Below are positions 1-64,000 of a stretch of DNA of 64,000 nucleotides, piece by piece. The position numbers and the translations under genes are program-made. The DNA comes from Gammaproteobacteria bacterium (GTDB lineage: Bacteria > Pseudomonadota > Gammaproteobacteria > 21-64-14), in assembly GCA_027013145.1 (NCBI GenBank), contig JALUXX010000016.1, positions 22,983 to 86,982 on the forward strand, given 5' to 3'. The notes beneath the pieces are model-generated. The model was not told the DNA's origin, did no database searches, and worked only from the letters and a program-made list of their open reading frames with translations. Within the stretch, counting starts at the first letter, position 1, and each line of letters begins with the position of its first letter.

Positions 1-906
1 ATCGACAAGTCGTTCACGATCACGGATTTCTGGCGCTGGTGGGTGGTGCACCTCTGGGTGGAGCAGTCCTTCGAGTTCTTCGCCGCCTGCGTCAGCGCCT
101 ACCTGCTGATGGCCACCGGACTGGTCTCGCGCATCGTCGCCGAGCGCACCGTCCTGTTCGAGTTGATCCTGGTGTTCCTGGGCGGCGTACTCGGTACCGG
201 ACACCACTGGTACTGGGTCGGCGAGCCGAAAATCTGGGTGCCCCTGGGGAGCATGTTCTCGTTCATCGAGGTGCTGCCGCTGCTCCTGATGGTCATCGAG
301 GCCGTCGAACAGCGTCGGGTCATCCGGCGCCAGCACGGACGTTTCCCGTACTCGCTGGCGTACACCTACATCATCGGCGCGGCCTTCTGGAATTTCGTGG
401 GCGCCGGCGTGTTCGGCGGCGGGACCCTGAACGCCCCGCTCGTCAACTACTACGAACATGCGACGTTCCTCACCCTGAACCACGCGCACACCGCGCTGTT
501 CGGGGCCTTCGGGCTGCTCGGGATCGGGATGATCTACTTCTGCCTGCGCTACGCCGCCGGCGAGCGCGCCCCGTGGAGCGACCGGATCGGGATCTGGGCC
601 TTCTGGCTCTACAACCTCGGACTGGTGCTGTGGATCGTGCTGAACTTCTTCCCGATCGGCTGGGCGCAGCTCGCCGCGGTGTATGAACACGGGCTTGCGT
701 ACGCGCGCAGCGTGAAGTTCTACGATACGACGCTGTTGTGGCAATGGTTGCGCTTCCCGGGCGATGTCGTATTCGCGGCCGGTGCGTTGTTGATGGCCTG
801 GGACATCTTCGCCAAACTGCGCCCGTTCGCCCGCGGCTTCGCGCCGGTCGCGCAGGACTCCGGCGGTGTACCGTTGCGCGGGCCGGCCGCCCGTCGTCGG
901 GACTGA
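1..906 (+). CDS. norB: Nitric oxide reductase large subunit NorB, C-terminal ~300 aa; the 5' end lies outside the window
   Basis: Reading frame is open from nt 1. The product is a polytopic membrane protein with His-rich heme-copper-oxidase-like motifs (GHHWYW, HAHTALFG, AFWLYNLG) typical of NorB/cNOR. Confidence 0.8.
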   Translation: MDKSFTITDFWRWWVVHLWVEQSFEFFAACVSAYLLMATGLVSRIVAERTVLFELILVFLGGVLGTGHHWYWVGEPKIWVPLGSMFSFIEVLPLLLMVIEAVEQRRVIRRQHGRFPYSLAYTYIIGAAFWNFVGAGVFGGGTLNAPLVNYYEHATFLTLNHAHTALFGAFGLLGIGMIYFCLRYAAGERAPWSDRIGIWAFWLYNLGLVLWIVLNFFPIGWAQLAAVYEHGLAYARSVKFYDTTLLWQWLRFPGDVVFAAGALLMAWDIFAKLRPFARGFAPVAQDSGGVPLRGPAARRRD

Positions 907-1102
907 CGACGCGGGCGCGGGTCTTTACCCGGCCGGATCGGGTGCGGGGGCCGCGAGGCGCCGGATCAGTGGTAGGATGGAGCGGGCCCCGGTCCGGTCG
1001 GCGGGGTCACTGGCCCGGTCCGTTCGTAGGCGTCGGTCTGCGTGCTACGACGCTACGGACGGGCCCGGTCGGTAGGGCTGCAGGCTTCGCGGGGGTGACG
1101 AG

Positions 1103-1642
1103 ATGTCGTTTTCGATGCCGGCGCCGGATTTCGATGACCCGTTGGGGCTGTTGGCGGCCTGCCACGGCCGCATCCGCGAGCGTTGTGCGACGCTCGTGCG
1201 GCTCCCCGCGCACCTGACCGCGCATGGCGCCGACGCCGCGGCGCGGACCGCCGCGGGCCGGATCCTGACCTACTTCGAAACCGCCGCGCCGCATCACCAC
1301 GCCGACGAGGAGCAGGACCTTTTTCCGCTGTTGCGGGGGCGTGCGCGCGACGGGGGCAGGGATGAGATCGTACGCCTGATCGACGGACTTGCCGCCGAAC
1401 ACGCGGAGCTCGATCGGGCGTGGTGCGCCCTCAGGCCTCGGCTGGAGGCGTTGCGGGACGGTGATCCGGCGCTGCTGTCGGACGCCTCGGCGGTGGATCC
1501 GCTCGTACGCCTGTACGAGGGTCACATGGTTCGTGAGGAGGAAGGCGTGTTCGCCTATGCGCGGGCCGTTCTCGGAGACTCCGAGCGTCGCGTTCTCGGT
1601 CAGGCGATGGCGCGGCGGCGGGGGTGCGCGCAGGAATCCTAA
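1103..1642 (+). CDS. Hemerythrin-like (HHE cation-binding) domain protein, probably an NO-responsive NorA/DnrN/ScdA-type protein
   Basis: 179 aa with paired His/Glu motifs (HHHADEEQDLF, EHAELDR, EGHMVREEEGVF) spaced as in hemerythrin-like domains. It lies directly downstream of norB. Confidence 0.6.
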   Translation: MSFSMPAPDFDDPLGLLAACHGRIRERCATLVRLPAHLTAHGADAAARTAAGRILTYFETAAPHHHADEEQDLFPLLRGRARDGGRDEIVRLIDGLAAEHAELDRAWCALRPRLEALRDGDPALLSDASAVDPLVRLYEGHMVREEEGVFAYARAVLGDSERRVLGQAMARRRGCAQES

Positions 1643-1863
1643 CGGACGCTTGAAGAAACGGCCCGCCGAGGCGGGGGAGTGGCGTCGCGCACGCGGATCG
1701 GACACGGTCATGTTCCACGCGGCGAGCCCGCGCGCGGAGCTGCCTCGGGCGCCGCGCGTCGCGAACGCCCGTCCCGAACGGTTTCAACAAGCGGTCAAGG
1801 GGCGTAGGAGCGGGAGAGTCGACGGCTGCCCGGGTGCGCCGCGCGCCCGCGCCGGAAGAGCGG

Positions 1864-2082
1864 TCAGCGTTGGTCGGGCGGCAGCGCCATCTTTCCTTGC
1901 TGCGCGATGGCCGCGCGTCGCTCGCGCGCGAACCGCCGCACCGCACCGACCATCGGCTTGAGTTCCGCGGCGGCGGCAAGGGAGTCTTCGACGGTCGCGG
2001 CCTTGCGCGCCTGTTGCGGCGCCGAGGCGAACTGCGGCTTGTGCGCCAGGGAACTCTCGTCTTCGTCGCTCATCGCGTGCAT
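1864..2082 (-). CDS. Small hypothetical protein (~72 aa)
   Basis: Minus-strand ORF with strong GC3 bias. An internal ATG is preceded by GGAGG on the minus strand. No recognisable domain. Confidence 0.35.
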   Translation of the reverse strand: MHAMSDEDESSLAHKPQFASAPQQARKAATVEDSLAAAAELKPMVGAVRRFARERRAAIAQQGKMALPPDQR

Positions 2083-2514
2083 ACCTCCGGTGCGGACGTG
2101 CCGCTTACGCTGGAGTAAGTGCGCGGGTTTGTCAAGCAGCGCCCCTGGGGGTCTCCGACAGTGCATGCGGCGACGGTTCCGGGTGACCGGTCGCGCCGTT
2201 TTGAGCGCGCCCGTCGGTCGTGCGCGTTTCGGGTATCGCGCGCCGAGTTGTTGGAAAGCCCCGGCGCGCGAATCGATCACGCGGAGGGTCTATCCTCCGG
2301 ACCTGCGCCGGGCCTTCCTCCAGGTTGCGGTGGGGCGTGAACCGTTTGTGCAGGTCAGAACGATTTAACGAACGGTTTAGAAATCCAAACGGTTCGTGGA
2401 GCGGTCTGCAGGTAGACTGACGGTGCGGTCAATCGGGTCTCTGTGGCGCGCGCGGGGCGGAATATCAGGCGGCGTGGCTAAAGATTTATTGAAAGTAAAA
2501 GAAGTAGTTAAAAA

Positions 2515-2670
2515 ACTTAAACTGTAATTTATCGCAATCCTCTTCCACACTCCATCTCGACACCGAGTGCTGGTCTTCTTGTTCGATCCTCGACAGTACA
2601 TTCGGCGACTACCGGCATGAAATTAAATAATCATTTAAGTTTATATTTGTAAACTTAAACTGTTATTTAT
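2515..2670. promoter_or_regulatory. AT-rich cbbL upstream region with two copies of an 18-nt motif, ACTTAAACTGT(A/T)ATTTAT, at about 2515-2532 and 2653-2670; candidate LysR/CbbR operator and promoter region
   Basis: A sharp AT-rich island in otherwise ~68% GC DNA, 115 nt upstream of the cbbL start. The same TTAAACTGTATTTTAT core recurs in the cbbR-aldolase intergenic region at about 19847-19862. Confidence 0.35.
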
Positions 2671-2784
2671 TTTCAACCTCACCCAGACTGCATCCCCAGT
2701 TCGAAGGCCCTGGGCAGTCCGGATACGGGCACGAGGCCGCCGGGTGAACACGCAAATTTTGGCAACTCTAGGAGGACTCCTCAG

Positions 2785-4197
2785 ATGAGCGCGAGCTACC
2801 AAGCGGGTGTGAAAGAGTACCGCCAGATGTACTGGACCCCCGACTATGTGCCGCTGGATACGGATCTCTTGGCGTGTTTCAAGTGCACGGGCCAGCCGGG
2901 TGTGCCGCGCGAAGAGGTCGCCGCGGCCGTGGCCGCCGAGTCCTCCACCGGCACCTGGAGCACGGTGTGGTCGGAGCTGCTGACGGACCTCGAGTACTAC
3001 AAGGGCCGTGCGTATCGGATCGAAGACGTCCCCGGAGATTCGGAGTCGTTCTACGCCTTCGTGGCCTATCCGATCGATCTGTTCGAGGAGGGTTCGATCG
3101 TGAACGTGCTGACCTCGCTGGTCGGCAACGTGTTCGGGTTCAAGGCCCTCAAGCACCTTCGCCTGGAGGACATCCGCTTTCCGATCGCCTACATCAAGAC
3201 CTGTCTCGGTCCCCCCAACGGCATCCAGGTCGAGCGCGACAAGCTCAACAAGTACGGGCGCCCGCTGCTCGGCTGCACCATCAAACCCAAGCTCGGGCTG
3301 TCGGCCAAGAACTACGGGCGCGCGGTCTACGAGTGCCTGCGCGGCGGTCTCGATCTGACCAAGGACGACGAGAACGTCAACTCGCAGCCCTTCATGCGCT
3401 GGCAGAACCGCTATGAGTTCGTCGCCGAGGCGGTATTGAAGGCGCAGGCCGAGACCGGGGAGCGCAAGGGCCACTACCTGAACGTCACCGCCCCGGACCC
3501 GGAGCAGATGTACGAGCGCGCGGAGTTCGCCAAGGAATTGGGCATGCCGATCATCATGCACGACTTCCTGACCGGTGGATTCACCGCCAATACCGGGCTC
3601 GCGAAGTGGTGCCGCAAGAACGGTATGCTCCTGCATATTCACCGCGCGATGCACGCCGTGATCGACCGCCATCCAAAGCATGGCATCCACTTCCGGGTGC
3701 TCGCCAAGTGCCTGCGACTGTCCGGCGGCGATCATCTCCACGCCGGCACCGTGGTCGGCAAGCTCGAAGGCGATCGCGCATCGACCTTGGGCTTCGTGGA
3801 CCAGCTTCGCGAATCGTTCGTCCCGGAGGACCGTTCGCGCGGGATATTTTTCGATCAGGACTGGGGCTCGATGCCGGGCGTCTTCCCGGTGGCATCGGGC
3901 GGCATCCATGTCTGGCACATGCCGGCGCTGGTCACGATCTTCGGCGACGACTCCTGCCTGCAGTTCGGCGGCGGCACGCAGGGCCATCCCTGGGGCAACG
4001 CCGCGGGTGCGGCGGCCAACCGCGTGGCGCTTGAGGCCTGCGTCAAGGCGCGTAACGAAGGGCGTGAACTCGAGAAGGAGGCACGCGAGATCCTCACCGA
4101 GGCGGCCGCCAAGAGCCCGGAGCTGGCGATGGCAATGGAAACGTGGAAAGAGATCAAGTTCGAGTTCGAGACGGTGGACAAGCTGGACCTGGCCTGA
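2785..4197 (+). CDS. cbbL: RuBisCO large subunit, form IA
   Basis: 470 aa with near-canonical form I large-subunit sequence ([34 protein letters not shown], active-site region KPKLGLS). RBS AGGAGG precedes the ATG. Confidence 0.97.
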
Positions 4198-4255
4198 GTG
4201 CTGCAGGACGGCCCTGACCGGTTCCGAACCGATTCCCCTTTAGGAGACGATCATC

Positions 4256-4600
4256 ATGCCAAGCACATTCGAGATGGGTGACTACCAGACTGCGCATACG
4301 CTGGAGACCTTCGGGTTTCTGCCGTCGATGTCGCAGGACGAGATTCATCAGCAGATCGCGTACATCATCGCCCAGGGGTGGACGCCGGCCATCGAGCACG
4401 AGCACCCCTCCCAGGCAGACAGCGACTACTGGACGATGTGGAAGCTGCCGTTCTTCGGTGAGACCAATCTGGGCAACGTCGTAAGCGAGCTCGAGGCCTG
4501 TCACCGGGCGTATCCGGATCACCACATCCGGCTGATCGGCTACGACAACTACACCCAGTCGCAGGGCCTGTCGTTCGTCGTCTTCGAAGGTCGCAACTGA
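4256..4600 (+). CDS. cbbS: RuBisCO small subunit
   Basis: 114 aa with the conserved small-subunit pattern (ETFGFLP, QIAYIIAQGW, MWKLPFFG). Immediately downstream of cbbL. Confidence 0.95.
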   Translation: MPSTFEMGDYQTAHTLETFGFLPSMSQDEIHQQIAYIIAQGWTPAIEHEHPSQADSDYWTMWKLPFFGETNLGNVVSELEACHRAYPDHHIRLIGYDNYTQSQGLSFVVFEGRN

Positions 4601-4641
4601 AACGGCGGGGAACGCGCATCATCGACACGGTGGGGTGAGCC

Positions 4642-6975
4642 ATGGCACAGATTGCGAACAATACACGCGCGGCCGCGCGCGCCAGGCGGCGGGCTCTGGC
4701 CGCCCAGGGCAAGGCCGGGATCCGTACGGGCGCGGGGGCCGCGGGCGGCCGACCCGAGCGGGCGGTCGGCCCGGCGTCGGCGTCGACGTCGGCGGGCGGT
4801 GCGGGTGCGGCGTCGGGCCCCGTCGCCGTGGGCCCGGCGGCGCGCACCGCGTCCCGCGCCCGACGCAGGGCCATGGCCGCCCGCGGTAAGGCCGGGCTCG
4901 TCCGCAGTGACCGAACGCCTGCCGGCGGGGCCGCTCCCGCACCACGTGAGGCGGGCGCGACTCCGCCCAAGGCGGGCGGCTGCGGGTGCGGATGCAAGGC
5001 CGGCCGGGCGGGCGACCGTGGCGGGCCGGAGGCACCGGTGGCCGCGCCCACGCCCGGGGCGGCTGCGCCGGCTCCCTCCCTGGCGCCGGCGGCGCGGAGC
5101 ATTCCGCGCACCGCGGCCGCGGCGGTGACGATGAATCCCACACGGGCCGCGGCCCTGGCCCGGCGCCGGGCGACGTCCACGCGCGGCAAGGCGGGCCTGC
5201 GCGGGAACGGCGCATCGCAGGCGCAACGGGCACGGGCGGCGAATCCGAACCTGTCGAGCCGGGACCTTGCCCGGGTCGTGCGCGCACAGCGCAGTCAGAA
5301 CGGCTCGGCCGGGCAGAAGAAATCCGAGCCCTGCGGGCGCAGGCGCGGGAGCCGAACGAGCGGGGCCGCCGTGGGTCCGGCGCAGGATGCGCCGTGGAAG
5401 GTCGGCGCCGGCGAGACCGCGCGCGGGCAGATCGTGACCGGCACGATGGTGGGACGCAGCGTGCGGACGACCGGGGACGAATACAGTACCTGCCGCAACG
5501 TGACCGGCACCGAATACATGGGTGCCGACATCTTTCGCCAGTTCTGTCAGACCGATCCCCCGCGACCGCCGCGCAAGGTCAGAGTCAGCCCGACGGGCTA
5601 CGGGAACCGGGTCACCGGCGTCGAGGTGGGGCGCAGTCGCAGCGTGACCGGTGACGAACCCGGAACGTGCAAACGCGTGACCGGCACGCAATATGTCGGT
5701 GCGAACCAGGCCGAGGCCTTCTGCGGTTCGAAGGCCGGAGGCCCCGGCGCGATACCGTCGGACCCGATGAAGATCACTTCCTCCAAGACCCGCAAGGGTA
5801 AGGTCGTGACCGGGAACAACGTGGGCCGTTCCCGGCGCGTGACCGGGGACGAACCCGGGGCCGACCGCGATCCGACGGGGACCCAGTACATGCCGCGGGG
5901 CGACGACACGGCGCCGGCCAAGGTCGGCGCCAGCCGGACACTGCGCGGCGGTGCGGTGACGGGAAGCCTCGTCGGGCGCAGCGCGCGGGTGACCGGTGAC
6001 GAACCGGGGAGCTGCCGCAACGTCACCGGGGACGACTATATCGGCGAAGAGCAGTATCGCGACTTCTGCCCCGCGACCCCGCGACCCGAGGATCGGAAGG
6101 TCGGGCTTTCGCAGACGCTGAAGGGCGAGGTGGTGACCGGTACGTTGACGGGTCGCTCGTCCAGGGTCACCGGGGACGAGCCGGGTACCTGCAAGGCCAT
6201 CACCGGTACCCCGTATGCCGGTGCGGAACAGTACCGCGGATACTGCGCGCCGGAGGAGGCGAAGATGGCGGCCGCCCGCACCCGTCAGTTGCGATCGACC
6301 CCGGGCCCGGTGATGACCGGCCAACAACCCGGTATCGGCGGCAAACTGACCGGCGCCCACAAAGGCGCCTGCGAGGATGTGAGCGGTACGCCGTACGTCG
6401 GCGCGGATCAGTTCGCGGCGGCGTGTCCGGCGGTCCCCGCGCAGCCGGGCAGCCCGGATTTCCCGCAATCCCTGGGCGGGACCCCGTGGGGGCGGTTCAG
6501 CGTCGCGCCGCCTGCGCATGCCGCGCAACGGGAGGAGGCCGCGAGCGGGGTGACCGGTACCGCGTACGGGCAGGGACACATCACGGGCCCGTTCAGCATG
6601 GCGCCGGGCAAGGTCACGGGGACCGAGGAGGCGCGATTCGGGCGCGCCGGGTCCGCTCCGCAGGAGCCGCCGGAGACCGCGCCGCTCGTGGAGGGACGCG
6701 TGAAGTCGCGGATCTCCGGGGAAGGCATGGACGCGGGACCGAAGATCACCGGGGACGACTGGGATCGCGGCGATCGCGTTACCGGCACCGAGGGTTCGTC
6801 GGCGATGCGGCGCAATCCCACGCGGCGGGGCGGCCCGATGAGCGCCACGCCGGCGGTCTCCCAGCCGGCGAAGCGAAATGACGAACTGCCGGAGCCCCGC
6901 AACAAGGTGACCGGCGGGAGCGGGAATACGGACCGCGGCGCACTGGTGACCTACTCGGGCGGCGCCCGGGGTTGA
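4642..6975 (+). CDS. csoS2: Carboxysome scaffold protein CsoS2
   Basis: 777 aa, intrinsically repetitive. N-terminal repeats are RRRALxAQGKAG-type. The middle region has many V(T/S)G(T/D)EY and RVTGDEPG repeats with conserved Cys. Located between cbbS and csoSCA as in all alpha-carboxysome loci. Confidence 0.9.
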   Translation: MAQIANNTRAAARARRRALAAQGKAGIRTGAGAAGGRPERAVGPASASTSAGGAGAASGPVAVGPAARTASRARRRAMAARGKAGLVRSDRTPAGGAAPAPREAGATPPKAGGCGCGCKAGRAGDRGGPEAPVAAPTPGAAAPAPSLAPAARSIPRTAAAAVTMNPTRAAALARRRATSTRGKAGLRGNGASQAQRARAANPNLSSRDLARVVRAQRSQNGSAGQKKSEPCGRRRGSRTSGAAVGPAQDAPWKVGAGETARGQIVTGTMVGRSVRTTGDEYSTCRNVTGTEYMGADIFRQFCQTDPPRPPRKVRVSPTGYGNRVTGVEVGRSRSVTGDEPGTCKRVTGTQYVGANQAEAFCGSKAGGPGAIPSDPMKITSSKTRKGKVVTGNNVGRSRRVTGDEPGADRDPTGTQYMPRGDDTAPAKVGASRTLRGGAVTGSLVGRSARVTGDEPGSCRNVTGDDYIGEEQYRDFCPATPRPEDRKVGLSQTLKGEVVTGTLTGRSSRVTGDEPGTCKAITGTPYAGAEQYRGYCAPEEAKMAAARTRQLRSTPGPVMTGQQPGIGGKLTGAHKGACEDVSGTPYVGADQFAAACPAVPAQPGSPDFPQSLGGTPWGRFSVAPPAHAAQREEAASGVTGTAYGQGHITGPFSMAPGKVTGTEEARFGRAGSAPQEPPETAPLVEGRVKSRISGEGMDAGPKITGDDWDRGDRVTGTEGSSAMRRNPTRRGGPMSATPAVSQPAKRNDELPEPRNKVTGGSGNTDRGALVTYSGGARG

Positions 6976-7005
6976 GGCGGCTGAGCGACGGGTAGAGGCG
7001 AAGCG

Positions 7006-8514
7006 ATGTTGAGCCACCGTTATTCGACGATCAGGGGTGCGGTGCACCAGGCGGGCGCGCCGCGCCGCCGCCCCGGAGCGGCGGGCGCCGCGCGCCCGGC
7101 GCCGGCGCGGATCGCCGCGTCGCATCCGCTCGCGCGGTCGGAGGAGAATGCGCGGCTGTTCGACTACGAGTGCCGCGTGAAAGACTCCTTCGACGGGATC
7201 GTACCCACGCTCAAGCGCATCTCGGCGCTGCAACACGAATGCGACTTCGAGGCCCGCGCGCAAGGGCTTGCGCGCGATGAGCTTGGATTCGAGCTCCCAC
7301 AGGAGATCCTCGCGGACGCGTGGGTCGAGCAACTCGATATGCGGCGTCTGTTCGCCTGGTGCCTCTTCCAGACCTACCGGCGCTTCTGCGATGAATTTTT
7401 CACGGCCGACCCTCTCGGCGCGCGGGACGACGACGGGTTCCAGGGACTTCTGCAGGAATGCGGGTTCCACCTCCTCGACGTATCGCCCTGTGCGGACGGT
7501 CGCCTGGCGCACGTCATCCGCTATGTGTTTCGCCTTCCCTTCCGGGTGGTGCGGCGCAAGTCCTACGCCGGCGCCCTGTTCGACATCCAGGACAGCCTGG
7601 ACAAGTGGACGGAGACCGAGCTGTTGCGCTATCGGGAGGGTCGGCCCAACGCCGCCGACGCGCCGACGCGTTACCTCAAGGCGGTCGTCTACCACTACAG
7701 CTCGAGCGACCCCGGGCGCGAGGGGTGCGCCGCGCACGGCTCCGACGCACGCGTTGCCGCGCGCGCGGGTCTGGAGCGGCTCGAGAGCTTCCGGCAGGCC
7801 GTGCAGAACACCTACTGCTGCGGGGCCTCGATCGACCTCCTGCTGATCGGCCTGGATACCGACACGGACGCCATCCGCGTTCACGCCCCGGGCGGGGACG
7901 GGGGAATCGCCCTCGAGAATTATATCGACGCCGCGCGGCTCTATGATCTCACCCGTCCGCTCACCGCGCAGCAGGGGCGCGAGCGCATCGCGGCGAGCGT
8001 GCAGGAGGCCGCGCCGGATGCGCCGGCGGGCATGCGGCGCATGATCTCGCAGCTCCTCGAACACAATCTGTCGCAGATCGATTACGTGCGCAGATACCGC
8101 AACGGCCGCTATTCCGACATCGGTCATGCCGAGCGGTTCATCGGCGTTGGAAAGGGTTTCGAGGAGGTACAGCTCCGCAACCTCACTTATTTCGCCTATC
8201 TCGATACCGTCGAGGAGGCGGTGCCGGATCTGGACGTCGGAGTGAAGATCTTCTCGCGCCTGAACGTCGCTCACGGCCTGCCGATCCCCGTCGTGGTGCG
8301 TTTCGACTACCAGGGGCATGTGCCTGGTGCGCGCGAGCGCGCGGTGGCGCAGTGCGGGCGGGTGGCCGCGGCGATCGGCGATCGCTATGCGGATCTGGCC
8401 GGGCGCGGCCTGCTGCACACGCTGTTGTCGGTCCGTGATTGCGCGGCCGGGGGCGCCATCGAGGTACTGGGGTGCTCGGTGACGGACCCCGCCGGCGGAG
8501 GCACGCGGCGATGA
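7006..8514 (+). CDS. csoS3: Carboxysome shell carbonic anhydrase CsoSCA (CsoS3)
   Basis: 502 aa, in the conserved position after csoS2 and before csoS4A. Size and composition match the CsoSCA family. Confidence 0.85.
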   Translation: MLSHRYSTIRGAVHQAGAPRRRPGAAGAARPAPARIAASHPLARSEENARLFDYECRVKDSFDGIVPTLKRISALQHECDFEARAQGLARDELGFELPQEILADAWVEQLDMRRLFAWCLFQTYRRFCDEFFTADPLGARDDDGFQGLLQECGFHLLDVSPCADGRLAHVIRYVFRLPFRVVRRKSYAGALFDIQDSLDKWTETELLRYREGRPNAADAPTRYLKAVVYHYSSSDPGREGCAAHGSDARVAARAGLERLESFRQAVQNTYCCGASIDLLLIGLDTDTDAIRVHAPGGDGGIALENYIDAARLYDLTRPLTAQQGRERIAASVQEAAPDAPAGMRRMISQLLEHNLSQIDYVRRYRNGRYSDIGHAERFIGVGKGFEEVQLRNLTYFAYLDTVEEAVPDLDVGVKIFSRLNVAHGLPIPVVVRFDYQGHVPGARERAVAQCGRVAAAIGDRYADLAGRGLLHTLLSVRDCAAGGAIEVLGCSVTDPAGGGTRR

Positions 8515-8783
8515 AGATCTGTCAGGTGGAGCGGCCGCTGGTGGCCACCAACCGGATCCCCGGCCTCGAGCATCGGCACCTGCAGGTGGTGCGGGACGGC
8601 GCCGCCCTGGCGGTGGCGGTCGATGCGGTGGGCTGCATTCCGGGTGACTGGGTGATTTGCGTGGGCAGTTCTGCCGCGCGCGAGGCGGCGGGCAGCAAGG
8701 AGTACCCGAGCGATCTCACGATCGTCGGAATCATCGACCACTGGCCGCCGGAATCGGCTCAGCCGCAAACGGCTCAGGAGTGA
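8511..8783 (+). CDS. csoS4A: Carboxysome vertex (pentamer) protein CsoS4A, EutN/CcmL family
   Basis: ~90 aa starting MKICQVERPLVATNRIPGLEH, the EutN/CcmL fold signature. Its ATG overlaps the csoSCA stop. Confidence 0.85.
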   Translation: MKICQVERPLVATNRIPGLEHRHLQVVRDGAALAVAVDAVGCIPGDWVICVGSSAAREAAGSKEYPSDLTIVGIIDHWPPESAQPQTAQE

Positions 8784-8793
8784 GGTGGGCGAC

Positions 8794-9105
8794 ATGGACA
8801 TCCTGGAAGTGGAAGCGCCGCTCGTATGCACGCGCCGGATCGCAGGACTGAAACAGACCAGCTTACGGGTATTGCGCGACGCCGCCGGTCGGCGCCACGT
8901 GGCGGTCGATCCGGTAGGCGCCCGCGAGGGCAATTGGGTGTTCACGGTGAGCGGTTCGGCGGCGCGGTACGCGACCGGCGATTTCGATGTCCTGACCGAT
9001 CTGACCATCGGGGGAATCATCGACTTCTGGAAACCGGTTGGGGCTGCGGCGGGCGATCGCGGCGATCCGGCAGCGACTGCGGGCGGCGATGCCCGCAACG
9101 GGTGA
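8794..9105 (+). CDS. csoS4B: Carboxysome vertex protein CsoS4B, EutN/CcmL family
   Basis: Paralog of CsoS4A (MDILEVEAPLVCTRRIAGLKQTSLRVL). The ATG is preceded by GAGGTG. Confidence 0.8.
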   Translation: MDILEVEAPLVCTRRIAGLKQTSLRVLRDAAGRRHVAVDPVGAREGNWVFTVSGSAARYATGDFDVLTDLTIGGIIDFWKPVGAAAGDRGDPAATAGGDARNG

Positions 9106-9153
9106 GGGGTAGGGCGTTAATCCTTTTTCAATCCTGACGACGGAGAGACGAAG

Positions 9154-9468
9154 ATGGCAAGCGAGAACTACGGTATTGCACTGGGCATGATCGAAACCCG
9201 CGGGTTGGTTCCCGCCATCGAGGCGGCGGACGCGATGACCAAGGCCGCCGAGGTGCGCCTGATCGGGCGCGAGTTCGTCGGCGGCGGATATGTCACCGTG
9301 CTGGTGCGCGGGGAGACCGGCGCGGTCAACGCGGCGGTGCGTGCCGGCGCCGATGCGTGCGAGCGTGTCGGAGACGGCCTGGTCGCCGCGCACATCATCG
9401 CGCGTCCGCACCGCGAGGTCGAGCCGATTCTGCCCCCGGGCGGAACCAAATCGGCTGCCGCGGCTTAA
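9154..9468 (+). CDS. csoS1: Carboxysome hexameric shell protein CsoS1 (BMC-H) with a short C-terminal extension
   Basis: Canonical BMC domain ([43 protein letters not shown]). Confidence 0.9.
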
Positions 9469-9510
9469 ACGGCGCGTCACTCAAGATTGATTCGACAGGA
9501 GATTCCAGCC

Positions 9511-9834
9511 ATGGCCAACGGTACCTATGGTATTGCGCTCGGCATGATCGAAACCCGCGGGCTGGTGCCCGCCATCGAGGCGGCGGACGCGATGACCAAG
9601 GCCGCCGAGGTGCGCCTGATCGCGCGCGAGTTCGTCGGCGGCGGATACGTCACCGTGATGGTGCGCGGGGAGACCGGCGCGGTCAACGCGGCGGTGCGTG
9701 CCGGCGCCGATGCGTGCGAGCGTGTCGGAGACGGCCTGGTCGCCGCGCACATCATCGCCCGCCCGCACCGGGAGGTCGAGCCGGTTCTGGGAGGCGAGGG
9801 TGCCATGGCGGGCAATCGGCCGGCGCGCAGCTGA
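9511..9834 (+). CDS. csoS1: Carboxysome hexameric shell protein CsoS1 (BMC-H), second copy
   Basis: Nearly identical BMC domain to the first copy. AGGAG RBS before ATG 9511. Confidence 0.9.
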   Translation: MANGTYGIALGMIETRGLVPAIEAADAMTKAAEVRLIAREFVGGGYVTVMVRGETGAVNAAVRAGADACERVGDGLVAAHIIARPHREVEPVLGGEGAMAGNRPARS

Positions 9835-9874
9835 CTGAGTGCCCGGGAATGGATCGACTGACGAGCCCGCCGTC

Positions 9875-10354
9875 ATGAACTCGCCGCAATCGGATCCGCG
9901 GATACTCGGGTATCTCGGCCGGGCGCTGAGTCTGGAGCTCAGCGCGGTCCAGCAGTACACCACCCAGGCCCGCCTCGCGGCGGCCTGGGGGCTGGCCCGG
10001 CCGGCGGAACGCCTGCGTACCGAGGCGATGGAGGAGATGGGGCACGTCGAGCGGGTGATCGCACGGATGTTGGCCCTCGGCGCTGCACCGAACGCATCGG
10101 TGCTCAGGCCGGTCGGTCTGGGCCGGGACCTGCGTGAGCTGCTACAGCAGGATCGGGCGCTGGAGGGCGAGTTGGTGCGCTTGTACACCGACGCCACCCG
10201 CTACTGCGTGAGTGGGGGCGATCACGACGGTCGCCTGTTTTTCGAAACGCTCCTCGAAGAGGAGCGGGAGCACGGACGCGAACTCGATCGCTGGCTGGAT
10301 TCGCTGCAACGCCCGGAAGCGGTTGCGGCCCAACCGGAGCGGGCGACGTTTTAG
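9875..10354 (+). CDS. Bacterioferritin/ferritin-like protein associated with the carboxysome operon
   Basis: Four-helix ferritin-like signature (LELSAVQQYTTQARL, EEMGHVERV, EEEREHGREL). A Bfr-like gene in this position is typical of cso operons. Confidence 0.7.
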   Translation: MNSPQSDPRILGYLGRALSLELSAVQQYTTQARLAAAWGLARPAERLRTEAMEEMGHVERVIARMLALGAAPNASVLRPVGLGRDLRELLQQDRALEGELVRLYTDATRYCVSGGDHDGRLFFETLLEEEREHGRELDRWLDSLQRPEAVAAQPERATF

Positions 10355-10408
10355 CCCCGGGAAGGCCGAGCGGCTTCGGGTGGAGCAAACGATTGGAGGG
10401 GACTCCTC

Positions 10409-10672
10409 ATGAGCGAGCACTGGCAGGAACGTGACCGGCCACCCCGGCTCGAGCGGCGTTACGGGTTTGCGGACTACTCCGCACTGCGTGACTTTCTCGA
10501 TCGGGCGGCGGCCTTGTCGGAGCGCGAGGGTTTCTATCCGGACATGGGCTTCGGGCGCGACTACGTGAACGTGACGATCCACGCGGAGGAAGGGGCCGGG
10601 GAGCTGAGTTCCGACCGGCGGCGCTTCGCCGAGGCGCTCGACAAGCTGCAGGCGCCGGCGCCGGTGGATTGA
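10409..10672 (+). CDS. Pterin-4a-carbinolamine dehydratase-like RuBisCO assembly factor (acRAF)
   Basis: 87 aa PCD/DCoH-like fold pattern (GFADYSALRDFLD, EGFYPDMGFGRDYVNVTIH). Conserved position downstream of bfr-like in alpha-carboxysome loci. GGAGGG RBS. Confidence 0.7.
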   Translation: MSEHWQERDRPPRLERRYGFADYSALRDFLDRAAALSEREGFYPDMGFGRDYVNVTIHAEEGAGELSSDRRRFAEALDKLQAPAPVD

Positions 10673-10679
10673 CCGGGAC

Positions 10680-11306
10680 ATGACGGTCATCGCGCTGGTA
10701 GGCAACAAGGGCGGCGCAGGGAAGACCACGATCGCCGTCAACCTCGCCAGCGCGCTGGCCCGGAACGGGTCCACTGCCGTATTCGACTCCGATCCGCAGG
10801 GTTCGGTGCTGCAGTGGCAGGCGATCGCGGGGCCGGATCGGGCGCCGATCGTCGTCGATACCGCCGACGGTCTGGAGGATGTGTTCGCGCGCAGCGCCCA
10901 CCGCTATGGGCACGTGATCATCGATTGCCCGCCCTCGGTCCACGCGACCCAAACTCATGTCGCCCTGGCGGTGAGCGAGGTCGCCCTGGTGCCGGTGCAG
11001 CCGTCCCCGCTGGATCTATGGGCCACGGTCCATATCGAGCATGCCATCGAGGCGGCGCGGCGTGTCAATCCGGGATTGAGGGCATTGCTGGTGATCAATC
11101 AACTCGAGTCGCGGACCACGCTGTCGCGGCTGATGCGCGACGCCCTGGCGGAGCTCGAGCTGCCGGCGGCGCGCACCGCCATCCGCAGACGTGCCGTCTA
11201 CCGGGCGAGCGTCCTCGAGGGGAAGAGCGTCCTGGACATGGGGCGGCGCGGCGCGGCCGCAGCCGCGGAGATTCGATCGCTGCTCAGCGAGGTGACGACA
11301 CCATGA
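10680..11306 (+). CDS. mcdA: ParA-family ATPase McdA (maintenance of carboxysome distribution)
   Basis: Deviant Walker A (GNKGGAGKTT) and ParA/MinD fold. Sits in the carboxysome operon, followed by a small disordered partner gene. Confidence 0.75.
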   Translation: MTVIALVGNKGGAGKTTIAVNLASALARNGSTAVFDSDPQGSVLQWQAIAGPDRAPIVVDTADGLEDVFARSAHRYGHVIIDCPPSVHATQTHVALAVSEVALVPVQPSPLDLWATVHIEHAIEAARRVNPGLRALLVINQLESRTTLSRLMRDALAELELPAARTAIRRRAVYRASVLEGKSVLDMGRRGAAAAAEIRSLLSEVTTP

Positions 11307-11533
11307 GTACTTCCGACAAGACCGGCCGGAAACTGGTCGATTCGCTGCGTAAGACGAAGGCCGCGGCCGCCGGCAAAGATACGGCATCGCCCGCGGAGGG
11401 AGAGGCCTCATCCGGGTCACCGGAGGGGGCGACGGGGGCGAAGGGGTCGAATCCGGCACGGCGTGCCGCCGCCCGGAGCGCGGGCGCAGCGGGCGATCCC
11501 TATCAAAGCGGCGGGCGGGTATGGCCGGATTGA
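11303..11533 (+). CDS. mcdB: McdB-like partner protein of McdA (small, disordered, conserved C-terminal Trp)
   Basis: 76 aa of low-complexity, basic/Ala/Gly-rich sequence ending GGRVWPD. Its ATG overlaps the mcdA stop. Alpha-type McdB proteins are short, disordered and carry an invariant C-terminal tryptophan. Confidence 0.5.
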   Translation: MSTSDKTGRKLVDSLRKTKAAAAGKDTASPAEGEASSGSPEGATGAKGSNPARRAAARSAGAAGDPYQSGGRVWPD

Positions 11534-11575
11534 GCCGATGCCGACCCGCGAGTCTGACCTGCTGATGGCGGAGCC

Positions 11576-13258
11576 ATGAAGGCGCTGGTCGTCGCCGTGG
11601 CGGCGGTGCCGTTCGCATCCGCGCTGCTGGTTCAGTTGTTCGGCGCGCGCCTGAGGCGGGGGGCGGCCCGCGTCAGTGTGGGCGCCGTTGCGCTTACCTT
11701 CGTCCTCGCCGCGGCAACGCTCGCCCTGGCGTTGGACGGTCACGCGCCCGCGCAATTCGCGCTGGCACGTCAGTGGGGGATACTTCTCTTCGACCCCCTG
11801 AGCACCTTGATGGCCGTGGTGATATCGGGAATCAGCCTCGTCGTCCATGTCTACTCGGTCCGCTATATGGCCGAAGAGCCCGGCTATGCGCGCTTCTTCG
11901 TCCTGTTGGACCTCATGACGGGCACGCTGCTGGTGATGGTGGCGGCCGGCGATCTGATCACGCTGCTGGCCGCTTGGCACCTGATCGGTGTGCTCCTCTA
12001 TTTCCTGCTCGGACACGATGCCCGCAGCCGCGCGGCCCACCGCTACGCGTCGTGGACCCTGATCACCTACCGGCTTGGCGATTTGCCGCTGGTGCTCGCG
12101 GCCGGCCTGCTCTATCACGCGTACGGAACGTGGTCGTTGCCGAAGATCTTCGCCGCGATCGGCACCGATCCGCGCGCCCACGCCGTTCTGGGCGTACCGT
12201 TGCCGGAGGTCGTGGCGGCCCTCGTCGCGCTCGCCGCGTTCGCGCGTTCCGCCCAGTTCCTCCTCCATACCTGGCTCCCCTACACGATGTCGGGCCCGAC
12301 CCCGGTTTCGGCCCTGATGCATGCGGGGATCGTGAATGCGGGGGGGTTCCTGATCAACCGGTTCGCACCCGTGTTCGTTCACACGGCCGACGTACTGCCC
12401 GGCGTCTTCATCGTCGGGTTGATCACCGCGCTGATCGGGTCGAGCCTCATGCTGACCCAGAACGACATCAAAAAGTCGCTGGGCTACTCCACCATGGGGC
12501 AGATGGGCTTCATGATCATGGAGTGCGGCGTGGGCGCCTTCGCGCTGGCCATCTTTCATCTGATATCACACGGTCTGTTCAAGGGGACCTTGTTTCTGGG
12601 TGCGGGAGGGGTCATCCATTCGGCCCGCGAAGACGACGGGGTGCCCAAAGACGATCTCTACACCTTCGTCGTCGAGAAGCGCCCGGCCAATCAACGCCGA
12701 CCCTGGATCCTGATGGCGGCGATCACTCTCGCCGTTCCGGTGGTGATCCTGATGGCGGCGCACTTCCTCGTGTCCCAGGATTATTTCCAGGAGCAGGGCG
12801 CGATCGTGCTCCTGTTTTTCGGCTGGATCACGGGAGCGCAGTTGATATTCGCGACCTACCGCATGCGCGCGCAGAACTTCTGGCGGCTGGTGGTGCTGAG
12901 CGTCTTCTCGTTTGCGATCGTGATCGTCGGCTATACGCTGATCAGCCACGCCTTCGATCTCTTCCTGTATCCGGACGCGTCGTTCCGGCGCGGACTGTTC
13001 GCCGCGGCCGATATCGGTGCCGTGAGATTCGACGCCCTGGTCGGCCTCGTGACCGTTTCCATCGTCGCCGGCTGGGTGTTCACCTACTACTCCGAGCAGG
13101 GGAGGGGGCGGCGCCGGGAGGTCCGGGCGGGGCGTTGGTGGTCGACCCTGTACGCCCTCGGCTCCCGGGAATTTTTTTTGACCGACTTGTATACGCGCCT
13201 GGCGCGGGCGCTCGAGGCTGCGGCTACACGGCTCAACGTATGGTTGAGGTGGGTCTGA
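11576..13258 (+). CDS. dabB: DabB, the NuoL/MrpA-like proton-pumping membrane subunit of a DAB inorganic-carbon accumulation complex
   Basis: 560 aa with ~14 TM helices and complex I antiporter-like motifs (WHLIGVLLYFLLGH, THAGIVNAGGFL, LISHGLFKGTLFLGAG). Followed by a DUF2309 (DabA) gene. Confidence 0.75.
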   Translation: MKALVVAVAAVPFASALLVQLFGARLRRGAARVSVGAVALTFVLAAATLALALDGHAPAQFALARQWGILLFDPLSTLMAVVISGISLVVHVYSVRYMAEEPGYARFFVLLDLMTGTLLVMVAAGDLITLLAAWHLIGVLLYFLLGHDARSRAAHRYASWTLITYRLGDLPLVLAAGLLYHAYGTWSLPKIFAAIGTDPRAHAVLGVPLPEVVAALVALAAFARSAQFLLHTWLPYTMSGPTPVSALMHAGIVNAGGFLINRFAPVFVHTADVLPGVFIVGLITALIGSSLMLTQNDIKKSLGYSTMGQMGFMIMECGVGAFALAIFHLISHGLFKGTLFLGAGGVIHSAREDDGVPKDDLYTFVVEKRPANQRRPWILMAAITLAVPVVILMAAHFLVSQDYFQEQGAIVLLFFGWITGAQLIFATYRMRAQNFWRLVVLSVFSFAIVIVGYTLISHAFDLFLYPDASFRRGLFAAADIGAVRFDALVGLVTVSIVAGWVFTYYSEQGRGRRREVRAGRWWSTLYALGSREFFLTDLYTRLARALEAAATRLNVWLRWV

Positions 13259-13259
13259 T

Positions 13260-14024
13260 ATGGGTACGCCGGGTCTTTGGAGCGTCGCGATCTTTCTGCC
13301 GCTCTTTCCGCTGAGCGTGATCTTCAATGCGCTGTTCGCCCGGGTCGGCAATGCGCCGATGCGGGCGATTATCCTGCTCGCATGGCCGCAGGTCGGACTC
13401 GTCCTGTTCGGAATTTTGCCGCCCGGGCGGGTAGCCGGGGGGGTGGTCGCGTTGGCGGTGCTGGGGTCGCTCCTCTACGCGTTCCGCGCGATCGCGCTGC
13501 GGGATGTGGACCGCTGGACCGGCTACATCGCGACTTCCGCATGGGCGCTGTTGTGGCCGGCTCTCGCACATCACGCAGCGATCGACACCCTGCGGCTCTA
13601 CGCGTTGGGTTTCAGCGTTCCACTGGCGCTGTTGGTACTGGTGGCCGACGCACTGAAGCGGCGCTTCGGGGCCGCGTACGCCGGACTCTATGGCGGAACC
13701 GTGCGGATGCTTCCGAGGCTGGCCGGCGCGACGGCGCTGGTGGTGCTGGCGGCGGTCGCGGTGCCGTTGTTTCCGGGCTTCTTCGCGCTGGTGGCGGTCA
13801 TGGTTACGACGATTCCGGAGCAGCCGTGGCTCGCGGTGTGCGTCGGGCTCACGTGGCTGCTTTGGACCTGGGGCGGAATCCGGCTGCTGCAGGGATTGAT
13901 CGTGGGTCCGGGTGAGGCGGTTGCGCCGGTCGCGGATCTGAGTCGCGTCGAGTTCGGATTCTACGTCCTGACGCTCGCCCTGCTGATTGCCGGTGCGTTG
14001 CGGCTGCCGGGGGTGACGGCATGA
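13260..14024 (+). CDS. Hypothetical polytopic membrane protein encoded between dabB and dabA
   Basis: 254 aa with ~7 predicted TM segments and high GC3. Translationally coupled: it starts 2 nt after the dabB stop and overlaps the dabA start by 4 nt. No motif I can assign. Confidence 0.5.
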   Translation: MGTPGLWSVAIFLPLFPLSVIFNALFARVGNAPMRAIILLAWPQVGLVLFGILPPGRVAGGVVALAVLGSLLYAFRAIALRDVDRWTGYIATSAWALLWPALAHHAAIDTLRLYALGFSVPLALLVLVADALKRRFGAAYAGLYGGTVRMLPRLAGATALVVLAAVAVPLFPGFFALVAVMVTTIPEQPWLAVCVGLTWLLWTWGGIRLLQGLIVGPGEAVAPVADLSRVEFGFYVLTLALLIAGALRLPGVTA

Positions 14025-17000
14025 GTCTGAGGCTCGGGCAGACGCTGAAGATCCGCGCCATGGCCTACGTCGCGGGCGAGCCGATCCCGTTCTTCTGGCC
14101 GATGCGTTCCTTCATTCATCACAATCCGCTCCATGGCCTCGAACACCATCCGTTTCCGGAGGCGGTGGCGCGCGGTGAGCGGCTCTTTCAGGCCCGCGGC
14201 TTCCTTCCGCGGAGCGGATATCAACGGTATCTGCGCCTCGGCAAGGTCGACCGGGCGGCGCTCGGCGCCGGGGTGGAGGCCTTCCTGGCGCAACGGGAGG
14301 CGGTGGCGGGGATCGATCTTCCCAAGTGGATTCTTGCGCTGATGACGCGCATGGATCGGCCGGTCGTCGCGGGGAGCGGACTCGCCCGTGAGGCCGACGT
14401 CGTGGTCGCCCTGCGGGGCGGTCCCATCCGCGGGACGGTTCCGGGAGCGGATCATGTGCGCGCGCGTCTGCGCGAGGAGCTGCTGGATTCGCGCCCGGTC
14501 TACGAGGCGGTCGACCTCCTGTTCGGTACCGGGGTCGGCGCGGAACTGGACGAACTGGTGATCAAAAGCTGCCTCGATTTCTTCGACGAGGGTCAGTCGG
14601 TGTGGTCGATGCCGGGGCGCGAGCGGGGATTTTTCGCCGCCTGGCGGGAGATTGCGCGGCGCAGCGGGCGTCTGTACCTGCGCGGACTCCACATCGGGCG
14701 CATCCTGCGCGACGAGGAGGGCCCGGAGGCGGTGATCGTACGCGTCATGGAGACGCTCGGCGTGGGCGAGGGGCGGTGGACGACCTACTTCACCCGCGAG
14801 CTGGCGCGTCTTCACGGCTGGGCCGGCTTCATCCGGTGGCGGTCGGGCGCAAGGCACTATTACTGGGCGCAGCGCTATCCGGCCGATCTCGTGGATTTCC
14901 TCGCTGTGCGACTGGCGCTCGGGCTCGCGCTGCTCGGCGAGCGGGCCCGGACCGGGCCCACGACGGAGCCGGAACTGGAGCGGTTCATCGAGGACCGGTG
15001 GCGCGAGGCGTATCTGCGTCACGAGCTGTTTTCCGGGGCGGTGCTGCCGGCGATGGCGGCCCGGGTGGAACGTACCCTCGCGGCCGGACGGCCCGCACGG
15101 ATCGAGCGGCTCTACGAGGAGTATGTTGCCGCGAAGCGGGCCGAGGAGGCACGCGATCAGGCCGAGCGTCTTCAGGTTCTTGCCGCAATGAGTGATGGGC
15201 AGGAGGCGCTCTCGCGCTTGTCCGCCGAAGACCTGGGGCGCCTAGTCGGGATCCTGAGAGACTTCGAGCGCGGCGAAGGGATGATCTGGTTGAACGCCAT
15301 GGAGAATCGCGCCGTCGAGCGCCTGCTCGGGGGCATCCGGCCCGGCGCCCCACCGGCCGACGGGAAGCGGCCGTTCGCCCAGGCGCTGTTTTGTATCGAC
15401 ACGCGGTCGGAGCGCATCCGGCGTCACCTTGAGGGCGTCGGGGACTACGAGACCTACGGCATCGCGGGATTTTTCGGCGTTCCCGTCAGTTTCATGGAGC
15501 TGGGCAAAGGCAGCGAAGTGCATCTCTGCCCGGTTCTGCTCACGCCGAAGAACCTGGTAATGGAAATCGCGGTCGCCCAAGGCAACGACGACGTTACGGC
15601 GCTCACCGTGTTGGAGAAGGCTTTCCACGAACTGAAGGAATCGGTCCTGAGTCCGTTCGTGACCGTCGAGGCGATCGGCCTGCTCTTCGGTTTCGATATG
15701 GTAGGCAAGACCCTGCTGCCCGAGCGCTACAACCGCTGGCGCAAGCGGTTGCACCAGCGCAAGCCGCGCACCCATCTGCTGCTGGACAAGCTCAGCCGCG
15801 AGCAGGCCGATTCCGTTATCCGCGCGGTGCAGCGCGCCGTGATTGCGAAGGCGATTGCGCAGGAGTTCGGCCTGGAGGCCGAGCAGATCCACGATGCCGT
15901 GGTTCGCGAGCTGCGCGAGGTCGCGATGGGGCATGCCCAGGGGGCCCCGAAGCTGGCGGCGATGCTGGGGCTGGACGCTACGTCCGAACAGGCGTTCATC
16001 GGCCGGCTGCGGACCGTATACCGCATCAATCCATCCGTGGTGCGGCTCCAGATGGAGCGACTGGGTCGGCTCGGCTTCAGCCTCGACGAGCAGGTGGTCT
16101 TCGTCGCCCAGGCCCTCAAGGCCATCGGTCTGACGGAGAACTTCTCGCGATTCGTGTTGCTGGTAGGGCACGGCAGTACGTCGGAGAACAATCCCTACGA
16201 GTCCGCGCTCGACTGCGGCGCCTGCGGCGGGAATCAGGGACTGGTGAACGCCAGGGTCCTCGCCCAGATGGCGAACAAGCCGGCCGTGCGGCGTAGGCTG
16301 CGCGAGCAGGGGATCGATATTCCGGAGGACACTTGGTTCTTCCCGGCGCTGCACGATACCACGACCGACGAGTTGCGGCTGTTCGACCTCGACCGGGTGC
16401 CCGCCTCCCATGTCGTGTACATGGATCGGCTGCGCAAAGGGTTGCTCGCCGCATCCAGACTGTGCACGCAGGAGCGGATGCCGACGCTGCTGCCGTCGCC
16501 CGCCTCCCTCTCTCCGGCGGCCGCGTCGCGATATGCGGCACGCAACGCGCTCGATTGGTCCCAGGTGCGCCCGGAATGGGGGCTTGCGGGCAACGCATAC
16601 TTCATCATCGGCCGTCGTGCGTTGACGCAATCGTTCGCGCTCGAGGGGCGCGCGTTTCTGCATTCCTACGACTACCGTATCGATCCGAAGCGGCGGCTGC
16701 TGGAGACCATCCTGACCGGGCCCCTGGTGGTCGGCCAGTGGATCAACATGGAGCATTATTTTTCCACCGTGGACAATGAACGCTTCGGCAGCGGCAGCAA
16801 GGCCTACCACAACGTGGCCGGCCGCTTCGGGGTGATGACCGGGAATCTGAGCGATCTGCGCACCGGGCTCCCGGCTCAGACGGTGCTCGATCGCGGGTTC
16901 CCGTATCACGAGCCGCTGCGACTGATTACGGTGATCGAGGCCCCGTTCGATCACGCTTGGCGCGCCGTGGAGGAGGTATCCGTGGTCAAGTATCTCGTGC

Positions 17001-17137
17001 GAAACGGCTGGATTCGCCTGTTGATCGTGGATCCGGAGCGCCATTGCGTCGACGTGTACGAGGACGCGGCCTGGAGCCGGCGGCCGTTCCCGGGGACCGT
17101 TCAGTCGCAGCCGGCCGAGGAGTCCGTGCCATCATGA
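14021..17137 (+). CDS. dabA: DabA (DUF2309), the beta-carbonic-anhydrase-like catalytic subunit of the DAB inorganic-carbon pump
   Basis: 1038 aa, the size and composition of DabA/DUF2309. Contains a C-x-D-x-R-type motif (FCIDTRSERIRRHLE) and a later His/Cys motif resembling beta-CA zinc ligands. Paired with a NuoL-like gene. Confidence 0.75.
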   Translation: MSLRLGQTLKIRAMAYVAGEPIPFFWPMRSFIHHNPLHGLEHHPFPEAVARGERLFQARGFLPRSGYQRYLRLGKVDRAALGAGVEAFLAQREAVAGIDLPKWILALMTRMDRPVVAGSGLAREADVVVALRGGPIRGTVPGADHVRARLREELLDSRPVYEAVDLLFGTGVGAELDELVIKSCLDFFDEGQSVWSMPGRERGFFAAWREIARRSGRLYLRGLHIGRILRDEEGPEAVIVRVMETLGVGEGRWTTYFTRELARLHGWAGFIRWRSGARHYYWAQRYPADLVDFLAVRLALGLALLGERARTGPTTEPELERFIEDRWREAYLRHELFSGAVLPAMAARVERTLAAGRPARIERLYEEYVAAKRAEEARDQAERLQVLAAMSDGQEALSRLSAEDLGRLVGILRDFERGEGMIWLNAMENRAVERLLGGIRPGAPPADGKRPFAQALFCIDTRSERIRRHLEGVGDYETYGIAGFFGVPVSFMELGKGSEVHLCPVLLTPKNLVMEIAVAQGNDDVTALTVLEKAFHELKESVLSPFVTVEAIGLLFGFDMVGKTLLPERYNRWRKRLHQRKPRTHLLLDKLSREQADSVIRAVQRAVIAKAIAQEFGLEAEQIHDAVVRELREVAMGHAQGAPKLAAMLGLDATSEQAFIGRLRTVYRINPSVVRLQMERLGRLGFSLDEQVVFVAQALKAIGLTENFSRFVLLVGHGSTSENNPYESALDCGACGGNQGLVNARVLAQMANKPAVRRRLREQGIDIPEDTWFFPALHDTTTDELRLFDLDRVPASHVVYMDRLRKGLLAASRLCTQERMPTLLPSPASLSPAAASRYAARNALDWSQVRPEWGLAGNAYFIIGRRALTQSFALEGRAFLHSYDYRIDPKRRLLETILTGPLVVGQWINMEHYFSTVDNERFGSGSKAYHNVAGRFGVMTGNLSDLRTGLPAQTVLDRGFPYHEPLRLITVIEAPFDHAWRAVEEVSVVKYLVRNGWIRLLIVDPERHCVDVYEDAAWSRRPFPGTVQSQPAEESVPS

Positions 17138-17460
17138 AGAACCTGAACCTGAGCCCCCTCAAGAAGCTGGAAATCATCCTCGGCGGCGAACACCAGGCGT
17201 TCGCCACCGACGTTCTGGATCGCGCCGGCGTCAAAGGCTATACGATCGTCAACAACCTTTCGGGAAAAGGCAGTCATGGCTTTCACGAGGGACACCTCAT
17301 GTTCAATGAGGACGATGTCCTGATCATGATCATTGCGGCCGTCCCGGCGGATCTGGTCACTGCGATCCTCGAGGGGCTCGCGCCCTTTTACAACGAGCAT
17401 TCCGGAGTGGTGTTCATTTCGGACATTCAGGTGACCCGGTTGGTGAAATTCAGCGGTTGA
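17134..17460 (+). CDS. PII-like signalling protein, carboxysome-associated CPII type
   Basis: 108 aa with the GlnB-like fold pattern (KLEIILGGEHQAFATDVLDRAGVKGYTIV...GKGSHG). Its ATG overlaps the dabA stop. CPII proteins are encoded next to carbon-transporter genes in cso loci. Confidence 0.7.
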   Translation: MKNLNLSPLKKLEIILGGEHQAFATDVLDRAGVKGYTIVNNLSGKGSHGFHEGHLMFNEDDVLIMIIAAVPADLVTAILEGLAPFYNEHSGVVFISDIQVTRLVKFSG

Positions 17461-17602
17461 GCGCCGGGCGTGCATCGTGCCCCGCGAGCAGCCCCGAGCG
17501 GCGGTAGTACAGTGACACGACCCTTCGGGCGCCGGCCCTGCGAGCGGGGCGGCGGCCGGACGACTGCGGCCCGAGGTGCGGAGGCACCAACCCTGCGCGA
17601 CC

Positions 17603-18217
17603 ATGATTCAGCTACGTACATACGTCTACATCGACTCTCTGCAGCCGCAGCTCGCTGAGTATATGGCGACCGTATCGCAGGGGTTTCTGCCCGTTCCGGG
17701 CGACGCGTGCCTGTGGGTGGAGGTCTCTCCGGGCATGGCGATTCACCGGTTGACGGACATCGCCTTGAAGGCGACGCGGGTCAATCTGGCGCAGCAGGTG
17801 GTGGAGCGGGCGTACGGATCGATGGTGATCCATCATCGCGACCAGAGCGACGTCCAGGAAGCCGGTAGGGTCATCCTGCATCACCTCGGCGCGTCGGTGG
17901 AGGACCGCCAGCACTGCGATATCGCCTGGCAGGAAGTGATCCGGGGGATGACCCCCGATCACACCGTGCTCATCAACCGGCAGAACCGCCGCGGTTCGAT
18001 GATGCTTCCGGAGCAGAGTATGTTCATCCTGGAGACGGAGCCCGCCGGGTACGTCGTCTATGCGGCGAATCAGGCGGAGAAGGCGGCCAACATCACCCTG
18101 ATCGACGTACGCGCGGTCGGCGCCTACGGGCGCCTGACGCTGTCGGGGCACGAGGCGGATGTGGACGAGGCCGCGGCCGCGGCGATCGCGGCGGTGCAAC
18201 GTCCCTCGGGGACCTGA
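17603..18217 (+). CDS. Putative tandem-BMC-domain shell protein (CsoS1D-like, BMC-T)
   Basis: Two degenerate BMC-like segments ([26 protein letters not shown] and [28 protein letters not shown]). The position after CPII matches csoS1D in other alpha-carboxysome loci. The alternative start at 17576 is not excluded. Confidence 0.5.
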
Positions 18218-18220
18218 GCC

Positions 18221-18826
18221 GTGCACCGTCGCCGCCTGCTCGATCTGCTGTCCGCGCATCGCACGCCGTTTCTGGAGGAGGCGGCCTACGTCCGACGCGC
18301 CCGGGAGTTCATTTCCGCCCACCCGGGTTGCTTCGGCTGTGACTATTGGCCGGCGCACGTCACCGGCTCCTCGTGGGTGCTCAATCCGCGGCGCTCGCAC
18401 GTGCTGCTGGTGCATCACCGAAAGCACGGGCGCTGGTTTCAGCCGGGTGGGCACGCGGACGGGAATCCGGATATCCTCGCCGTCGCGCTGCGGGAGACCG
18501 CGGAGGAAAGCGGTGTCGCACCCGGCGCGATCCGGCTGCTGGACGAGCGCATCTTCGATCTGGACATCCACCGGATCCCGGCGAGCGTGCGCGGTCCGGC
18601 GCACGAGCACATCGATGTGCGTTTTCTGGTCGAGATCGACGACGGCGTCCCGCTGCGGGGCAGCGAGGAATCCTACGAGGTACGCTGGGTCCCGCTGCAC
18701 GAGGTCAGTCGCTACAACAACAATCGCTCGACGTTCCGCATGGTGGAGAAGACGCGACGACGGCGCGCGGCGGCGGCCAGCGGCGGGTTGCTGAACGGTG
18801 TTCGCGGCGGATCGGAGTTCGCCTGA
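18221..18826 (+). CDS. NUDIX hydrolase
   Basis: NUDIX box (GGHADGNPDILAVALRETAEESGV). GTG start. Confidence 0.7.
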   Translation: MHRRRLLDLLSAHRTPFLEEAAYVRRAREFISAHPGCFGCDYWPAHVTGSSWVLNPRRSHVLLVHHRKHGRWFQPGGHADGNPDILAVALRETAEESGVAPGAIRLLDERIFDLDIHRIPASVRGPAHEHIDVRFLVEIDDGVPLRGSEESYEVRWVPLHEVSRYNNNRSTFRMVEKTRRRRAAAASGGLLNGVRGGSEFA

Positions 18827-18876
18827 TCCAGGGGCGGCGGTGCCCGGGCGGGCTCGGTCGCGCGGAGGTCGGCGAT

Positions 18877-19797
18877 TCAGGCCGTCGCGGCCGCGTTTCC
18901 GCTCGCATGGCGGGACATCAGGAACTCCTTGAACGCCTGGGCGGCGGGCGAGAGCACCTTGTGATCCGGATAGACGAGGTACCACTGGCGTTCCAGCGGG
19001 AGGCCCTGAACGTCGAGTAATGCGAGGTCGCCGCGCGCCAGCTCGGCTTCGGCGGTGATCTTCGCGAGGATGGAGATCCCGAGCTTGCTCGACACGGTCT
19101 GCTTGATCGCCTCGTTGCTTCCGAGTTCCATGCGTGTGCGCGGCGCCGTTCCGTGACGCTGGAAGAAGGCCTCGCAGCCGAGGCGGGTCCCGGAGCCGCG
19201 CTCGCGCGCGATGAACGGCTCTTCGGCCAGCCGCTGCGGTGTGATCGATTTTTCGCGCGTCAGCGGGTGATCCGGGTGGGCGATGGCGACCATGGGGTTG
19301 GGCGCGAACGGGATGGCGACGACGTTCAGGTTGTCAGGGGGCTGACCGAGGACGTAGAGGTCGTCCTGGTTTTGCACCAGGCGTTCGAGCATCGCCTTGC
19401 GGTTGCCGACGAACAGGGATACCTCGATGCCGGGGTGTTGCGCGCTCAATTGCCCGAGGAGTTGCGGGATGAAGTATTTGGCGGTGGTCAGGATGGAGAC
19501 GCTGAGTGTGCCGCTCTCCAGGCCCTGTATGGCCGCGAGCTCCTGGGCGAGACGCTCCATCCGCGCGGCCACGTCGCGGCAGGCGGAGGCCATGACCTTG
19601 CCGGCCTGGGTGAGGTAGAGGCGCTTTCCGACCTGCTCGACCAGTGGCTGGCCGGCGGCTTCGGCGAGTTGCTTGACCTGGATCGAGACGGCGGGCGGCG
19701 TCAGGTGAAGCGCTTCGGCCGTGCGCGTGATGCTCATATGCCGCGCAAGGGCGTCGAAGATTCGCAACTGATGCAGGGTCGCGCGTCGGATGGACAT
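18877..19797 (-). CDS. cbbR: LysR-family transcriptional regulator, CbbR-like
   Basis: N-terminal HTH (LHQLRIFDALARHMSITRTAEALHLTPPAVSIQVKQLAE) and a LysR substrate-binding domain with the CbbR-like segment ELGSNEAIKQTVSSKLGISIL. Divergent from the aldolase gene. Confidence 0.6.
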   Translation of the reverse strand: MSIRRATLHQLRIFDALARHMSITRTAEALHLTPPAVSIQVKQLAEAAGQPLVEQVGKRLYLTQAGKVMASACRDVAARMERLAQELAAIQGLESGTLSVSILTTAKYFIPQLLGQLSAQHPGIEVSLFVGNRKAMLERLVQNQDDLYVLGQPPDNLNVVAIPFAPNPMVAIAHPDHPLTREKSITPQRLAEEPFIARERGSGTRLGCEAFFQRHGTAPRTRMELGSNEAIKQTVSSKLGISILAKITAEAELARGDLALLDVQGLPLERQWYLVYPDHKVLSPAAQAFKEFLMSRHASGNAAATA

Positions 19798-19846
19798 AGG
19801 TCCCTTGGAACTCTTTAAGAATTATTTAAACAAGAATTAATAAAAT

Positions 19847-19862
19847 TAAACTGTATTTTATC
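19847..19862. promoter_or_regulatory. TTAAACTGTATTTTAT motif in the AT-rich cbbR/aldolase divergent intergenic region; candidate CbbR operator
   Basis: Same core as the two cbbL-upstream motifs. Lies 65 nt upstream of the cbbR start on the opposite strand. Confidence 0.3.
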
Positions 19863-20060
19863 ACTGACCACCCATAAACTGCAACTTGTCCCGGGTCATC
19901 CTCCCCAGTCCGCCCGCGGGACGCCGCCCGCTTCCGTGCCTCGGGTCCACTCGTGGTGCGCGACGACAGCCGCGTCGCTGGGACGTGGCTTGGCGGTCTT
20001 TGGGGGCGACCCGAGGGTCGGGGTGCGAGCCGTGCGAGGCAGACGGCCAGGAGCGGTGTG

Positions 20061-21275
20061 ATGTCGTTGGTTGCGATGCGGGATCTGCTGGAACACGCCT
20101 ACCGGCACAACTACGCCGTGGGGGCCTTCGATCTATGCGGCCTGGAGTTCCTCGACGGCGTGATCGCCGCGGCCGAGCGTTGTCGTGCGCCGGTGATCCT
20201 CAATCTCGACCAGCCGCGGTGTGGCGCTTCCGATTTCGATCGCTTGCTGCCCGCCGCGGAGGCGGCGGCCCGGCAGGCCGTCGTTCCGGTCGCGATCCAT
20301 CTGGATCGCGGGGCGGACATCGAGGCTGCCGTGCATGCCGTCAACCGCGGCTGCAACGGCGTGATGGTCGACGCTTCGGATCGCGAGCTGGGAGATAACA
20401 TCCGGATCACCCGGGAAGTCGTGTCCATGGCGCAGGGATGCGGCGTTGCGGTCGAGGGCAAACTCGGCGGTGTCGATGGTGTCGACGGCGCCGGCGAAGT
20501 CGTCTATACCGGCGTCGCCGAGGCGCGCGCCTATGTCGAGCGTACCGGAGTGGATTTTCTGGCGGTGTCGATCGGTGCCGATACCGGGCGCTCCCGCAGC
20601 AGGCCCCGCCTCAACTGGCAGCGGCTCAAGCAGATCAACGAGACTCTCCGCATCCCCCTGGTCATCCACGGTGGGGACGGAATCTCCGACGACCAGTTTC
20701 GCCGGCTGATCGCCAACGGCGTGGCCAAGATCCACCACCCGACCGTACTCGTCGACGCCGCCGGAGAGCGGCTGCGCGCGGGCGCGAGGAAGGGTGCCGG
20801 GGCGGACTACCGTGCGGTGATGCGCGAGGTCCGCAAGGGCGTGGAGCAGGAGGCCGAGTGTTACATGCGGTTGTGGGGGGGCGCGGGACGCGCCGCCGAA
20901 GTTCTGGAGCAATGCCGCGGTTGGGAGCCCGTCGAACACGCGGTCTTCCACGGTCGCGATGGGCTCGGCGAAGAGGAGGTCGCGGTGGTGATCGAGGAGG
21001 GCCGGCGTGCGTTCAGCGCCATCCCGGGCGTGCGCGCGGTGCGTACCGGAGAGGTGGTGCAGACCGACCGGCGCTTCGGTTGGCTGTTGAGCGTCTGCCA
21101 CCCGGCGGTCATCGGCGCCTATCGTGAACATCCGTCTTATGTCGCGTTCGCGCGCACGCGCGCGGAGCGCCTCTCCAGTCTTCCGTCGGTGGCGGACGAT
21201 GCCGCTCCCCACCGCCCGCGGCCGGCCGCGCGGGCGCAGGAGGCGGCGTCCGTCGCCTGGTCGCGCGGGCGCTGA
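20061..21275 (+). CDS. Class II fructose/ketose-bisphosphate aldolase (CbbA-like) fused to a C-terminal Dabb (stress-responsive alpha+beta barrel) domain
   Basis: N-terminal ~290 aa match the class II aldolase pattern (MSLVAMRDLLEHAYRHNYAVGAFD, VAIHLDRG, IHGGDGISDDQF). C-terminal ~100 aa match Dabb (EHAVFHGRDGLGEEEVAVVIEEGRRAFSAIPGV...HPAVIGAYREHPSYVAFA). One uninterrupted ORF. Confidence 0.75.
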   Translation: MSLVAMRDLLEHAYRHNYAVGAFDLCGLEFLDGVIAAAERCRAPVILNLDQPRCGASDFDRLLPAAEAAARQAVVPVAIHLDRGADIEAAVHAVNRGCNGVMVDASDRELGDNIRITREVVSMAQGCGVAVEGKLGGVDGVDGAGEVVYTGVAEARAYVERTGVDFLAVSIGADTGRSRSRPRLNWQRLKQINETLRIPLVIHGGDGISDDQFRRLIANGVAKIHHPTVLVDAAGERLRAGARKGAGADYRAVMREVRKGVEQEAECYMRLWGGAGRAAEVLEQCRGWEPVEHAVFHGRDGLGEEEVAVVIEEGRRAFSAIPGVRAVRTGEVVQTDRRFGWLLSVCHPAVIGAYREHPSYVAFARTRAERLSSLPSVADDAAPHRPRPAARAQEAASVAWSRGR

Positions 21276-21530
21276 TTTTCGCCCGCCGGTGCCGCGGCGC
21301 CGGGAGGGCCGCTCGACAGGGCCGGCCCGGCACGGGCCGGCGTCTGCGATGCCTCCGGCGCCCGCTTCAGGCCCGGGTGTCCGCGCGGGCGGGGAGGGCA
21401 TTGCGCGCCCATCCGCGCAATCCGGTGCTAGAATTGCGCCCCAAGCTCATCGATCGGTAACGCCTGCCGGCCCGTCGCGCAGCGCTGCGAGGCCGGCGGC
21501 GCCCGCGGGCGTTTTCGGGGGAGACTGACC

Positions 21531-22028
21531 ATGACCGCGCTGGTCGGCATCATCATGGGATCCGACTCGGACTGGGAGACGATGGGTCACGCGGCCCGGA
21601 CCCTGCAGCGGCTGGAGATCCCGCACGAGGTCGAGATCGTATCGGCCCACCGCACCCCCGACCGTCTGTTCGAATACGCCGAGTCCGCCCAGGGGCGCGG
21701 GCTCGAGGTCATCATCGCCGGTGCCGGGGGCGCGGCGCACCTGCCCGGGATGACGGCGGCGAAGACGCCGCTGCCGGTGCTGGGCGTCCCGGTACAGTCG
21801 CGCGCGCTGAACGGACTGGATTCCCTGCTGTCCATCGTCCAGATGCCCGCGGGCGTGCCCGTCGGGACGCTCGCGATCGGGGCCGCGGGGGCGACCAACG
21901 CGGCGCTGCTCGCCGCGGCGATCCTCGGGAACAAATATCCGGAATACCGCCGGGCGCTGATCGAGTTTCGGGAGCGGCAGACGCAGGCGGTACTGGAGAA
22001 GCCCAGACCCCGGGATCCCGCGGCGTGA
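21531..22028 (+). CDS. purE: N5-carboxyaminoimidazole ribonucleotide mutase
   Basis: 165 aa with a canonical PurE sequence ([35 protein letters not shown]). Confidence 0.9.
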
Positions 22029-23107
22029 TCGTAGGTGTACTCGGGGCGGGCCAGCTCGCACGGATGCTGGCGCTGGCCGGGCGCCCGCTAGGTCTCGACT
22101 TCGCATTCCTCTCTCCGGATCCCGACAGTTGCGCGGCCGCCCTGGGGCGACATATCTGCGCGGATTTCGACGACGAAGCGGCCCTCGCGCGCCTCGCCGC
22201 GGACGCCGCGGTGGTGACCTATGAGTTCGAGAATGCGCCGCTCGCGGGCGCGCGCCGCCTCGGCGAGCGCGTAACGCTTCTTCCCCCCGCACCGGCCCTG
22301 GCGGCGGCGCAGGACCGGCTGGAGGAGAAGCGACTGTTCCGGGCGCTGGGGGTCGAAACCCCGACCTTCGTCCCCGTCGACGATCCCGCCCGGTTGGCCG
22401 ATGCGGCCGGGCGCACGGGCTATCCGGCGGTCCTCAAGACGCGGCGTATGGGCTACGACGGCAAGGGGCAGGCGATCGTTCGCGACGAGGCGGATCTCGA
22501 GCCCGCCTGGACGCGCCTGGGCGGAGCGCCCTCGATACTGGAGGCGTTCGTTCCCTACGAGCGCGAGGTCTCGATCGTCGCGGTGCGTGCCCGTGACGGG
22601 CGGACGGCCTTCTACCCGCTCTGCGAGAACACTCACCGGGACGGAATCCTGCGCCTTTCGGTCGCTCGACCGGACGACCCGATGGAGGCCGCGGCGCAGG
22701 CCGGCGCCCGCCGCCTGCTCGAGGCCCTCGATTACGTCGGCGTGCTGGCCCTGGAATTCTTCCAGGTCGGCGGCCGCCTTCTGGCGAACGAGTTCGCCCC
22801 GCGGGTGCACAACTCCGGTCACTGGACCATCGAGGGCGCCGAGTGCAGCCAGTTCGAGAATCACCTGCGCGCGATCATGGGCTGGCCCCTCGGTGCCACC
22901 GATCCGATCGGATGGGCGGCGATGGTGAACTTCATCGGCACGCTTCCCGCAGCCGCCGAGGTGCTGGCGCTCCCGCACGTGCACTTCCACGACTATGGAA
23001 AGGCCCCGCGGCCCGGGCGCAAGCTCGGCCACGCCACGGTCCGCGCGGACAGCGCCGAAGACGTCGCACGAATCGTACCGGAGCTGCTCAGGCTCGCCTC
23101 GTCGTGA
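22025..23107 (+). CDS. purK: N5-carboxyaminoimidazole ribonucleotide synthetase
   Basis: ATP-grasp enzyme of the PurK family ([31 protein letters not shown]). GTG start overlapping the purE stop. Confidence 0.85.
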
Positions 23108-23943
23108 GCGCTCGCACCGCGGCGCGCCCCGCGTCCTCGGGCCGCGCGGCGTCTTGCGCCTGGAATCCAATTCAAAATCCGTCTGCGCCGCCCCGTACGG
23201 TGTTGCGGATCCTGTCGCGAGGCTCGATGGTCGAACGTGAACCGCGCGTCTCGCAGGCCCCGCGCCTCGCCTGCCCCCCGCTAACAACCTTGTGACGGGG
23301 TCCGGGCCTTTCGGCATCTGGACTTATGGGGGGCGGCTTCGGGCTGTCGGCTTGCGAGGTCGTGTCATATAAGGTAGGGTAGCTGCCGGAGCCGTTTACG
23401 GCCGCGGCGGCGAGCGTGTCGCGTGGGCCGCCGGGCGGTCAAGCCCCGCAGGCGAATCAGACGCGGGAGTGTTTGATTCGTCGAGTTGGAAAGTCCGTCC
23501 CGGACCTTTCAACGAGCGGTTGGACGGCTCCGTCGCAACGGGGGTGGACACCAACGGTGCCCCCTCATCAAATGCGGCCCGCACGGGCCGCCCGTAGTGG
23601 GTAGCCTGGCCGGGTTATCGTGTCGCGCTTGCGGCGGTCGGCAATCCGACGAGGGCGCCGATACCCGGCGTCGCGCGCGATGGCCGTTCTTCCCGGACGG
23701 CCGTGCGTCCCCGAGGCCGGGGTCGCGGGGCACGAATCGCCAAGTCGGGCTTCGAGCGGTGGCGACACCGGTTCGTGGGGGGGCGGCGCCCGGGAGCCCG
23801 TCTCCCGCCGATATCGCAACGCAGGCCGGACGCCGACCTTTTATCCCTCTGGGACCGTGCGGTCGCGCGCGCCGGGAAAAATTCGATGCCGCCGGGATCC
23901 CGATCGCCGGGCGCGCCGGCACGTCCGCCTTGGAGGGTATGCA

Positions 23944-24756
23944 ATGAGCGCACAGGCATTTGGAGAAAATCCGCTGAAGGTTCGCGCGACGGACCACTAC
24001 CATGAGGAGTATGTCCACTCGTTCGTTCAAAAGTGGGACCAGTTGATCGACTGGGATGCCCGCGCCAACAGCGAGGGCGGCTTTTTCATCGAGGCCCTCA
24101 GACGACACGGAGCAACGAAGGTGCTCGACGTCGCGACGGGAACCGGCTTCCATTCCGTGCGGTTGTTGCGCGCGGGTTTCGAGGTGACCAGCGTCGACGG
24201 CAGCGCGGAGATGCTCGCCAAGGCGTTCGAGAACGGCAGGCGCAACGGCCAGATTCTGAAAATCGTACATGCGGACTGGCGCTGGTTGAACCGCGACGTG
24301 CACGGCAAGTTCGACGCCGTGATCTGTCTCGGAAACTCCTTCACCCATCTCTTCTCCGAACGCGATCGTCGAAAGGCGCTTGCGGAGTTCTATGCGGCGC
24401 TGCGCCACGACGGAATCCTGATCCTCGACCAACGGAACTATGATGCGATCCTGTCCGAGGACTACCAAAATCGGCATACGTATTATTACTGCGGAGAAAA
24501 CGTGCGTGCGGAGCCGGAGCACGTCGATCCCGGTCTGGCCCGGTTTCGGTACGAGTTTCCGGACGGATCCGTGTTCCACCTGAACATGTTTCCGCTGCGG
24601 AAGGACTACGTCCGCGGGCTCATGCAGGACGTCGGGTTCCAGAACATCGAAACCTACGGGGACTTCCAGGAGACGCATCGCAGCGACGTTCCGGATTTCT
24701 TCATACACGTCGCGTCGAAGCGCTATGAGCACCCTGCATCGGAGGACTCGGAATGA
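23944..24756 (+). CDS. gsmt: Glycine/sarcosine N-methyltransferase (first step of betaine synthesis by glycine methylation)
   Basis: Very close match to halophile GSMT sequences (ENPLKVRATDHYHEEYVHSFVQKWDQLIDWDARA, VLDVATGTGFHSVRLLRAGFEVTSVDGSAEML, CLGNSFTHLF). Confidence 0.85.
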   Translation: MSAQAFGENPLKVRATDHYHEEYVHSFVQKWDQLIDWDARANSEGGFFIEALRRHGATKVLDVATGTGFHSVRLLRAGFEVTSVDGSAEMLAKAFENGRRNGQILKIVHADWRWLNRDVHGKFDAVICLGNSFTHLFSERDRRKALAEFYAALRHDGILILDQRNYDAILSEDYQNRHTYYYCGENVRAEPEHVDPGLARFRYEFPDGSVFHLNMFPLRKDYVRGLMQDVGFQNIETYGDFQETHRSDVPDFFIHVASKRYEHPASEDSE

Positions 24757-25598
24757 CGGGGGAAGCGGATGCGGCGCGCGTGACGCAGGACTACTACGAC
24801 AGTGCGGATGCCGACACGTTCTATGAGAGGATCTGGGGCGGGGAGGATATCCACATCGGGATCTACGAGTCGGAGGAGGAGCCGATCCGCGCTGCGAGCC
24901 GGAGAACCGTCGAACGGATGGCGGAGTTGGTGGCCGATCTCCCGCCGGGCACGCGCGTACTCGATCTGGGATCGGGCTACGGCGGGGCTGCGCGTTTTCT
25001 GGCCGAGAACCGTGGTTTCCAGGTCGAGTGCCTGAACATCAGCGAGCGTCAGAACCGGCGCAACCGGCGTCTGAATGCGGAGCGCGGCCTGGACGGGCGG
25101 GTCCGCGTCACGGACGGTGACTTCGAGAACGTGCCGTTTCCCGACGCGCAGTTCGATCTTGTCTGGTCGCAGGATGCCATCCTGCACAGCGGGAACAAGG
25201 ACAAGGTGTTCGCGGAGATCGCGCGCGTGTTGCGCCCCGGCGGCACGCTGCTATTTACGGATCCGATGCAGAGCGACGAGTGTCCCGATGGAGTTCTGAC
25301 CCCGATCCTCGAACGGATCCATCTGCGCGCGCTCGGCTCCCCGGGGCTCTATCGGGAACTGGCGTCTGGCGTGCGTCTGGATGAGGTCGCCTTCGCCGAT
25401 TATAGTCCCCACCTGCCGACGCATTACCGCCGGGTGGGGGAGGAACTGGGCCGACGGGGGGCGGACCTGGCCGGCGAGGTGTCCGGCGAGTACATGGAGC
25501 GGATGTTGCGCGGCCTCGGGCACTGGGTGGAGGGCGGTGCCGCCGGGCACCTATGTTGGGGGATATTCCGGTTCCGCAAGGCGGCCGGCCCCGACTGA
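24753..25598 (+). CDS. sdmt: Sarcosine/dimethylglycine N-methyltransferase
   Basis: SAM-methyltransferase fold (VLDLGSGYGGAARFLAE) with SDMT-like N- and C-terminal regions. Start overlaps the gsmt stop. Confidence 0.8.
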   Translation: MTGEADAARVTQDYYDSADADTFYERIWGGEDIHIGIYESEEEPIRAASRRTVERMAELVADLPPGTRVLDLGSGYGGAARFLAENRGFQVECLNISERQNRRNRRLNAERGLDGRVRVTDGDFENVPFPDAQFDLVWSQDAILHSGNKDKVFAEIARVLRPGGTLLFTDPMQSDECPDGVLTPILERIHLRALGSPGLYRELASGVRLDEVAFADYSPHLPTHYRRVGEELGRRGADLAGEVSGEYMERMLRGLGHWVEGGAAGHLCWGIFRFRKAAGPD

Positions 25599-25613
25599 CG
25601 CGCGTGTCGGAAG

Positions 25614-26522
25614 TCAGGGGCGGGGCGCGGGCCGGGGCGTCTGCGCGCCGGGCGCAGATTCCCCCAGCCAGCGGTCGACGAGTGCCGGATGGTCGGCGAG
25701 CCAGCGCCGGGCGGCGACCGCGGGGCGCGTGCCGGCGCGGATATCGAGCATGACGGCGTTCATGTCCGCGCTCGTCCAGTAGAAGCGCTTGAGAAACAGC
25801 AATACCGGCATCGCCTTGTGCGGGAGGCGGCGCGATACGACCGTGCCGATATAGCCCCCTTTTCCGTAGACGTCCTTGGGGTCCTTCAGGTACTTCAGTT
25901 TCCACTTCGCCCACATCCAGTGCGGGGTCCAGCCGGTGACGACGATCCAGCGATGGTGGCGTTCGGCGCGCGCCAGCATGGCCGTCATCGCCGCGCCGGA
26001 ACTCTGTATCAGTCGGAAGTGCAGCCCGTAGCGCCGGATGGCCTCCTGGGTCTTCATCATGATGCCGGCTCCGGGATCGATGCCGATGATCCTGCCGCGA
26101 AAGCGGTTGCGGTACGCTGCAAGCTGCCCGATCGAGTCGATCGGCACGTAATCGGGTACGACGAGGCCGATACGGGTGCCGATCAGATTGGGGCCGAGGT
26201 CGATGACGTCGGGCCACAGCTTCTCGTAATAGGCACGGTGCGTATTGGGCAGCCACGCCGAGACGATTGCGTCGAGACGCCCGCGCGCGACGCCTTCCCA
26301 CATCGGACCCGCATCCAGGGACAGGAGCTTCACGGGATAGCCCAGACCGTCGTGGATCACTGCGGCGACGACGTTGGCCGACGCAACGTTGGACGACCAG
26401 CTCTGTACATAGCCGATGCGGATGACCGGCTTGGACGCGGCGGCCGCTGCGATCGCCGCTGCGGGCAGCGCCGCGATCAACGTCAACAGAGCGATGAGGA
26501 CCGTTCGAACGCGTTGATACAT
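25614..26522 (-). CDS. Glycine betaine/proline ABC transporter substrate-binding protein (ProX/OpuAC family)
   Basis: Signal peptide plus periplasmic binding-protein fold of the ProX/OpuAC type. Operon with ProW/ProV-like genes. Confidence 0.75.
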   Translation of the reverse strand: MYQRVRTVLIALLTLIAALPAAAIAAAAASKPVIRIGYVQSWSSNVASANVVAAVIHDGLGYPVKLLSLDAGPMWEGVARGRLDAIVSAWLPNTHRAYYEKLWPDVIDLGPNLIGTRIGLVVPDYVPIDSIGQLAAYRNRFRGRIIGIDPGAGIMMKTQEAIRRYGLHFRLIQSSGAAMTAMLARAERHHRWIVVTGWTPHWMWAKWKLKYLKDPKDVYGKGGYIGTVVSRRLPHKAMPVLLFLKRFYWTSADMNAVMLDIRAGTRPAVAARRWLADHPALVDRWLGESAPGAQTPRPAPRP

Positions 26523-26525
26523 CGA

Positions 26526-27371
26526 TTACCTCCGTCGTTTGCCGTGTCCCAGACCCTGCGTGATGCGGTCGAGTACGATCGCCACGATCACGACCGCCAG
26601 CCCGGCCTCGAACCCGGCCCCGATCTCCAGACGGGTGATCCCTTCGAGCACGTTCTTTCCGAGCCCGCCGGCGCCGATCATGGCGGCGATCACAACCATG
26701 GAAAGCGCCAGCATGATGGACTGGTTCAGTCCCGCAAGGATCGTCGGCATGGCCATGGGGATGCGCACCTTCCACAAGGTCTGCGCAGGGGTCGCGCCGA
26801 AGGCCTCGGCCGCCTCGATCAGATCGTGCGGAACCTGCCGGATCCCGAGGCTGGTGAGGCGGATCAGCGGAGGGATGGCGAAAATGAACGTGGCGATGAC
26901 GCCGGGGACCAGGCCCAACCCGAACAACATGACCGCCGGGATCAGGTAGACGAAAGCCGGCATCGTCTGCATGAGATCGAGCAACGGGCGCAACGTGCGC
27001 TCCGCGCGACGGCTGACGGCCGACAGGATCCCCAGTGGAAAGCCGATCGCGAACACGATCAGCTCCGCGCACAACACCAGGGCGAGCGTGACCATGGTCG
27101 GACCCCAGAGGCCCATGTTCGCGATCAGCGCGAGGCCGGCGAGCGCGAAGATGCCGGCCCGTGTCCCGGCGCTCCACCAGGTGAGCAGCGCGAGCACCAG
27201 GATCGCCACGGGTACGGGCACGGCCGCGAGGCCGTGCTGGAGGGCGGAGATGACGATATACAGGCCCGAGCTGACATGGTGGAAGGCGCCGTCGTAGCGG
27301 TCGAGGAGGAAGTTGACGGCCTCCTCCGACCACCTGCCGACCGGGATCCTGAAGGCGGAGAGGCCCGTCAT
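26526..27371 (-). CDS. Glycine betaine ABC transporter permease (ProW/OpuAB family)
   Basis: Six-TM permease with an EAA-like loop (EAAEAFGATPAQTLWKVRIPMAMPTIL). Confidence 0.8.
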   Translation of the reverse strand: MTGLSAFRIPVGRWSEEAVNFLLDRYDGAFHHVSSGLYIVISALQHGLAAVPVPVAILVLALLTWWSAGTRAGIFALAGLALIANMGLWGPTMVTLALVLCAELIVFAIGFPLGILSAVSRRAERTLRPLLDLMQTMPAFVYLIPAVMLFGLGLVPGVIATFIFAIPPLIRLTSLGIRQVPHDLIEAAEAFGATPAQTLWKVRIPMAMPTILAGLNQSIMLALSMVVIAAMIGAGGLGKNVLEGITRLEIGAGFEAGLAVVIVAIVLDRITQGLGHGKRRR

Positions 27372-28618
27372 GCGGTCGTCTCCGGTCCGTCGGCGGTTGC
27401 GTCCGCGCCTTTGCCGTCGCCGACCAGGGTCGCACCGCGGTGCGCCAGTCCCGCAAGCAGCGCCTGTCGCGAGATGATCCCGCGGACCGGGCCGCCGCCG
27501 GATTCGCGTACCGCGATCGGCGCGGCGTCCGCGGCGGCGAGCACGATGACCTCGGCGAGCGGGGTGTCCGCAGGGACGGTGCGCACCGGTTGCAGAACCG
27601 CGTCGCCGATCGGGGCGTCGGCGCCCGCCAGCCGCGCCAGTTCATCGGCGGTCACCAGGCCGTGGGGCGCACCCCCGGGGTCCACGACGCAGGCGCACGT
27701 CAGCCCCGCCTCCCGCAGCCGGTCGAGCACGGATGCGGGCCGGGCGGCCGCGCCCGCGACCCCGTGGGAGACCGCGACGACCCCGGCGGTGAGCGCACGG
27801 GCCGGGTCCACGCCGCTGACGAATCGGGCGACGTAGTCGTCCGCAGGCGACGCTACGATCTGCGCAGGGGTTCCGACCTGCACCAGGCGGCCGTCGCGCA
27901 GGATCGCAATCCGGTCGCCGAGTCTGAGTGCCTCATCGAGGTCGTGCGTGACGAATACGATCGTTTTGCGCAGGCGTGCCTGTAGCGCGAGAAGTTCCCG
28001 TTGCAGGTCGGCGCGGATGAGCGGGTCGAGCGCGCTGAAGGCCTCGTCCATCAGCAGAATGTCGGGTGAGACGGCCAACGCCCGCGCCAGGCCCACGCGC
28101 TGGCGCATCCCGCCGGAGAGCTCGTCGGGCCGCCGCGTCTCCCAGCCCCGCAGTCCGACCAGTTCCAGTGCCTCTGCGGCACGCGCACGCCGTTCGGCGC
28201 GTGGTGTTCCCTGTATTTCGAGCCCGAACTCGACGTTCCCGCGTACGGTACGGTGCGGCAACAGTGCGAAGTGCTGGAAGACCATCCCGAAACGGCTGCG
28301 GCGCAGCGCGAGCAGTTCGCGCCGGGGGAGGGAGGCGAGGTCCCGGCCGGCGATCAGTACGCGCCCCGCGGTGGGTCGATGCAGGCCGTTGAGGAGGCGC
28401 AACAGGGTGGACTTCCCGCTGCCCGACAGGCCCATGACCACGAAGACCTCCCCGCGGCGGATCTCCAGGCTTAGATCGTCGAGGGCGAGCACCCACCCGT
28501 GTTCCCGGCGCAGGGCGTCCCGATCGGCGCCGGCGCGCAGGCGTTCGAGCGCCCGCTCCGGCCGCGGGCCGAAGACCTTGGATACGGACGAGACCTGGAT
28601 TTCCGGGGTTTCATGCAC
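27368..28618 (-). CDS. Glycine betaine ABC transporter ATP-binding protein with tandem C-terminal CBS domains (ProV/OpuAA family)
   Basis: Walker A (GLSGSGKST), ABC signature (LSGGMRQRVGLARA), Walker B (LLMDEAFSALD), then a CBS pair. The likely start is an internal GTG near 28618; the ORF is open to 28711. Confidence 0.75.
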   Translation of the reverse strand: MHETPEIQVSSVSKVFGPRPERALERLRAGADRDALRREHGWVLALDDLSLEIRRGEVFVVMGLSGSGKSTLLRLLNGLHRPTAGRVLIAGRDLASLPRRELLALRRSRFGMVFQHFALLPHRTVRGNVEFGLEIQGTPRAERRARAAEALELVGLRGWETRRPDELSGGMRQRVGLARALAVSPDILLMDEAFSALDPLIRADLQRELLALQARLRKTIVFVTHDLDEALRLGDRIAILRDGRLVQVGTPAQIVASPADDYVARFVSGVDPARALTAGVVAVSHGVAGAAARPASVLDRLREAGLTCACVVDPGGAPHGLVTADELARLAGADAPIGDAVLQPVRTVPADTPLAEVIVLAAADAAPIAVRESGGGPVRGIISRQALLAGLAHRGATLVGDGKGADATADGPETTA

Positions 28619-28792
28619 GATGCGGCATTCAGGGAGGCGGTCGGGGACAAACGATGGAGGTCGCCCACTATAGAGGCCCCACCGGGCCGCCGCAACCCGG
28701 TGGCGGTGCATTCGGCGCCGCGGCCGGGTGCGGGTCTGCTAGACTGAACGGGTGGCGGTTTACACCCCGCCTCGCGGTGTGAGGGCCGAGCC

Positions 28793-30268
28793 ATGCCGGT
28801 CGCGGACGGGACGGGGATGCCCGAGGGGATCCCGGACGAGTTCCTGGGCGGGATCCCCGCGGCATCGGAGATGGATACGTGGCGCCGGTGGTGGGAGGCG
28901 CGCGGCGCGGAGCTGTCGGCGGCGGTGGACCGGGCGGGTACGCCGTGGCTGCGGATGTACGATCGCACGGGTGCGCGCGTCGACACGGTGTGCATGCCCG
29001 GCGGCTATCGGGAACTGTTGCAGCGCGGATACGCGGCCGGCATCATCTCCCGGGTCTTCGAGCACGACTCCCTGCTGCCCTTCTACCGCCTCGGCTATCT
29101 CGTCGCCTACCACGATCCGGGCTTGTACTGCCCATACACGGTATCGCTCGCCACCGCCGTGGCGCTCCACAAGTACGCGTCCGACGAGGTACGCGAGCGC
29201 TTTCTGCCGCCGATGCTGCGTACCGACGAAGAGGTGTGGCAGGGCGCGACCTGGATGACGGAGATCCGCGGCGGCTCGGACCTCGGCTCCAACGTCGATA
29301 CCACGGCGTTCGCCGACGGCGCACGCTGGCGGCTGCGCGGAGAGAAATACTTCGCGAGCAACGTCGGCGCGGAGCTCGCCGTCGTCGCCGCGCGCCCCGA
29401 AGGCGCGCCCGACGGCGTGCGCGGACTTGCCCTGTACCTGGTCCCGCGCGAGCGCGCGGACGGCACGCGCAACTACCGGATTCGCAGGCTCAAGGACAAG
29501 ATCGCCACGCGTTCGGTGCCCACCGGCGAGGTCGAGCTGTGCGACAGCGAGGGCTGGCTGCTCGGGGCGGCGGAGCAGGGTGTGTACCTGATCCTCGAGG
29601 TGCTCAACCTCTCGCGCGTGGCCAACGCCGTCGCGAGCGCGGCCTTGGCGCAGCGCGCGCTCGATGAGGCGCGAGCGTTCGCCGCGCAGCGCGTGGCCTT
29701 CGGCCTCCCGGTCCTCGAACAACCCCTGCTGCGCGCGCAGTTCGCCGCCCGCCGCGACGGCCTCGCCGGCGCCGTCGCCCTCGCCTGCGCCGCGGCGCGC
29801 GAACTCGACGCCGTGTGGCGCCTGCGCCCACCCTACGATGCGCGCTACCACCGCTTCCGCCTGCTCGCCCATCTCGCCAAGTACTGGACCGCCGAGTTTG
29901 CCGCACAGACCGCGAAGTGGGCCATGGAGGTCCACGGCGGCCTCGGCGTGCTCGCCGAGTACCCGGTGGAGCGCGGGTTTCGGGAGGCGATGATCCTGTC
30001 GATCTGGGAGGGTACGGCGCACCGCCAGATCCTCGACGGCCTCGAGGTGATGCAACGCCGGCAGGCGCACCGCGCGCTTCTGGAGTGGCTCGCACCGTGG
30101 GGCGACGCGGTCGCCGCCGGGGATCTGCGCGCGCGGCTCGACGCGCACCTCGCGCTGCCCGAGGCGCGGCGCGAGGCGGAGGCGGAGGCCGTGTTCGCCG
30201 AGCTGGCGCGTTTCACGGCGGATGCACTGCGCGCGGCCGGTCCCGGAGCCGCGGCGGGGCCGGCATGA
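28793..30268 (+). CDS. Acyl-CoA dehydrogenase family protein (AidB-like)
   Basis: 491 aa with ACAD-like middle and C-terminal domains (TEIRGGSDLGS, YFASNVGAELAVV). The precise start is uncertain. Confidence 0.65.
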   Translation: MPVADGTGMPEGIPDEFLGGIPAASEMDTWRRWWEARGAELSAAVDRAGTPWLRMYDRTGARVDTVCMPGGYRELLQRGYAAGIISRVFEHDSLLPFYRLGYLVAYHDPGLYCPYTVSLATAVALHKYASDEVRERFLPPMLRTDEEVWQGATWMTEIRGGSDLGSNVDTTAFADGARWRLRGEKYFASNVGAELAVVAARPEGAPDGVRGLALYLVPRERADGTRNYRIRRLKDKIATRSVPTGEVELCDSEGWLLGAAEQGVYLILEVLNLSRVANAVASAALAQRALDEARAFAAQRVAFGLPVLEQPLLRAQFAARRDGLAGAVALACAAARELDAVWRLRPPYDARYHRFRLLAHLAKYWTAEFAAQTAKWAMEVHGGLGVLAEYPVERGFREAMILSIWEGTAHRQILDGLEVMQRRQAHRALLEWLAPWGDAVAAGDLRARLDAHLALPEARREAEAEAVFAELARFTADALRAAGPGAAAGPA

Positions 30269-31140
30269 ATACCCCCGGTGCGCGCCTGCGCCAGGCCCTC
30301 GAGATCGAGCGCCCGCTGCAGATCGTCGGCGTGCCCAACGCCTACTGCGCCCGGCTCGCCGCGCGTGCCGGTTTCCGCGCCGTCTATCTCTCCGGGGCCG
30401 GCGTCGCCAACGCCGCCTTCGGCCGGCCCGATCTTGGGCTGACGACGCGCGCCGAGGTGGTGGAGGAGGCGCGGCGCATCGCCGCGGTCTCGTCGTTGCC
30501 ACTGTTGGTCGACGTCGACACCGGCTGGGGGGACGAGATCGGGGCGTGCGTGCGCGAGCTCGAGGACGCCGGCGCCGCCGGGTTGCACGTCGAAGATCAG
30601 GTCGAGGCCAAACGCTGCGGGCACCGCCCCGGAAAACAACTGGTCGGTCCCGAGGAGATGTTCGTGCGCCTGGAAGCGGCGTTGGCGGCACGGCGCGATC
30701 CGGCCTTCGTGATCATGGCACGCACCGATGCCGCCGGGGTGGAGGGACTGGATGCGGCGATCGCGCGCGCGCGCGCCTACGTCGCCGCCGGGGCGGACAT
30801 GGTCTTCGCCGAGGCCTTGTCCTCGCTGGAGGAGTACCGCCGCTTCGTCGCGGCCGTGGCGGTGCCGGTGCTCGCCAACCTGACCGAGTTCGGGCGCACG
30901 CCGCTGTTCGATCGCGACGAGATCGCGCCCACCGGCGTGCGCATGCTGCTCTACCCGTTGAGCGCGTTCCGGGCGATGAGCGCGGCCGCCGAGGGTGTGT
31001 ACACGGCGATCCGCCGCGAGGGGAGCCAGCGGAGCTGGCTGGCACGGATGCAGACGCGCGCGGCGCTCTACGAGGTCCTCGATTACGACGCCGCCGAGCG
31101 CGCCCAACGCGCCGGGCCCGACGGGGAGCCGGAGGTGTGA
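30265..31140 (+). CDS. prpB: 2-Methylisocitrate lyase
   Basis: PEP mutase/isocitrate lyase superfamily with the KRCGH catalytic motif (EDQVEAKRCGHRPGKQLV) and DTGWG. Confidence 0.8.
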   Translation: MNTPGARLRQALEIERPLQIVGVPNAYCARLAARAGFRAVYLSGAGVANAAFGRPDLGLTTRAEVVEEARRIAAVSSLPLLVDVDTGWGDEIGACVRELEDAGAAGLHVEDQVEAKRCGHRPGKQLVGPEEMFVRLEAALAARRDPAFVIMARTDAAGVEGLDAAIARARAYVAAGADMVFAEALSSLEEYRRFVAAVAVPVLANLTEFGRTPLFDRDEIAPTGVRMLLYPLSAFRAMSAAAEGVYTAIRREGSQRSWLARMQTRAALYEVLDYDAAERAQRAGPDGEPEV

Positions 31141-32252
31141 GCGCCGGCGCCGGTCTCGCGGGCGTGGTCGCGGGCGAGACCGCGATCAGCACGGTGGAGG
31201 CCGACGGCCGCGGCCTGCGCTATCGCGGCTACGCCATTGAGGACCTGGCGGCGCACGCGCGCTTCGAGGAGGTTGCCTTCCTGCTGCTCTACGGTGAGCT
31301 GCCCGACCGGCGGGCACTGGCGGACTTCGAGGCGCGGACGGCGCGCCTGCGTGCGCCACCGGCCGCGGTCACGGCGATCCTCGACGCGCTGCCCGGGGGC
31401 GTCCACCCGATGGACGCGTTGCGCAGCGCCGTCTCCGTCCTCGGGGCCGTGGAGCCGGAGCGCGGCTTCGAGGGCCAGGAGGCGGTGGCCGAGCGCCTGC
31501 TCGCCGTGCTCCCGGCGTTGCTGCTGCACTGGTATACGCGTATCGATACCGGCATCGCGCCCCGGTCCGCGGCGGACGGCGCCGGGCTGGCCGAGGCCTT
31601 CCTGCGGATGCTGCACGGGCGAACGCCGCCGCCGACGCACCGGCGTGCGCTCGAAGTCTCGCTGATCCTCTACGCCGAGCACGAGTTCAACGCCTCGACC
31701 TTCGCCGCGCGCGTGACGGCCTCGACACGCGCCGACTTGCACTCCTGCATCACCACGGCGATCGGCACGCTCCGCGGACCGCTGCACGGAGGCGCGAACG
31801 AGGCCGCGATGGCGTTTCTGGACCCGCTCGCGGATCCCGACGCCGCCGAGGCCGCGGTGCTCGACGCATTGCGCGCGCACCGGCGGGTCATGGGCTTCGG
31901 CCACCGTGTCTACCGCGGGGAGGACCCGCGCAGCGCGCTGATCAAACCGTGGAGCCGCCGCCTGGCGGCAGAGGCGCGCGACGAGCGGCTGTTCGCCGTC
32001 TCCGAACGCGTGGAGGCGGTGATGCGGCGCGAGAAGGGGTTGTTTCCGAATCTCGACTTCTACAGCGCCTCGCTCTACCGGTTCCTGGGGATCCCGACGG
32101 CGCTCTACACCCCGCTGTTCGCGTGCGCGCGCATGGCGGGTTGGGCCGCGCACGTGATCGAGCAGCGGCGCGTCGGCCGCCTGATCCGCCCGCTCGCCCG
32201 CTACACGGGCCCGGCGCCGCGACCCTATGTCCCGCTGGAGGCGCGCGGGTGA
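31137..32252 (+). CDS. prpC: 2-Methylcitrate synthase
   Basis: Citrate-synthase family (GFGHRVYRGEDPRSA, LFPNLDFYSASLY). GTG start overlapping the prpB stop. Confidence 0.8.
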   Translation: MSAGAGLAGVVAGETAISTVEADGRGLRYRGYAIEDLAAHARFEEVAFLLLYGELPDRRALADFEARTARLRAPPAAVTAILDALPGGVHPMDALRSAVSVLGAVEPERGFEGQEAVAERLLAVLPALLLHWYTRIDTGIAPRSAADGAGLAEAFLRMLHGRTPPPTHRRALEVSLILYAEHEFNASTFAARVTASTRADLHSCITTAIGTLRGPLHGGANEAAMAFLDPLADPDAAEAAVLDALRAHRRVMGFGHRVYRGEDPRSALIKPWSRRLAAEARDERLFAVSERVEAVMRREKGLFPNLDFYSASLYRFLGIPTALYTPLFACARMAGWAAHVIEQRRVGRLIRPLARYTGPAPRPYVPLEARG

Positions 32253-33664
32253 GCCGTGTCCCGGACGAAGCCGATGCGCTCCTGAGCGAACTCGCCGCCT
32301 ACGCCTGCGACTACGAGCCGCGCGATGCGGAGGCGTTCGCCACCGCGCGCGAGTGCCTGTTCGACAGCCTCGCCTGCGCGCTGCTCGCCGGCGCCGATCC
32401 CGACTGCCGGCGCGTGCTCGCCGCGCCGGCCGAGGGGTTCGAGGTGCGCGATGGTCTCCGGCCCCCGGGGGCTACGCGCGCGCTCGATCCGGTCGCTGCG
32501 GCCTTCGACCTCGGCACCCGCATCCGCTGGCTCGACTTCAATGATACGTGGCTCGCGGCCGAATGGGGCCATCCCTCCGACAACCTCGGCGGGCTCCTCG
32601 CCGCGGCGCTGCTCGCGGCGCGTCGCGGCCCCGCCCCGAGCGTGCGCGACCTGCTCGGCGCGATGATCAAGGCCTACGAGATCCAGGGCGGCCTCGCCCT
32701 CGGCAACGCCCTCAACGAGGCCGGTCTCGATCACGTCGTGTTCGTGCGCGTCGCCACCGCACTCGCGGCGGGCGCGCTGCTCGGCGCCGAGCGCGCGCAA
32801 TTGCTCGCCGCCGCCGCGCACGCCTGGGTCGACGGCGGCCCCTTGCGCGTCTACCGCCACGCGCCGGACGCCGGCCCGCGCAAGGGCTGGGCGGCGGGCG
32901 ACGCGACCGCGCGCGGCTTGTGGCTGGCGCTGCTCGCCCTGCGCGGGGAGCCGGGCTGTCCGCACGCACTGAGCACGCCGGTGTGGGGATTCCGCGACGC
33001 GCTGCTGCGCGGGCGCGAGCCGGTCCTCGCGCGCCCGCTCGGCGAGTACGTCATGCCCAACGTCCTGTTCAAAGTAGCCTTCCCCGCCGAGTTCCACGGC
33101 CAGACCGCCGTCGAGGCGGCGCTGCGCCTGCACCCGCGGGTGCAGGGACGCTGGGAGGCGATCGAGAGCATCCGCATCGAGACCCAGCGCCCGGCGCTGC
33201 GCATCATCCACAAGCCCGGCCCGCTGCGCAATCCGGCCGATCGAGACCATTCCATCGACTACATGGTGGCGGTGGCGTTGCTGCGCGGCGCACTGGAGAG
33301 CGCCGACTACGGCGACGCGGGCGCCGCCGATCCGCGCATCGACGCCCTGCGCGCGCGCATGGAGGTGGTCGAGAACCCGGAGTTCACCCGTGCCTACTAC
33401 GACCCCGCGCGGCGCGCGATCCCCAACGCCATGAGGATCCGCTTCGCCGACGGCACCGCCACCGAGCGCGTCGCGATCGACTACCCGCTCGGCCACCGCC
33501 GCCGCCGCGCCGAGGCGCGCCCGCTGCTGCGGGAGAAATTCCGCTCCGCCGCCGAGCCCGCCCTCGGCCGCGAGCGCTGCACCCGCCTCCTCGCGCTCCT
33601 CGACGACCCGGCCCTCGACACCCTCCCCATCACAACCTTCGCCGACCAATTTCGGGGACAGTGA
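32249..33664 (+). CDS. prpD: 2-Methylcitrate dehydratase (MmgE/PrpD family)
   Basis: MmgE/PrpD family length and pattern. GTG start overlapping the prpC stop. Its last 7 codons lie inside the first copy of a 19-bp tandem repeat. Confidence 0.75.
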   Translation: MSRVPDEADALLSELAAYACDYEPRDAEAFATARECLFDSLACALLAGADPDCRRVLAAPAEGFEVRDGLRPPGATRALDPVAAAFDLGTRIRWLDFNDTWLAAEWGHPSDNLGGLLAAALLAARRGPAPSVRDLLGAMIKAYEIQGGLALGNALNEAGLDHVVFVRVATALAAGALLGAERAQLLAAAAHAWVDGGPLRVYRHAPDAGPRKGWAAGDATARGLWLALLALRGEPGCPHALSTPVWGFRDALLRGREPVLARPLGEYVMPNVLFKVAFPAEFHGQTAVEAALRLHPRVQGRWEAIESIRIETQRPALRIIHKPGPLRNPADRDHSIDYMVAVALLRGALESADYGDAGAADPRIDALRARMEVVENPEFTRAYYDPARRAIPNAMRIRFADGTATERVAIDYPLGHRRRRAEARPLLREKFRSAAEPALGRERCTRLLALLDDPALDTLPITTFADQFRGQ

Positions 33665-33710
33665 GAATTTCGCGACCAATTTCGGGGACAGCGACCAATT
33701 TCGGGGACAG
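33643..33710. repeat. Three copies of the 19-bp unit CGACCAATTTCGGGGACAG: one at 33643-33661 overlapping the prpD stop, then two exactly tandem at 33673-33691 and 33692-33710
   Basis: Read directly. Copies 2 and 3 are perfect and abut. Copy 1 is separated by 11 nt. The last copy runs into the left boundary element. Confidence 0.85.
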
Positions 33711-33841
33711 TGTACTTAATTGTTGGCGATCGTCTGTTGCGCGGTTGCAGCAGTTCGTGGGCCGGGGCCCCGTTGAACGGACGTTGACGCCGGCGCGATC
33801 CTGCGAGCGGACGAGCCTCTCAAATAAGTAAACTGTCCCCG
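33700..33841. repeat. ~142-bp element with inverted-repeat termini (5' TTCGGGGACAGTGTAC ... AGTAAACTGTCCCCG 3'), left copy
   Basis: The termini CGGGGACAG and CTGTCCCCG are reverse complements. A second, ~70% similar copy with identical termini lies at about 60348-60484 in the same orientation. Confidence 0.6.
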
Positions 33842-33954
33842 CATTTCAATACTGAAATTATTTCGGATCCGTACCCGCGCGGGTCTGTGTTCCCGGCTGC
33901 GGCTTCCGTTCAAACTCTCGTAAATTCAAACAGAAAAGTTCTTTATCCCGGAGT

Positions 33955-33970
33955 TGGCACGTTCGTTGCG
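33955..33970 (+). promoter_or_regulatory. Sigma-54 (RpoN) promoter, -24/-12 elements TGGCAC-N5-TTGCG
   Basis: Perfect match to TGGCAC-N5-TTGC(A/T) with correct GG/GC spacing, ~110 nt upstream of the CDS starting at 34078. A sigma-54 activator is encoded 10 kb downstream. Confidence 0.55.
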
Positions 33971-34077
33971 AACGAAACGCGTGCCGGCGGCCGGCGTGGC
34001 CGCGCGGGTCCGGCCGGACAGAGCGGACAGAGCTTAGACGCGGACTAGGGCTTCGACAGCGATTTCGCGAGGAGACG

Positions 34078-35514
34078 ATGATGGAGACTTGTTCCCGAGG
34101 ACACCGAAGGGGCGTTGCCCGACTCGGCCGGGTCGTGCCGCGGGCGAAAGGCGTCGGCGTAGCGCTCGCCGGCGGCCTGCTGCTTCTGGGCGGGGTAGGA
34201 AACGCCGCGGCCCGCTCCTGGGAGTTGAACGGGCCGGCGTGGCACCTCCCGACACCCGCGCATTCGCGCGCGATGGGGGTGCCCGGGCGGGCGCCCGCGA
34301 GTGGGTTCGCCGGAAGCTGGCAGAACGTGGATCGCAATACGCGCGGTCTCACGCGCGTGGATATCGTGCGCGCCGGTGCGGGTTACCGAGTCCGGGCCTG
34401 GGGCCGCTGTCACCCCCGTGACTGCGACTGGGGGAGCGCACCGGCGCAGATCTACGCCCCGTCGCCGTCGGCACGGCGCGACGTGGCGCTCACGGCGCAG
34501 TTCCGCGAGCCGAGCGGAACGATGACCCTGGTGCTCCATAACCGCGGGAGCCGGCTGAGCGCGGAGGTGTTTCGGGCGTTCGATCCGGCGCACGCCTCCG
34601 GGCGCCGCAATTATCTGATGACCGCGCAACTGACCCGTTCGGCCACCCGGCCGAGCGTCGGCATGGGCGGCGCCGCTCCATCGGGGTCCGCGGGTACGAG
34701 GCCACCGGCCGGCGGGCGTCCCGCCGGCGCGCAGGCGCGCTTCCGGGTCATCGTCACCGGTTTCACCGTGAACCAGCAGACCTGGGACGACGCCCTTAAC
34801 CATGACGGAAAAGGAGACGAGGTGTTCCTGCTCACGCACGTGGCCGAGCTGAGCTCATCCGGGAAGGAGGTGCTCGCCTCGGATGTCCGCTCACGCGTGA
34901 TGGGCGATACCAACGGCTGGAAGGGAAGGGTGCACGCGGGGACGGCATGGACGGGTATCTTCGGCGGTCCGCGCGGCGGGCTGGCGACGGGGGATCAGTA
35001 TCCCAGCACGCGCCCCTGGCAGGTGCGGGGACGGGTCTTCGAAGACCGTGCGCCGGAACTCGTGTGGCAGGGAACACTCCGGAGGGGGGACGGCGGCGTG
35101 CTGATCGTACCGACCATCTGGGAATGGGACGAGGCCGGCGGAGATGCGATCGTCCGCGACTGGGCGGCGCTGGTGCAGAAGCTGGACAAGGCCGCGGGGC
35201 CTCTGATCAACGCCGCCAGCGGCGGGGAGGCGAAGCCGTTCGTCGACGCGGCCGGCGCCACATGGGGCGTGCTGCGCAGCAACGAGTTGGCCAGGGTGCT
35301 CGGGCACGCCGCCACCCGTCCCATCGGCCTGCGCGAGGCGGGCAAGGGTCGTCAGGTGTTCCGGCCGACGATCATCCGGCTCAACTACGACATCGCCGAG
35401 CGCCTGCTGCGCAGCAACTTCGGCAAGGGGCCCGGTGTGCTGGAGGTCCAGTATCAGGATTCCTCGCGCCTGCGCGGGGACTACACGCTGTACGTGAAGG
35501 TGCAGCGCATGTGA
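34078..35514 (+). CDS. Hypothetical secreted protein (478 aa)
   Basis: GAGGAG RBS. N-terminal signal-like hydrophobic segment. High GC3. No recognisable domain. Confidence 0.55.
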   Translation: MMETCSRGHRRGVARLGRVVPRAKGVGVALAGGLLLLGGVGNAAARSWELNGPAWHLPTPAHSRAMGVPGRAPASGFAGSWQNVDRNTRGLTRVDIVRAGAGYRVRAWGRCHPRDCDWGSAPAQIYAPSPSARRDVALTAQFREPSGTMTLVLHNRGSRLSAEVFRAFDPAHASGRRNYLMTAQLTRSATRPSVGMGGAAPSGSAGTRPPAGGRPAGAQARFRVIVTGFTVNQQTWDDALNHDGKGDEVFLLTHVAELSSSGKEVLASDVRSRVMGDTNGWKGRVHAGTAWTGIFGGPRGGLATGDQYPSTRPWQVRGRVFEDRAPELVWQGTLRRGDGGVLIVPTIWEWDEAGGDAIVRDWAALVQKLDKAAGPLINAASGGEAKPFVDAAGATWGVLRSNELARVLGHAATRPIGLREAGKGRQVFRPTIIRLNYDIAERLLRSNFGKGPGVLEVQYQDSSRLRGDYTLYVKVQRM

Positions 35515-35595
35515 CGAGGCCGCCGCCGGCGCCCGCACGGGCGCCGGCGGGCCGACGGCCAATGGGCGGACGGGTCGGTACAAGGGGGGAATTAC

Positions 35596-36021
35596 ATGAG
35601 CATCGGACATCGGATACGGGGTTCGGGAGCGGTCGCCAATTCGCTGCGCGCCGCGCTTTTTGGGGTGCTTCTCGGCAGCGCCGGTGCCGCTTCCGCGGCC
35701 CCGGGCGGGATGGTCGGCCTGGTCTACGACTTCGGGCGCAGTGTGGGCGTGACGATCAAGTTGCTTTCGTCCAATCATCGGCACCGGGCCGTGGGCGAGA
35801 TCGGCGTTTCGTACTTTCCGTTCTCGCGGACGGGGCGTTTCGGCCTCGATGTCGGCGGCGGCTACAACCTGACGAAGTCGTCCGTGACCGTCGGCTGGGA
35901 TTTTCTCGGCAGGACGGTGCAGATCGGCGCCGGTTACGTCAACACGGTGGAGGACCATGCGGCCGCGGCGCCACCGCCCGCGCCCCCGCCACCGATCTTC
36001 TCGAAGCCGACGGTGCAATGA
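35596..36021 (+). CDS. Small hypothetical secreted protein (141 aa)
   Basis: Signal peptide (LFGVLLGSAGAASAAPG), beta-rich Gly/Val composition, Pro-rich tail. Confidence 0.45.
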   Translation: MSIGHRIRGSGAVANSLRAALFGVLLGSAGAASAAPGGMVGLVYDFGRSVGVTIKLLSSNHRHRAVGEIGVSYFPFSRTGRFGLDVGGGYNLTKSSVTVGWDFLGRTVQIGAGYVNTVEDHAAAAPPPAPPPPIFSKPTVQ

Positions 36022-36030
36022 GTCGCCGGG

Positions 36031-36696
36031 GTGGTGGTGGCGGCGCGCCAGGGTCGCGGAGACCGGTGGTCCCGGCACGGAGCGGGGGGGGCGCCGCCGG
36101 CGCGCCCGCTCCGGACGGCGGTGCTCGCGTGGGCCCTTTTCGCCATGGGTCCGGCGTCGTGGGCGATGGGCGCAGGGGGGCCGCGGTGGACCATCGGCAG
36201 GGCGCAGATCGTGGGTTCTCCCCGGGAGACGGTGGGGCGCGCCGGGCTCTATCTCGAGTTGAGTCTGCGCAATACCGGTGCGTTGCGGCGCGCTCCGGTC
36301 CGGATATTCGGCCGCTGGAGGCGCGTGAACCCGCATCCCCAGCGAAGGACCGCACGCAATGGTGCGGCACAGGCGTGGCGGGGGACGCCCGGTGCAACGG
36401 CCTGGCGCCCGCGTCCGCCGGCGTCCGGCGGCGGGCGCCGTTGGCTTCCCGGTCCGGGGCCGACGGAAGAGGAACGCCACGCGGAGGAAACCGGGCAGGC
36501 ACGGGGCACGCTGCCGGCGGGAATGCGCCTGTTGGGGCGCTACAGATCGGATCTGAGCCTGGGCTACACGGCAATACTGCGCGTTCCGCTGGCCGCGTTG
36601 GGCCCGGCCCCCGGATCGGCTCCGGTGGTCGACGTCGCGGTGATGACGGGAGTGGTGGTCACCGATCGGCGCTTCGTGGGAGTCGGAATGGAGTGA
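36031..36696 (+). CDS. Possible hypothetical protein (weak call; start undefined)
   Basis: Strong GC3 bias throughout the frame, but no clear start/RBS and odd composition. The overlapping minus-strand ORFs look like shadows. Confidence 0.3.
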   Translation: MVVAARQGRGDRWSRHGAGGAPPARPLRTAVLAWALFAMGPASWAMGAGGPRWTIGRAQIVGSPRETVGRAGLYLELSLRNTGALRRAPVRIFGRWRRVNPHPQRRTARNGAAQAWRGTPGATAWRPRPPASGGGRRWLPGPGPTEEERHAEETGQARGTLPAGMRLLGRYRSDLSLGYTAILRVPLAALGPAPGSAPVVDVAVMTGVVVTDRRFVGVGME

Positions 36697-36766
36697 GGTG
36701 CGCGGGAGAGGCGCTTCGGGAGACGGTCAACGCGGTTCTGTCATGAGTCTGACAGTGGAGGCGGAT

Positions 36767-37495
36767 ATGTCTTTTCACAGGGTCTGTATCGTCTGGCGGG
36801 GGGCGGTTGCGGCCGTCATGGTGTTCGGCATGGCCGGTTGCGCGACCGCGAGCCGACCGACGGTCGACAACTCGTACACCAGTCACGAACTGGCAAGCCT
36901 GCCGCCGCTGCGGGCGCGGCCGAAGACGGTGACCATCTATCGGTTCACCACCAGTGTCGACGAGGTGTCGGCGCGGGCGGCCACCGACATGTTCACGACG
37001 GCGCTGATCAAGTCTCACCGGTTCGCCGTACTCGAGCGACAGCGGCTCAGTGAGGGTGTGTTGCGCGAGAAACAGATGAACTCCCAGGGCATGACCACCG
37101 GAAACGTCGGTCGCGCCACCCTGGCCGGCGCCGACTACATCTTTTACGGGACGGTCAGCGAAGCCAACGCGGATGCGTCGGATACGGGCGTGGGCGCGAC
37201 TCTCCGCGGGCTCGGTGTGGAGGGCAGCGGGCAGAAGGCGGTGATCGCGGTCGATGTGCGGGTCGTCGATGCGCATACCGGCGCCGTTCTCGACGCGGTC
37301 GACGTGCGCCGCCCGGTGACGCAGGGTGGTGTCGGCGTATCCGGGGTCGGGGCGTTCGTCCAGAGCTTCACGCACACCGATCTCCAGGGGGCCGACGTCT
37401 CGCTCCACAAGGCGCACAAGGAGGGTGTGGACCGCGCGCTGCGCGAGTGCATCGAAGAGGCCGTCTATCAGCTCGCGAGGCGGTTCTCCAATTGA
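36767..37495 (+). CDS. CsgG-family outer-membrane lipoprotein (curli-type secretion channel family)
   Basis: GGAGG RBS. Lipobox (VFGMAGC). CsgG-like segments (TIYRFTTSVDEV, FTTALIKSHRFAVLERQRL, ADYIFYGTVSE, AVIAVDVRVVDAHTGAVL). Confidence 0.65.
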   Translation: MSFHRVCIVWRGAVAAVMVFGMAGCATASRPTVDNSYTSHELASLPPLRARPKTVTIYRFTTSVDEVSARAATDMFTTALIKSHRFAVLERQRLSEGVLREKQMNSQGMTTGNVGRATLAGADYIFYGTVSEANADASDTGVGATLRGLGVEGSGQKAVIAVDVRVVDAHTGAVLDAVDVRRPVTQGGVGVSGVGAFVQSFTHTDLQGADVSLHKAHKEGVDRALRECIEEAVYQLARRFSN

Positions 37496-37500
37496 TCGCC

Positions 37501-38685
37501 ATGAACGTCCGATGGGGTCTTTGGGTCGGCCTGCTGGTCTGCGCCCCGCTCGCGGCGAATACGGTCCGGGCCGGCGGTTGGCGGGTGACGGAGCTGCGTC
37601 TCAATACGCCGACGATGGAGGGCCAGTGGTACGCGTCGGATTCCCCCCTGGCGCGGGGTCTCGGGATCCGGGCGGGTTATATGGCGTTGTATACGATCGA
37701 GGTGTTGCCGGGTCTCCAATATACCCTGCAGCTGCGTGTGCCGCGCGCAGCGGAGCGGGTCCGGGTGTACGCCTACGATCGCTGGCCGCTGTCGGCCGGA
37801 GCACGCCGGTTCGCGTTGCCGAGCGGACCGGTCACCTGGCCGCCGCGTGCACGACGGATCTCGTACCGCTGGCGGATCGGGATCTCCCCGCGGAGCACCG
37901 GGACACTGTTGTACCTCATGGTGTGGTTTCCGCGCCCCTGGCCGTCGGGTCCGGTGACGGCCCCGGTCCTGCTCGTGCGTTCGCCGCCCATCGTTCCGAC
38001 CCACCGCATCGGACGCGGCATAACCTATCTGGACGGCCCGCGCGATCTGCTGCTCTCCGGCGAGTCCGGTGCGGTCTCCTATACGCTGCTGCCGGCCGCG
38101 CCGGCCGTGCCGGTCCGGTCCGCCCGGGTGTGGACGGCCCCGCGCGATCTGGTCATCAATGGGCGTTTCAGCGCGGGTCTGCGAGGCTGGGTGCCGCGGA
38201 CCGGCGCCGACGGTCGCGGCCTGGAGCCGACCATTGGATCGCAGGGACTGCGTCTTGCGCCGGGCACCGGAGTGCGCTCGCAACTCGATGCGGACGTCGC
38301 CCGTGCACGGACGCTGGTTCTTTGGGCCGACGTGCGTCTCGGGCGGGCGACGAGCGGCGATGGCGGGCGGACGACCGGTGACCCCGGACTGACGATCGCG
38401 CTGTGCTTGCGCGACGAGGCGGGAAGACGCCACTGCGGTCGACATTCGGATCGGATCGAGTTCTTCAGGCAGGGCAAGGGAAACGCGGCGACGGCCGTCG
38501 CCGCGGGCCGTATCCGGCGCCTGATCCCGGCGGGAACCTGGTACCGGTTCCAGATCGATCTCGCCGGCGGTCCGTCGCATCCCGCGCACATCGACTCGAT
38601 CGATCTGTCGGCGGGTACGGCCGGGACGGCGTGGGTGCGCGAGGTGCATCTCATACGAGGGGGGACGAGTGATGCGGGTGATTGA
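37501..38685 (+). CDS. Hypothetical secreted protein (394 aa)
   Basis: Signal peptide (MNVRWGLWVGLLVCAPLAANTVRA). No recognisable domain. Confidence 0.5.
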   Translation: MNVRWGLWVGLLVCAPLAANTVRAGGWRVTELRLNTPTMEGQWYASDSPLARGLGIRAGYMALYTIEVLPGLQYTLQLRVPRAAERVRVYAYDRWPLSAGARRFALPSGPVTWPPRARRISYRWRIGISPRSTGTLLYLMVWFPRPWPSGPVTAPVLLVRSPPIVPTHRIGRGITYLDGPRDLLLSGESGAVSYTLLPAAPAVPVRSARVWTAPRDLVINGRFSAGLRGWVPRTGADGRGLEPTIGSQGLRLAPGTGVRSQLDADVARARTLVLWADVRLGRATSGDGGRTTGDPGLTIALCLRDEAGRRHCGRHSDRIEFFRQGKGNAATAVAAGRIRRLIPAGTWYRFQIDLAGGPSHPAHIDSIDLSAGTAGTAWVREVHLIRGGTSDAGD

Positions 38686-39730
38686 AACCTGGAGCACTGC
38701 GGTTCTCGTGCTGGTGTTGGCGGTGGCCGCGGACCCGTTGTGTGCGGGCCCGCTCGATCGCGGCCCGATGGCGCCGCGCGTCAATCCGGCGACCAATGAC
38801 ATGCTGCGTGTGCCCGGCGTGGTCGGTATGGACCGGCAGGGTGCGCTCGCGACGCTCGAGCAGGCCGGCCTGAACCCGCGGATCCACGAGCTGCGCAAGG
38901 TCACGAAACGCTATGCCGGCCGCGAGGGTACGGTGGTGCGCCAGTTACCGCTTCCGGGCGGTATGGCGATGTTGGGGTCCTCGGTGAGCATCACAGTGTA
39001 TGACCCCGGCGGCAGTGAGGGCGGCGTTGGTGCGGGCGGCCCCCCCGCTCAGCCGCCGTCTTATCCCGACAACGGCGGGCCCGGCTACGATGGCTCCGAC
39101 TACGGCGGTTACGACACCGGCGGGGCGCCGCCGTACGGGTCCGGGTCCGGCGGCGTCGATAGCGGTGGCGCCGGCGATGCGGGAGCGGTTGGTGGTGGAG
39201 ACGCGGGACCGCCGTTGCCGGGTGGATGGAGCGGTCCGAGCGCGCCGGCGGCCGGGGCCGGTGAAGGTCCCGCCCCCGCAGACGCGGGCGGGGCACCGGC
39301 CCCTGGACCCGCCACCGGCAACCTCCCGCTGAAGGCCCCCGCACCGTTGCCGGTACCCTCATCCCCGCCGTCGCAACCCCTCCCGGCCGGTCCGCTTCCG
39401 GTGCCCAAGCCGGTCGCGGTGCCGTCGACGCCCGCGCCCGCGTTGCACGCGCCGATCCCCGAGCCGAAGGCGCCGGTGGGCGGAACCGGCGCACGCCCGA
39501 AGCCTTCCCTGCGGCCGCCGCCGGAGCGCCGGTTGCCGCCTCCGCGACCGCAGCCCCCGGCGCCGGTCGTGACGCCCGCGCCGGTTCCGGTATCGCCGCA
39601 TATTCCGAAGCCCGTTGTGCCGATCCCGCCGGACGGGTCCGGCACGGGTGCTGCGCCGGTTCCACGGCCGGCCTTGCCGAGACGGAAAGAACCCCGCCGC
39701 CTGTCGGCCCCGCCCGAAGGCGTTCCGTAG
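38672..39730 (+). CDS. Secreted protein with one PASTA-like domain and a ~230-aa Pro/Gly/Ala-rich tail
   Basis: Signal peptide. PASTA-like module (VPGVVGMDRQGALATLEQAGLNPRIHELRK...GTVVRQLPLPGGMAMLGSSVSITV) followed by low-complexity PxxP-type repeats. Confidence 0.5.
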   Translation: MRVIETWSTAVLVLVLAVAADPLCAGPLDRGPMAPRVNPATNDMLRVPGVVGMDRQGALATLEQAGLNPRIHELRKVTKRYAGREGTVVRQLPLPGGMAMLGSSVSITVYDPGGSEGGVGAGGPPAQPPSYPDNGGPGYDGSDYGGYDTGGAPPYGSGSGGVDSGGAGDAGAVGGGDAGPPLPGGWSGPSAPAAGAGEGPAPADAGGAPAPGPATGNLPLKAPAPLPVPSSPPSQPLPAGPLPVPKPVAVPSTPAPALHAPIPEPKAPVGGTGARPKPSLRPPPERRLPPPRPQPPAPVVTPAPVPVSPHIPKPVVPIPPDGSGTGAAPVPRPALPRRKEPRRLSAPPEGVP

Positions 39731-39784
39731 CCGGGCGGCGTGGGTATCCACGGGGTCGTAGACAACTGCAAAGAGGGGATCGTC

Positions 39785-40516
39785 ATGGAAAACAAGCAGC
39801 ACGGCGTCACCGCAACTTCAAAGGGCAACCGGCCGCACGCTTCCGCGCCGACCGGGATCGTTGCGACCTTCGTCGCCGTCGTAACCCGGCCGGCGGAGTT
39901 CTTTTCCGCAATGCCCCGGACGGGCGGCTACGGTCAACCGCTGATCTTCATGGTCGTCATGGGCGTCGCGGGCGGGCTCATACGTGCCGTGCTCGGCATG
40001 CTCGGTCTCCTCACCGCGGGATCCACGGCCACGGCGCTGACCGGAATCATCCTCGCGCCGGTCCTGATCCTGATCTTCGGCTTCATCGGTGCAGCGATCC
40101 TGTTCATCATCTGGAAGATGATGGGTTCGCAGCGGGACTTCGAGACCGCATACCGGTGCGTTGCATACGGCAGCGCGATTTCGCCTTTGACGCAATTCCT
40201 TATGCTGATACCCTATCTGGGCATCGTCTTGGCCCTCGGATGGTGGGCGTTCATCCTCGTGGCCGCCAGCACCCAGGTTCACGATGTGGGGCGGAGTGTC
40301 GCGATCACAGTCTTCGGCGGGATCGCCGCGGTGCTGGCCCTGGCGGGTATCGGTATGCAGTTCACGGCTCAGCGGATGGTGAATTCGCTGACCAGGACGC
40401 AGCAGCAACTGCAACTCGATCAGACCCGGGATCCGGCCAAGGCCGCACAGGATCTTGGCAAGCTGCTCCAGCAGATGCAGAAGGCGTCCGGGCAGGGAGG
40501 CAGCGCGGGGCGCTGA
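39785..40516 (+). CDS. Yip1-domain (DUF1282-like) integral membrane protein
   Basis: GAGGGG RBS. Five TM helices in the Yip1-like arrangement. Conserved Gly-rich TM segments. Confidence 0.55.
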   Translation: MENKQHGVTATSKGNRPHASAPTGIVATFVAVVTRPAEFFSAMPRTGGYGQPLIFMVVMGVAGGLIRAVLGMLGLLTAGSTATALTGIILAPVLILIFGFIGAAILFIIWKMMGSQRDFETAYRCVAYGSAISPLTQFLMLIPYLGIVLALGWWAFILVAASTQVHDVGRSVAITVFGGIAAVLALAGIGMQFTAQRMVNSLTRTQQQLQLDQTRDPAKAAQDLGKLLQQMQKASGQGGSAGR

Positions 40517-40852
40517 CCCTCCACGCGGCCGAGCCGCAGCTTTCCGTTTCGTGTTCGACACGGCCGTATGCCGCGCGCCCGGCGCCGACCGCGCGGGGAC
40601 ACGTCCTTCATCTCTCGGCATCCCCCAGCGGGCATATGGGCGTTCCCGGCTGCGGCCCGTCCGGCACCGGCGCTATAATTCGGTCAAGGGCGAGGGATCC
40701 CGTCGGCGCCGGCCGTGCCGCGCTCGCGGCGCGACCTGGCGGCGGGATGCGACGGGGACGTTCGGCAGGGACGCGCGCGGCGCGTGGTCGGCGCCCGATG
40801 TGCCGGTCGGTACCCGCCCGCAGATGGTTTTCGGCCGAGTCGGGGGGCTCGC

Positions 40853-43800
40853 ATGGAACAGGGGGGTGATCCGCAGGGGGACGTCTTCTCCGGTCGTCTG
40901 TCGTTACCGCGGCAGCCGTGCCCGGTGTACCGGCGCGGGCGCCTACATCGGCGCATCGGGGAGGCCCTCGAAGCGGGCGCGTCGGTGTGGGTTTATGGGC
41001 AGCCGGGGGCCGGCAAGACGACCCTGGTTGCGAGCTATCTCGAGGCAGAACCGAACCCGGCGTTCTGGTACACGCTGACGTCGGAGGACGCGGATCCGCC
41101 GACCTTCTTCCGCCACCTGGGTTCGCTCCTCGGGGATCGAGCGGGGTCCGCGGGGCTGCCGCAATGGGCCCCGAACCTCGGCTACGACCCGCTGGCGTTC
41201 GCGCGTAACTTCTTCGCCGTCTTCTGCGAGTCCCTCCCCGCGAAGGCCGTCCTCGTTCTCGACGATCACCACGAGGTCGAGGGGCGCGGGGCGATGGACA
41301 CGCTCGTTCGCGCCCTCCTGGAGGCTTTCGCCGGACATCGGTCCTGCGTCGTGATCAGTCGGAGCCGGCCACCGGAAACGCTGGTGCGAGCGATGGCCCG
41401 CGGCGCGTTGGAGTGCGTCGACGGCGAGGATTTGCGTTTCAGCGACGAGGAGGCGCGGGGCATCGTTGAGAAACGGGTGCCCGCGCCCTTGCGTGGGGCC
41501 ATCGACGTCAAAGGCGTGAATCGCCGTGCACGCGGGTGGGCTTTGGGCCTGGTCCTGTTGGTGCAACAGGCCCTGTCGGGCGGCGCGGCGGCGGACGCGG
41601 CGGGACCCGCACCGGATACGATCCTGGGTTACTTCGCGGGCGAGTTCGCGAGCCGTGAAAGGGACGACGATCTCGATCTGCTGATCACTGCATCGTTGTT
41701 TTCATACCTGACCTACGGGATCGCGCGCAAGATCGCGGGGCCGGCCGGCGGTGCCGCGTGGATCGACGATCTATGTCGGAAGAACCTCTTCGTCACACGT
41801 TACCAGTCCGGGTCGGGTGAAACGGCTTTCCGGCTCCATCCCTTGTTTCGGGACTACCTGCACTGGGAGGCCGCGCGGCGGCTGAGTGAGCCGGAGTTGA
41901 ACCGGCGCCGTGTTCTGGCCGCCGCAACGCTTGCGGAATCCGGCCGTCGGGAGGAGGCGGTGGGGTTGTATCTCGCGGGGCGCGCGTGGGAGCAGGCGGA
42001 GGCCGAATTGCTCGACCTCGCGTGGGTACGTTACCAGTCGGGAGAGATCGAGACCCTGAGACACTGGCTCGGCGCCCTTCCCCAGGAGCGCGTCCGGCGC
42101 AGCGGATGGCTGTCCCTGTGGGCGGGCGCCTGCGCGGCGGCGGCCGAGGTCGGCGCAGGACAGGAGGCGCTGCAGCGCGCGTACGCCCTCCTGCGCCCGG
42201 AGGCGGACGCGACGGGGACGTTGCTGGCCTGGTGCTTCATGGTCGAAGGGCAGGTGCTCGGGTGGAGCGATCCCCGGGACCTCGATGCGCTGATCGCGGA
42301 TTTCGCCGACCTGGAGCCGATGCTGGGGCGGGTCGAGCGCCCCCTCGCCGGGCGGGCGATGCTGGCGATGTTCGCGGCGGTCGCGGTCCGCGCCCCCTAT
42401 CCGCCCCGGGCGGACGCGTGGGCGCAACGGGTCGAAGCAGGGTTGCGGGAAGCGGACGAGGAGATCGCGCGCGCGTTCGGGACCGCGCAGTTGGCTTCGT
42501 TCTACGGTTTCAACCGCGGCCGTTTCGAGAAGGCCGCGGCGGTCGTGAACGAACTCGCCGCACGGGCGGGCAGCGAGGAATCCAACCCCGTCGCGCAAAT
42601 CATCTACCTGGCCTATCAAGCGGTGGTCGAACTGTGGGCGCAGGGGGAGCCGGCCCGAAGTCTGGAGACGGTGCGCAAGGGAATCGCGGCGGCGGAGGCG
42701 AGCGGGATACGGTTGCTCGACTTCCTACTCCAGTCCACCGGTGCCTGGTGTGCCCTGGCGGCGGGCGATTACGACGCTGCGCGTCACCACCTCGGCGCGA
42801 TGGGGTCCGAATTGAATCGGCGCGCCTGGTTGAACCGCTGCGTGTTTCATGACACTTCGGCGCTCCTCGCCTGTCACTCGGGCGACTTGGCGGCGGCGCG
42901 TGGGGGTTCGGAGCAAAGTCTCGAATTCGCCCGGCGCAGCGGGATGCCCTTTGCGGAAGCGGCCTGTCTGATGACGGCCTCGAGGGTGCGGAGTCTGTCG
43001 GGAGAATGGGAGGAGGCCGTGCGGCTCAGGGAGGCGGCCGCCGCGATCGGTCGCAGTATGGACAACCCGTTCATCCTCGCCCAACTGGCATGGTTCGAGT
43101 CCTCGGATTACCTGGAGCGCGGGCGGGAGGACGCGGCGGTCGTCGCGTTGCGGAAGGGCTTTTCGGCGGGCCGGCTCGCCGGTTTGCATGGAAACCTCTG
43201 GCTGCGCCGCGAGGAGCTGGCGCGTCTCTGCGCGTTCGCGCTGCGCCACGAGATCGAGACCGACTACGTACGGCGGCGCATCGCCCGCAACCGCCTGCGC
43301 GCGCCGCAGGCCGAGGCCGGTCCGGAATGGCCGTTTATGCTACGGGTACGTGTACTCGGTGGACTGAAGGTCGAGGTGCTGGGCTCGGATCGATATCGGA
43401 CGCTGCGCCTCAAGGGACGCCCGGCACAACTTCTCGAGGCCCTTCTGTGGCTCGGGCCGGAGTCGGTCAGTCAGGAGCGCCTGAGCGACTGCCTGTGGCC
43501 CGATGCGGACGGGGATGCGGCGCGTCGCAACATCGACGTGACCGCGCACCGTCTCCGCAAGGCACTGGGTGACGATCGCCTGTTGGCGTTCGAGCAAGGG
43601 CGGGTGGGCCTGGCGCCGGGGCTGGCGTGGAGCGATCTCGGCGGGCTCGAGGCGACGCGACAGGCGCTGGTCGCCGAGCTTCAAGGACAGCCGGAGGCGT
43701 CCCGGGTGGGGGCCCTGCAGCAGCGCTTGCTCGACTGGGCCGACGCGCTCGCCCGCACCACCCCGGAATCCGTGCCCGCGGCGCTTGCCGGGGCATGTGC

Positions 43801-44092
43801 GGCGCGGCGCAGCGAATTCGTCTCCACCCTCGACCGCCTGGCCGCGTATTGGCAAAAACAGGAGGTCTGGCGCAAGGAGGTGGAGGCGTTGCAGGCACGG
43901 GTTCGCCTCGAGCCGGCGGCCGAGCGTCCCCATCTGCGGATGATGCGTATCTACGTGGCACAGGGCCTGCACGGGGAGGCATTGGGTGCCTACGAGGCCT
44001 GCCGGCGAAACCTGGAGCGTAGCGTCGGAATCCCGCCGGGGCCGGAAATCGAGGCCGCGCGGGAAGAAATCTTGCGAATTACAAATAGTTGA
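40853..44092 (+). CDS. Large ATPase transcriptional regulator: N-terminal P-loop NTPase, central helical/TPR-like region, C-terminal OmpR-type winged-helix DNA-binding domain plus BTAD (SARP-like domains in inverted order)
   Basis: Walker A (VYGQPGAGKTTLV). Near the C-terminus, an OmpR/SARP-type DNA-binding segment (VLGGLKVEVLGSDRYRTLRLKGRPAQLLEALLWLGPESVSQERLSDCLW) is followed by a BTAD-like segment (RMMRIYVAQGLHGEALGAYEACRRNLERSVGIPPGPEI). Confidence 0.65.
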   Translation: MEQGGDPQGDVFSGRLSLPRQPCPVYRRGRLHRRIGEALEAGASVWVYGQPGAGKTTLVASYLEAEPNPAFWYTLTSEDADPPTFFRHLGSLLGDRAGSAGLPQWAPNLGYDPLAFARNFFAVFCESLPAKAVLVLDDHHEVEGRGAMDTLVRALLEAFAGHRSCVVISRSRPPETLVRAMARGALECVDGEDLRFSDEEARGIVEKRVPAPLRGAIDVKGVNRRARGWALGLVLLVQQALSGGAAADAAGPAPDTILGYFAGEFASRERDDDLDLLITASLFSYLTYGIARKIAGPAGGAAWIDDLCRKNLFVTRYQSGSGETAFRLHPLFRDYLHWEAARRLSEPELNRRRVLAAATLAESGRREEAVGLYLAGRAWEQAEAELLDLAWVRYQSGEIETLRHWLGALPQERVRRSGWLSLWAGACAAAAEVGAGQEALQRAYALLRPEADATGTLLAWCFMVEGQVLGWSDPRDLDALIADFADLEPMLGRVERPLAGRAMLAMFAAVAVRAPYPPRADAWAQRVEAGLREADEEIARAFGTAQLASFYGFNRGRFEKAAAVVNELAARAGSEESNPVAQIIYLAYQAVVELWAQGEPARSLETVRKGIAAAEASGIRLLDFLLQSTGAWCALAAGDYDAARHHLGAMGSELNRRAWLNRCVFHDTSALLACHSGDLAAARGGSEQSLEFARRSGMPFAEAACLMTASRVRSLSGEWEEAVRLREAAAAIGRSMDNPFILAQLAWFESSDYLERGREDAAVVALRKGFSAGRLAGLHGNLWLRREELARLCAFALRHEIETDYVRRRIARNRLRAPQAEAGPEWPFMLRVRVLGGLKVEVLGSDRYRTLRLKGRPAQLLEALLWLGPESVSQERLSDCLWPDADGDAARRNIDVTAHRLRKALGDDRLLAFEQGRVGLAPGLAWSDLGGLEATRQALVAELQGQPEASRVGALQQRLLDWADALARTTPESVPAALAGACAARRSEFVSTLDRLAAYWQKQEVWRKEVEALQARVRLEPAAERPHLRMMRIYVAQGLHGEALGAYEACRRNLERSVGIPPGPEIEAAREEILRITNS

Positions 44093-44136
44093 AATGATGC
44101 GCCGCTTGCGGTTCCGCAACGCGCGCATGGCCGCGC

Positions 44137-46152
44137 TTGCGAATCTGTAAGCCGGATGTAAGCCCAGCCGTTTCATTATCGTTCCCGACATCGGAACCAT
44201 CGTCGGGAGGGGGGGTGGCCAGCAGCGCCACGACATGGACCACGCCGGGCGGGGCGGAGGCGCCGGGGGCGCCCCGCTACGGGCTGCAGGTCAAGCTCGG
44301 CCTCAGCGTGCTCGTCTCGACGCTGCTATCGGCGTTCATGATCGCCGGCAGCGTGTACCAGTTCGGTCGCGACCGGGTCGACCGTGCCTATGTCGCCGAG
44401 TCGGAGGCGATGGTGCAGGCGGCGAGCCTCGCGTTTTCCCAGGCGCTCGGGCGCCGGGATTTCGTGCTGCTCGACGCCCTGGTCCACGAGCTTCAGAGCC
44501 GCCGTAGACTTCGCATCCAGCAGGCCTACGTCCTCGATCCCACCGGGCGGGTCGTCGCCCACTCGATCGGCTCCGAGTACGGCAAGCACTACCCGGTCCC
44601 TGCGCTGTTGCGGGCGCGGCATCCCTCGCGCCTGTCGCAGGTCGTTTCCTCGACCGGGCCGACCTTCAAGGTCGTGAGCCTGCTGCAAACCCAGGGCCAT
44701 ACCCTCGGCGCCCTCGTGGTTCGTTTCGACGCCGCCGAGCTGGAGCAACGGCTGCGCTCGGAGGTCGTCTGGGTGCTCGAGACCACGCTCCCCATTCTGC
44801 TGTTGTCGGGAATCATCCTGCTGCTGCTCGGGCGCGGAATGACGCGGCGCCTTCAGACCCTTCGCACCCGCATCCGCGCGGTCGGGCGCGGCGAACGACC
44901 CGAACCCGTCCCGGTCCTGGGGAACGACGAGGTCGCGCAGCTTTCCCGGGACTTCAATCAGATGCAGAAAGACCTTGAGGCCCTCCAAGAAAAGGACCGC
45001 GATGCGACGGAGACCATCCGGGGGCTCAATCGCGAACTCACGACCCAGCTTCGCACCGTCGAGCGCCTGAAGGAACAGCTCGCGGAGGAGAATTCCGACC
45101 TGCGCGAGCAGCTCAGGAGCATGGCCGGGGACGCCGAATTCCTCGGGGCATCCGCTCCCGTGCGAAAGCTTCTGGAACAGGCGGCACAGACCGCGGGGCT
45201 CCCGATCAACGTCCTGATCACGGGGGAAAGCGGCACGGGCAAGGAACTCCTCGCGAGCTATATCCACCGGCGCAGCGGGAGGGAGTCGGGACCGTTCGTG
45301 AAGATCAACTGCGCCGCGCTGCCGGTCAATCTGGTCGAGAGCGAACTGTTCGGCCATGAAAAAGGCGCTTTTACCGGTGCGGTTTCGCAGCGGGTGGGAA
45401 AGTTCCAACTCGCCCACGGCGGGACGCTGCTGCTCGACGAGGTCGGGGAGTTGCCTCCCGAGTCGCAGTCCAAACTGCTGCGTGCCCTGCAGCAGGGAGA
45501 GATTCAGCGGGTGGGCGGCAACAAGCCGATCGTGGTCGACGTTCGCGTGATCGCAGCGACGAACCGCGATCTGGCCGAGGACGTGAGGCGGGGCACCTTC
45601 CGGGAGGATCTCTATTACCGGCTCAAGGTCATCGAGCTTCGCTGTCCCGCGCTGCGCGAGCGCATCGATGATCTGCCCATCCTCGCGCAGCATTTCATCG
45701 AACAGTTCGGCCGAAAGCTCGGGCGCAGTGTCGTCGGGATCTCGCCCAGCGCATTGCGCCGGCTCGGCCGCTACCACTGGCCCGGGAACGTCCGCGAGTT
45801 GGAGCACGCCGTGGCCCGTGCGGTCGCCCTGAGCGGGACCCGGGTCCTCGGGCCGGAAGACTTCGATTTCCTGCCCGTCTCCGGGCCGAGCGGCGGCGGC
45901 CGCGAGGCCGGCGGCGGCGGAATCGAAGCGCTCGCCCGCGCGTGCGGGCTCCGTGAGGAGAATCTGGGGGAGGCGCCGTGGGCGCGCATCATGGCGGCCT
46001 GCGAGCGCGTCTGTCTGACCGCCGCCCTCGATCGAAACCGAAATCAAAAAGACGCCGCGGCGATGCTGGGCATCACGCCGACCAAGATCCATCGCCTGAT
46101 CCGGAAACACCGCCTCAAGGGCGAGCCGCAGGGATCGGCCCCGGGAGGCTGA
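44137..46152 (+). CDS. Membrane-anchored sigma-54-dependent transcriptional activator (bEBP): periplasmic sensor between two TM helices, HAMP, AAA+ sigma-54 interaction domain, Fis-type HTH; no receiver domain
   Basis: TM1 (LSVLVSTLLSAFMIAGSVY), ~170-aa extracytoplasmic region, TM2 (VLETTLPILLLSGIILLLLG), HAMP plus coiled coil. AAA+ motifs: Walker A (GESGTGKE), the sigma-54 contact motif GAFTGA (EKGAFTGAVS), Walker B (LLLDEVGEL) and RVIAATNRDL. C-terminal HTH (QKDAAAMLGITPTKIHRLIRK). An alternative GTG start near 44215 follows GGAGGG. Confidence 0.8.
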   Translation: MRICKPDVSPAVSLSFPTSEPSSGGGVASSATTWTTPGGAEAPGAPRYGLQVKLGLSVLVSTLLSAFMIAGSVYQFGRDRVDRAYVAESEAMVQAASLAFSQALGRRDFVLLDALVHELQSRRRLRIQQAYVLDPTGRVVAHSIGSEYGKHYPVPALLRARHPSRLSQVVSSTGPTFKVVSLLQTQGHTLGALVVRFDAAELEQRLRSEVVWVLETTLPILLLSGIILLLLGRGMTRRLQTLRTRIRAVGRGERPEPVPVLGNDEVAQLSRDFNQMQKDLEALQEKDRDATETIRGLNRELTTQLRTVERLKEQLAEENSDLREQLRSMAGDAEFLGASAPVRKLLEQAAQTAGLPINVLITGESGTGKELLASYIHRRSGRESGPFVKINCAALPVNLVESELFGHEKGAFTGAVSQRVGKFQLAHGGTLLLDEVGELPPESQSKLLRALQQGEIQRVGGNKPIVVDVRVIAATNRDLAEDVRRGTFREDLYYRLKVIELRCPALRERIDDLPILAQHFIEQFGRKLGRSVVGISPSALRRLGRYHWPGNVRELEHAVARAVALSGTRVLGPEDFDFLPVSGPSGGGREAGGGGIEALARACGLREENLGEAPWARIMAACERVCLTAALDRNRNQKDAAAMLGITPTKIHRLIRKHRLKGEPQGSAPGG

Positions 46153-46396
46153 GGTCGTCGCTTCTCGGGTGGGCTGCCGTTCACCGCACGACCGGCGGTT
46201 CGACGGACGGGCGCCGCCCGAGTCCGGCTCGTCGTTTGCGACCCGTCGCGGCGGCCGGCGTTTCCGCAGCCGGCCGCGAATCCGGCGAACGGGTCTTGTA
46301 AAAATGAATTTCAATATCGAAACGCTTTCGGTGCCGGAGACGCGGCCACCCACACTGATAAACACCAACTTACTGTTGTTCAGAGGTTTTTCTTTG

Positions 46397-46412
46397 TGGC
46401 CCGGCTCTTGCT
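46397..46412 (+). promoter_or_regulatory. Candidate sigma-54 promoter TGGCCC-N5-TTGCT upstream of the OmpA-fusion gene
   Basis: GG and GC dinucleotides at the canonical 12-nt spacing, ~185 nt upstream of ATG 46595. The -24 element is imperfect (TGGCCC instead of TGGCAC). Confidence 0.4.
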
Positions 46413-46594
46413 TGGCACTTGTCCCGATACGCCGGGGTCTCGTGGTCTGCCCCGAAGACATGTCCCAAAGGATGGAGATGAACGGGCCATGCCACGATTC
46501 GGCTCGCGCCGTCCCCGGCCGAGGCGTCCGGTGGGCGCGCAGCCGCAAGAGCATGTGGTTCGGCCGTCTGCCGGGCGATGAAGAGGATCGCAGA

Positions 46595-47545
46595 ATGACT
46601 CCACATCCGTTGCGAAAAACCGTCGGTTTGCTGGGCTTGCTCTGGGCCCTTGCCCTCGGTCCCGGTGCCGCGCAGGCCGCCGTCCAGACCTTCATCAAGC
46701 CGTATCCCGGCTCCACCGTACACAGCACCTGGACGCACAAGTTTGATCGGGTGATGCTGCCGGCGGGCAAGGTGCATTTCGATAACAAGACGCAAACCGA
46801 TGTTGTGGCCAAAACGATCGAGGTCAAAGGGCGGCTGACCTACGTGGATTACGAAACGCCGGAAGACCGCGGCGGCTTCGAGGTGCTGGAGAACTATAAG
46901 CAGGGGCTTGCCCGGGCGGGCTTCAAGATCCTGTTTTCCTGTTATGCCGCGGCCTGCAGCAAGGGAGGCGATGTCGGCTATGTCCTCAACCGGGACCAGT
47001 TCGGAGACGACCCGCCACAGGTCGGCAGCGACCAGACCGGCTACCTGACCGCGAAGCTGGCGCGTCCCGAGGGTGACGTCTACGCCACCGTGATTGTGGA
47101 TGGGAACAATCACGCCACGGACGTGGCGATCGTCGAGGCCAAACCCATGCAGACGGGCATGGTGAAGGTCGACGCCAAGGCCTTGCTCAACGACATCGAC
47201 CGCACCGGCCACGCCGCCATCTACGGCATTTACTTCGACACCAACAAGGCCACGGTCAAGCCCGCGTCGAAACAGGCGCTGGTCGCGATCGCCAAGCTGC
47301 TCAAGACGCGCCCGAAACTCAAGCTCTACGTGGTCGGCCACACCGACAACGTCGGCACCTTCGACTACAACATGGGCCTGTCCAAACGACGTGCCGAAGC
47401 AGTGGTGGCCGTGCTGGTCAAGCAATACGGCATTGCCTCCGGTCGCCTGCGCGCTGCCGGCGTGGGCCCGCTGGCGCCGGTGCTGGCCAACACCACCGAG
47501 GCGGGGCGCGCCAGGAACCGGCGCGTGGAACTGGTGGCGCAATGA
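46595..47545 (+). CDS. OmpA-family protein: N-terminal DUF4892-like domain carrying a YPGS motif, fused to a C-terminal OmpA/MotB peptidoglycan-binding domain
   Basis: Signal peptide. N-terminal domain (FIKPYPGSTVHSTW...). C-terminal OmpA-like motifs (IYFDTNKATVKP, YVVGHTDNVGTFDYNMGLSKRRAEAV, RNRRVELV). Confidence 0.75.
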   Translation: MTPHPLRKTVGLLGLLWALALGPGAAQAAVQTFIKPYPGSTVHSTWTHKFDRVMLPAGKVHFDNKTQTDVVAKTIEVKGRLTYVDYETPEDRGGFEVLENYKQGLARAGFKILFSCYAAACSKGGDVGYVLNRDQFGDDPPQVGSDQTGYLTAKLARPEGDVYATVIVDGNNHATDVAIVEAKPMQTGMVKVDAKALLNDIDRTGHAAIYGIYFDTNKATVKPASKQALVAIAKLLKTRPKLKLYVVGHTDNVGTFDYNMGLSKRRAEAVVAVLVKQYGIASGRLRAAGVGPLAPVLANTTEAGRARNRRVELVAQ

Positions 47546-47592
47546 GCGGTTCAAAAAACATCAATGTATCAGAAGTCTTGGGGTACTACATC

Positions 47593-48102
47593 ATGAATAA
47601 AACAGGTATATCGCTTGCATCGTTCGTGTTGCTCTGCCTGCTGGGCGCGCAGACCGCAAACGCGGCGCAGCCCATCGCCCCCCGGGTGCCGGTAACCAAA
47701 GAGGGCAAGCTGATCAATTACGACTGGAAAGGCACGTGCCCACCGCAAAGCGAGGTCGGTGTGCCGGCCTATCCGGGCAGCCTGTGCACCAAAGCGGCAA
47801 TGTTCAACAAGCACTCCGGGTTTGTCGAGCTGATATCCGGCACGAGCGCCGCGGCGGTCGTGTCCTGGTATTCCGGCCATCTCTCCGGCTGGCGGCATAC
47901 GAAGGTTATGAGCGGCGACGTCATCTTTGTGCCGCCCGGCGTTGACCTGAACCGTGTGTATCCCGGCTATAGCGACACCAATATCACCATACATAAGCTG
48001 ACGGCCGGCGGCGTGAAACTGAAGAAAATGATTTACGCGTTCCAGGGCACGCCGAAGACACTGATCACTATTGACTATGAAGTCAATGGAGGCATGCGAT
48101 GA
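47593..48102 (+). CDS. Small secreted protein of the YPGS...WY paralog family (169 aa)
   Basis: Signal peptide. Motif AYPGSLC ... VVSWYSGHLSGWRH shared with the next gene and with 51306 and 51836. Confidence 0.5.
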   Translation: MNKTGISLASFVLLCLLGAQTANAAQPIAPRVPVTKEGKLINYDWKGTCPPQSEVGVPAYPGSLCTKAAMFNKHSGFVELISGTSAAAVVSWYSGHLSGWRHTKVMSGDVIFVPPGVDLNRVYPGYSDTNITIHKLTAGGVKLKKMIYAFQGTPKTLITIDYEVNGGMR

Positions 48103-48611
48103 AAGCCTATGCGGTCTATGCAATTGCAACGGCTTTGGCGGCTCTAAACGGGGCGCCGGTTGTGGCTGCGCCGGTCGCGCCGCATCCTCCGCTTAGCAAG
48201 CTCGGAAAGCAGATGCTGGCGGCGCAGCATGGCAAGGCTAGAAAAGTTTGTCCCGATGCGGCTTACGTCGCCATGCCGATCTATCCGGGTTCTTTGTGTG
48301 TTTCAAACACCACGATTTCGAGCAATGGAAGGAAGGATCCGCTGGAAGTGCTCGTGCTCGTCAGCAATGATGCCGTGGCAAAAGTTCGCGGCTGGTATAG
48401 AAAACACCTCAAGGGCTGGAAGTACAACTCCGAGTTTGGAAACTACGCACCTCCTGGCTGGAGTATCCGGACAATTATGTCCATGCCACAGGTCGAGATC
48501 GAGAAAGCCGACGACACCAGCCTCTGGATGTACAAGATCGCCTATGACTTGAAAGGGGTGCATACCCTCATCAACATCTACTACAAACCGCATCGGGGCG
48601 CGAGGCCGTGA
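48099..48611 (+). CDS. Small secreted protein of the YPGS...WY paralog family (170 aa)
   Basis: Signal peptide. IYPGSLC ... VRGWYRKHLKGWKY. Start overlaps the stop of the preceding paralog. Confidence 0.5.
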   Translation: MKAYAVYAIATALAALNGAPVVAAPVAPHPPLSKLGKQMLAAQHGKARKVCPDAAYVAMPIYPGSLCVSNTTISSNGRKDPLEVLVLVSNDAVAKVRGWYRKHLKGWKYNSEFGNYAPPGWSIRTIMSMPQVEIEKADDTSLWMYKIAYDLKGVHTLINIYYKPHRGARP

Positions 48612-48972
48612 AATCTGTTGGCTGCGCCACGACTGTCAATCGTCCGCCGGCCAGTTTGTCCGACGGAGGCGATTGAAACAGGGGCGCGATGAAGGAACTT
48701 GCCGCAATCGTTATGGCCGTGGCATTCACTGCCATGCCGATCGACGCGGCGACCGCGGGGTGCCGGACGGGGGCTGGGTGCCGGACACGATGAAGGGCTT
48801 GCGCACAAGCCTCCCGCGCCTGCCTGCGCCGCCGCCGGAACCGGGCGACCCGGGCGGTCGCTCAACGCCCTGGGGCGCGCGGCTGCGCGTCGCGCCCTTG
48901 CGCGGGTGGGAGGGACGCTGGATGTCGCCCTGCGAGGACGTCCGGTGCCTGGCGGTAACCGAGGAGAAAGAC

Positions 48973-49317
48973 ATGAAGCGATGCACGATTGCATGGAAGA
49001 TGGCCGCGGGCCTTTTTGCACTCGCCCTGGCGGGCATGCTGCCTAGTTTCGCCTCGGGGCGCCAGCTTTGGGCGGGAGGACGGAACGTCGATCCCGCCAC
49101 GCCGGCCTGCGCCGTGGAGAAGGCGGCCGCGAAACAAGCGCTCTTCCAATGGGACATCTGCATGGGTGGGCAGACCAAGCCGCCCGTCATGGGCGGCAAC
49201 GCGACCGTCTACTACCTCGAGCGGCGCAGGCGATGTGCGCCCAAATACCGTATCTTCACCCGCGCCGAGAACCGCTTGAATGCCTGCCAGGAGCGCCGGA
49301 AGGGCCACCCGCGCTGA
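48973..49317 (+). CDS. Small Cys-containing secreted protein (114 aa)
   Basis: GGAGAAAG RBS. Signal peptide (MAAGLFALALAGMLPSFASG). Five Cys residues. Confidence 0.4.
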   Translation: MKRCTIAWKMAAGLFALALAGMLPSFASGRQLWAGGRNVDPATPACAVEKAAAKQALFQWDICMGGQTKPPVMGGNATVYYLERRRRCAPKYRIFTRAENRLNACQERRKGHPR

Positions 49318-49382
49318 GCCTGGGTGACGATCGAAAGGAACGGCGGACACGCGTGGCCGGCGAAAGACATAGGAGAGGCGTC

Positions 49383-51212
49383 ATGAACGTCCATGCACAA
49401 CACCCGATCCGTGCGGCGGCGCTCGCCATGTTGTGGGTCGCACTGCTCATCCCACCGTCGCAGGCAGCGATGAACCGTGGCCGGCCGATCAACTGGGGCG
49501 GAGGGATCGGCCGGGACGCACGGGCGAATGGACCGCATTTCAGCCAATGGCGTCCGCTGTGGCGTTTCGTTTGGTCGGCAACGAGGCGCAACTACGATAT
49601 GCGCCCCGCGCCGAGTGTGGCCGGTTCGCCGAACTGCCCGGCGGATCTCGGCATCGGTCCGATCGTCGAGCGTATCATCGGCACGACCTATAGCCACCGC
49701 TACGGGGATGCGGTCCATGCGCTGGGTCAGTTTCAGAGGCGTCTGCTTTGCCTCGACCCCGACGGGGCGCACGGAGTGGACTTCGCGCTCTCCGCGTTCA
49801 ACGCCCTGGCCGTGCGCGACCTGCATGGGCGCGAGCGGGATGAGGCGGTGATCGGTTCGTTCAATGCGGGCCTGCTCGCCTTCGATACGGTTCAATACAG
49901 CGGACGCAGTTGGTGGCTGCCCGTCATGTACCACGACTACAACACCGAGCGGTCGCTGATCCGCCGCTTCCCGGGTACCGCCCTGGGGCTGTGGCTGTAC
50001 GACGTTCGGGACGGGCGGCTCCACCAGCTCACGTTCGGCCGCGCAAACCCGGCGGTCTACCGGGGCCTGATGCGCGCATTCGCCCATCCGGGCGTATTCG
50101 GGCAGGGCGACTGCAGCCTGCTCGGCATGGCGGGCACGGGATTCGTCTGCGGCGGGGGCGGCGGTGATAACCGCTGGATGGGCGGCGGTGGCGGCGGTGC
50201 CGGTGGCGGCGGCGGGAGCGGCATGGGCGGCGGCTCGGGCGCTGGCCTGAGCTGCATGGTGTCGGCCGCGATGAACACCGGCAGTCTCGGCACACTTTCG
50301 TGCATGGTGCGCGCCGGTGGTCTGGGCGGGACGCGTATACCCGTGACCGCCACCTCCCACCTGCAGATTCAGGGCGTTTTCGACACACAATGCGCCCAAA
50401 ACGACGGGTCGGGTAAGGCGCCGAGACTGCCCGATTACGACAAGACGAAGGCCGGGAGCGAGCACGCGGATGCCAAGGAAAGCCACTGGTACGATGCCGT
50501 TCTCAATTTCATTCATGACTTGAATTTCGTCAACGGCGGCTCCGGAGGGGGTGGTTCCTCGTCCTCGTCGGGTAGCCAGAGCAAGCCGCCGCCGGAACCG
50601 CAGCCGGGTCAGGTTGGGTATGGGCAAATGAAGGCAGCCAGGGATGCATACTTCGACAGGCAGCGGGCCAAGCTCAACAAGCACGGATTGAAGAAATTCA
50701 AGAACAAGGGCGGCCATGCGGTGAATGGCGGGGTTGCCGGCGGGGGCAGCGGCTGCGGCGGCAATGGGACCAACGCCGCGGCGCGGGTGGCGGCCCTGTT
50801 TGCCTGTACGGGAACCGGCAGCGCCCGCGGCGGGATGAGCGCATCGGGGCCGCGCTTTCCGGGTGCCGGCGGCGGCGGGCCGCTCTCGATGCCCGGGCCG
50901 GCCGCTGGCGGGGTGGGCGCGCCGAGCGGGCTGCTCTCCTGTGCCATGCAGGGTGGAAGACTCGTGCGTGCCGGTGTCCATGACAGGCGCTGTCAGCAGA
51001 CCGATTGCGCGCCCGGCGCAAGCTGCTCCTGCAACGGCTCGGGCGGCCCTGGCCAGGCCGCGGCCATCGGAGCCGCCGGGCGTCGGGCGGTCAGCAGCCC
51101 CAACAACGCCAACTGGGGCGCGATCGATTTTGGGCGCAATCATTATGGCAACGGCGGCGGTTTTACCGGCCCGAAGATTCCGGGGCACGGCGGGGGGCCG
51201 AGCAAGCGGTAA
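49383..51212 (+). CDS. Glycine-rich, Cys-containing secreted protein (609 aa)
   Basis: AGGAGAGG RBS. Signal peptide. Long poly-Gly/Ser tracts (GGGGGDNRWMGGGGGGAGGGGGSGMGGGSGAG). 19 Cys residues. Confidence 0.55.
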   Translation: MNVHAQHPIRAAALAMLWVALLIPPSQAAMNRGRPINWGGGIGRDARANGPHFSQWRPLWRFVWSATRRNYDMRPAPSVAGSPNCPADLGIGPIVERIIGTTYSHRYGDAVHALGQFQRRLLCLDPDGAHGVDFALSAFNALAVRDLHGRERDEAVIGSFNAGLLAFDTVQYSGRSWWLPVMYHDYNTERSLIRRFPGTALGLWLYDVRDGRLHQLTFGRANPAVYRGLMRAFAHPGVFGQGDCSLLGMAGTGFVCGGGGGDNRWMGGGGGGAGGGGGSGMGGGSGAGLSCMVSAAMNTGSLGTLSCMVRAGGLGGTRIPVTATSHLQIQGVFDTQCAQNDGSGKAPRLPDYDKTKAGSEHADAKESHWYDAVLNFIHDLNFVNGGSGGGGSSSSSGSQSKPPPEPQPGQVGYGQMKAARDAYFDRQRAKLNKHGLKKFKNKGGHAVNGGVAGGGSGCGGNGTNAAARVAALFACTGTGSARGGMSASGPRFPGAGGGGPLSMPGPAAGGVGAPSGLLSCAMQGGRLVRAGVHDRRCQQTDCAPGASCSCNGSGGPGQAAAIGAAGRRAVSSPNNANWGAIDFGRNHYGNGGGFTGPKIPGHGGGPSKR

Positions 51213-51305
51213 GGATGGACAGGTGTCCCGGCGGCGATAGAACGACTGCCGGGGAGATCCCTCACAGTACCAACAAACGTCGATATTCATGAAGGAGCAT
51301 CCACA

Positions 51306-51779
51306 ATGAATCGAAAGACATTCGTCCTGGGCCTGGCCCTGACGGTCGTCACGACCCCAGCCCCGGCCGCCGGCATCCCGCTTCCGGGCCACCGGCCCAA
51401 GAACCTGTCTTCCGACGCGTTTCAATTTGTTCTGCAGCAGCTTCGGCGAATCAAGCAGTTCGATCTGAAAACGCTGGGCATTCCATTGGCAAAAAGCCTG
51501 CGTCTTGCGGGTGCTTTCGGAGATCCAGCGCATCCCTTTGGGCTGGATGCGGTGTCGCCGAAGGACATGGAGACCATGCTGGCCTGGTATCACGAACGGC
51601 TCCCGGATTGGAAGGTGTCGTTCCACTTCAAAGGTAAAACTGCCACCCTGACGTCGCCCCGGTCCGCGGGAACAAAAGTCACCATCCTGAATTGCTCAGG
51701 CGGTACCTATCAACTGTACCCATGCGGTTCCGTAGTGCGGTTCTACAACACGCCGCCCGTTCCTCCCGCAGCACCATGA
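51306..51779 (+). CDS. Small secreted protein, distant member of the WY-motif paralog family (157 aa)
   Basis: AAGGAG RBS. Signal peptide. METMLAWYHERLPDWKV resembles the shared motif. Confidence 0.45.
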   Translation: MNRKTFVLGLALTVVTTPAPAAGIPLPGHRPKNLSSDAFQFVLQQLRRIKQFDLKTLGIPLAKSLRLAGAFGDPAHPFGLDAVSPKDMETMLAWYHERLPDWKVSFHFKGKTATLTSPRSAGTKVTILNCSGGTYQLYPCGSVVRFYNTPPVPPAAP

Positions 51780-51835
51780 AGCACAAGCCGTGAGCCATGG
51801 CCATGAGAACCCGCAATACTCCAGGCGAATCAGGT

Positions 51836-52939
51836 ATGAATCCGATGTCGGGAAACACAAAGCGGTTGGGCGTGGCCATGCTGCGCTGGGTACTGGCCGG
51901 ACCGGCATTGGGATTGTCGGGCCAGGCACTCGCCGGTGCGGTGCCGATCTACCCGGGTGCCGCGCTCGATCCGGTGGCAAGTGCGCAGGAGAGCCACCTC
52001 CGCGAACACGCTGTGAAGGTTTATATTTCGCATGATTCGCTACAGCAGGTCCGGGCTTGGTATCAGCCCAGACTGGCGAAGCAGAGCATTGCAGGATGCA
52101 CATTCAAAGATCCGAAGGAAGGCTGCGGCGCATTCAAACAGACTTGCGAATCGATCGCCATGGCCGGGCGGTGGGTGCAGTGCACGGACGGGATCGTGCT
52201 GAAATGGAACTACATCCCACCCGGCGGCAGCATGGTGGACGCTTTCAATGCCGGCGTACACCTCGTCGGGTGGCGCATCCCGCCCAAGTCCAAGAAGCCC
52301 GCGGCTGCGCACGCCACGCCGCAGAAACCGCAGCGGCTGACGGGACGGGCCGCCGAGACCATGGCGCAGCTCGACGCCATGTCGGCGCAGCTGCAGGCGG
52401 CAACCAAGCAGGCGATGCAACAAGCGGATGCGGAAGGAAAAAGTCTTGGGCTGACGGACACCGTCCGATTCGCAGGCATTCCGGACATGCCGTTCAAGGG
52501 ACTCAAGGACGAAGTGCTCGCCGGTCGTCACCGCCAGCAGGAACTCGAGGCGCTTTACCGAAAGTATCGGTGGCTGACGGCGGCCTTCTATCCGATGAAA
52601 AGGACCGTCAACGGCGTCGAAGACTACGCGCACTGGCTGATCGCCAGGACCGAAGCCCGTATTCATAAGCCACAACAAGCAGCCATCGAGGCTGCGGGCC
52701 AACACGGCGAAGATCCGGCGCAAGCGCAAGCGCGGATGCAGCAATTGATTCGGCAGGGCCGGATGGATGAGGCACGCAAGCTGGGCGAACAAATGGCGGT
52801 CGCCATGCAGGGGGCGGAGCGAAGCGGTAACGTCGTGACGCAACTCCAGTCCAGAGATCACTGGCAGGAATGGGTGGCGGTGATCAAGAAGCTGGCCGCT
52901 CACGCCTACAAGACAAAAATCATTATCGACACGTTCTGA
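51836..52939 (+). CDS. Secreted protein with an N-terminal YPGA...WY family domain and a C-terminal coiled-coil-like region (~367 aa)
   Basis: Signal peptide. PIYPGAALDP ... VRAWYQPRLAKQ. C-terminal Gln/Ala-rich helical region. An alternative start at 51797 is possible. Confidence 0.5.
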   Translation: MNPMSGNTKRLGVAMLRWVLAGPALGLSGQALAGAVPIYPGAALDPVASAQESHLREHAVKVYISHDSLQQVRAWYQPRLAKQSIAGCTFKDPKEGCGAFKQTCESIAMAGRWVQCTDGIVLKWNYIPPGGSMVDAFNAGVHLVGWRIPPKSKKPAAAHATPQKPQRLTGRAAETMAQLDAMSAQLQAATKQAMQQADAEGKSLGLTDTVRFAGIPDMPFKGLKDEVLAGRHRQQELEALYRKYRWLTAAFYPMKRTVNGVEDYAHWLIARTEARIHKPQQAAIEAAGQHGEDPAQAQARMQQLIRQGRMDEARKLGEQMAVAMQGAERSGNVVTQLQSRDHWQEWVAVIKKLAAHAYKTKIIIDTF

Positions 52940-52962
52940 GGAAATGAATAGGAGGAACCAGG

Positions 52963-53412
52963 ATGAGAACCGTCCCGATGACCGTCGCCGCCCTCTGGCT
53001 GTTCGCCGTGGTCGTGCCGTCCGCCGCCAATGCCGCAGCACCCAGGCTCAAGCCCGGCCTGTGGGAGACTACCGCCACCAGCGTCATGGTCGGCACACCC
53101 TTCTCGCCGCCGCCGCAGACCGGCAAGACTTGCCTGACCGAGAAGCAGATCGCCCACCCCTGGGCCGCGCTCCAGGCCAACAAGAACCAGCACTGTAGGT
53201 TCACCCACGTGGAGGTCCACGCGCATTCGGCGAGCTGGCGCATGGAGTGCGACGGGCAGGGCGGGCACATGATCGGAACGGGCACCAGCAAGTACCCCGA
53301 TCCGACGCACATGCAGGGGATGACCCATATGACCGTGAACGCCGGCGGCGAGCAGATGAAGATCGACGTCACCACCGTCGGGCACTGGGTCCGCGCCTCC
53401 TGCCCGAAGTGA
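52963..53412 (+). CDS. Small secreted protein, DUF3617-like (149 aa)
   Basis: AGGAGG RBS. Signal peptide. KPGLWETTAT motif. Four Cys residues. Confidence 0.5.
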   Translation: MRTVPMTVAALWLFAVVVPSAANAAAPRLKPGLWETTATSVMVGTPFSPPPQTGKTCLTEKQIAHPWAALQANKNQHCRFTHVEVHAHSASWRMECDGQGGHMIGTGTSKYPDPTHMQGMTHMTVNAGGEQMKIDVTTVGHWVRASCPK

Positions 53413-53451
53413 CCCGAGGCAGCGTGTCACCAGGCCCACCGGAGCGAATCG

Positions 53452-56184
53452 ATGCCGCCCTCGCCCCGCCTGCACCGGTACTGCACCCTGCTCGTGGCGC
53501 TGTCGACGCTGCCGGCCCCGGCGGGGTCGGTGCAGGCCGATCCCGGCCCGAACTCTCCGTTCGCCGGCATGAGCCAGCGCCGGATGTGGTGCCAGGTACT
53601 CCAACAGGGCATCAGCAGTCCCGCGCGCCAGGCGCATGCGCGCGAGGAGTGTTTCGGCAAGCTGGCGCGCTTCGACAAGGTCGAGACCTGGCAGGGGCGC
53701 CTGACGCTCACCCGGCACTACATCTGCGCCGACCAAAGCGGGACCAAGACCGTGCGTGCGCGCTTTGCCCTCAAGCGCACGCCCTACCTCAGCAACGCCG
53801 AGGTCGCGGGCTCGATCAAGGCCCAGGTCCCTAAAGCGGCGAACGTCTTTCAACAGGCCATGGCGCGCATGCCCGGCGCGAAAGTCGTCATCCGGCGAGA
53901 CCCGACGACCGGCTACACGGAGGGCCCCAACGAGCTGAGCTGGTTCCTGACCGCCGGCACGCTGGACGCGTCCATCGGCACCCGCGGCAGCGACGGCGAC
54001 ACCGCGCACAGCGAAAACGGCAGCGGTTCGGCGGCCATCTCACGCCAGGCGCGCTTGATCTTCGACCTCGAGCAGGGCACCTGGAGCCTGGAGCTGCCGC
54101 CGCTGGACGAGAAGGGCTTTCCGGTCACCAGGGTCACGAGCTCGCCCGAGGGCAGCACGACCGAACACGACCGCGAATCGATGGACGACGTCAGCTCGCT
54201 CGACGGCTATACCGACGATCGGGGCCTGAACAAGTTGCCAGGCACCGGCCTGCAACTGGTCGGACATGTCACGACGCAGGAGGGCGACTGCGAGCGCGAC
54301 GAACTGAGCTGGCGCCTCGCGCCGGCGGCCGACTGCGCCTCGTACAAATACCTGACGCTCGGGATAGAAGACCCCGTTGCCGGCACCCGATGGATCTTCG
54401 ACAGCCATGACGCGCCCGCCGGGCTCGGTCCCGTCAGACTCGACGGGGGCGCTGAATACGCCCAGGACAAGGCGGTCGTGAACATAGACGACATGGTGCA
54501 ATGGACGCCGCCCCGAATCCCCGGTACCACGCTCCACGCAAAGCCCGTCGACCTCTTCGGCGCCTCGCTCACCCTTTCGTATAGCGGCATGCCGGCCACC
54601 AACAGCGACTTCGGCAAGGCCGTTGTGCGATTAGAGATTCCCGACCTGCCGAACTGCGTTGCACCGGAGAGCCGGACCGTGCGACTGTTCTTCGCACGTG
54701 ACGGGCACGGCAATCCCGAGGGCAAGCGCGAGCCGAACTGGTTCTACTACTGGATGCAGAGCAAGGCGGGGGCCGGTCATACCGAAAAAGATGTGGTCTT
54801 CGAGACGGGTTGCGACCCGACAAAACTCGGCTATTTCTACATGCACTATCCCTTCTCCGCGCGCGTGCATATCTGTTCGGCCGCAAAGGGTGTGACAGCC
54901 TCGAGGGACGTCTACGGAGAAGTGGCCTTTGGAATCGATCAGTTCGCTTTGACCATTCGCCACGAGTTCGTGCACAAGATGCTCTACGACGAGGGCCTGC
55001 GGGCCTTCGATGCGTCGTGGTACCACAAGTACGGATTCTCATATTTCAAGCGCGAGGATTATCTTGCCGCGAAGGCCAAGCTCGATCCCGATCGCGACTA
55101 CCTCACCTCCGCCGAAGAACGCAAATACGGCCTCTCTCCCTGGATAAAGGATACACACTGCACCGGCCAGGACGACAACGAATACCTCGCTTACAAGCTC
55201 TCGACCAAACACTGGAAGCTCGGTTCCGCGGATCGACAGGATTGGTCCTGCCCGGGGCGTCAGGGACGCGCCCCCGAGAACGGCCAACCCGACGGGGACT
55301 GCGCCCTGGTGCCTCCCTCGCCCGGCGGGGGCCACTGGCCCGGGTGCGCGGCGCCTCGTGTACGAACGGGATCGCGGAGGTCGAACCCGCGGGAAGCCTC
55401 ACCGGGTGATGAATTGCATTCGGTGCGCGGGGTGGGGATGGCGGACGCCGTGCCCGCGCCGAGCCCGCGTACCACGGACGTGCCAGGGGCGTCTTCCAAG
55501 GCCAATCACACCGGGAACGCCACCGCCCCGGCCGCGGGCGGTGCCGCGGGCATTGCGACGCGATTGAAGAGCCCCGATCCGATGACCCGCTTGCGGGCCT
55601 TGCGCGACTTGGTGACCGCCGGCGGTGGGCCGGCGCCCGGCACGTCAGCGAAACAGGTCCTGGGTGCGCTGGCCTCGGAAGTGAACGGTCCGCCCGCGCC
55701 TCAGCCCATCCGCAACGGCTACCTGCCGCAGGGGGCCTGGCGCCGTGTGCAATACGCACGGCTCAGTGCCCGCTTACCCGAGAAGGCGCTGAGCGTGCTC
55801 TATCGCAGGCATCTCGAGGCCGGCGGCCCGACGAAGAGCTGGCTCGCCATCACGCTGGGCGATGCCGGCGACGCGCGCCTTACGGGTGAGCTGATCGCGC
55901 TGGTGCATGAGGCGCCCGACTGGCCGACCCGCTGGGCCGCGGCCGAGGCTCTGGGTGCCATCGGTTCCCCGGTCGCGGTGCGTGCGCTGGAGGACGTGAT
56001 GCAACATGATGCCGCGACTACGACGATGCAGTCGGACGCAGCCGCTCCGGTCACGTTTTACCCCGTGCGTGAGCAGGCTGCGGGTGCGCTCTTGCGCCTG
56101 GGTATCGGGGTTCACCTCGTCGGACCGGATACCTACGTCGTCGACACGGCCGCGCCGGACCCGCAATCGTCGGTTGTACGTTGA
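53452..56184 (+). CDS. Large secreted protein (910 aa) with an HExxH zinc-metallopeptidase-like motif and C-terminal HEAT/PBS-lyase-type repeats
   Basis: Signal peptide (LLVALSTLPAPAGSVQA). HEFVH at IRHEFVHKMLYDEG. C-terminal HEAT-like repeats (LGDAGDARLTGELIALVHEAPDWPTRWAAAEALGAIGSPVAVRALEDVM). Confidence 0.6.
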   Translation: MPPSPRLHRYCTLLVALSTLPAPAGSVQADPGPNSPFAGMSQRRMWCQVLQQGISSPARQAHAREECFGKLARFDKVETWQGRLTLTRHYICADQSGTKTVRARFALKRTPYLSNAEVAGSIKAQVPKAANVFQQAMARMPGAKVVIRRDPTTGYTEGPNELSWFLTAGTLDASIGTRGSDGDTAHSENGSGSAAISRQARLIFDLEQGTWSLELPPLDEKGFPVTRVTSSPEGSTTEHDRESMDDVSSLDGYTDDRGLNKLPGTGLQLVGHVTTQEGDCERDELSWRLAPAADCASYKYLTLGIEDPVAGTRWIFDSHDAPAGLGPVRLDGGAEYAQDKAVVNIDDMVQWTPPRIPGTTLHAKPVDLFGASLTLSYSGMPATNSDFGKAVVRLEIPDLPNCVAPESRTVRLFFARDGHGNPEGKREPNWFYYWMQSKAGAGHTEKDVVFETGCDPTKLGYFYMHYPFSARVHICSAAKGVTASRDVYGEVAFGIDQFALTIRHEFVHKMLYDEGLRAFDASWYHKYGFSYFKREDYLAAKAKLDPDRDYLTSAEERKYGLSPWIKDTHCTGQDDNEYLAYKLSTKHWKLGSADRQDWSCPGRQGRAPENGQPDGDCALVPPSPGGGHWPGCAAPRVRTGSRRSNPREASPGDELHSVRGVGMADAVPAPSPRTTDVPGASSKANHTGNATAPAAGGAAGIATRLKSPDPMTRLRALRDLVTAGGGPAPGTSAKQVLGALASEVNGPPAPQPIRNGYLPQGAWRRVQYARLSARLPEKALSVLYRRHLEAGGPTKSWLAITLGDAGDARLTGELIALVHEAPDWPTRWAAAEALGAIGSPVAVRALEDVMQHDAATTTMQSDAAAPVTFYPVREQAAGALLRLGIGVHLVGPDTYVVDTAAPDPQSSVVR

Positions 56185-57042
56185 CGATGCGGCCTGGTCC
56201 GATGCATCCGCCCGCCGCTCAGCGGGCCCGCCGTCGGGGGCGGTTGGGATGGCGGGCGGGCCACGCGTTTGTACCGGACGCGCGGCGACTTCGGGAAGGA
56301 GACCTTATCGGAGCGGGCGTCGCGTAAGGGCATGGGGCGCTGCGCTCGGCTGAGAAGGGCGAAATACATCAGAACGCCATTCAAACGAACGTAACGCAAT
56401 ATTGAACCCCGCTCTTGCGATGCTGTGACGGATGGCCCGGTTTGAGCCCGCCGGTGCATTCACCGTCCGCGGCACGATGGCGCAATTGATGTCGTAGTCG
56501 ACCGCACCCGTATGTCACGTCGTCGTCGCGTCCGTCGCCGCGGCCCGGTCATTGCGGTACGCCGATCGAGGCGCGGCAACGGGTCGTCGCGGCTGGCGGT
56601 GCCGTCCCGCCACCGACTGAGAGATTGCAGGCCACGTAGCGCCCGCGGCGGCGCGCATGCATTTCAAAACCGAAATTGTTACGGATCCGCATGCAGGCCG
56701 AATCGGATGCGAACCGCTCGGGCCTGCATACCCCATTGTAATACCGCTATGTTTTCTCAGCGCCCGCGTTTGGCATGGAGATTGCCGTATCCGGCGCAAG
56801 GCGAGGGGCGTCGTGTCCCGAGAAGGACGCGGAACATCGAGCTTGAGGTTGGACTTGCCGCCCGCACGGCCAGCTCGCGCGGGTCTCCGGAAGGATGCCG
56901 GAGGCGTCCACCGGAGAGGTCCGCGTGTATCGCCCCGGAGGCCGGCCGCGGCCCGGAGTCACGGTGCTGAACGGGTCACAAAATCGACCACGTCGCCATC
57001 ACGGATTTTGCATTGTATGTCTTTTCTCGGGAGAAATGACCA

Positions 57043-59523
57043 GTGAACGTTGAAGACCGATCCGCACTTCCGCTTATGCCGATGCTTTTACTGTTCGCCT
57101 TGCTGGCGCTGCCGTCGATGGTCCAGGCTGCCGTCGGCCAATACTGGGAGTGGGAGAATCCGATCCCGCAGGGCAACACGCTGAATGCGGTTGCATGGAA
57201 CGGCAGTAATCTCTACGTGGCCGTCGGGGATCGCGGCACGGTGATGACCAGTCCCGATGCGGTTTCCTGGATGGCCTCCAACGTCGGAAACACGAATCGT
57301 CTCACGGCGGCGGCATGGGGGAACGGGAGATTCGTGGCCGCGGATGATATGGGCGGGATAGTTACCAGCCCGGACGGCGGGAATTGGACGCCCCGTACGT
57401 CGAACTCGAACTACTATGGGATCTCCGGTTTGGTGTGGAATGGAAGCGAATTCGTCGCGGTAGGCGGCGGTGGCGTCATCCTGACCAGTCCGGACGGAAT
57501 CACATGGACATCGATAGTCCCGGGGGCGGGTTCGGCGCACAACCTCAGCGCGGTTGGCTGGAACGGCATGCAGTTCGTCGCGGTAGGTCAGGCGGGTACC
57601 GTACGCACCAGCCCGGACGGCATCCACTGGACGACGCGGACCTCCGGCACGACGGCCGATCTCGCCGGTGTGGTCTGGGCCGGCGCGAAATGGGTGGCCG
57701 TAGGCGGAAACACGGTTCTGACCAGCGCCGACGGCATTACGTGGACAGCCCAGACCGGAGTCACGTCCAATTTTCTGTTGGCCGTGGGCTGCAAGAGCAG
57801 CGAATTGGTTGCGCTGGGCGGAAACGTCACCCTGACCAGCGCCGACGGCGTGAGCTGGACGCAACACAACAACGTCACCTATAGGTTGAACGCGCTCTTG
57901 TGGAACGGCAGCGAATTCGTCGCCGTCGGAGACGGCGGAAAGATCGCTGTCAGCACCGATGGCTCCGTATGGACGTCTCGGACGCAGAACGTGCTGGACG
58001 TGCCGGGGCGGTACGAACCCTCTGTCGGTGGCATCGGATGGTTCGCGGTCAAGGGCGAGTTCGTCGCCGTTACCAACCAGGGGTTGGTGTTGAGGAGCCG
58101 TGACGGATTGCATTGGTCGGTCACGGATACCGGGATCGGCAACAACCTCAGTGCCCTTGACTGTACGAGCACCGAGTGCGTGGCCGTCGGTGCCGGCGGT
58201 CACATCGCAACCAGCCTGGATGCCGCGACCTGGACGCCGCAGACTTCGGGTACGAGCAACACGCTTTATGATGTCGCCTGGGACGCGAAAAACGCTCAGT
58301 TCGTGGCCGTGGGGGCCAACGGGACGATTCTCACCAGCGCGGACGGTGCCGCCTGGGTAGCGCAGAGTTCCGGCACGACGCAGAATCTATTCGGCGTTCA
58401 TGCGGGAGGCGGCGGCATCGTGGCCGTGGGTGGGAACGGAACCATCCTCACCAGCGCGGACGGGACCGTATGGAACGCACGAACCTCCGGCGCCACGTCA
58501 CGTTTGAGTGCGATCACCTTTGGCGGCGGAAAGTACGTCGCGGTCACCCAGCTTACGGGTAAGGCGCTCATCAGTGCCGATGGGGTGACGTGGACGCCGT
58601 ACTCGCTTCCCTCGTTCGCCATCCTGGATACCGTGATATGGGACGGGAAGTATTTCTTCGCAGGAGGACCGCAGTCGCCGGTATTCGTCAGTTCGGACGG
58701 AATGAACTGGACCTCGTACGATACGGGCGCGGACCCCGCGCCGCTGGCGATAGCGACGAACGGAAACGCCAACGCGTCCATCGCTGTCATGGGCGGTTTC
58801 AGCGGCTCGATTCTGGCCTCTGTCCAGCCGGCGCCCACCGGATTGCAGGCCGTGACGGTGACGCAACCGGGTCCGGGTTCGGAAACGTTCAACATTCAGG
58901 GCATGAGTTCGTTGACGGTCGCCGCAAGTTCCGGCAACCAAACGCTGTTGCCGGACGCCGGCATTGCGGGCGCATCGACTTGCAGATCGGCCGGAAGCTG
59001 CACGCTTACATTGCATCCCGCGGCCGGGCGGACCGGCACCGCAGCGGTGACCGTGACCGTTACCGATGGCCATGGACAAAGCGGAAAAGGCACCTTCCAG
59101 GTAACGGTCGGGCCACCGCCGCCACCGAGCGCGAGCGGCTTTTCCAATATCACGATCGCGCAACCGAACGGCGGCAGCGAAAAGTTTGCGGTGACGGGAT
59201 CCGGTACGCTGACAGTAACGGTGCATTCTGGCAACCAGGGACTGTTGCCCGATGCCAATATTGGCGGCGCAGCGAGCTGCACGTCGGCCGGGAACTGCGT
59301 GCTGACGCTGCAGCCGGTTGCACAACAGGCCGGGACCGCCGCGGTGGGTGTGACGGTGAGTGACGCCTACGGGCAGAGTTCAGGCGGCACCTTCACGGTG
59401 TCGGTCAAGGCGGCGCCGTCTGCGGCCGGCGGTGGCGGCGGTGGCCTCGGGCCGTGGATGCTCTTGGGCCTGCTGGGGCTCCTGCCGTGGCGGCTGCGCC
59501 GCCGCGTGTCCCGGCGTGTCTGA
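57043..59523 (+). CDS. Secreted protein with 12 BNR/Asp-box repeats (two beta-propeller-like units), two Ig-like domains and a GlyGly-CTERM-like C-terminal sorting signal (826 aa)
   Basis: Signal peptide. Twelve S-x-D-G-x-x-W-T repeats (TSPDGGNWT, TSADGITWT, SSDGMNWT and similar), each with a (W/F)xGxxFVAVG strand. Two ~100-aa beta-sandwich-like repeats (VTVTDGHGQSGKGTFQVTV / VGVTVSDAYGQSSGGTFTVSV). C-terminus GGGGGGLGPWMLLGLLGLLPWRLRRRVSRRV: Gly-run, TM helix, Arg cluster. Confidence 0.65.
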   Translation: MNVEDRSALPLMPMLLLFALLALPSMVQAAVGQYWEWENPIPQGNTLNAVAWNGSNLYVAVGDRGTVMTSPDAVSWMASNVGNTNRLTAAAWGNGRFVAADDMGGIVTSPDGGNWTPRTSNSNYYGISGLVWNGSEFVAVGGGGVILTSPDGITWTSIVPGAGSAHNLSAVGWNGMQFVAVGQAGTVRTSPDGIHWTTRTSGTTADLAGVVWAGAKWVAVGGNTVLTSADGITWTAQTGVTSNFLLAVGCKSSELVALGGNVTLTSADGVSWTQHNNVTYRLNALLWNGSEFVAVGDGGKIAVSTDGSVWTSRTQNVLDVPGRYEPSVGGIGWFAVKGEFVAVTNQGLVLRSRDGLHWSVTDTGIGNNLSALDCTSTECVAVGAGGHIATSLDAATWTPQTSGTSNTLYDVAWDAKNAQFVAVGANGTILTSADGAAWVAQSSGTTQNLFGVHAGGGGIVAVGGNGTILTSADGTVWNARTSGATSRLSAITFGGGKYVAVTQLTGKALISADGVTWTPYSLPSFAILDTVIWDGKYFFAGGPQSPVFVSSDGMNWTSYDTGADPAPLAIATNGNANASIAVMGGFSGSILASVQPAPTGLQAVTVTQPGPGSETFNIQGMSSLTVAASSGNQTLLPDAGIAGASTCRSAGSCTLTLHPAAGRTGTAAVTVTVTDGHGQSGKGTFQVTVGPPPPPSASGFSNITIAQPNGGSEKFAVTGSGTLTVTVHSGNQGLLPDANIGGAASCTSAGNCVLTLQPVAQQAGTAAVGVTVSDAYGQSSGGTFTVSVKAAPSAAGGGGGGLGPWMLLGLLGLLPWRLRRRVSRRV

Positions 59524-59801
59524 CAGGTGAAGGGTACTCGCCGCGGTGCGCATTCCGACATGAGCGGGTACGCGCACGCCCGGAGGGCCACACCATGAAT
59601 GCCAGGGCTGGCGACCTGCTCTTCTGGTGCGACGTGCTCGGCAGTTACACCGACGCGGGCTACATGGGTACCCGGCATGCGGAGGCCTCGGTGACGCCGT
59701 TCCCACATGGCTCCTGATGCGGATGGGTTTCACGGAAATCCAAAGGGGCGGGCGGATGCGACTGCATCCGGGAATTCGCCAAGAAAACCGGAGGGAAGGA
59801 G

Positions 59802-60272
59802 ATGCATAAATGCTATCTGTCGGTCCTATTCGCCCTGCCGCTCCTGCTGCCCGGCCTGGCCGGTGCGCGCAGCGCTGGCGGGCCCGACTGGGGCGGCGTT
59901 CTGCGCCAGCCGTCGCGCCCGCGATTACCAAGGCCGGGGCATCATGGGCCGTGCCATCTCGACGGCACCGTGTGGGCCAGCGGCTCGGCCCGCAACCGGA
60001 ATACCGACCATCTCCACCTCACGCTGAAGCATCGCTGGAACGGAGGGCTGACGCGGGTCTACGGCGTTCGCAACCAGTACAGGCCGGAGGAATACGCAGT
60101 GGTCGTTTATCAGACCAATAGGAACTTGGTGCACATCCTGCGCTACTACGCGCCGCAGAGGCGTATCACCGACGATAGCGGGAGCCTGTCCGCCGATTGC
60201 CGGCACATGAGACTCTCGGGCGTCACAAGTGACGGCGCGTTTGGTGGCGGTAGACTCTATCGGGAACGGTAG
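59802..60272 (+). CDS. Small secreted hypothetical protein (156 aa)
   Basis: GAAGGAG RBS. Signal peptide (LSVLFALPLLLPGLAGA). GC3 bias. Confidence 0.4.
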   Translation: MHKCYLSVLFALPLLLPGLAGARSAGGPDWGGVLRQPSRPRLPRPGHHGPCHLDGTVWASGSARNRNTDHLHLTLKHRWNGGLTRVYGVRNQYRPEEYAVVVYQTNRNLVHILRYYAPQRRITDDSGSLSADCRHMRLSGVTSDGAFGGGRLYRER

Positions 60273-60347
60273 GCTGCGGCGCCGGCGAAGACGAATGCGA
60301 CGTGTCCAGGACCACAGACGCTCAAGAGGTCCTCCATGACCGTTGAA

Positions 60348-60484
60348 TTCGGGGACAGTGTACCAATTTGGCCCTTGCCCGTTGTGCGGTTACGGTACCC
60401 CGTGGACCGCCGCTCTATCGGTGACCACTGGTGTCCGCGCGTCCCGCGACTGGATGGTGACCTGAAATTAGTAAACTGTCCCCG
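60348..60484. repeat. ~137-bp element with inverted-repeat termini (TTCGGGGACAGTGTAC ... AGTAAACTGTCCCCG), right copy, ending 11 nt from the tRNA-Arg 3' end
   Basis: Same termini and orientation as the element at 33700-33841. Internal similarity, for example GTTGTGCGGTTACGGTAC against GTTGCGCGGTTGCAGCAG. Confidence 0.6.
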
Positions 60485-60495
60485 AAAAGGGGGGG

Positions 60496-60572
60496 TGGCG
60501 CCCCGGCCAGGATTTGAACCTGGGACCTTCCCCTTAGGAGGGGGATGCTCTATCCAGCTGAGCTACCGGGGC
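60496..60572 (-). tRNA. tRNA-Arg (anticodon CCU), 77 nt, with genomically encoded CCA
   Basis: Minus-strand sequence GCCCCGGTAGCTCAGCTGGATAGAGCATCCCCCTCCTAAGGGGAAGGTCCCAGGTTCAAATCCTGGCCGGGGCGCCA. It has a 7-bp acceptor stem, D stem GCTC/GAGC, anticodon stem TCCCC/GGGGA with loop CTCCTAA (anticodon CCT), T stem CCAGG/CCTGG and GGTTCAAATCC T-loop. Confidence 0.9.
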
Positions 60573-60631
60573 GGGCCCGCCTATGGTAGCGGCTCGACGG
60601 GCGGAACCAAAGGGCCGGGCCGGCGGTTCGG

Positions 60632-61573
60632 TCAACTGAACCAGAAGGAGACCTCGCGGCGCAGGAACTCCTCGGCCGGCAGGTAGTGGGAGCCGTCGCA
60701 GGAGAAGGTCAGGCGTACGAGGCCGTTCATGATGTTGAGCGACGCCGAGCGCAGGTAAATGGTCTCGTCGGCGCGGCGCAGGGCCTTGAACTGTTCGAGC
60801 ACGGGGCGCACGAGGTCCGGGGCCAAGGTGGCCTCCTCGGGGTAGGGCCGCTTGGGGTAGGGGAGGCACATCATCGGGTCGATCAGCTCGGCCAGGGTGT
60901 GCAGGCGGTAGTGGTAGGGGTCGTCGTGCAGCCACAGCACCGCGCGCGAGCTTGAGAGGTGCAGTTTGCAGTGGAAGACGCCGTGTTCACGGATCAGCAG
61001 GTCGAACAGCGTGACCACCGTGTCGAGGTGCTCATCCATCGCGCTCGGAACGCGGCGCTGCTGGAAGACGGTCTCGCGGATCGCGGGATCGCCGCGGTAC
61101 TGATGCCAGTCGTTGTGCAGGGCCGCGGTGACCGGTGCGGGCGGGAGGTCCTTGACGTCGAAGTCCGCGGCGACGAAGCCGAGCGGACCGGTGGCGGAGT
61201 GGATCGCCTGCAGCGCGGTGACGCACGGGGAGATCCCATTGCGCCCGGTATAGGGTCGGGACAGGCCGAAACCCCGGTAGGGCAGGGAGCCGGCGAGATA
61301 GGGGCGTGCGGACAGATCCTGGCCGCGGCGGGAGGAGTCCGTCCCCTCGGGTGAGACGTTCGCCGAGACCTGCACGCCGGCGTTGTTGAGCGCGTAGAGC
61401 ATGCGGCAGTGCGGCAGCAGCGGCAGGGTGTCGGCCAGCAGCCGGTCGAGGCGCTCGGGTTCGTTCCAGACCAGGGCACAGTGCCCGGCCAGTTCAGACA
61501 TCGGGCGCTCGAGCCGCTCGGCCAGCGCCGCCTTGCGAAGAAAGATTCCGTCGTTGAACCATGCCATGGTCAT
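60632..61573 (-). CDS. Hypothetical protein (~313 aa)
   Basis: Minus-strand ORF with consistent GC3 bias. No recognisable domain. The start (MTMAWFNDG) is chosen over an upstream in-frame ATG. Confidence 0.5.
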   Translation of the reverse strand: MTMAWFNDGIFLRKAALAERLERPMSELAGHCALVWNEPERLDRLLADTLPLLPHCRMLYALNNAGVQVSANVSPEGTDSSRRGQDLSARPYLAGSLPYRGFGLSRPYTGRNGISPCVTALQAIHSATGPLGFVAADFDVKDLPPAPVTAALHNDWHQYRGDPAIRETVFQQRRVPSAMDEHLDTVVTLFDLLIREHGVFHCKLHLSSSRAVLWLHDDPYHYRLHTLAELIDPMMCLPYPKRPYPEEATLAPDLVRPVLEQFKALRRADETIYLRSASLNIMNGLVRLTFSCDGSHYLPAEEFLRREVSFWFS

Positions 61574-61874
61574 CGCTCTCCTTGCCGTAACGGAACTGTG
61601 CCCGCATCGGGTGGGGCATGAATCGAGACGCATCGATCGCCTGCTTGCGGCGGTTGCGCGCGATTAGCGGTGACGTGGGATTCCAGGATTGTCCCCGTAT
61701 CCCGATGCGGACGGGCGGGAGTATAGCGCCGGTGCGGTGACGGTTGGATGACCGGAATCGGCGACAGCGTCGGGCACGGGCGACGACGTCAGAACAGCCG
61801 TGGGGCGTTGTCCTATGCGGGGCGTCGCGGGACGATCGGTGCGAATGTCGCACATCGATCGTGCGGCGTGCCCG

Positions 61875-62531
61875 CTACTTGTGCGTCGGGGCGAGCCCGG
61901 AAAACAGGTACTCGGCGATCAGGTCGCTGTAGCGCTCCGGATCCGACGCGAAGGTCGCCGCCTTCATGTGGATGAGGACGCTGCGCGCGAGAAAAAAGAA
62001 CACGTCGGCACCCAACAGGAGTGCGGCGACGACGGATACGTCGGCATCTTCGCGTAGCTCGCCGTTTCGTTGGCCGTCGCGGATCATCCGCACGAGCCCG
62101 TCGAAGTGTTCGTCGAAGACCTTTTCGGCGAGTTCCGCACCGCGCCGCGGACCGTTTTCCACGACTTCGCGCAGGAGCAGCCGCGAGACCTCCTCCTGCT
62201 CGAGCAGGTGGCGCAGGTGCGCGCCCGCGGCGTGGCGCAGGCGGGCGTCGAAGGCCCCGTCGCCAGCCATGCGCTCGTGCCAGACCTGGGTGGCCGCGCC
62301 GCAGGCGCGGCGCAGGACCGCGAGGTACAGCCGGTCCTTGGTGCCGAAGTGGTGGAAGACGTTGGCCTTGCTGACACCGGCGCGCGCCGCGATCGCGCTC
62401 ACCGGCACGGCGTTGTAGCCGCGCTCGGCGAACAGGACCTCGGCGGCCTCGAGGATCGCCTCGGCGCCTTTTCGCCGCCGTGGGGTCGGGGCCGGCGCGG
62501 GCGCCGGGACCTGGCGCTGGGTGTTTTCCAT
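61875..62531 (-). CDS. TetR/AcrR-family transcriptional regulator
   Basis: N-terminal TetR HTH (ILEAAEVLFAERGYNAVPVSAIAARAGVSKANVFHHFGTKDRLYLAVL). ~218 aa. Confidence 0.8.
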   Translation of the reverse strand: MENTQRQVPAPAPAPTPRRRKGAEAILEAAEVLFAERGYNAVPVSAIAARAGVSKANVFHHFGTKDRLYLAVLRRACGAATQVWHERMAGDGAFDARLRHAAGAHLRHLLEQEEVSRLLLREVVENGPRRGAELAEKVFDEHFDGLVRMIRDGQRNGELREDADVSVVAALLLGADVFFFLARSVLIHMKAATFASDPERYSDLIAEYLFSGLAPTHK

Positions 62532-62763
62532 GGACCTTCCTCGACCGGTCTTTTCGGGCCCGTCGGGCGTCCGGATCTGACCGTCCGGTCAGCATAGCGC
62601 GCGCCCGGGCGGCTGGCAAGCCGGCGGCGCCGGATGCCGGCGCGCGGGAGTTCGGCTAACATGGCGCCGGCCCGGGGAGCCGCCGGGTGGCGGGGCCGTT
62701 CGTTTCACCGGCGGCGCGTCGTGGGCGGCCCCGGTTTCGTCACCCGATCATTCCGGACCGCCG

Positions 62764-64000
62764 ATGCCGCACGTGCGCCTCGACGCACCGGTACGCGCCG
62801 CCCGTGCGGTGCTCGGTGCCCCGAACCGCTGGGACCTGGTGGCCATTCCACTGGTCCTGGGCCTTCTGTTCGTACTCTCCTGGGGTACGCGGCAGATGGC
62901 GGCGCCCTATCACCTCGGCGAGGCTCTGCCGCTCTCGCTCGACCCGGTGCATCTCCCGTACTACGCGCTGCGCACGACCCTCAGGATGGCGGCGGCGATG
63001 GCGCTGTCGCTGCTGTTCACCTTCACCTACGCGACGCTTGCGGCGAAGAACCGCCGCGCCGAGGCGCTGCTCATCCCGGTGCTCGACGTCCTGCAATCGG
63101 TGCCGATCCTCGGGTTCCTTTCTATTACGGTCGTCGGCTTCATCAACCTGTTCCAGGGGAGTCTGCTGGGTCCCGAGGCCGCGGCGATCTTCGCCATTTT
63201 CACCTCCCAGGCCTGGAATATGGCCTTCAGCTTCTATCACTCGCTGAAGATGGTCCCCAAGGACCTGTCGCAGGCCGCGCACCTGTTCCGGCTCTCGCCG
63301 TGGCGGCGCTTCTGGAAGCTGGAGGTCCCCTTCGCGCTGCCGTCGCTGGTCTGGAACGCCATGATGTCGGCCTCCGGCGGCTGGTTCTTCGTGGTCGCTT
63401 CGGAGGCGATCAGCGTGTCGGGGCATCAGATCCTGCTGCCGGGCGTCGGTTCCTACATCGCGCTCGCGATCGAGCACAAGGATCTGCACGCCATCGGTTA
63501 CGCGATCGCGACGATGTTCGTGGTGATCTTCCTCTACGATCAGTTGCTCTTCCGCCCGCTGGTGGCATGGTCGGAGCGTTTCCGCTTCGAGGCGCTGGCG
63601 ACCGACAGCGTCTCCGAGTCCTGGGTGCTGACCTTGCTGCGGCGCGCGGAGGTCTTCCGGCGCCTGGCGCGGTTGCCGGTCCGGATCGGTGCGAGCCTTG
63701 CACCCGTCCTGCCGCGGCGGCGCGGCCCGACGCGGCCGCTGGTGCTGCTACGCGACCTCATCCGCCGCGAGGAGCGGCTGCTCTCGCGCCTGTGGCGCTA
63801 CGGTCTGATCGTGCTCGTGAGTGCGATGAGTATCGGTTTCGCCCGCTACGTGACGGCGGCGGTGAGCTATCGCGAGATCGGGGAGGTGTTCCTCTACGGC
63901 GCGGCCACGGCGCTGCGCGTGGTGGTCCTCGTGGCCCTCGCCTCGGTGGTCTGGGTGCCGGTCGGGGTGTGGGTCGGCGAGCGTCCGCGGATGGCGCAGG
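62764..64000 (+). CDS. Large ABC transporter permease of the binding-protein-dependent inner-membrane-component family (NitT/TauT-like); 3' end outside the window
   Basis: Open frame from ATG 62764 to the window end with no stop. Multiple TM helices and an EAA-like loop region (SQAAHLFRLSPWRRFWKLEVPFALPSLV). Absent from the ORF track only because it runs off the window. Confidence 0.6.
   Translation, partial: MPHVRLDAPVRAARAVLGAPNRWDLVAIPLVLGLLFVLSWGTRQMAAPYHLGEALPLSLDPVHLPYYALRTTLRMAAAMALSLLFTFTYATLAAKNRRAEALLIPVLDVLQSVPILGFLSITVVGFINLFQGSLLGPEAAAIFAIFTSQAWNMAFSFYHSLKMVPKDLSQAAHLFRLSPWRRFWKLEVPFALPSLVWNAMMSASGGWFFVVASEAISVSGHQILLPGVGSYIALAIEHKDLHAIGYAIATMFVVIFLYDQLLFRPLVAWSERFRFEALATDSVSESWVLTLLRRAEVFRRLARLPVRIGASLAPVLPRRRGPTRPLVLLRDLIRREERLLSRLWRYGLIVLVSAMSIGFARYVTAAVSYREIGEVFLYGAATALRVVVLVALASVVWVPVGVWVGERPRMAQ

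What the first reader, a model, noticed from the sequence alone, without database searches (positions are those of the whole stretch)
19847..21275. Class II bisphosphate aldolase fused to a Dabb stress-barrel domain, divergent from cbbR and sharing a TTAAACTGT-WW-TTTAT motif with the cbbL promoter region
The aldolase gene (20061-21275) is one ORF encoding ~290 aa of class II FBP/SBP-aldolase-like sequence plus a ~100-aa Dabb (dimeric alpha+beta barrel, stress-responsive) domain, an unusual fusion for a Calvin-cycle aldolase.

It is transcribed divergently from the CbbR-like regulator across a 260-bp AT-rich spacer containing TTAAACTGTATTTTAT. Two copies of the same core (ACTTAAACTGTAATTTAT and ACTTAAACTGTTATTTAT) sit 115 and 255 nt upstream of cbbL, 17 kb away.

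This argues that one LysR regulator coordinates carboxysome and aldolase expression through a shared operator.

The same TAAACTGT core also forms part of the 3' terminus (AGTAAACTGTCCCCG) of both island boundary elements.
Basis: seen in the sequence. Interest (0 to 1): 0.5.

Follow-up and report, generated by a model that had tools for sequence, protein, structure and literature searches.

The report
Carboxysome-regulon promoter box and pseudo-aldolase
A conserved promoter box, probably the binding site of the neighbouring CbbR-type regulator, links the carboxysome operon to a gene that looks like a sugar-bisphosphate aldolase but has lost its zinc-binding catalytic residues, so it is probably a non-catalytic new component of the CO2-concentrating system, not a Calvin-cycle enzyme.

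Summary
The ORF at 20061-21275 encodes a class II aldolase barrel plus a Dabb domain. It is divergent from a CbbR-like LysR gene. TTAAACTGTWWTTTAT occurs exactly three times in 64 kb (0 expected): twice upstream of cbbL and once in the lysR-aldolase spacer.

Each copy lies 13 nt upstream of a -10-like hexamer, at the end of a ~55-bp AT-rich patch. The extended box (AACTTAAACTGTAATTTATCAC-N10-TAGACT) is conserved in these positions in relatives whose aldolase is only 55% identical. It is absent where a different CbbR paralog is present. Co-regulation is therefore well supported. That the LysR protein binds the box is inferred.

The fusion is not unusual. There are hundreds of homologs, and it was already listed as cbbA in the Acidithiobacillus ferrooxidans cbb1 operon.

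The new point is that the window's copy belongs to a monophyletic subclade that always sits beside this LysR gene at carboxysome/DAB loci. This subclade has replaced residues that are invariant in 147 canonical homologs (Zn ligands H83, H175, E134), shortened the catalytic loop and lost the last Dabb strand. It keeps the phosphate-binding loop and evolves under purifying selection (dN/dS ~0.2). It is most likely a pseudoenzyme of unknown non-catalytic role.

The resemblance to the island termini is a chance 8-mer.

The parts
18877..19797 (-). CbbR-type LysR-family regulator gene (306 aa), divergent from the aldolase-like gene
   Evidence: Pfam HTH_1 plus LysR_substrate. The best NCBIfam hit is CbbR NF045990, at 279.6 bits, below the cutoff of 450. 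It is 60-63% identical to Acidithiobacillus, Ferrovum and Thiomonas regulators, some named Rubisco-operon or low-CO2-responsive regulator. dN/dS is 0.03-0.08.
19805..19864 (+). AT-rich operator-like patch ending in promoter box C (AAATTAAACTGTATTTTATCAC, 19843-19864), which overlaps the -35 region of the aldolase-like gene's promoter and abuts the lysR start codon
   Evidence: Orthologous spacers in 9 lineages keep the box and ~11-bp-phased TTAAA units.
19875..19880 (+). -10-like hexamer TAAACT (TAGACT in most relatives), 10 nt after the 22-mer box
   Evidence: Read directly from the sequence. The position is conserved in all aligned relatives. The simple sigma-70 consensus scan did not call a promoter here, which is consistent with a weak -35.
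19881..20060 (+). GC-rich 5' leader (~170-180 nt) of the aldolase-like gene, with no known RNA family
   Evidence: Rfam found nothing meaningful. The alignment of leaders gave only a weak consensus structure, -5.6 kcal/mol with a covariation term of about 0.
20061..20915 (+). Class II aldolase-like TIM-barrel domain (residues 1-285) with a degenerate active site: HLDH to HLDR (R83), VEGELG to VEGKLG (K134), GTVHG to GADTG (T175), KIN to KIH (H225). The catalytic loop is shortened from 20 to 14 residues.
20922..21185 (+). Dabb (dimeric alpha/beta barrel) domain (residues ~288-375) lacking the last beta-strand, followed by a disordered tail up to 21275
2478..2535 (+). AT-rich patch ending in promoter box A (AACTTAAACTGTAATTTATCGC, 2514-2535), with a -10-like CACACT at 2546-2551. 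This is the distal cbbL promoter.
   Evidence: A tandem pair is also present upstream of cbbL in L014.
2617..2673 (+). AT-rich patch ending in promoter box B (AACTTAAACTGTTATTTATTTT, 2652-2673), with a -10-like CAGACT at 2684-2689. A weaker inverted copy of the box lies at 2620-2641 (-). This is the proximal cbbL promoter.
2785..18826 (+). Presumed co-regulated CO2-concentrating cluster: cbbL, cbbS, csoS2, csoSCA, csoS4AB, csoS1 x2, ferritin-like, ParA-like, dabB, a 254-aa ORF, dabA, P-II, csoS1D, NUDIX
   Evidence: The same gene order is found in L001, L002, L005/L014 and L097.

Best explanation
The finding has two linked parts.

(1) A set of activator-dependent promoters.
- A conserved 22-bp box (consensus AACTTAAACTGTAATTTATCAC) has an imperfect dyad, TAAAcT-gt-AaTTTA, which fits TNA-N8-TNA.
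- The box covers the -35 region, 10 nt upstream of a -10-like TAGACT/TAAACT hexamer.
- It closes a ~55-bp AT-rich stretch that carries roughly helically phased TTAAA units.
- There are three such promoters: two in tandem before cbbL, and one in the lysR/aldolase-like spacer.
- Inferred mechanism: the adjacent CbbR-type LysR regulator binds these stretches as LTTRs do, with a recognition site upstream and an activation site over -35. It would activate the carboxysome/DAB cluster and the aldolase-like gene together, presumably when inorganic carbon is scarce, and repress its own overlapping divergent promoter.

(2) The regulated gene is not a working Calvin-cycle aldolase.
- It belongs to a monophyletic offshoot of the widespread aldolase-Dabb ('CbbA-Dabb') family.
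- This offshoot has lost zinc ligands, the catalytic loop and the final Dabb strand.
- It keeps the TIM barrel and the phosphate-binding loop, and it is under purifying selection.
- It is therefore most likely a pseudoenzyme with a non-catalytic job in the CO2-concentrating regulon.
- My preferred guess is a sugar-bisphosphate-binding partner or sensor protein, analogous to the non-catalytic GatZ/KbaZ partners of class II aldolases.

Shown: motif conservation and positions, residue losses, clade-context correlation, and selection. Inferred: LysR binding, CO2 responsiveness, lack of catalysis, and the protein's actual role.
For: Cis-element:
- 3 hits against 0 expected.
- A PWM scan finds no further box in the window or in 8 related loci.
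- The same box plus -10 occurs in the lysR-aldolase spacer of L001, L002, L005, L019, L024, L025, L031, L056 and L063. It also occurs twice upstream of cbbL in L014, which is on the same contig as L005. The surrounding leaders have diverged.
- The box is absent from cbbR-cbbL spacers that have a 45%-identical CbbR paralog, and from L060, which lacks LysR.
- LysR is CbbR-like.
- A. ferrooxidans CbbR binds TNA-N7/8-TNA and T-N11-A sites that overlap the promoters of the homologous cbb1 carboxysome operon (PMC2942843).
- The A. sulfuriphilus cbbR-cbbL1 spacer has similar geometry.

Protein:
- D82, H83, E134, H175, H203 and N225 are 100% invariant in 147 canonical fusion homologs. Most are replaced, variably, in the 24 degenerate ones; H83 is kept in 21 of these but is Arg in the window subclade.
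- G204-G205-[ST]-G207, T228, K223, D104, S106 and E132 are retained.
- The degenerate proteins form one clade.
- In total, 10 of 10 loci with the DabA/P-II/CsoS1D/NUDIX/LysR context are degenerate, and 0 of 67 canonical proteins are in that context.
- dN/dS is 0.18-0.25, against 0.02-0.08 for the LysR, purE, CsoS1D and P-II neighbours and a comparable 0.15-0.23 for the NUDIX gene.
- The protein scores below all curated aldolase cutoffs, whereas canonical P0013 passes TIGR00167.
- The model is confident, with the barrel intact.
Against: - No binding, transcript or enzyme data exist.
- The most conserved element sits over -35 rather than at the -65 position expected for the high-affinity LTTR recognition site, so another factor cannot be excluded.
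- The dyad is T-N12-A (equivalently TNA-N8-TNA), not the classical T-N11-A.
- The whole-genome distribution of the box could not be tested. The genome-contig scan returned only 4 chance hits in unrelated taxa.
- Arg83 and Lys134 placed where Zn2+ would sit could in principle support a metal-independent chemistry.
- The sister subclade gains an HxHH cluster that might bind a metal differently.
- No partner aldolase is encoded in the window, and the proposed binding role has no direct support.
Confidence: 0.6

Rival explanations
1. The gene encodes a catalytically active FBP/SBP aldolase of the Calvin cycle, fused to a Dabb domain, and is co-regulated with Rubisco.
Against: Zn ligands H83 and H175, and Glu134, are replaced. 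The catalytic loop is shortened from 20 to 14 residues. N225 is replaced. These positions are invariant in 147 canonical homologs but variable within the degenerate clade, which indicates relaxed constraint rather than a new catalytic set. The protein is below all curated NCBIfam cutoffs.
Confidence: 0.08
2. The box is a promoter element read by something other than the neighbouring LysR protein, for example another CCM regulator (Crp/Fnr type) or a specialised sigma factor. LysR adjacency would then be incidental.
For: The strongest conservation is at -41 to -20 plus the -10, which is the promoter core itself. The simple sigma-70 scan finds no canonical promoter. In Halothiobacillus, several regulators, including a Crp/Fnr type, give high-CO2-requiring phenotypes.
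Against: The box co-occurs strictly with this LysR ortholog and is replaced by a different box where a paralogous CbbR is present. The arrangement is the classical divergent LTTR one, with a ~55-bp AT-rich stretch of LTTR-footprint size. It has the TNA-N8-TNA form accepted for CbbR sites. There is no TGTGA-N6-TCACA or TTGAT-N4-ATCAA symmetry (read directly from the sequence).
Confidence: 0.2
3. The aldolase-like gene is a decaying relic of an ancestral cbbA-Dabb, with no remaining function.
For: It has lost catalytic residues and the last Dabb strand. It evolves 3-8 times faster than the LysR, purE, CsoS1D and P-II neighbours, at a rate similar to the NUDIX gene.
Against: The ORF is intact and full-length in at least 24 divergent lineages. 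dN/dS is 0.18-0.25 even at saturating dS. Barrel-wide conservation equals that of canonical enzymes (mean entropy 0.78 vs 0.82). It has a dedicated, highly conserved promoter. Clade-specific conserved residues are present: E29, G111, W186, E262, A274.
Confidence: 0.05

Closest known systems
cbbA (AFE_1676 / ACK80290.1), last gene of the Acidithiobacillus ferrooxidans cbb1 carboxysome operon, together with CbbR control of that operon (PMC2942843)
   Same: Same two-domain architecture (Pfam01116+Pfam07876), located at the end of an alpha-carboxysome/Rubisco cluster. A CbbR-type LTTR (about 60-63% identical to the window's regulator in Acidithiobacillus spp.) binds AT-rich TNA-N7/8-TNA sites that overlap the promoters.
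   Different: In A. ferrooxidans the gene is co-transcribed behind cbbQ1-cbbO1, and cbbR is divergent from cbbL1. In the window, the regulator sits at the far end of the cluster, divergent from the aldolase-like gene, which has its own promoter. There are no cbbQO genes (DAB, P-II, CsoS1D and NUDIX are present instead), and the catalytic residues are lost. I could not inspect the A. ferrooxidans sequence for its residues.
Canonical aldolase-Dabb fusion proteins of uncultured Gammaproteobacteria (e.g. P0013, P0068)
   Same: 55-60% identity over both domains, with the same length and fold.
   Different: Canonical members keep H-D-H-E-H-H-N and the RISIDY last strand. They are found after cbbL-cbbS-104aa-cbbQ-cbbO-130aa, or in housekeeping contexts (Bax1-I, HPF, rhodanese). 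None of them is beside this LysR gene.
[not shown]
   Same: A class II aldolase-fold protein without aldolase activity of its own, retained for a supporting role.
   Different: GatZ/KbaZ are a distant, larger family encoded next to their catalytic partner. Here, no catalytic partner gene is adjacent, and a Dabb domain is attached. This is a functional analogy only.
CbbR/CmpR/CcmR LTTR operators of Rubisco and CCM genes
   Same: Divergent regulator-target arrangement, an AT-rich ~55-bp operator that overlaps a weak -35, and multiple promoters sharing one box.
   Different: The specific 22-bp box and its tandem duplication upstream of cbbL have not, to my knowledge, been described. The dyad spacing is N8/N12 rather than N7/N11.

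Membership tests
Class II fructose/ketose-bisphosphate aldolase (PF01116) | Sequence and fold of the class II aldolase TIM barrel | tested here: met
   [not shown]
Class II fructose/ketose-bisphosphate aldolase (PF01116) | Three His zinc ligands plus the Glu ligand (E. coli H110, H226, H264, E174) | tested here: not met
   The window protein has R83, T175, H203 and K134, so only one of the four is kept. The ligand set is taken from PMC5346313.
Class II fructose/ketose-bisphosphate aldolase (PF01116) | Mobile catalytic loop and substrate-binding Asn (KIN motif) | tested here: not met
   The loop at 136-150 is 14 residues, against 20 in 146 of 147 canonical homologs. N225 is replaced by H.
Class II fructose/ketose-bisphosphate aldolase (PF01116) | Curated whole-protein score cutoffs of aldolase equivalogs and subfamilies | tested here: not met
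   Best score 206 bits against a cutoff of 406. TIGR00167 cbbA scores 171.1, below 215.6. Canonical P0013 passes that model at 237.9.
Class II fructose/ketose-bisphosphate aldolase (PF01116) | Aldol cleavage of FBP/SBP/TBP | not testable with these tools
   Requires an enzyme assay and metal analysis.
Dabb / stress-responsive dimeric alpha-beta barrel (PF07876) | Sequence membership | tested here: inconclusive
   The single-sequence Pfam score is 19.9 bits, below the cutoff of 25. However, homologs carry PF07876, and the family profile hits Dabb structures: 3bde at 3e-8, OAC, and At3g17210.
Dabb / stress-responsive dimeric alpha-beta barrel (PF07876) | Complete beta-alpha-beta-beta-alpha-beta ferredoxin-like fold | tested here: not met
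   The model shows E291-298, H304-319, E324-328, E338-345 and H348-372, then disorder. The RISIDY last strand is absent in the whole degenerate clade.
LysR-type regulator, CbbR subgroup | N-terminal HTH_1 plus LysR substrate-binding domain | tested here: met
   Pfam E values of 1.7e-18 and 1.6e-56.
LysR-type regulator, CbbR subgroup | CbbR equivalog score | tested here: not met
   NF045990 is the best hit, but at 279.6 bits against a cutoff of 450. That model is Rhodobacter-centred.
LysR-type regulator, CbbR subgroup | Divergent target gene, with an operator of TNA-N7/8-TNA or T-N11-A type overlapping the promoters | tested here: met
   The arrangement is divergent. The box contains TAA-N8-TTA (TAAACTGTAATTTA), read directly from the sequence. 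The consensus definition is from PMC2942843.
LysR-type regulator, CbbR subgroup | Protein binds the box and activates transcription | not testable with these tools
   Requires EMSA, footprinting or DAP-seq, and reporter assays.
Sigma-70 promoter | -35 and -10 hexamers near consensus | tested here: not met
   The consensus scan finds none in 19700-20200. Only a -10-like TAAACT/TAGACT with a poor -35 (CTGTAA) is present, as expected for an activator-dependent promoter (inference).
GatZ/KbaZ-type non-catalytic aldolase partner | Encoded next to, and complexed with, a catalytic class II aldolase | tested here: not met
   No second aldolase gene is adjacent in the window or in the related loci. Complex formation is not testable here.

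The most novel reading that the evidence does not exclude
The degenerate aldolase-Dabb protein is a previously unrecognised component of the proteobacterial CO2-concentrating mechanism. It would be a catalytically dead sugar-bisphosphate (FBP/SBP/RuBP-type) binding protein, induced together with carboxysomes. It would either report Calvin-cycle metabolite status to the neighbouring CbbR-type regulator, or modulate Rubisco, aldolase or carboxysome function by binding.
Probability: 0.25. Interest if true: 0.75.

Novelty: new variant of a known kind. Interest (0 to 1): 0.5.

Why it matters
Alpha-carboxysome loci of chemoautotrophs still contain conserved genes of unknown role, and CCM regulation outside cyanobacteria is poorly mapped.

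This work gives two things:
- A precise, testable operator/promoter box (AACTTAAACTGTAATTTATCAC-N10-TAGACT) for a CbbR-type regulator of carboxysome/DAB loci.
- A conserved, co-regulated pseudo-aldolase that automatic annotation calls 'fructose-bisphosphate aldolase'. Metabolic reconstructions would therefore wrongly count it as a Calvin-cycle enzyme.

If the protein binds sugar bisphosphates without turning them over, it could be a metabolite sensor or buffer that links Calvin-cycle status to CCM expression.

Tried and rejected
- Genome-wide motif test. A genome-contig scan with TTAAACTGTN{2,3}TTTAT-N16-ACTSCA returned only 4 hits, in unrelated taxa (Woesearchaeota, Hymenobacter, Clostridium, Segetibacter). 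That is about the number expected by chance. The source genome and its relatives are not in that collection, so the regulon size remains untested.
- Regulatory RNA in the long leader. There is no Rfam family. RNAalifold on 7 leaders gave -5.6 kcal/mol with no covariation support. I dropped this idea.
- Literature on the fusion. Searches combining Dabb, aldolase, carboxysome, cbbQ and NUDIX found only the A. ferrooxidans gene table. No functional study was found.
- A. ferrivorans CbbR locus. The contig ends 154 bp upstream of the gene, inside cbbL, so I used A. sulfuriphilus instead.
- CsoS2 homolog contigs L015 and L016 were too short to show the cbbL upstream region.
- Link between the promoter box and the island termini. 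I rejected this: the termini share only TAAACTGT, embedded in the inverted repeat GGGGACAGT/ACTGTCCCC.
- Assembly artefact or recent fusion. I rejected this because of the hundreds of full-length fused homologs.
Full report
SETTING. The window is a 68% GC gammaproteobacterial sequence that carries an alpha-carboxysome/DAB locus. The genes are:
- cbbL 2785-4197, cbbS, csoS2, csoSCA, csoS4AB, two csoS1
- a ferritin-like gene and a ParA-like gene
- dabB, a 254-aa ORF, and dabA 14021-17137
- P-II, csoS1D, and NUDIX 18221-18826
- a LysR gene on the minus strand (18877-19797)
- the aldolase-like gene (20061-21275), followed by purE and purK

The same gene order is found in:
- a near-identical metagenomic contig (L097)
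- a relative whose aldolase-like protein is 87% identical (L001)
- 'Chromatiales bacterium 21-64-14' (L002-L004, aldolase 69% identical)
- a 453-kb contig whose aldolase is only ~55% identical (L005/L014)

OBSERVATION. TTAAACTGTWWTTTAT occurs three times (2517, 2655, 19846, all on the + strand), even when two mismatches are allowed. Shuffles give zero. These sites lie in the only three extended AT-rich patches in the first 33 kb of the window. The similarity goes beyond the 16-mer: each copy is followed, after exactly 13 nt, by CACACT, CAGACT or TAAACT. A PWM built from 12 sites finds only these three strong sites in the window, plus a weaker inverted copy at 2620-2641. Only the first ~65-80 bp of the 263-bp spacer is AT-rich.

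THE CIS-ELEMENT IS CONSERVED AND TRACKS THE REGULATOR.
- In nine independent lineages the lysR-aldolase spacer keeps AACTTAAACT[G/T/A]TAATTTATCAC-N10-TAGACT, while the downstream leader diverges freely.
- In the one distant genome where the cbbL upstream region could be recovered, two tandem copies with their own TAGACT again precede cbbL (L014).
- Operons of the type cbbR-cbbL-cbbS-cbbQ-cbbO, whose CbbR is only ~45% identical, carry a different conserved box. A locus without LysR (L060) lacks the box.
- The box has an imperfect dyad (TAAAcT-gt-AaTTTA, i.e. TNA-N8-TNA). It covers about -41 to -20 of a promoter that has a recognisable -10 but a poor -35 (one search finds no consensus promoter).
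- Upstream of it are TTAAA units spaced about 11-12 bp apart.
- This is the footprint-sized, promoter-overlapping layout described for CbbR at the homologous A. ferrooxidans cbb1 operon (PMC2942843). The A. sulfuriphilus cbbR-cbbL1 spacer has similar geometry.
- The regulator's best family match is CbbR, although below the curated cutoff. Its nearest named relatives are Acidithiobacillus, Ferrovum and Thiomonas Rubisco-operon or low-CO2 regulators.
- Co-regulation through a shared element is therefore well supported. LysR as the binding protein is an inference.

THE FUSION IS COMMON AND ALREADY RECORDED. All top 120 homologs are ~400 aa, and most carry PF01116+PF07876. JGI metagenomes hold at least 500 relatives. 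A profile of the C-terminal domain hits solved Dabb proteins. The A. ferrooxidans cbb1 operon ends with cbbQ1-cbbO1-cbbA, and that cbbA is listed with Pfam01116 and Pfam07876. I found no functional study of it.

THE WINDOW'S COPY IS A DEGENERATE PARALOG.
- Alignment with solved aldolases shows HLDH changed to HLDR, VEGELG to VEGKLG, GT(A/V)HG to GADTG, and KIN to KIH.
- The three His and the Glu are the strictly conserved zinc ligands of class II aldolases (PMC5346313). Only one of the four survives here.
- Across 183 non-redundant fusion proteins, D82, H83, E134, H175, H203 and N225 are invariant in 147 canonical sequences. Most of them are replaced by varying residues in 24 degenerate ones; H83 itself is kept in 21 of the 24 and is Arg only in the window subclade.
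- The window subclade has the signature H-D-R-K-T-H-H. The sister subclade has H-H-H-x-R-Y-x.
- The catalytic loop is cut from 20 to 14 residues in the window protein.
- The last Dabb strand (RISIDY) is missing in the whole degenerate clade. The AF2 model (pLDDT 86.8) shows an intact barrel, a beta-alpha-beta-beta-alpha C-domain, and a disordered tail.
- The phosphate loop G204-G205-[ST]-G207, and T228, K223, D104, S106 and E132, are retained.
- The protein scores below every curated aldolase cutoff, whereas a canonical homolog passes TIGR00167.

CLADE, CONTEXT AND SELECTION.
- In a neighbour-joining tree the degenerate proteins form one clade, sister to the canonical fusions, with one outlier (P0029).
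- Context correlates perfectly with type. All 10 loci with the DabA/P-II/CsoS1D/NUDIX/LysR context carry degenerate proteins. All 67 canonical proteins lie elsewhere: 13 behind cbbL-cbbS-104aa-cbbQ-cbbO-130aa and 54 in other contexts, often next to Bax1-I, HPF and rhodanese genes. The three degenerate proteins without visible context are on contigs shorter than 2.7 kb.
- dN/dS is 0.18-0.25 against three orthologs. That indicates purifying selection, but a rate 3-8 times faster than LysR, purE, CsoS1D or P-II, and similar to the NUDIX gene.
- Barrel-wide conservation within the degenerate clade equals that of the canonical clade. A few residues are newly fixed: E29, G111, W186, E262, A274.
- Together these results argue against both an active enzyme and a dead relic. 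They favour a retained non-catalytic function.

MECHANISM PROPOSED. The CbbR-type regulator occupies the AT-rich operators. At low inorganic carbon it activates the two cbbL promoters and the aldolase-like promoter, while it autoregulates its own overlapping promoter. The product is a zinc-less aldolase-fold protein that may still bind phosphorylated sugars and act as a partner or sensor. The nearest functional analogy is GatZ/KbaZ (my own knowledge), but it fails the membership test of an adjacent catalytic partner. This last step is speculative.

LIMITS.
- The whole-genome distribution of the box is untested (one search gave only chance hits).
- There are no experimental data.
- Arg83 and Lys134, or the HxHH cluster of the sister clade, could support unexpected chemistry.

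ISLAND TERMINI. The TAAACTGT at 33829 and 60472 lies within the conserved end of a duplicated ~140-bp element. That element has the terminal inverted repeats GGGGACAGT/ACTGTCCCC, and the second copy abuts tRNA-Arg(CCT). It has no relation to the promoter box.

Noticed in passing
window 33700-33842 and 60348-60484: Two ~140-bp repeats (81% column identity) with conserved ends TTCGGGGACAGTGTAC ... AGTAAACTGTCCCCG, forming the terminal inverted repeat GGGGACAGT/ACTGTCCCC. They bracket a ~26.6-kb stretch of patchy lower GC that ends at tRNA-Arg(CCT) 60496-60572 (-). The stretch encodes a sigma-54 activator (44137-46152) and an AAA/BTAD regulator (40715-44092).
   Followed up: partly
window 1864-2073 (-): A 69-aa ORF divergent from cbbL across the ~700-bp promoter region. 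It is 83% identical in the distant relative L014 (3498-3701, -) and has no Pfam family. It is a conserved small protein of unknown role next to the tandem promoters.
   Followed up: partly
window 13260-14024 (+): A 254-aa ORF between dabB and dabA with no Pfam hit and only weak NuoM-like similarity. It is conserved in every related carboxysome/DAB locus and may be a third DAB subunit.
   Followed up: no
window 2620-2641 (-): A weaker inverted copy of the promoter box (AACTTAAATGATTATTTAATTT, PWM score 21 against 40-49 for the main sites), 10 bp upstream of box B. With box B it forms a head-to-head pair with centres about 32 bp apart.
   Followed up: partly
window 19881-20060 and orthologous leaders (L005, L019, L024, L025, L031, L056, L063): A long (140-230 nt) GC-rich 5' leader, with a short conserved hairpin (CCYGAC...GTCGGG) just after the predicted start and a possible long-range pairing next to the Shine-Dalgarno sequence. 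There is no Rfam match and no convincing covariation.
   Followed up: partly
L070, L079, L083, L084, L088 (aldolase-Dabb genes at the end of cbbLSQO operons): A third active-site variant, Q-D-H-E-Q-H-N (H80Q and Zn-ligand H175Q), occurs in five Rubisco-operon copies. Erosion of the metal site is therefore not confined to the LysR-adjacent clade.
   Followed up: no
L007 259-573 and 3900-4292, and equivalents in L023, L047, L070, L071, L075, L079, L088: Two conserved ORFs without any Pfam family (about 104 aa after cbbS, and about 130 aa between cbbO and the aldolase-Dabb gene) in cbbR-cbbL-cbbS-cbbQ-cbbO operons.
   Followed up: no
window 18221-18826 (+): A NUDIX hydrolase gene is a fixed last member of the carboxysome/DAB cluster in all relatives. 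It evolves about as fast as the pseudo-aldolase (dN/dS 0.15-0.23).
   Followed up: no

What the first reader, a model, noticed from the sequence alone, without database searches (positions are those of the whole stretch)
33643..60572. A ~26.7-kb accessory segment bracketed by two direct copies of a ~140-bp element with inverted-repeat ends, the right copy 11 nt from tRNA-Arg(CCU); no integrase anywhere
Two boundary elements, at about 33700-33841 and 60348-60484 in the same orientation, share the structure 5'-TTCGGGGACAGTGTAC ... ~110 nt ... AGTAAACTGTCCCCG-3'. The two ends are reverse complements of each other (CGGGGACAG / CTGTCCCCG), and the interiors are ~70% similar.

The right copy stops 11 nt from the 3' end of a tRNA-Arg gene, a classic island integration hotspot. 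The left copy abuts the end of the prp operon and is preceded by three 19-bp tandem repeats.

Everything between them is a coherent block of about 22 genes, nearly all signal-peptide proteins of unknown function plus two large regulators and sigma-54 promoters. The prpD side and the tetR side outside the elements look like ordinary core genes.

There is no integrase, transposase, recombinase or phage gene inside or next to the segment, and GC content does not differ from the flanks.

The elements could be decayed att sites of an old tRNA-associated island, MITE-like mobile repeats that mediated the insertion, or structured regulatory/insulator elements. Any of these would be an unusual way to delimit a regulon-sized cassette.
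Basis: seen in the sequence. Interest (0 to 1): 0.75.

Follow-up and report, generated by a model that had tools for sequence, protein, structure and literature searches.

The report
Palindromic repeats of a tyrosine transposase
The two ~145-bp "boundary elements" are copies of a known kind of small palindromic repeat that tyrosine (HUH) transposases are thought to spread, not the ends of a tRNA-integrated island; a sister strain shows they sit where genes have been gained, lost or swapped.

Summary
Two same-orientation ~145-bp elements (33697-33846 and 60345-60489) share 25-nt inverted arms, AATTyCGGGGACAGTGTAC... / ...AGTAAACTGTCCCCG. The right one ends 11 nt from tRNA-Arg(CCU). No recombinase gene lies in or beside the segment.

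The arm core GGGGACAG fits GGGGWSAS, the published consensus of the inverted repeats that flank TIRYT genes (TIR-associated tyrosine transposases, TnpA-Y1 subclass 2.1). Twelve of these loci (each 8 kb or less) show a Y1-transposase match; five genes scanned against Pfam all matched PF01797.

So these are REPIN-like, non-autonomous repeats, not att sites or transposon-derived MITEs. The 26.7 kb is not one insertion. A sister strain (95-98% identical) has the same prpD...block...tRNA-Arg order. It carries katG between two such elements where the window has one. It also has 2.1 kb of different genes in place of the window's tRNA-proximal 14 kb, which has the lowest GC in the window. Three of the four breakpoints fall on clear arms and the fourth on a degenerate arm-like sequence.

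Verdict: a new member of a known kind, of moderate interest. The elements mark recombination joints, and the tandem half-arm arrays point to a cleavage point after GGGGACAG.

The parts
33697..33846 (+). Left palindromic element (REPIN-like inverted-repeat doublet). Left arm 33697-33721, interior, right arm 33822-33846.
   Evidence: It folds into one long hairpin: RNA -69.4 kcal/mol (z -4.05), DNA -38.9 kcal/mol (z -5.03).
33643..33691 (+). Two extra tandem half-arms, CGACCAATTTCGGGGACAG at 33643-33661 and 33673-33691, each ending exactly at GGGGACAG. The first overlaps the last codons of prpD.
   Evidence: Homology to the sister strain's prpD contig stops at 33662, directly after the first GGGGACAG.
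60345..60489 (+). Right palindromic element. Left arm 60345-60369, right arm about 60464-60488.
   Evidence: Hairpin -62.4 (+ strand) and -66.8 (- strand) kcal/mol, z -4.9 and -6.7. Sister-strain homology resumes at 60465, in the right arm.
60496..60572 (-). tRNA-Arg(CCU). Its 3' end is 11 nt from the right element.
   Evidence: The same arrangement is present in the sister strain.
32249..33664 (+). prpD (2-methylcitrate dehydratase). Its C-terminal ~7 residues are encoded by a half-arm.
33847..46455 (+). Left part of the block, conserved between strains: a 478-aa secreted protein, CsgG-like lipoprotein, PASTA and Yip1 proteins, a 1079-aa BTAD/AAA regulator and a sigma-54 activator.
   Evidence: 97-98% identical in the sister strain. 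A similar module occurs in a distant relative in another context. Pfam results.
46432..46457 (-). Degenerate arm-like sequence. The minus strand reads CTTCGGGGCAGACC in the window and TGTCGGGACAGTCC in the sister. It lies at the left edge of the strain-variable segment. This evidence is weak.
46456..60344 (+). Strain-variable, lower-GC segment of 13 genes, including OmpA-like, DUF3617, HEAT-repeat and cadherin-like proteins. The sister strain has 2.1 kb (3 genes) in its place.
   Evidence: GC 0.646.

Best explanation
Each ~145-bp element is a non-autonomous palindromic repeat: two inverted 25-nt arms (consensus AATTyCGGGGACAGTkTACTTAATT) around a loosely conserved interior. It belongs to the family of inverted repeats that flank TIRYT genes, and it is REPIN-like in architecture. 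TIRYTs are HUH/Y1 tyrosine transposases, TnpA-Y1 subclass 2.1, also called RAYT group 1.

Inferred mechanism: as single-stranded DNA the element folds into a long hairpin. A TIRYT encoded elsewhere in the genome recognises the arms and nicks and rejoins next to GGGGACAG, which copies the element into intergenic sites.

The arms are conserved and dispersed, and possibly cleaved. This makes them break-and-join points for recombination. That is why, between two sister strains, the katG indel and the 14-kb versus 2.1-kb replacement beside tRNA-Arg begin or end in these arms.

The 26.7 kb between the two copies is not one mobile unit. It is a conserved sigma-54-regulated envelope-protein module plus a strain-variable, tRNA-proximal cassette.

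Shown: the sequence, arms and hairpin; the family-wide link to Y1 transposase genes; the sister-strain breakpoints. Inferred: mobilisation in trans, the cleavage point, and a causal role in recombination.
For: 1. The arm core GGGGACAG fits GGGGWSAS, the consensus reported for repeats flanking TIRYT genes, which are described as occurring in dimers or clusters (Di Nocera 2013, PMC3733652; Quentin 2018, PMC6006769).

In 67% of hits, at least 7 of the next 10 inner bases are also complementary. The 25-nt arm consensus is shared across phyla.

3. tblastn with three of these transposases finds a match in 12 of the 117 loci, each 8 kb or less (11 with one query; the twelfth, L089, is weak at E 0.003). 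The five genes scanned all match Pfam PF01797. The four scanned against NCBIfam match NF047646 at 58-74 bits, below its cutoff of 80. The two full-length proteins I checked by eye (L060, L053) carry the NHVH and YV..NP motifs of subclass 2.1, and the other translations look the same. In L060 repeat clusters flank the gene on both sides.

4. Hairpin z-scores are -4 to -6.7. All five lineage copies align over their full length.

5. The sister strain (Logan SRR13206476) reads prpD - element - katG - element - block - 2.1 kb - element - tRNA-Arg. Breakpoints fall at 33662, about 33821, about 46455 and 60465, all in or at arms.

6. Tandem half-arm arrays are frequent in the family. In 36 of 74 cases the non-terminal copy diverges immediately after GGGGACAG. 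The window and the sister strain show the same pattern.
Against: The transposases score below the curated REP-transposase cutoff.

No one has shown biochemically that TIRYTs move these repeats. Quentin 2018 found no REP-like structures next to subclass 2.1 genes, and Bertels 2017 found only about 12 flanking-16mer copies per replicon for group 1.

The breakpoint evidence rests on one strain pair assembled from metagenomes. The katG gene is split over two contigs, and one of the four boundaries is only a degenerate arm.

Element interiors at the same site differ far more between strains (54-71% identity) than the flanks do (95-98%). A simple deletion model does not explain this.
Confidence: 0.78

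Rival explanations
1. The elements are decayed attL/attR sites of an old island that a tyrosine integrase inserted at tRNA-Arg.
For: The right copy is 11 nt from the tRNA 3' end. The tRNA-proximal 14 kb is strain-variable and lower in GC.
Against: There is no integrase or remnant of one. No direct repeat of the tRNA 3' end longer than chance (15 nt or less) exists anywhere in the window. The elements are palindromes found in many phyla beside Y1 transposases. The sister strain has three such elements, including two around katG. The element beside the tRNA is present in both strains.
Confidence: 0.03
2. The elements are classical MITEs, deletion derivatives of a DDE-transposase insertion sequence that is mobilised through its terminal inverted repeats.
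For: They have terminal inverted repeats, are small and lie between genes.
Against: Neither copy has a target-site duplication, by direct reading. No longer arm-bounded unit carrying a DDE transposase was noticed in the 117 loci, though only Y1 genes were searched for. Tandem half-arm arrays that end at a fixed base are not a MITE feature.
Confidence: 0.05
3. The elements are primarily host regulatory hairpins, such as terminators, mRNA stabilisers or insulators at operon ends. Their position at strain breakpoints is coincidental, because both repeats and indels favour intergenic DNA.
For: Both copies lie just downstream of a gene end: prpD for the left copy, the 156-aa gene and tRNA-Arg for the right. 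They form very stable hairpins on either strand. REP elements are known to affect termination and mRNA stability (PMC3733652 abstract).
Against: There is no Rfam match even at E<=1. Arm sequence is conserved across phyla while interiors are free to vary, which points to protein recognition rather than RNA structure. The covariation term of the consensus fold is unfavourable. Four of four breakpoints at arms is hard to explain by an intergenic preference alone. A secondary role as a terminator is not excluded.
Confidence: 0.12

Closest known systems
TIR repeat families and 'TIRtrons' associated with TIRYT tyrosine transposases (Di Nocera et al. 2013, PMC3733652); TnpA-Y1 subclass 2.1 (Quentin et al. 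2018, PMC6006769); RAYT group 1 (Bertels et al. 2017, PMC5581495)
   Same: The arm core GGGGACAG fits the published GGGGWSAS motif. The repeats occur as dimers and clusters. In other genomes the same arms lie next to Y1 transposase genes; the two full-length proteins I checked by eye (L060, L053) have NHVH and Y..NP motifs. The distribution across phyla is wide and patchy.
   Different: No cognate transposase was seen in the sequence available from this genome. The ~145-nt unit has a recognisably homologous interior, so it looks like a unit that replicates as a whole. The tandem half-arm arrays that end at GGGGACAG, and the coincidence with strain-variable cassettes, were not mentioned in the parts of those papers I read.
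REPINs mobilised by RAYTs (Bertels & Rainey 2011, PMC3116915)
   Same: Two inverted short repeats around a spacer form a hairpin of about 100-150 nt. The element is non-autonomous and intergenic, and is linked to a single-copy-type Y1 transposase.
   Different: The arms lack the GT[AG]G tag and are not themselves palindromic. The associated transposases are group 1 / subclass 2.1, not groups 2 or 3. Copy number is probably much lower.
IS200/IS605 family (IS608, ISDra2)
   Same: An HUH/Y1 enzyme acts on single-stranded hairpin DNA. Cleavage is expected at a fixed short sequence beside the hairpin, and there is no target duplication.
   Different: There is no transposase inside the unit and no asymmetric left and right subterminal hairpins. 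The cleavage site here is only inferred.
tRNA-linked genomic islands
   Same: A variable, lower-GC gene set lies immediately downstream of a tRNA 3' end.
   Different: There is no integrase and no att repeat derived from the tRNA. The boundary is a palindromic repeat present in both strains.

Membership tests
TIRYT-associated TIR repeats (TIRtron system) | The inverted-repeat arm contains the GGGGWSAS motif. | tested here: met
   GGGGACAG is present in all four arms and in the half-arms. The consensus comes from PMC3733652 and PMC6006769.
TIRYT-associated TIR repeats (TIRtron system) | The same repeats flank a TIRYT (Y1, NHVH / Y..NP) gene. | tested here: inconclusive
   Met in other genomes: 12 of 117 loci have a Y1-transposase tblastn match, five scanned genes match PF01797, and in L060 the repeats flank the gene on both sides. 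Not seen in the roughly 80 kb available from the source genome. The whole genome could not be scanned.
TIRYT-associated TIR repeats (TIRtron system) | The repeats occur as dispersed singles, dimers or clusters within a genome. | tested here: met
   There are two dimers plus half-arms in the window, and three dimers in the sister strain. Several genomes have 2-5 separate loci even in the truncated scan.
Canonical REP/REPIN-RAYT | A 5' GT[AG]G tetranucleotide at the foot of a self-palindromic REP. | tested here: not met
   The arms AATTyCGGGGACAGTGTAC carry no GT[AG]G tag and are not self-complementary.
Canonical REP/REPIN-RAYT | Two inverted repeats plus a spacer fold as one hairpin. | tested here: met
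tRNA-integrated genomic island | An integrase gene adjacent to the tRNA or inside the island. | tested here: not met
   The Pfam scans of all block ORFs found none.
tRNA-integrated genomic island | A direct repeat of the tRNA 3' end at the distal boundary. | tested here: not met
   Only chance matches of 15 nt or less, and none near 33.6-34 kb.
DDE-type MITE | A target-site duplication flanking the inverted repeats, and a parent insertion sequence with the same repeats. | tested here: not met
   The flanks are CAGCGACC and CAATACTG for the left element, and GACCGTTG and GGGGGGTG for the right, with no duplication. No parent insertion sequence was noticed in the 117 loci; only Y1 genes were searched for, and those were the transposase genes found beside the arms.
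Integron attC | R''/R' core sites (RYYYAAC / GTTRRRY) and a nearby IntI. | tested here: not met
   The arms have no such cores, and no integrase is present.
Described structured RNA (Rfam) | A match to a covariance model. | tested here: not met
   Only the tRNA matched at gathering threshold. Nothing matched at E<=1 in 33550-34100.

The most novel reading that the evidence does not exclude
The GGGGACAG arms may be true site-specific recombination sites of TIRYT enzymes, cut after GGGGACAG. DNA lying between arms, from 19-nt stutters to multi-kb gene cassettes such as katG or the 14-kb surface-protein set, could then be excised, inserted or exchanged at arms. That would make TIRYT repeats a chromosomal cassette-exchange system driven by an HUH enzyme. 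It would also give a function to the largest and most widespread RAYT group, which has none assigned.
Probability: 0.15. Interest if true: 0.8.

Novelty: new member of a known kind. Interest (0 to 1): 0.4.

Why it matters
It removes a false lead: this is not an integrase-less island with exotic boundaries.

It also adds concrete data on a poorly understood system. No function has been established for TIRYT / group 1 RAYT transposases, the most widely distributed RAYT group.

This locus gives three things:
- a 25-nt arm consensus shared across phyla;
- a candidate cleavage point (GGGGACAG^), inferred from the tandem half-arm arrays;
- a natural strain pair in which a katG indel and a 14-kb cassette replacement end in these arms.

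Together these make it directly testable whether such repeats structure the flexible genome.

Tried and rejected
- Searching the literature for the 9-mers GGGGACAGT and ACTGTCCCC returned only unrelated primer hits. Neither repeat paper contains the literal strings.
- The metagenome scan with the lineage-specific arms found a single unrelated 5-kb contig. The source contig is evidently not in that collection, so the scan gave no copy-number estimate.
- The exact look-up of PrpD (P0001) failed. The closest PrpD relative (72% identity) sits on a contig that ends 150 bp after the gene.
- The search for a near-identical KatG in the window strain found nothing above 67% identity over the full query. 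Whether katG was lost or moved therefore stays open.
- The scan of viral contigs found 0 hits.
- Rfam gave nothing.
- Proximity to tRNA genes is not a family trait.
- The idea of an att repeat derived from the tRNA was rejected.
- I first read the sister contig as a rearrangement joining katG, instead of prpD, to the block. The second sister contig corrected this: prpD - element - katG, so it is an indel and not a translocation.
- I considered mobilisation of the whole 26.7 kb as one giant Y1-transposase unit. I rejected it because the sister-strain breakpoints do not match that unit, and single-strand transposition of 27 kb is implausible.
Full report
**Observation**

- The left element spans 33697-33846 and the right element 60345-60489. 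They are in the same orientation.
- Each is bounded by inverted 25-nt arms. The left arms read AATTTCGGGGACAGTGTACTTAATT and GAATTCGGGGACAGTGTACCAATTT. The right arms read AAATAAGTAAACTGTCCCCGCATTT and GAAATTAGTAAACTGTCCCCGAAA.
- TTCGGGGACAG occurs six times against 1.35 expected, and no shuffle contains the 25-mer.
- GGGGACAG occurs nowhere else in the window, nor in 15.7 kb of extra flank from the same contig.
- tRNA-Arg(CCT) lies at 60496-60572 on the minus strand, 11 nt from the right element.
- Two additional 19-nt half-arms (CGACCAATTTCGGGGACAG) precede the left element. The first encodes the last residues of PrpD, whose C-terminus departs from its homologues at that point.
- Both elements fold into one long hairpin on either strand, with z-scores of -4 to -6.7.
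- The roughly 21 genes between the elements mostly encode proteins with signal-peptide-like N-termini. There are also a BTAD/AAA regulator and a sigma-54 activator, and no recombinase of any kind.

The right half of the segment is 4 points lower in GC than the flanks. Only one clear sigma-54 promoter was found.

**What the elements are**

I scanned one genome per bacterial and archaeal species for CGGGGACAGT-N100-130-ACTGTCCCCG. I estimate about 17 hits by chance. The loci come from Gamma- and Alphaproteobacteria, Acidobacteriota, Planctomycetota, Gaiellales and other groups.

Most hits are genuine palindromic elements. In 67% of them, at least 7 of the next 10 inner bases are also complementary. 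The class to which the window's arms belong has a 25-nt consensus shared across phyla, AATTCCGGGGACAGTWTACTTAATT. A second class has the palindromic arm GGGGACAGTCCCC.

Reading locus L060 showed a gene for an IS200-like tyrosine transposase with clusters of these repeats on both sides. tblastn with three such proteins finds a match in 12 of the 117 loci, each 8 kb or less (11 with one query; the twelfth is weak). None was found in the window. For scale, Quentin et al. report the relevant subclass in 15% of strains at about 2 copies each. A random 8-kb stretch would then contain one well under 1% of the time.

The five genes scanned match Pfam Y1_Tnp. The four scanned against NCBIfam match the REP-associated tyrosine transposase model below its cutoff (58-74 bits against 80). 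The two full-length proteins I checked by eye (L060, L053) carry the NHVH and YV..NP motifs. These are the signatures of TnpA-Y1 subclass 2.1.

Quentin et al. equate that subclass with the TIRYTs of Di Nocera et al. TIRYT genes are flanked by inverted repeats that share GGGGWSAS, and those repeats form moderately abundant families organised in dimers or clusters. GGGGACAG fits that consensus exactly.

The elements are therefore TIRYT-type inverted-repeat doublets. They are REPIN-like in architecture, but they lack the GT[AG]G tag of canonical REPs.

Other kinds of element are excluded:
- There is no Rfam family.
- There is no target-site duplication and no DDE parent element.
- There are no attC cores.
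- There are no viral copies.

**Is the 26.7 kb an island?**

There is no integrase and no copy of the tRNA 3' end at the distal boundary. The family is not tRNA-associated.

The decisive evidence is a sister strain from Logan run SRR13206476.

- Contig _26363 (18.1 kb; loci L123 and L131) reads: katG N-terminus - element - block - element - tRNA-Arg - 311-aa gene - TetR.
- It is 97-98% identical to window 33821-46455 and 94.9% identical to 60465-63209.
- Between those stretches it carries 2.1 kb with three genes. Two of them are distant homologues of window 51306-53412 (52% and 43% amino-acid identity). The window has 14 kb there.
- Contig _296045 (L132) reads: prpC - prpD - element - terminator - katG C-terminus. 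It is 97.9% identical to the window up to 33662, the base after the first GGGGACAG.

Both strains therefore have prpD...block...tRNA-Arg. They differ in two segments:
- V1 is about 160 bp in the window and about 3 kb with katG, between two elements, in the sister strain.
- V2 is 14 kb in the window, with the lowest GC in the window, and 2.1 kb in the sister strain.

Three of the four boundaries lie in clear arms, at 33662, about 33821 and 60465. The fourth, at about 46455, lies at a degenerate arm-like sequence present in both strains. That last point is weak.

A module like the left part of the block also exists in a distant relative, without arms and in another genomic context. So the left 12.6 kb is a functional gene cluster, not cargo delimited by the repeats.

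**Mechanism**

The following is shown: the arms, the hairpin, the family-wide association with Y1 transposases, and the arm-coincident polymorphisms.

The following is inferred. A TIRYT encoded elsewhere acts in trans on the folded single strand, as IS200/IS605 and RAYT enzymes do.

A clue to the cleavage point comes from the tandem arrays of outer half-arms, which are common in the family (periods mostly 15-18 and 24 nt). In runs of the window's class, 36 of 74 non-terminal copies diverge from the full arm immediately after GGGGACAG. The same is true of the window's half-arms and the sister strain's, and of the V1 left boundary.

The arms could act as joints in two ways. They could provide short portable homology for RecA-type recombination and for replacement by transferred DNA. 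Or the transposase could break and rejoin DNA there.

One thing stays unexplained. Element interiors at the same site are only 54-71% identical between strains, while the flanks are 95-98% identical. This suggests turnover or conversion among copies rather than simple vertical descent.

**Limits**

- The genome-wide copy number, and whether the source genome has a TIRYT gene, could not be determined.
- The strain comparison rests on one pair of metagenome assemblies.
- katG is split across two contigs.
- No near-identical KatG was found for the window strain, so loss versus relocation is open.

**Verdict**

The elements are a new member of a known kind: TIRYT-associated, REPIN-like repeats. 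The island and att-site reading is rejected. The link to variable DNA holds, but on a different geometry. Interest is moderate. Its main value is as a clean natural example, and a testable cleavage-site hypothesis, for an uncharacterised transposase group.

Noticed in passing
Loci L010, L020, L022, L055, L060, L066 and L099; window 33643-33710; sister strain L131 (reverse strand) 9683-9723: The outer half of the arm, together with 5-10 nt of flank, is often amplified in tandem with periods mostly 15-18 and 24 nt. In 36 of 74 cases in the window's arm class, the repeat junction falls exactly after GGGGACAG. This suggests a fixed nick-and-join point.
   Followed up: partly
Sister-strain loci L132:1969-2130 and L123:1-640, compared with window 33640-33850: The sister strain carries katG (catalase-peroxidase) between two elements. 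The inner arms of those elements are degenerate and the outer arms intact. The window strain has one element with both arms intact and no katG.
   Followed up: partly
Window 33955-33969: A near-perfect sigma-54 promoter (TGGCACGTTCGTTGC) lies 108 nt upstream of the first block gene and is conserved in the sister strain. A sigma-54 activator is encoded in the same block at 44215-46152.
   Followed up: partly
L124:1-11383 (ENA ERZ27257072 k141_278104): A distant relative has a similar module: a 394-aa protein, PASTA, Yip1, a BTAD/AAA regulator, a sigma-54 activator and a 460-aa homologue of the first block gene. The gene order differs, and the module lies next to a cytochrome c / COX1-family (NorB-like) gene pair and type II secretion genes, with no arms. 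This appears to be a conserved envelope-protein gene cluster that I could not match to any described system.
   Followed up: no
Window 2785-17137 and L130:1-9300: The window holds an alpha-carboxysome operon (form I RuBisCO, CsoS2, CsoSCA, shell proteins) followed by a DabAB-type CO2 uptake pair. Respiratory nitrate reductase and NorB genes lie upstream. The host is a high-GC chemolithoautotroph whose PrpD is only 60-72% identical to the nearest database relatives.
   Followed up: no
L068:5495-6229: A TIRYT gene that appears to be interrupted by an insertion, with in-frame stops in the middle of the translation. It may be a repeat inserted into the transposase gene, as reported for another Y1 subclass.
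   Followed up: no
L073:1868-1987 and L075:7773-7892: Nearly the same element, as reverse complements (about 90% identical by eye), occurs in a Thioalkalivibrio MAG and in a MAG labelled Lentisphaeria. This is either binning contamination or recent transfer.
   Followed up: no
Window 60536-60553 (inside tRNA-Arg): Two Logan contigs of run SRR7968105, both 100% identical to the window, end inside the tRNA gene and overlap by 18 nt. This hints at an alternative path there in that metagenome, from another strain or a similar tRNA.
   Followed up: no
L005, L024, L079, L095 and L111: Elements from different marine Gammaproteobacteria MAGs (two of the five loci come from the same MAG) share not only the arms but a largely conserved interior (...TTATCTGTGCATAA...CGACGGACTACTCATCTATCACC...). 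In some lineages, therefore, the interior is also under constraint.
   Followed up: no

What the first reader, a model, noticed from the sequence alone, without database searches (positions are those of the whole stretch)
33643..33710. Three copies of a 19-bp unit (CGACCAATTTCGGGGACAG), the first supplying the last seven codons and the stop of prpD
prpD ends ...TFADQFRGQ*, encoded by GCCGACCAATTTCGGGGACAGTGA. The same 19-mer recurs 11 nt later and again immediately tandem. The third copy reads straight into the left boundary element (TTCGGGGACAGTGTAC).

So the prpD C-terminus has been rewritten by, or fused to, a repeat.

Spaced or tandem direct repeats next to an inverted-repeat core are what arm-type integrase binding sites, plasmid/ICE iterons or regulator-binding arrays look like.

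A partial fourth unit (ACCAATTTGGCCC) sits just inside the right boundary element, at about 60362-60375.
Basis: seen in the sequence. Interest (0 to 1): 0.55.

Follow-up and report, generated by a model that had tools for sequence, protein, structure and literature searches.

The report
Stuttered end of a miniature transposon
The three 19-bp repeats are partial re-copies of the outer end of a small hairpin-forming mobile repeat, of a known family moved by IS200-type tyrosine transposases, that sits on the stop codon of prpD; the finding is largely ordinary, although this "stutter" proves to be a recurrent signature of the family.

Summary
CGACCAATTTCGGGGACAG occurs exactly three times (33643, 33673, 33692; 0 expected), and an independent assembly shows the same structure.

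It is not an integrase arm site, iteron or regulator array. The last 15 nt of the unit are the outer end ("head") of a 27-nt terminal inverted repeat (TIR), consensus GAAWTN-CGGGGACAGTTTACTTAATTC. Two ~150-bp inverted doublets of this TIR lie in the window (33696-33847 and 60344-60490), and both fold into long hairpins.

The same TIR was found in more than 120 metagenome contigs (37-70% GC). In at least 12 loci it flanks a ~220-aa Y1/HUH transposase related to REP-associated tyrosine transposases. This is the published TIRtron/TIRYT class, whose TIRs share GGGGWSAS (here GGGGACAG).

PrpD's last codons and stop (RGQ*) are read from the TIR head. A 98%-identical relative has the same prpD-TIR junction with one head only (PrpD ends RGQYT*). 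The window lineage therefore gained 49 nt of partial heads locally.

Such head stutters are family-wide: 19 of 189 heads against 14 of 4800 random anchors, and 90 further stretches in named genomes. They share a start, end at variable points (often +9), and show almost no junction microhomology.

The likely cause, which is inferred, is transposase nicking or stalling at the TIR end followed by short resynthesis.

The parts
32249..33664 (+). prpD (2-methylcitrate dehydratase, 471 aa, GTG start). It is the last gene of prpB-prpC-prpD. The last three codons and the stop are read from the repeat head.
   Evidence: Pfam MmgE_PrpD_N and MmgE_PrpD_C. 100% match to P0001/P0242. prpB-like at 30271-31134 and prpC-like at 31164-32252. 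C-terminal alignment.
33643..33661 (+). 19-mer copy 1. CGAC is native prpD; CAATTT-CGGGGACAG is TIR head positions -6 to +9. The head match continues to +11 (TG of the stop).
   Evidence: Family logo. The relative L214 has this copy only.
33662..33672 (+). 11-nt spacer TGAGAATTTCG. It holds the stop TGA and a mini-head GAATTT-CG (positions -6 to +2) whose 5' extension differs from the local one.
   Evidence: Absent from the relative L214. Mini-heads truncated at +2 or +3 are common in the family.
33673..33691 (+). 19-mer copy 2, a head truncated at +9. It is part of the 49-nt gain in this lineage.
33692..33710 (+). 19-mer copy 3. Its last 15 nt are the start of the full-length left TIR of doublet A.
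33696..33847 (.). TIR doublet A, a miniature non-coding element. Left TIR 33696-33722 (+), spacer, right TIR 33821-33847 (-).
   Evidence: Inverted repeat I14: 26-nt arms, 85% complementary. As single-stranded DNA it folds into a hairpin of -38.9 kcal/mol, z = -5.0. It aligns with doublet B.
60344..60490 (.). TIR doublet B, a second member of the same family in the same orientation. Left TIR 60344-60370 (+), right TIR 60464-60490 (-). It has no stutter.
   Evidence: Hairpin of -34.2 kcal/mol, z = -4.8.
60496..60572 (-). tRNA-Arg (CCT). Its 3' end lies 5 nt from doublet B. This is context only, not part of the element.
   Evidence: ARAGORN. Rfam tRNA, 69.9 bits.

Best explanation
**What it is.** The 19-bp triplet is a 'head stutter' at the outer end of a miniature, non-coding transposon-like repeat. 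The repeat is a ~150-bp doublet of two inverted 27-nt TIRs (consensus GAAWTN-CGGGGACAGTTTACTTAATTC) that can fold into a long hairpin. It belongs to the TIR families that flank Y1 (HUH) tyrosine transposases of the RAYT/TIRYT type ('TIRtrons').

**What is shown.**
- One such doublet sits on the 3' end of prpD, so the gene reads its last codons and its stop from the TIR head.
- After that insertion, the window's lineage gained 49 nt made of partial heads.
- Two of these partial heads restart at the same point, 4 nt inside prpD-derived sequence, and stop at +9. One mini-head stops at +2.
- The original head is now cut off at +11, which creates the TGA stop.
- Truncated heads occur almost only directly upstream of a full head.

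**What is inferred.**
- The transposase, or a replication block it causes, repeatedly opens or stalls DNA at the outer TIR boundary.
- The first 2-30 nt of the head are then re-synthesised from the 3'-OH, and the displaced 5' end is rejoined.
- Each cycle adds one truncated head outside the full one. Once a tandem exists, ordinary slippage can amplify it.
- The stutter has no demonstrated function. Its consequence here is a PrpD ending in RGQ* instead of RGQYT*.
For: **Identity of the repeat.**
These contigs span 37-70% GC and often carry inverted pairs.
- The conserved block runs from -6 to +21.
- A ~220-aa ORF recurs next to the TIR. It matches Pfam Y1_Tnp at 45.8 bits against a cut-off of 23.
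- Its best NCBIfam family is REP-associated tyrosine transposase, 74.7 bits against a cut-off of 80.
- Its only PDB relative is E. coli TnpA-REP, 4ER8.
- The order TIR(+)-gene-TIR(-), spanning 760-810 bp, is seen in at least 12 loci.
- Published TIRtron/TIRYT elements have TIRs sharing GGGGWSAS (PMC3733652; PMC6006769). GGGGACAG fits that motif.

**The stutter arose locally.**
- The relative L214 is 97.9% identical over 1989 nt. It has ...GCCGACCAATTTCGGGGACAGTATACTTAA... with one head, and its PrpD ends RGQYT*.
- The alignment shows a clean 49-nt insertion in the window.

**The stutter is a family property.**
- 19 of 189 heads in loci not selected for stutter carry an exact partial copy upstream, against 14 of 4800 random anchors. 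The mirror test on the inner side gives only 4 of 189.
- 90 further stretches were found in named genomes.
- Units within one array share their start and differ in their end.
- Junction microhomology is 0-1 nt in 61 of 76 perfect duplications. The unit start peaks at -6/-7 and truncation peaks at +9.
- Truncated heads lie next to a full head 89 times. Only about 6-8 look like true solos, which is near chance.
- An inverted partner is not needed, and the rate is highest for TIRtron-like heads: 4/15, against 7/89 for doublets and 1/29 for heads without a partner.

**Chemistry.** HUH enzymes leave a free 3'-OH and a 5'-phosphotyrosine link, and they can rejoin strands (PMC8266576).
Against: - No Y1 transposase gene lies in the 64-kb window, and only two doublets are present. 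Membership of this genome's copies therefore rests on sequence family, not on a linked gene.
- No doublet of the window's exact type was found in 185,579 representative genomes.
- The window's unit starts at -10/-11, which is 4 nt outside the usual -6/-7 start.
- The 11-nt spacer, with its foreign GAATTT mini-head, is not explained by a simple local cycle.
- Unit starts range from -4 to -16 across loci, which is looser than a single fixed cleavage site would give.
- Long arrays of mini-heads, such as the 12 units in L136, look like plain slippage.
- No experiment links this transposase class to nick-primed synthesis. The +9 peak is partly imposed by the scan pattern.
Confidence: 0.8

Rival explanations
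1. The stutter has the same identity (a TIR/REP-like element), but it arises without the transposase. Replication or repair synthesis stalls on entering the hairpin or cruciform (or a protein-bound TIR). The nascent end then re-primes a few nucleotides upstream, by template switching or slippage.
For: - The doublets fold into very stable hairpins.
- Arrays of very short units such as (GAAATCCGG)x12 look like slippage.
- The foreign GAATTT mini-head in the window's spacer suggests a switch to another template.
- Unit starts are not perfectly fixed.
Against: - Junctions have essentially no microhomology: 0-1 nt in 61 of 76.
- Heads without an inverted partner stutter as often as doublets in the full set. 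Heads flanking transposase-sized units stutter most.
- The stutter is strictly on the outer side, with a shared start within each array.
Confidence: 0.3
2. One reading: the direct repeats are protein-binding sites (arm-type integrase sites, iterons or a regulator array) that mark the left end of a 26.8-kb island.
For: - Direct repeats lie next to an inverted-repeat core.
- Synteny with a close relative ends at this element.
- A tRNA gene lies next to the right element.
Against: - No integrase, recombinase, replication or transfer gene was found between the elements.
- The identical kind of stutter occurs at about 100 unrelated loci in many taxa.
- The relative keeps the same junction with one copy.
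- Units are truncated at variable points, which is unlike binding-site arrays.
- The relative's katG-like neighbour is not beyond the right element.
Confidence: 0.03
3. The partial heads are footprints of transposition. They would come from nested insertion of new elements into the head of an old one, from remnants left by imprecise excision, or from reciprocal strand exchange between two cleavage sites.
For: Truncation clusters at +9 and unit starts near -6, which could be two cleavage sites.
Against: - No GTAAA|TTTAC junctions were found, which nested insertion predicts.
- Headless TIRs, the reciprocal product, are absent: 310 heads are intact, and 10 of the 11 exceptions are point variants.
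- Solo truncated heads are near chance level.
- The window's unit contains 4 nt of prpD-derived flank, so it was copied in place.
Confidence: 0.04
4. The three copies are a chance repeat or an assembly artefact.
For: None.
Against: - 0 matches were expected by chance.
- Two independent assemblies give the same sequence.
- The same pattern occurs in many other genomes.
Confidence: 0.01

Closest known systems
TIRtrons / TIRYT-associated TIR repeat families (Di Nocera et al. 2013, PMC3733652; discussed by Quentin et al. 2018, PMC6006769)
   Same: - A RAYT-like Y1/HUH transposase gene is flanked by long terminal inverted repeats that share GGGGWSAS (here GGGGACAG).
- The TIRs also occur dispersed as singles, dimers and clusters.
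- Both features are seen for this motif.
   Different: - The window has only the non-coding doublets, with no transposase gene in 64 kb.
- The Y1 protein found next to this TIR shows no Pfam helix-turn-helix hit in its C-terminal part, unlike Quentin's subclass 2.1. Its subclass was not determined.
- The passages retrieved by term search in these two papers do not mention truncated-head stutters. The full texts were not read.
REPINs and RAYTs (Bertels & Rainey 2011, PMC3116915; Nunvar et al. 2010, PMC2817692)
   Same: - Two inverted short repeats with a spacer form a hairpin.
- They are non-autonomous and extragenic.
- They are associated with an IS200-like tyrosine transposase, whose only solved relative is E. 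coli TnpA-REP.
   Different: - The repeat unit is not itself a GTAG-tagged palindrome.
- The core is conserved across classes and phyla rather than being lineage-specific.
- The transposase unit looks IS-like. Two copies 95% identical lie on one contig, and many homologues sit on ~1-kb contigs.
REP/BIME clusters (E. coli, Pseudomonas)
   Same: [quoted passage not shown] That is the nearest published description of what is seen here.
   Different: Here the reiterated piece is usually a truncated outer part of the repeat (2-30 nt). The units share a start and lie on one side only.
IS200/IS605 family (IS608, ISDra2)
   Same: - The transposase has the Y1 HUH fold.
- The chemistry acts on single-stranded DNA.
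- No target-site duplication is made.
   Different: Those elements have subterminal hairpins and no TIRs. They insert 3' of a 4-5-nt target and leave no stutter.
MITEs (Correia/NEMIS, ERIC, RUP)
   Same: They are small, have TIRs, form hairpins, and often lie at gene ends where they alter C-termini or transcripts.
   Different: No direct target-site duplication is present here; the flanks are inverted, not direct. The partner enzyme is a tyrosine HUH transposase, not a DDE transposase.

Membership tests
TIRtron / TIRYT-associated TIR family | The TIR carries the shared motif GGGGWSAS. | tested here: met
   All four arms in the window read GGGGACAG. The motif is quoted in PMC3733652 and PMC6006769.
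TIRtron / TIRYT-associated TIR family | The same TIRs flank, in inverted orientation, a Y1/HUH transposase gene related to RAYTs. | tested here: met
   At least 12 related loci show TIR(+)-gene-TIR(-) over 760-810 bp. The protein matches Y1_Tnp, has REP_Tyr_transpos as best family and hits 4ER8. No such gene lies in the 64-kb window itself. Whether one exists elsewhere in this genome could not be tested.
TIRtron / TIRYT-associated TIR family | Copies are dispersed as singles, dimers and clusters. | tested here: met
   Two dimers in the window. Singles, dimers and clusters in metagenome and genome loci.
REPIN (RAYT-mobilised REP doublet) | Two inverted repeats with a spacer fold into a hairpin. 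| tested here: met
   -38.9 and -34.2 kcal/mol, z about -5.
REPIN (RAYT-mobilised REP doublet) | Each REP is a short palindrome tagged by GTAG. | tested here: not met
   The 27-nt unit has no GTAG tag. Pairing between the 5' extension and the inner AT-rich segment is weak: 230 Watson-Crick pairs against 184 expected at one position only, and p = 0.09 with one copy per locus.
REPIN (RAYT-mobilised REP doublet) | The transposase is single-copy and vertically inherited, and the REP is lineage-specific. | tested here: not met
   Two 95%-identical copies lie on one contig. The same core occurs in Gamma- and Alphaproteobacteria and in Campylobacterota, Planctomycetota and Verrucomicrobiota assemblies.
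MITE of a DDE insertion sequence | A direct target-site duplication flanks the TIRs. | tested here: not met
   The flanks of doublets are inverted copies of each other (for example GGAAATA|CGGGG...CCCCG|TATTTCC), not direct repeats. None is present at either window doublet.
Integrase att site with arm-type sites | An adjacent tyrosine or serine integrase gene, and a core site duplicated at both ends. | tested here: not met
   No integrase or recombinase domain in the ORFs between 33.8 and 60.3 kb. The 19-mer is absent from the right end.
Iterons of a plasmid or ICE origin | A linked replication-initiator gene and regularly spaced full-length repeats. | tested here: not met
   No replication-initiator gene. 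Units in the family are truncated at variable points and irregularly spaced.
Known structured RNA | A match to an Rfam family at its gathering score. | tested here: not met
   Only tRNA-Arg matched in 33000-61000.

The most novel reading that the evidence does not exclude
Head stutters may be in-genome records of TIRYT activity. The enzyme would nick at the outer TIR boundary, a short stretch would be re-synthesised up to the edge of the bound protein (about +9), and the 5'-linked strand would be resealed. If so, stutter boundaries map the cleavage site and protein footprint of an uncharacterised transposase class directly from sequence. They would also show that these enzymes act on chromosomal copies in situ, including at strain-level rearrangement breakpoints such as the one at prpD.
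Probability: 0.25. Interest if true: 0.55.

Novelty: new member of a known kind. Interest (0 to 1): 0.3.

Why it matters
**For this window.**
- It removes a false lead. The repeats do not mark an integrase-type island or a regulatory array.
- It explains why PrpD has an odd C-terminus.

**More generally.**
- A one-sided, microhomology-free stutter with a shared start, recurring in about 10% of heads across many taxa, is a cheap sequence signature. It could be used to infer where these enzymes cut.
- It could also be used to design experiments in cultured carriers such as Neptunomonas qingdaonensis or Thiocystis violacea.

**Strain comparison.** Homology between 98%-identical strains collapses exactly after the TIR head. 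This suggests that these elements are rearrangement breakpoints.

Tried and rejected
- **Look-up of PrpD with its V start (P0001):** not on record. The M-start twin P0242 worked.
- **Scan of representative genomes for the window's own doublet type** (GTGTAC left arm, 95-125-nt spacer): 0 hits.
- **Literature search for the motif as a string:** 0 papers.
- **Rfam over 33-61 kb:** only the tRNA.
- **Transposase in the window:** no tblastn match better than E = 0.03.
- **Small hairpin or guide pairing** between the 5' extension and the inner AT-rich part of a single TIR: weak. There is an excess of pairs at one position only, and p = 0.09 with one copy per locus. Not claimed.
- **Target-site duplication:** none. 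The flanks are inverted, not direct.
- **Nested self-insertion:** 0 predicted junctions.
- **Reciprocal exchange between two cut sites:** headless TIRs are absent.
- **Excision footprints:** solo truncated heads are at about chance level.
- **Simple island model:** the relative's katG-like neighbour is not found anywhere in the window, including beyond doublet B.
- **Plasmid carriage of the transposase:** only distant relatives (42% identity or less) on 9 plasmids.
- **Terminator scan of 33500-34200:** no intrinsic-terminator-like site.
Full report
**1. The observation**

The 19-mer CGACCAATTTCGGGGACAG occurs exactly three times, at 33643, 33673 and 33692. No further match exists even with three mismatches, and none was expected by chance. 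Tandem Repeats Finder reports the last two copies as a perfect period-19 array.

Copy 1 overlaps the end of a 471-aa MmgE/PrpD protein. That gene is the last of a prpB-prpC-prpD cluster. The reading frame is GC[C GAC CAA TTT CGG GGA CAG] TGA, giving ...F-A-D-Q-F-R-G-Q-stop.

An independent assembly of the same organism carries the identical structure. The repeat is therefore not an assembly artefact.

**2. What the unit is made of**

The last nine bases of the unit, CGGGGACAG, start a longer sequence, TTCGGGGACAGTGTAC. That sequence recurs at 60348 and, inverted, at 33828-33843 and 60471-60486.

The window thus holds two ~150-bp units, each bounded by inverted ends: 33696-33847 and 60344-60490. 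Both have the same orientation, and their mean column identity is 74% in an alignment that includes their flanks. Each folds as single-stranded DNA into a long hairpin (-38.9 and -34.2 kcal/mol, z about -5).

Between them I found:
- no integrase, transposase or replication gene;
- no Rfam family other than tRNA-Arg.

**3. The repeat belongs to a very widespread family**

I built a 21-nt degenerate pattern from the four arms in the window. The contigs range from 37% to 70% GC.

The conserved block runs from -6 to +21 relative to the C of CGGGG: GAAWTN-CGGGGACAGTTTACTTAATTC. Copies are often inverted pairs separated by 20-120 nt. Others are single or in direct tandem.

All-against-all comparison of ORFs in these loci found one protein family that recurs directly next to the motif. 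Its properties are:
- about 220 aa, with an HVH (HUH) motif and a conserved Tyr;
- a match to Pfam Y1_Tnp (45.8 bits, cut-off 23);
- NCBIfam 'REP-associated tyrosine transposase' as best family (74.7 bits, just under the cut-off of 80);
- E. coli TnpA-REP (4ER8) as its only solved relative.

In at least 12 loci the order is TIR(+)-gene-TIR(-) over 760-810 bp. The protein family is very large: 7999 proteins at E <= 1e-20. Many sit on contigs of about 1 kb, as expected for a multi-copy element that breaks assemblies.

**4. What is already known**

Di Nocera et al. (PMC3733652) described RAYT-like genes flanked by long terminal inverted repeats instead of REPs. They named the units 'TIRtrons' and the enzymes 'TIRYT'. 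They noted a shared TIR motif, GGGGWSAS, and moderately abundant TIR families organised as singles, dimers and clusters. Quentin et al. (PMC6006769) quote the same consensus.

GGGGACAG fits that motif. The window's two 'boundary elements' are therefore non-coding doublets of a TIRYT-type TIR family, functionally analogous to REPINs. No Y1 gene lies in the 64-kb window itself.

**5. PrpD's C-terminus**

In the alignment of homologues, the conserved pattern ends at P-[VI]-x-x-F-x-x-x-[FLW], followed by 1-5 variable residues. The nearest distinct relative (72% identity) ends ...PIADFIALFG*.

The window's protein ends ...PITTFADQF-RGQ*, and RGQ plus the stop are encoded by CGGGGACAGTGA, the TIR head. 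Of the 120 best homologues, only the window's own protein ends in RGQ.

The exact native/element boundary cannot be fixed. CAATTT (Q-F) matches both the native pattern and the TIR's 5' extension, and CAATTT is among the common extension hexamers. The boundary lies between 33646 and 33652.

**6. A natural control**

A PrpD variant (P0241, 473 aa) from another sample ends ...ADQFRGQYT*. Its contig (L214) is 97.9% identical to the window over 1989 nt, up to 33662.

It then reads GCCGACCAATTTCGGGGACAGTATACTTAA... That is one head only, running straight into a full TIR. The alignment shows a clean 49-nt insertion in the window, made of 11 + 19 + 19 nt.

Two conclusions follow:
- The element was already on the prpD stop codon in the common ancestor.
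- The extra units arose locally in the window's lineage, or less parsimoniously were lost in the relative.

Because the unit contains CGAC, which is not part of the TIR, it was copied in place rather than brought in by a new element.

The 31-mer that links prpD-specific sequence to TATAC in L214 argues against repeat collapse in that assembly. This last point is my reasoning, not a tool result.

**7. The stutter is a property of the family**

*Frequency.* In metagenome loci that were not selected for it, 19 of 189 heads carry an exact head-to-tail partial copy just upstream. The figure for random anchors is 14 of 4800, and the mirror test on the inner side gives 4 of 189.

*Breadth.* A scan of one genome per species for CGGGGACAG-N(4-14)-CGGGGACAGTTTAC returned 90 stretches. 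About 50 assemblies are represented among the 80 rows listed (my count), mostly Gamma- and Alphaproteobacteria:
- Halieaceae, Halioglobus, Neptunomonas qingdaonensis, Thiocystis violacea, Lamprocystis, Woeseia, Mesorhizobium and Hoeflea;
- also assemblies labelled Sulfurimonas, Planctomycetaceae and Verrucomicrobiaceae.

*Shape of the arrays.*
- Units within one array share their start and end at different points (+2 to +35). Fillers of 0-4 nt are frequent between units.
- Among 76 perfect duplications, junction microhomology is 0 or 1 nt in 61. Unit starts peak at -6/-7, and truncation peaks at +9 and +13. The +9 peak is partly imposed by the scan pattern.
- Truncated heads lie next to a full head 89 times; only about 6-8 are true solos.
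- Headless TIRs are absent, and so are nested-insertion junctions.

*Dependence on a partner.* An inverted partner is not required. In the unselected set the stutter rate is:
- 4/15 for heads flanking transposase-sized units;
- 7/89 for doublets;
- 1/29 for heads without a partner (small numbers).

**8. Mechanism (inferred)**

The features are: one-sided, coupled to a full head, shared start, variable end, and no microhomology. They fit best a process that starts repeatedly at the outer TIR boundary and aborts after a short stretch.

HUH enzymes cut single-stranded DNA, leaving a 3'-OH and a 5'-phosphotyrosine link, and they can rejoin strands. In related Rep proteins the 3'-OH primes synthesis (PMC8266576).

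I therefore favour this sequence of events:
- a nick at the boundary;
- short strand-displacement synthesis, perhaps halted by the protein bound over +10 to +21;
- resealing of the displaced 5' end.

Each cycle would add one truncated head. Slippage could then expand short units, as in the 12 units of L136.

The main rival is transposase-independent stalling and template switching at the hairpin. Some evidence favours that rival:
- the foreign GAATTT mini-head in the window's 11-nt spacer;
- the spread of unit starts (-4 to -16).

The lack of microhomology and the independence from a partner arm count against it. I cannot decide between the two from sequence alone.

**9. The 'island' question**

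Against L214, identity is 97.7% in the prpD 3' end and 96.4% in the head. It then drops to 67% in the spacer and 71% in the right arm, and the downstream flank is unrelated. The relative has a convergent katG-like gene there, and the window has none.

So a rearrangement breakpoint lies just after the TIR head. It is not shown that the 26.8 kb between the two doublets is one inserted unit.

**10. Verdict**

The idea that the C-terminus is rewritten by a repeat is right. The reading as integrase sites, iterons or a regulator array is wrong. The element is a new member of a known kind. The recurrent head stutter is a modestly interesting, and possibly undescribed, signature of that kind.

Noticed in passing
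window 33702-33850 compared with L214 1976-2150: Homology with a 98%-identical relative collapses just after the left TIR head: prpD 3' end 97.7%, head 96.4%, spacer 67%, right arm 71%, downstream flank unrelated. The relative has a convergent katG-like gene downstream that is absent from the window. TIR heads may be strain-level rearrangement breakpoints.
   Followed up: partly
window 60344-60572: TIR doublet B ends 5 nt from the 3' end of tRNA-Arg (CCT). The tRNA is intact (Rfam, 69.9 bits).
   Followed up: partly
window 2785-8514 and 11576-17137: An alpha-carboxysome and carbon-concentrating cluster is present: RuBisCO large subunit, CsoS2, the carboxysome carbonic anhydrase CsoSCA, and a DabA/DabB-type inorganic carbon transporter. 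The host is probably a high-GC chemolithoautotroph, and the nearest named PrpD relatives are gammaproteobacterial assemblies.
   Followed up: no
window 57043-59523: An 826-aa ORF is built of repeats of about 117-123 nt (direct-repeat families D1-D5). It has only weak DUF6242 and Cadherin_5 matches.
   Followed up: no
L139 1154-1263, L161 1547-1665, L008 4730-4870: Both arms of a doublet carry the same complex stutter or the same extra 28-nt extension. The arms must therefore have been copied from one another after the stutter arose, by inverted duplication or by arm-to-arm conversion.
   Followed up: no
L136 about 4130-4250; L010 about 5545-5700 (reverse-strand coordinates): Extreme arrays occur: 12 tandem GAAATCCG(G) mini-heads before one full head, and a dense cluster of full and partial heads.
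   Followed up: partly
L072 6642-7448, 9962-10768 and 12385-13263: Two TIRtron copies whose proteins are 95% identical lie 3.3 kb apart on one contig. A third, different RAYT-like gene (about 31% identity) has no motif nearby.
   Followed up: partly
proteins P0121-P0240: Many homologues of the Y1 transposase sit on contigs of 0.8-1.1 kb, the size of the TIRtron itself. This suggests high copy number that breaks assemblies. On plasmids only distant relatives (42% identity or less) were found.
   Followed up: partly
window 33665-33672: The 11-nt spacer contains a mini-head GAATTTCG. Its 5' extension (GAATTT) differs from the local CAATTT, as if copied from another TIR copy. This is not explained by a purely local duplication.
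   Followed up: no
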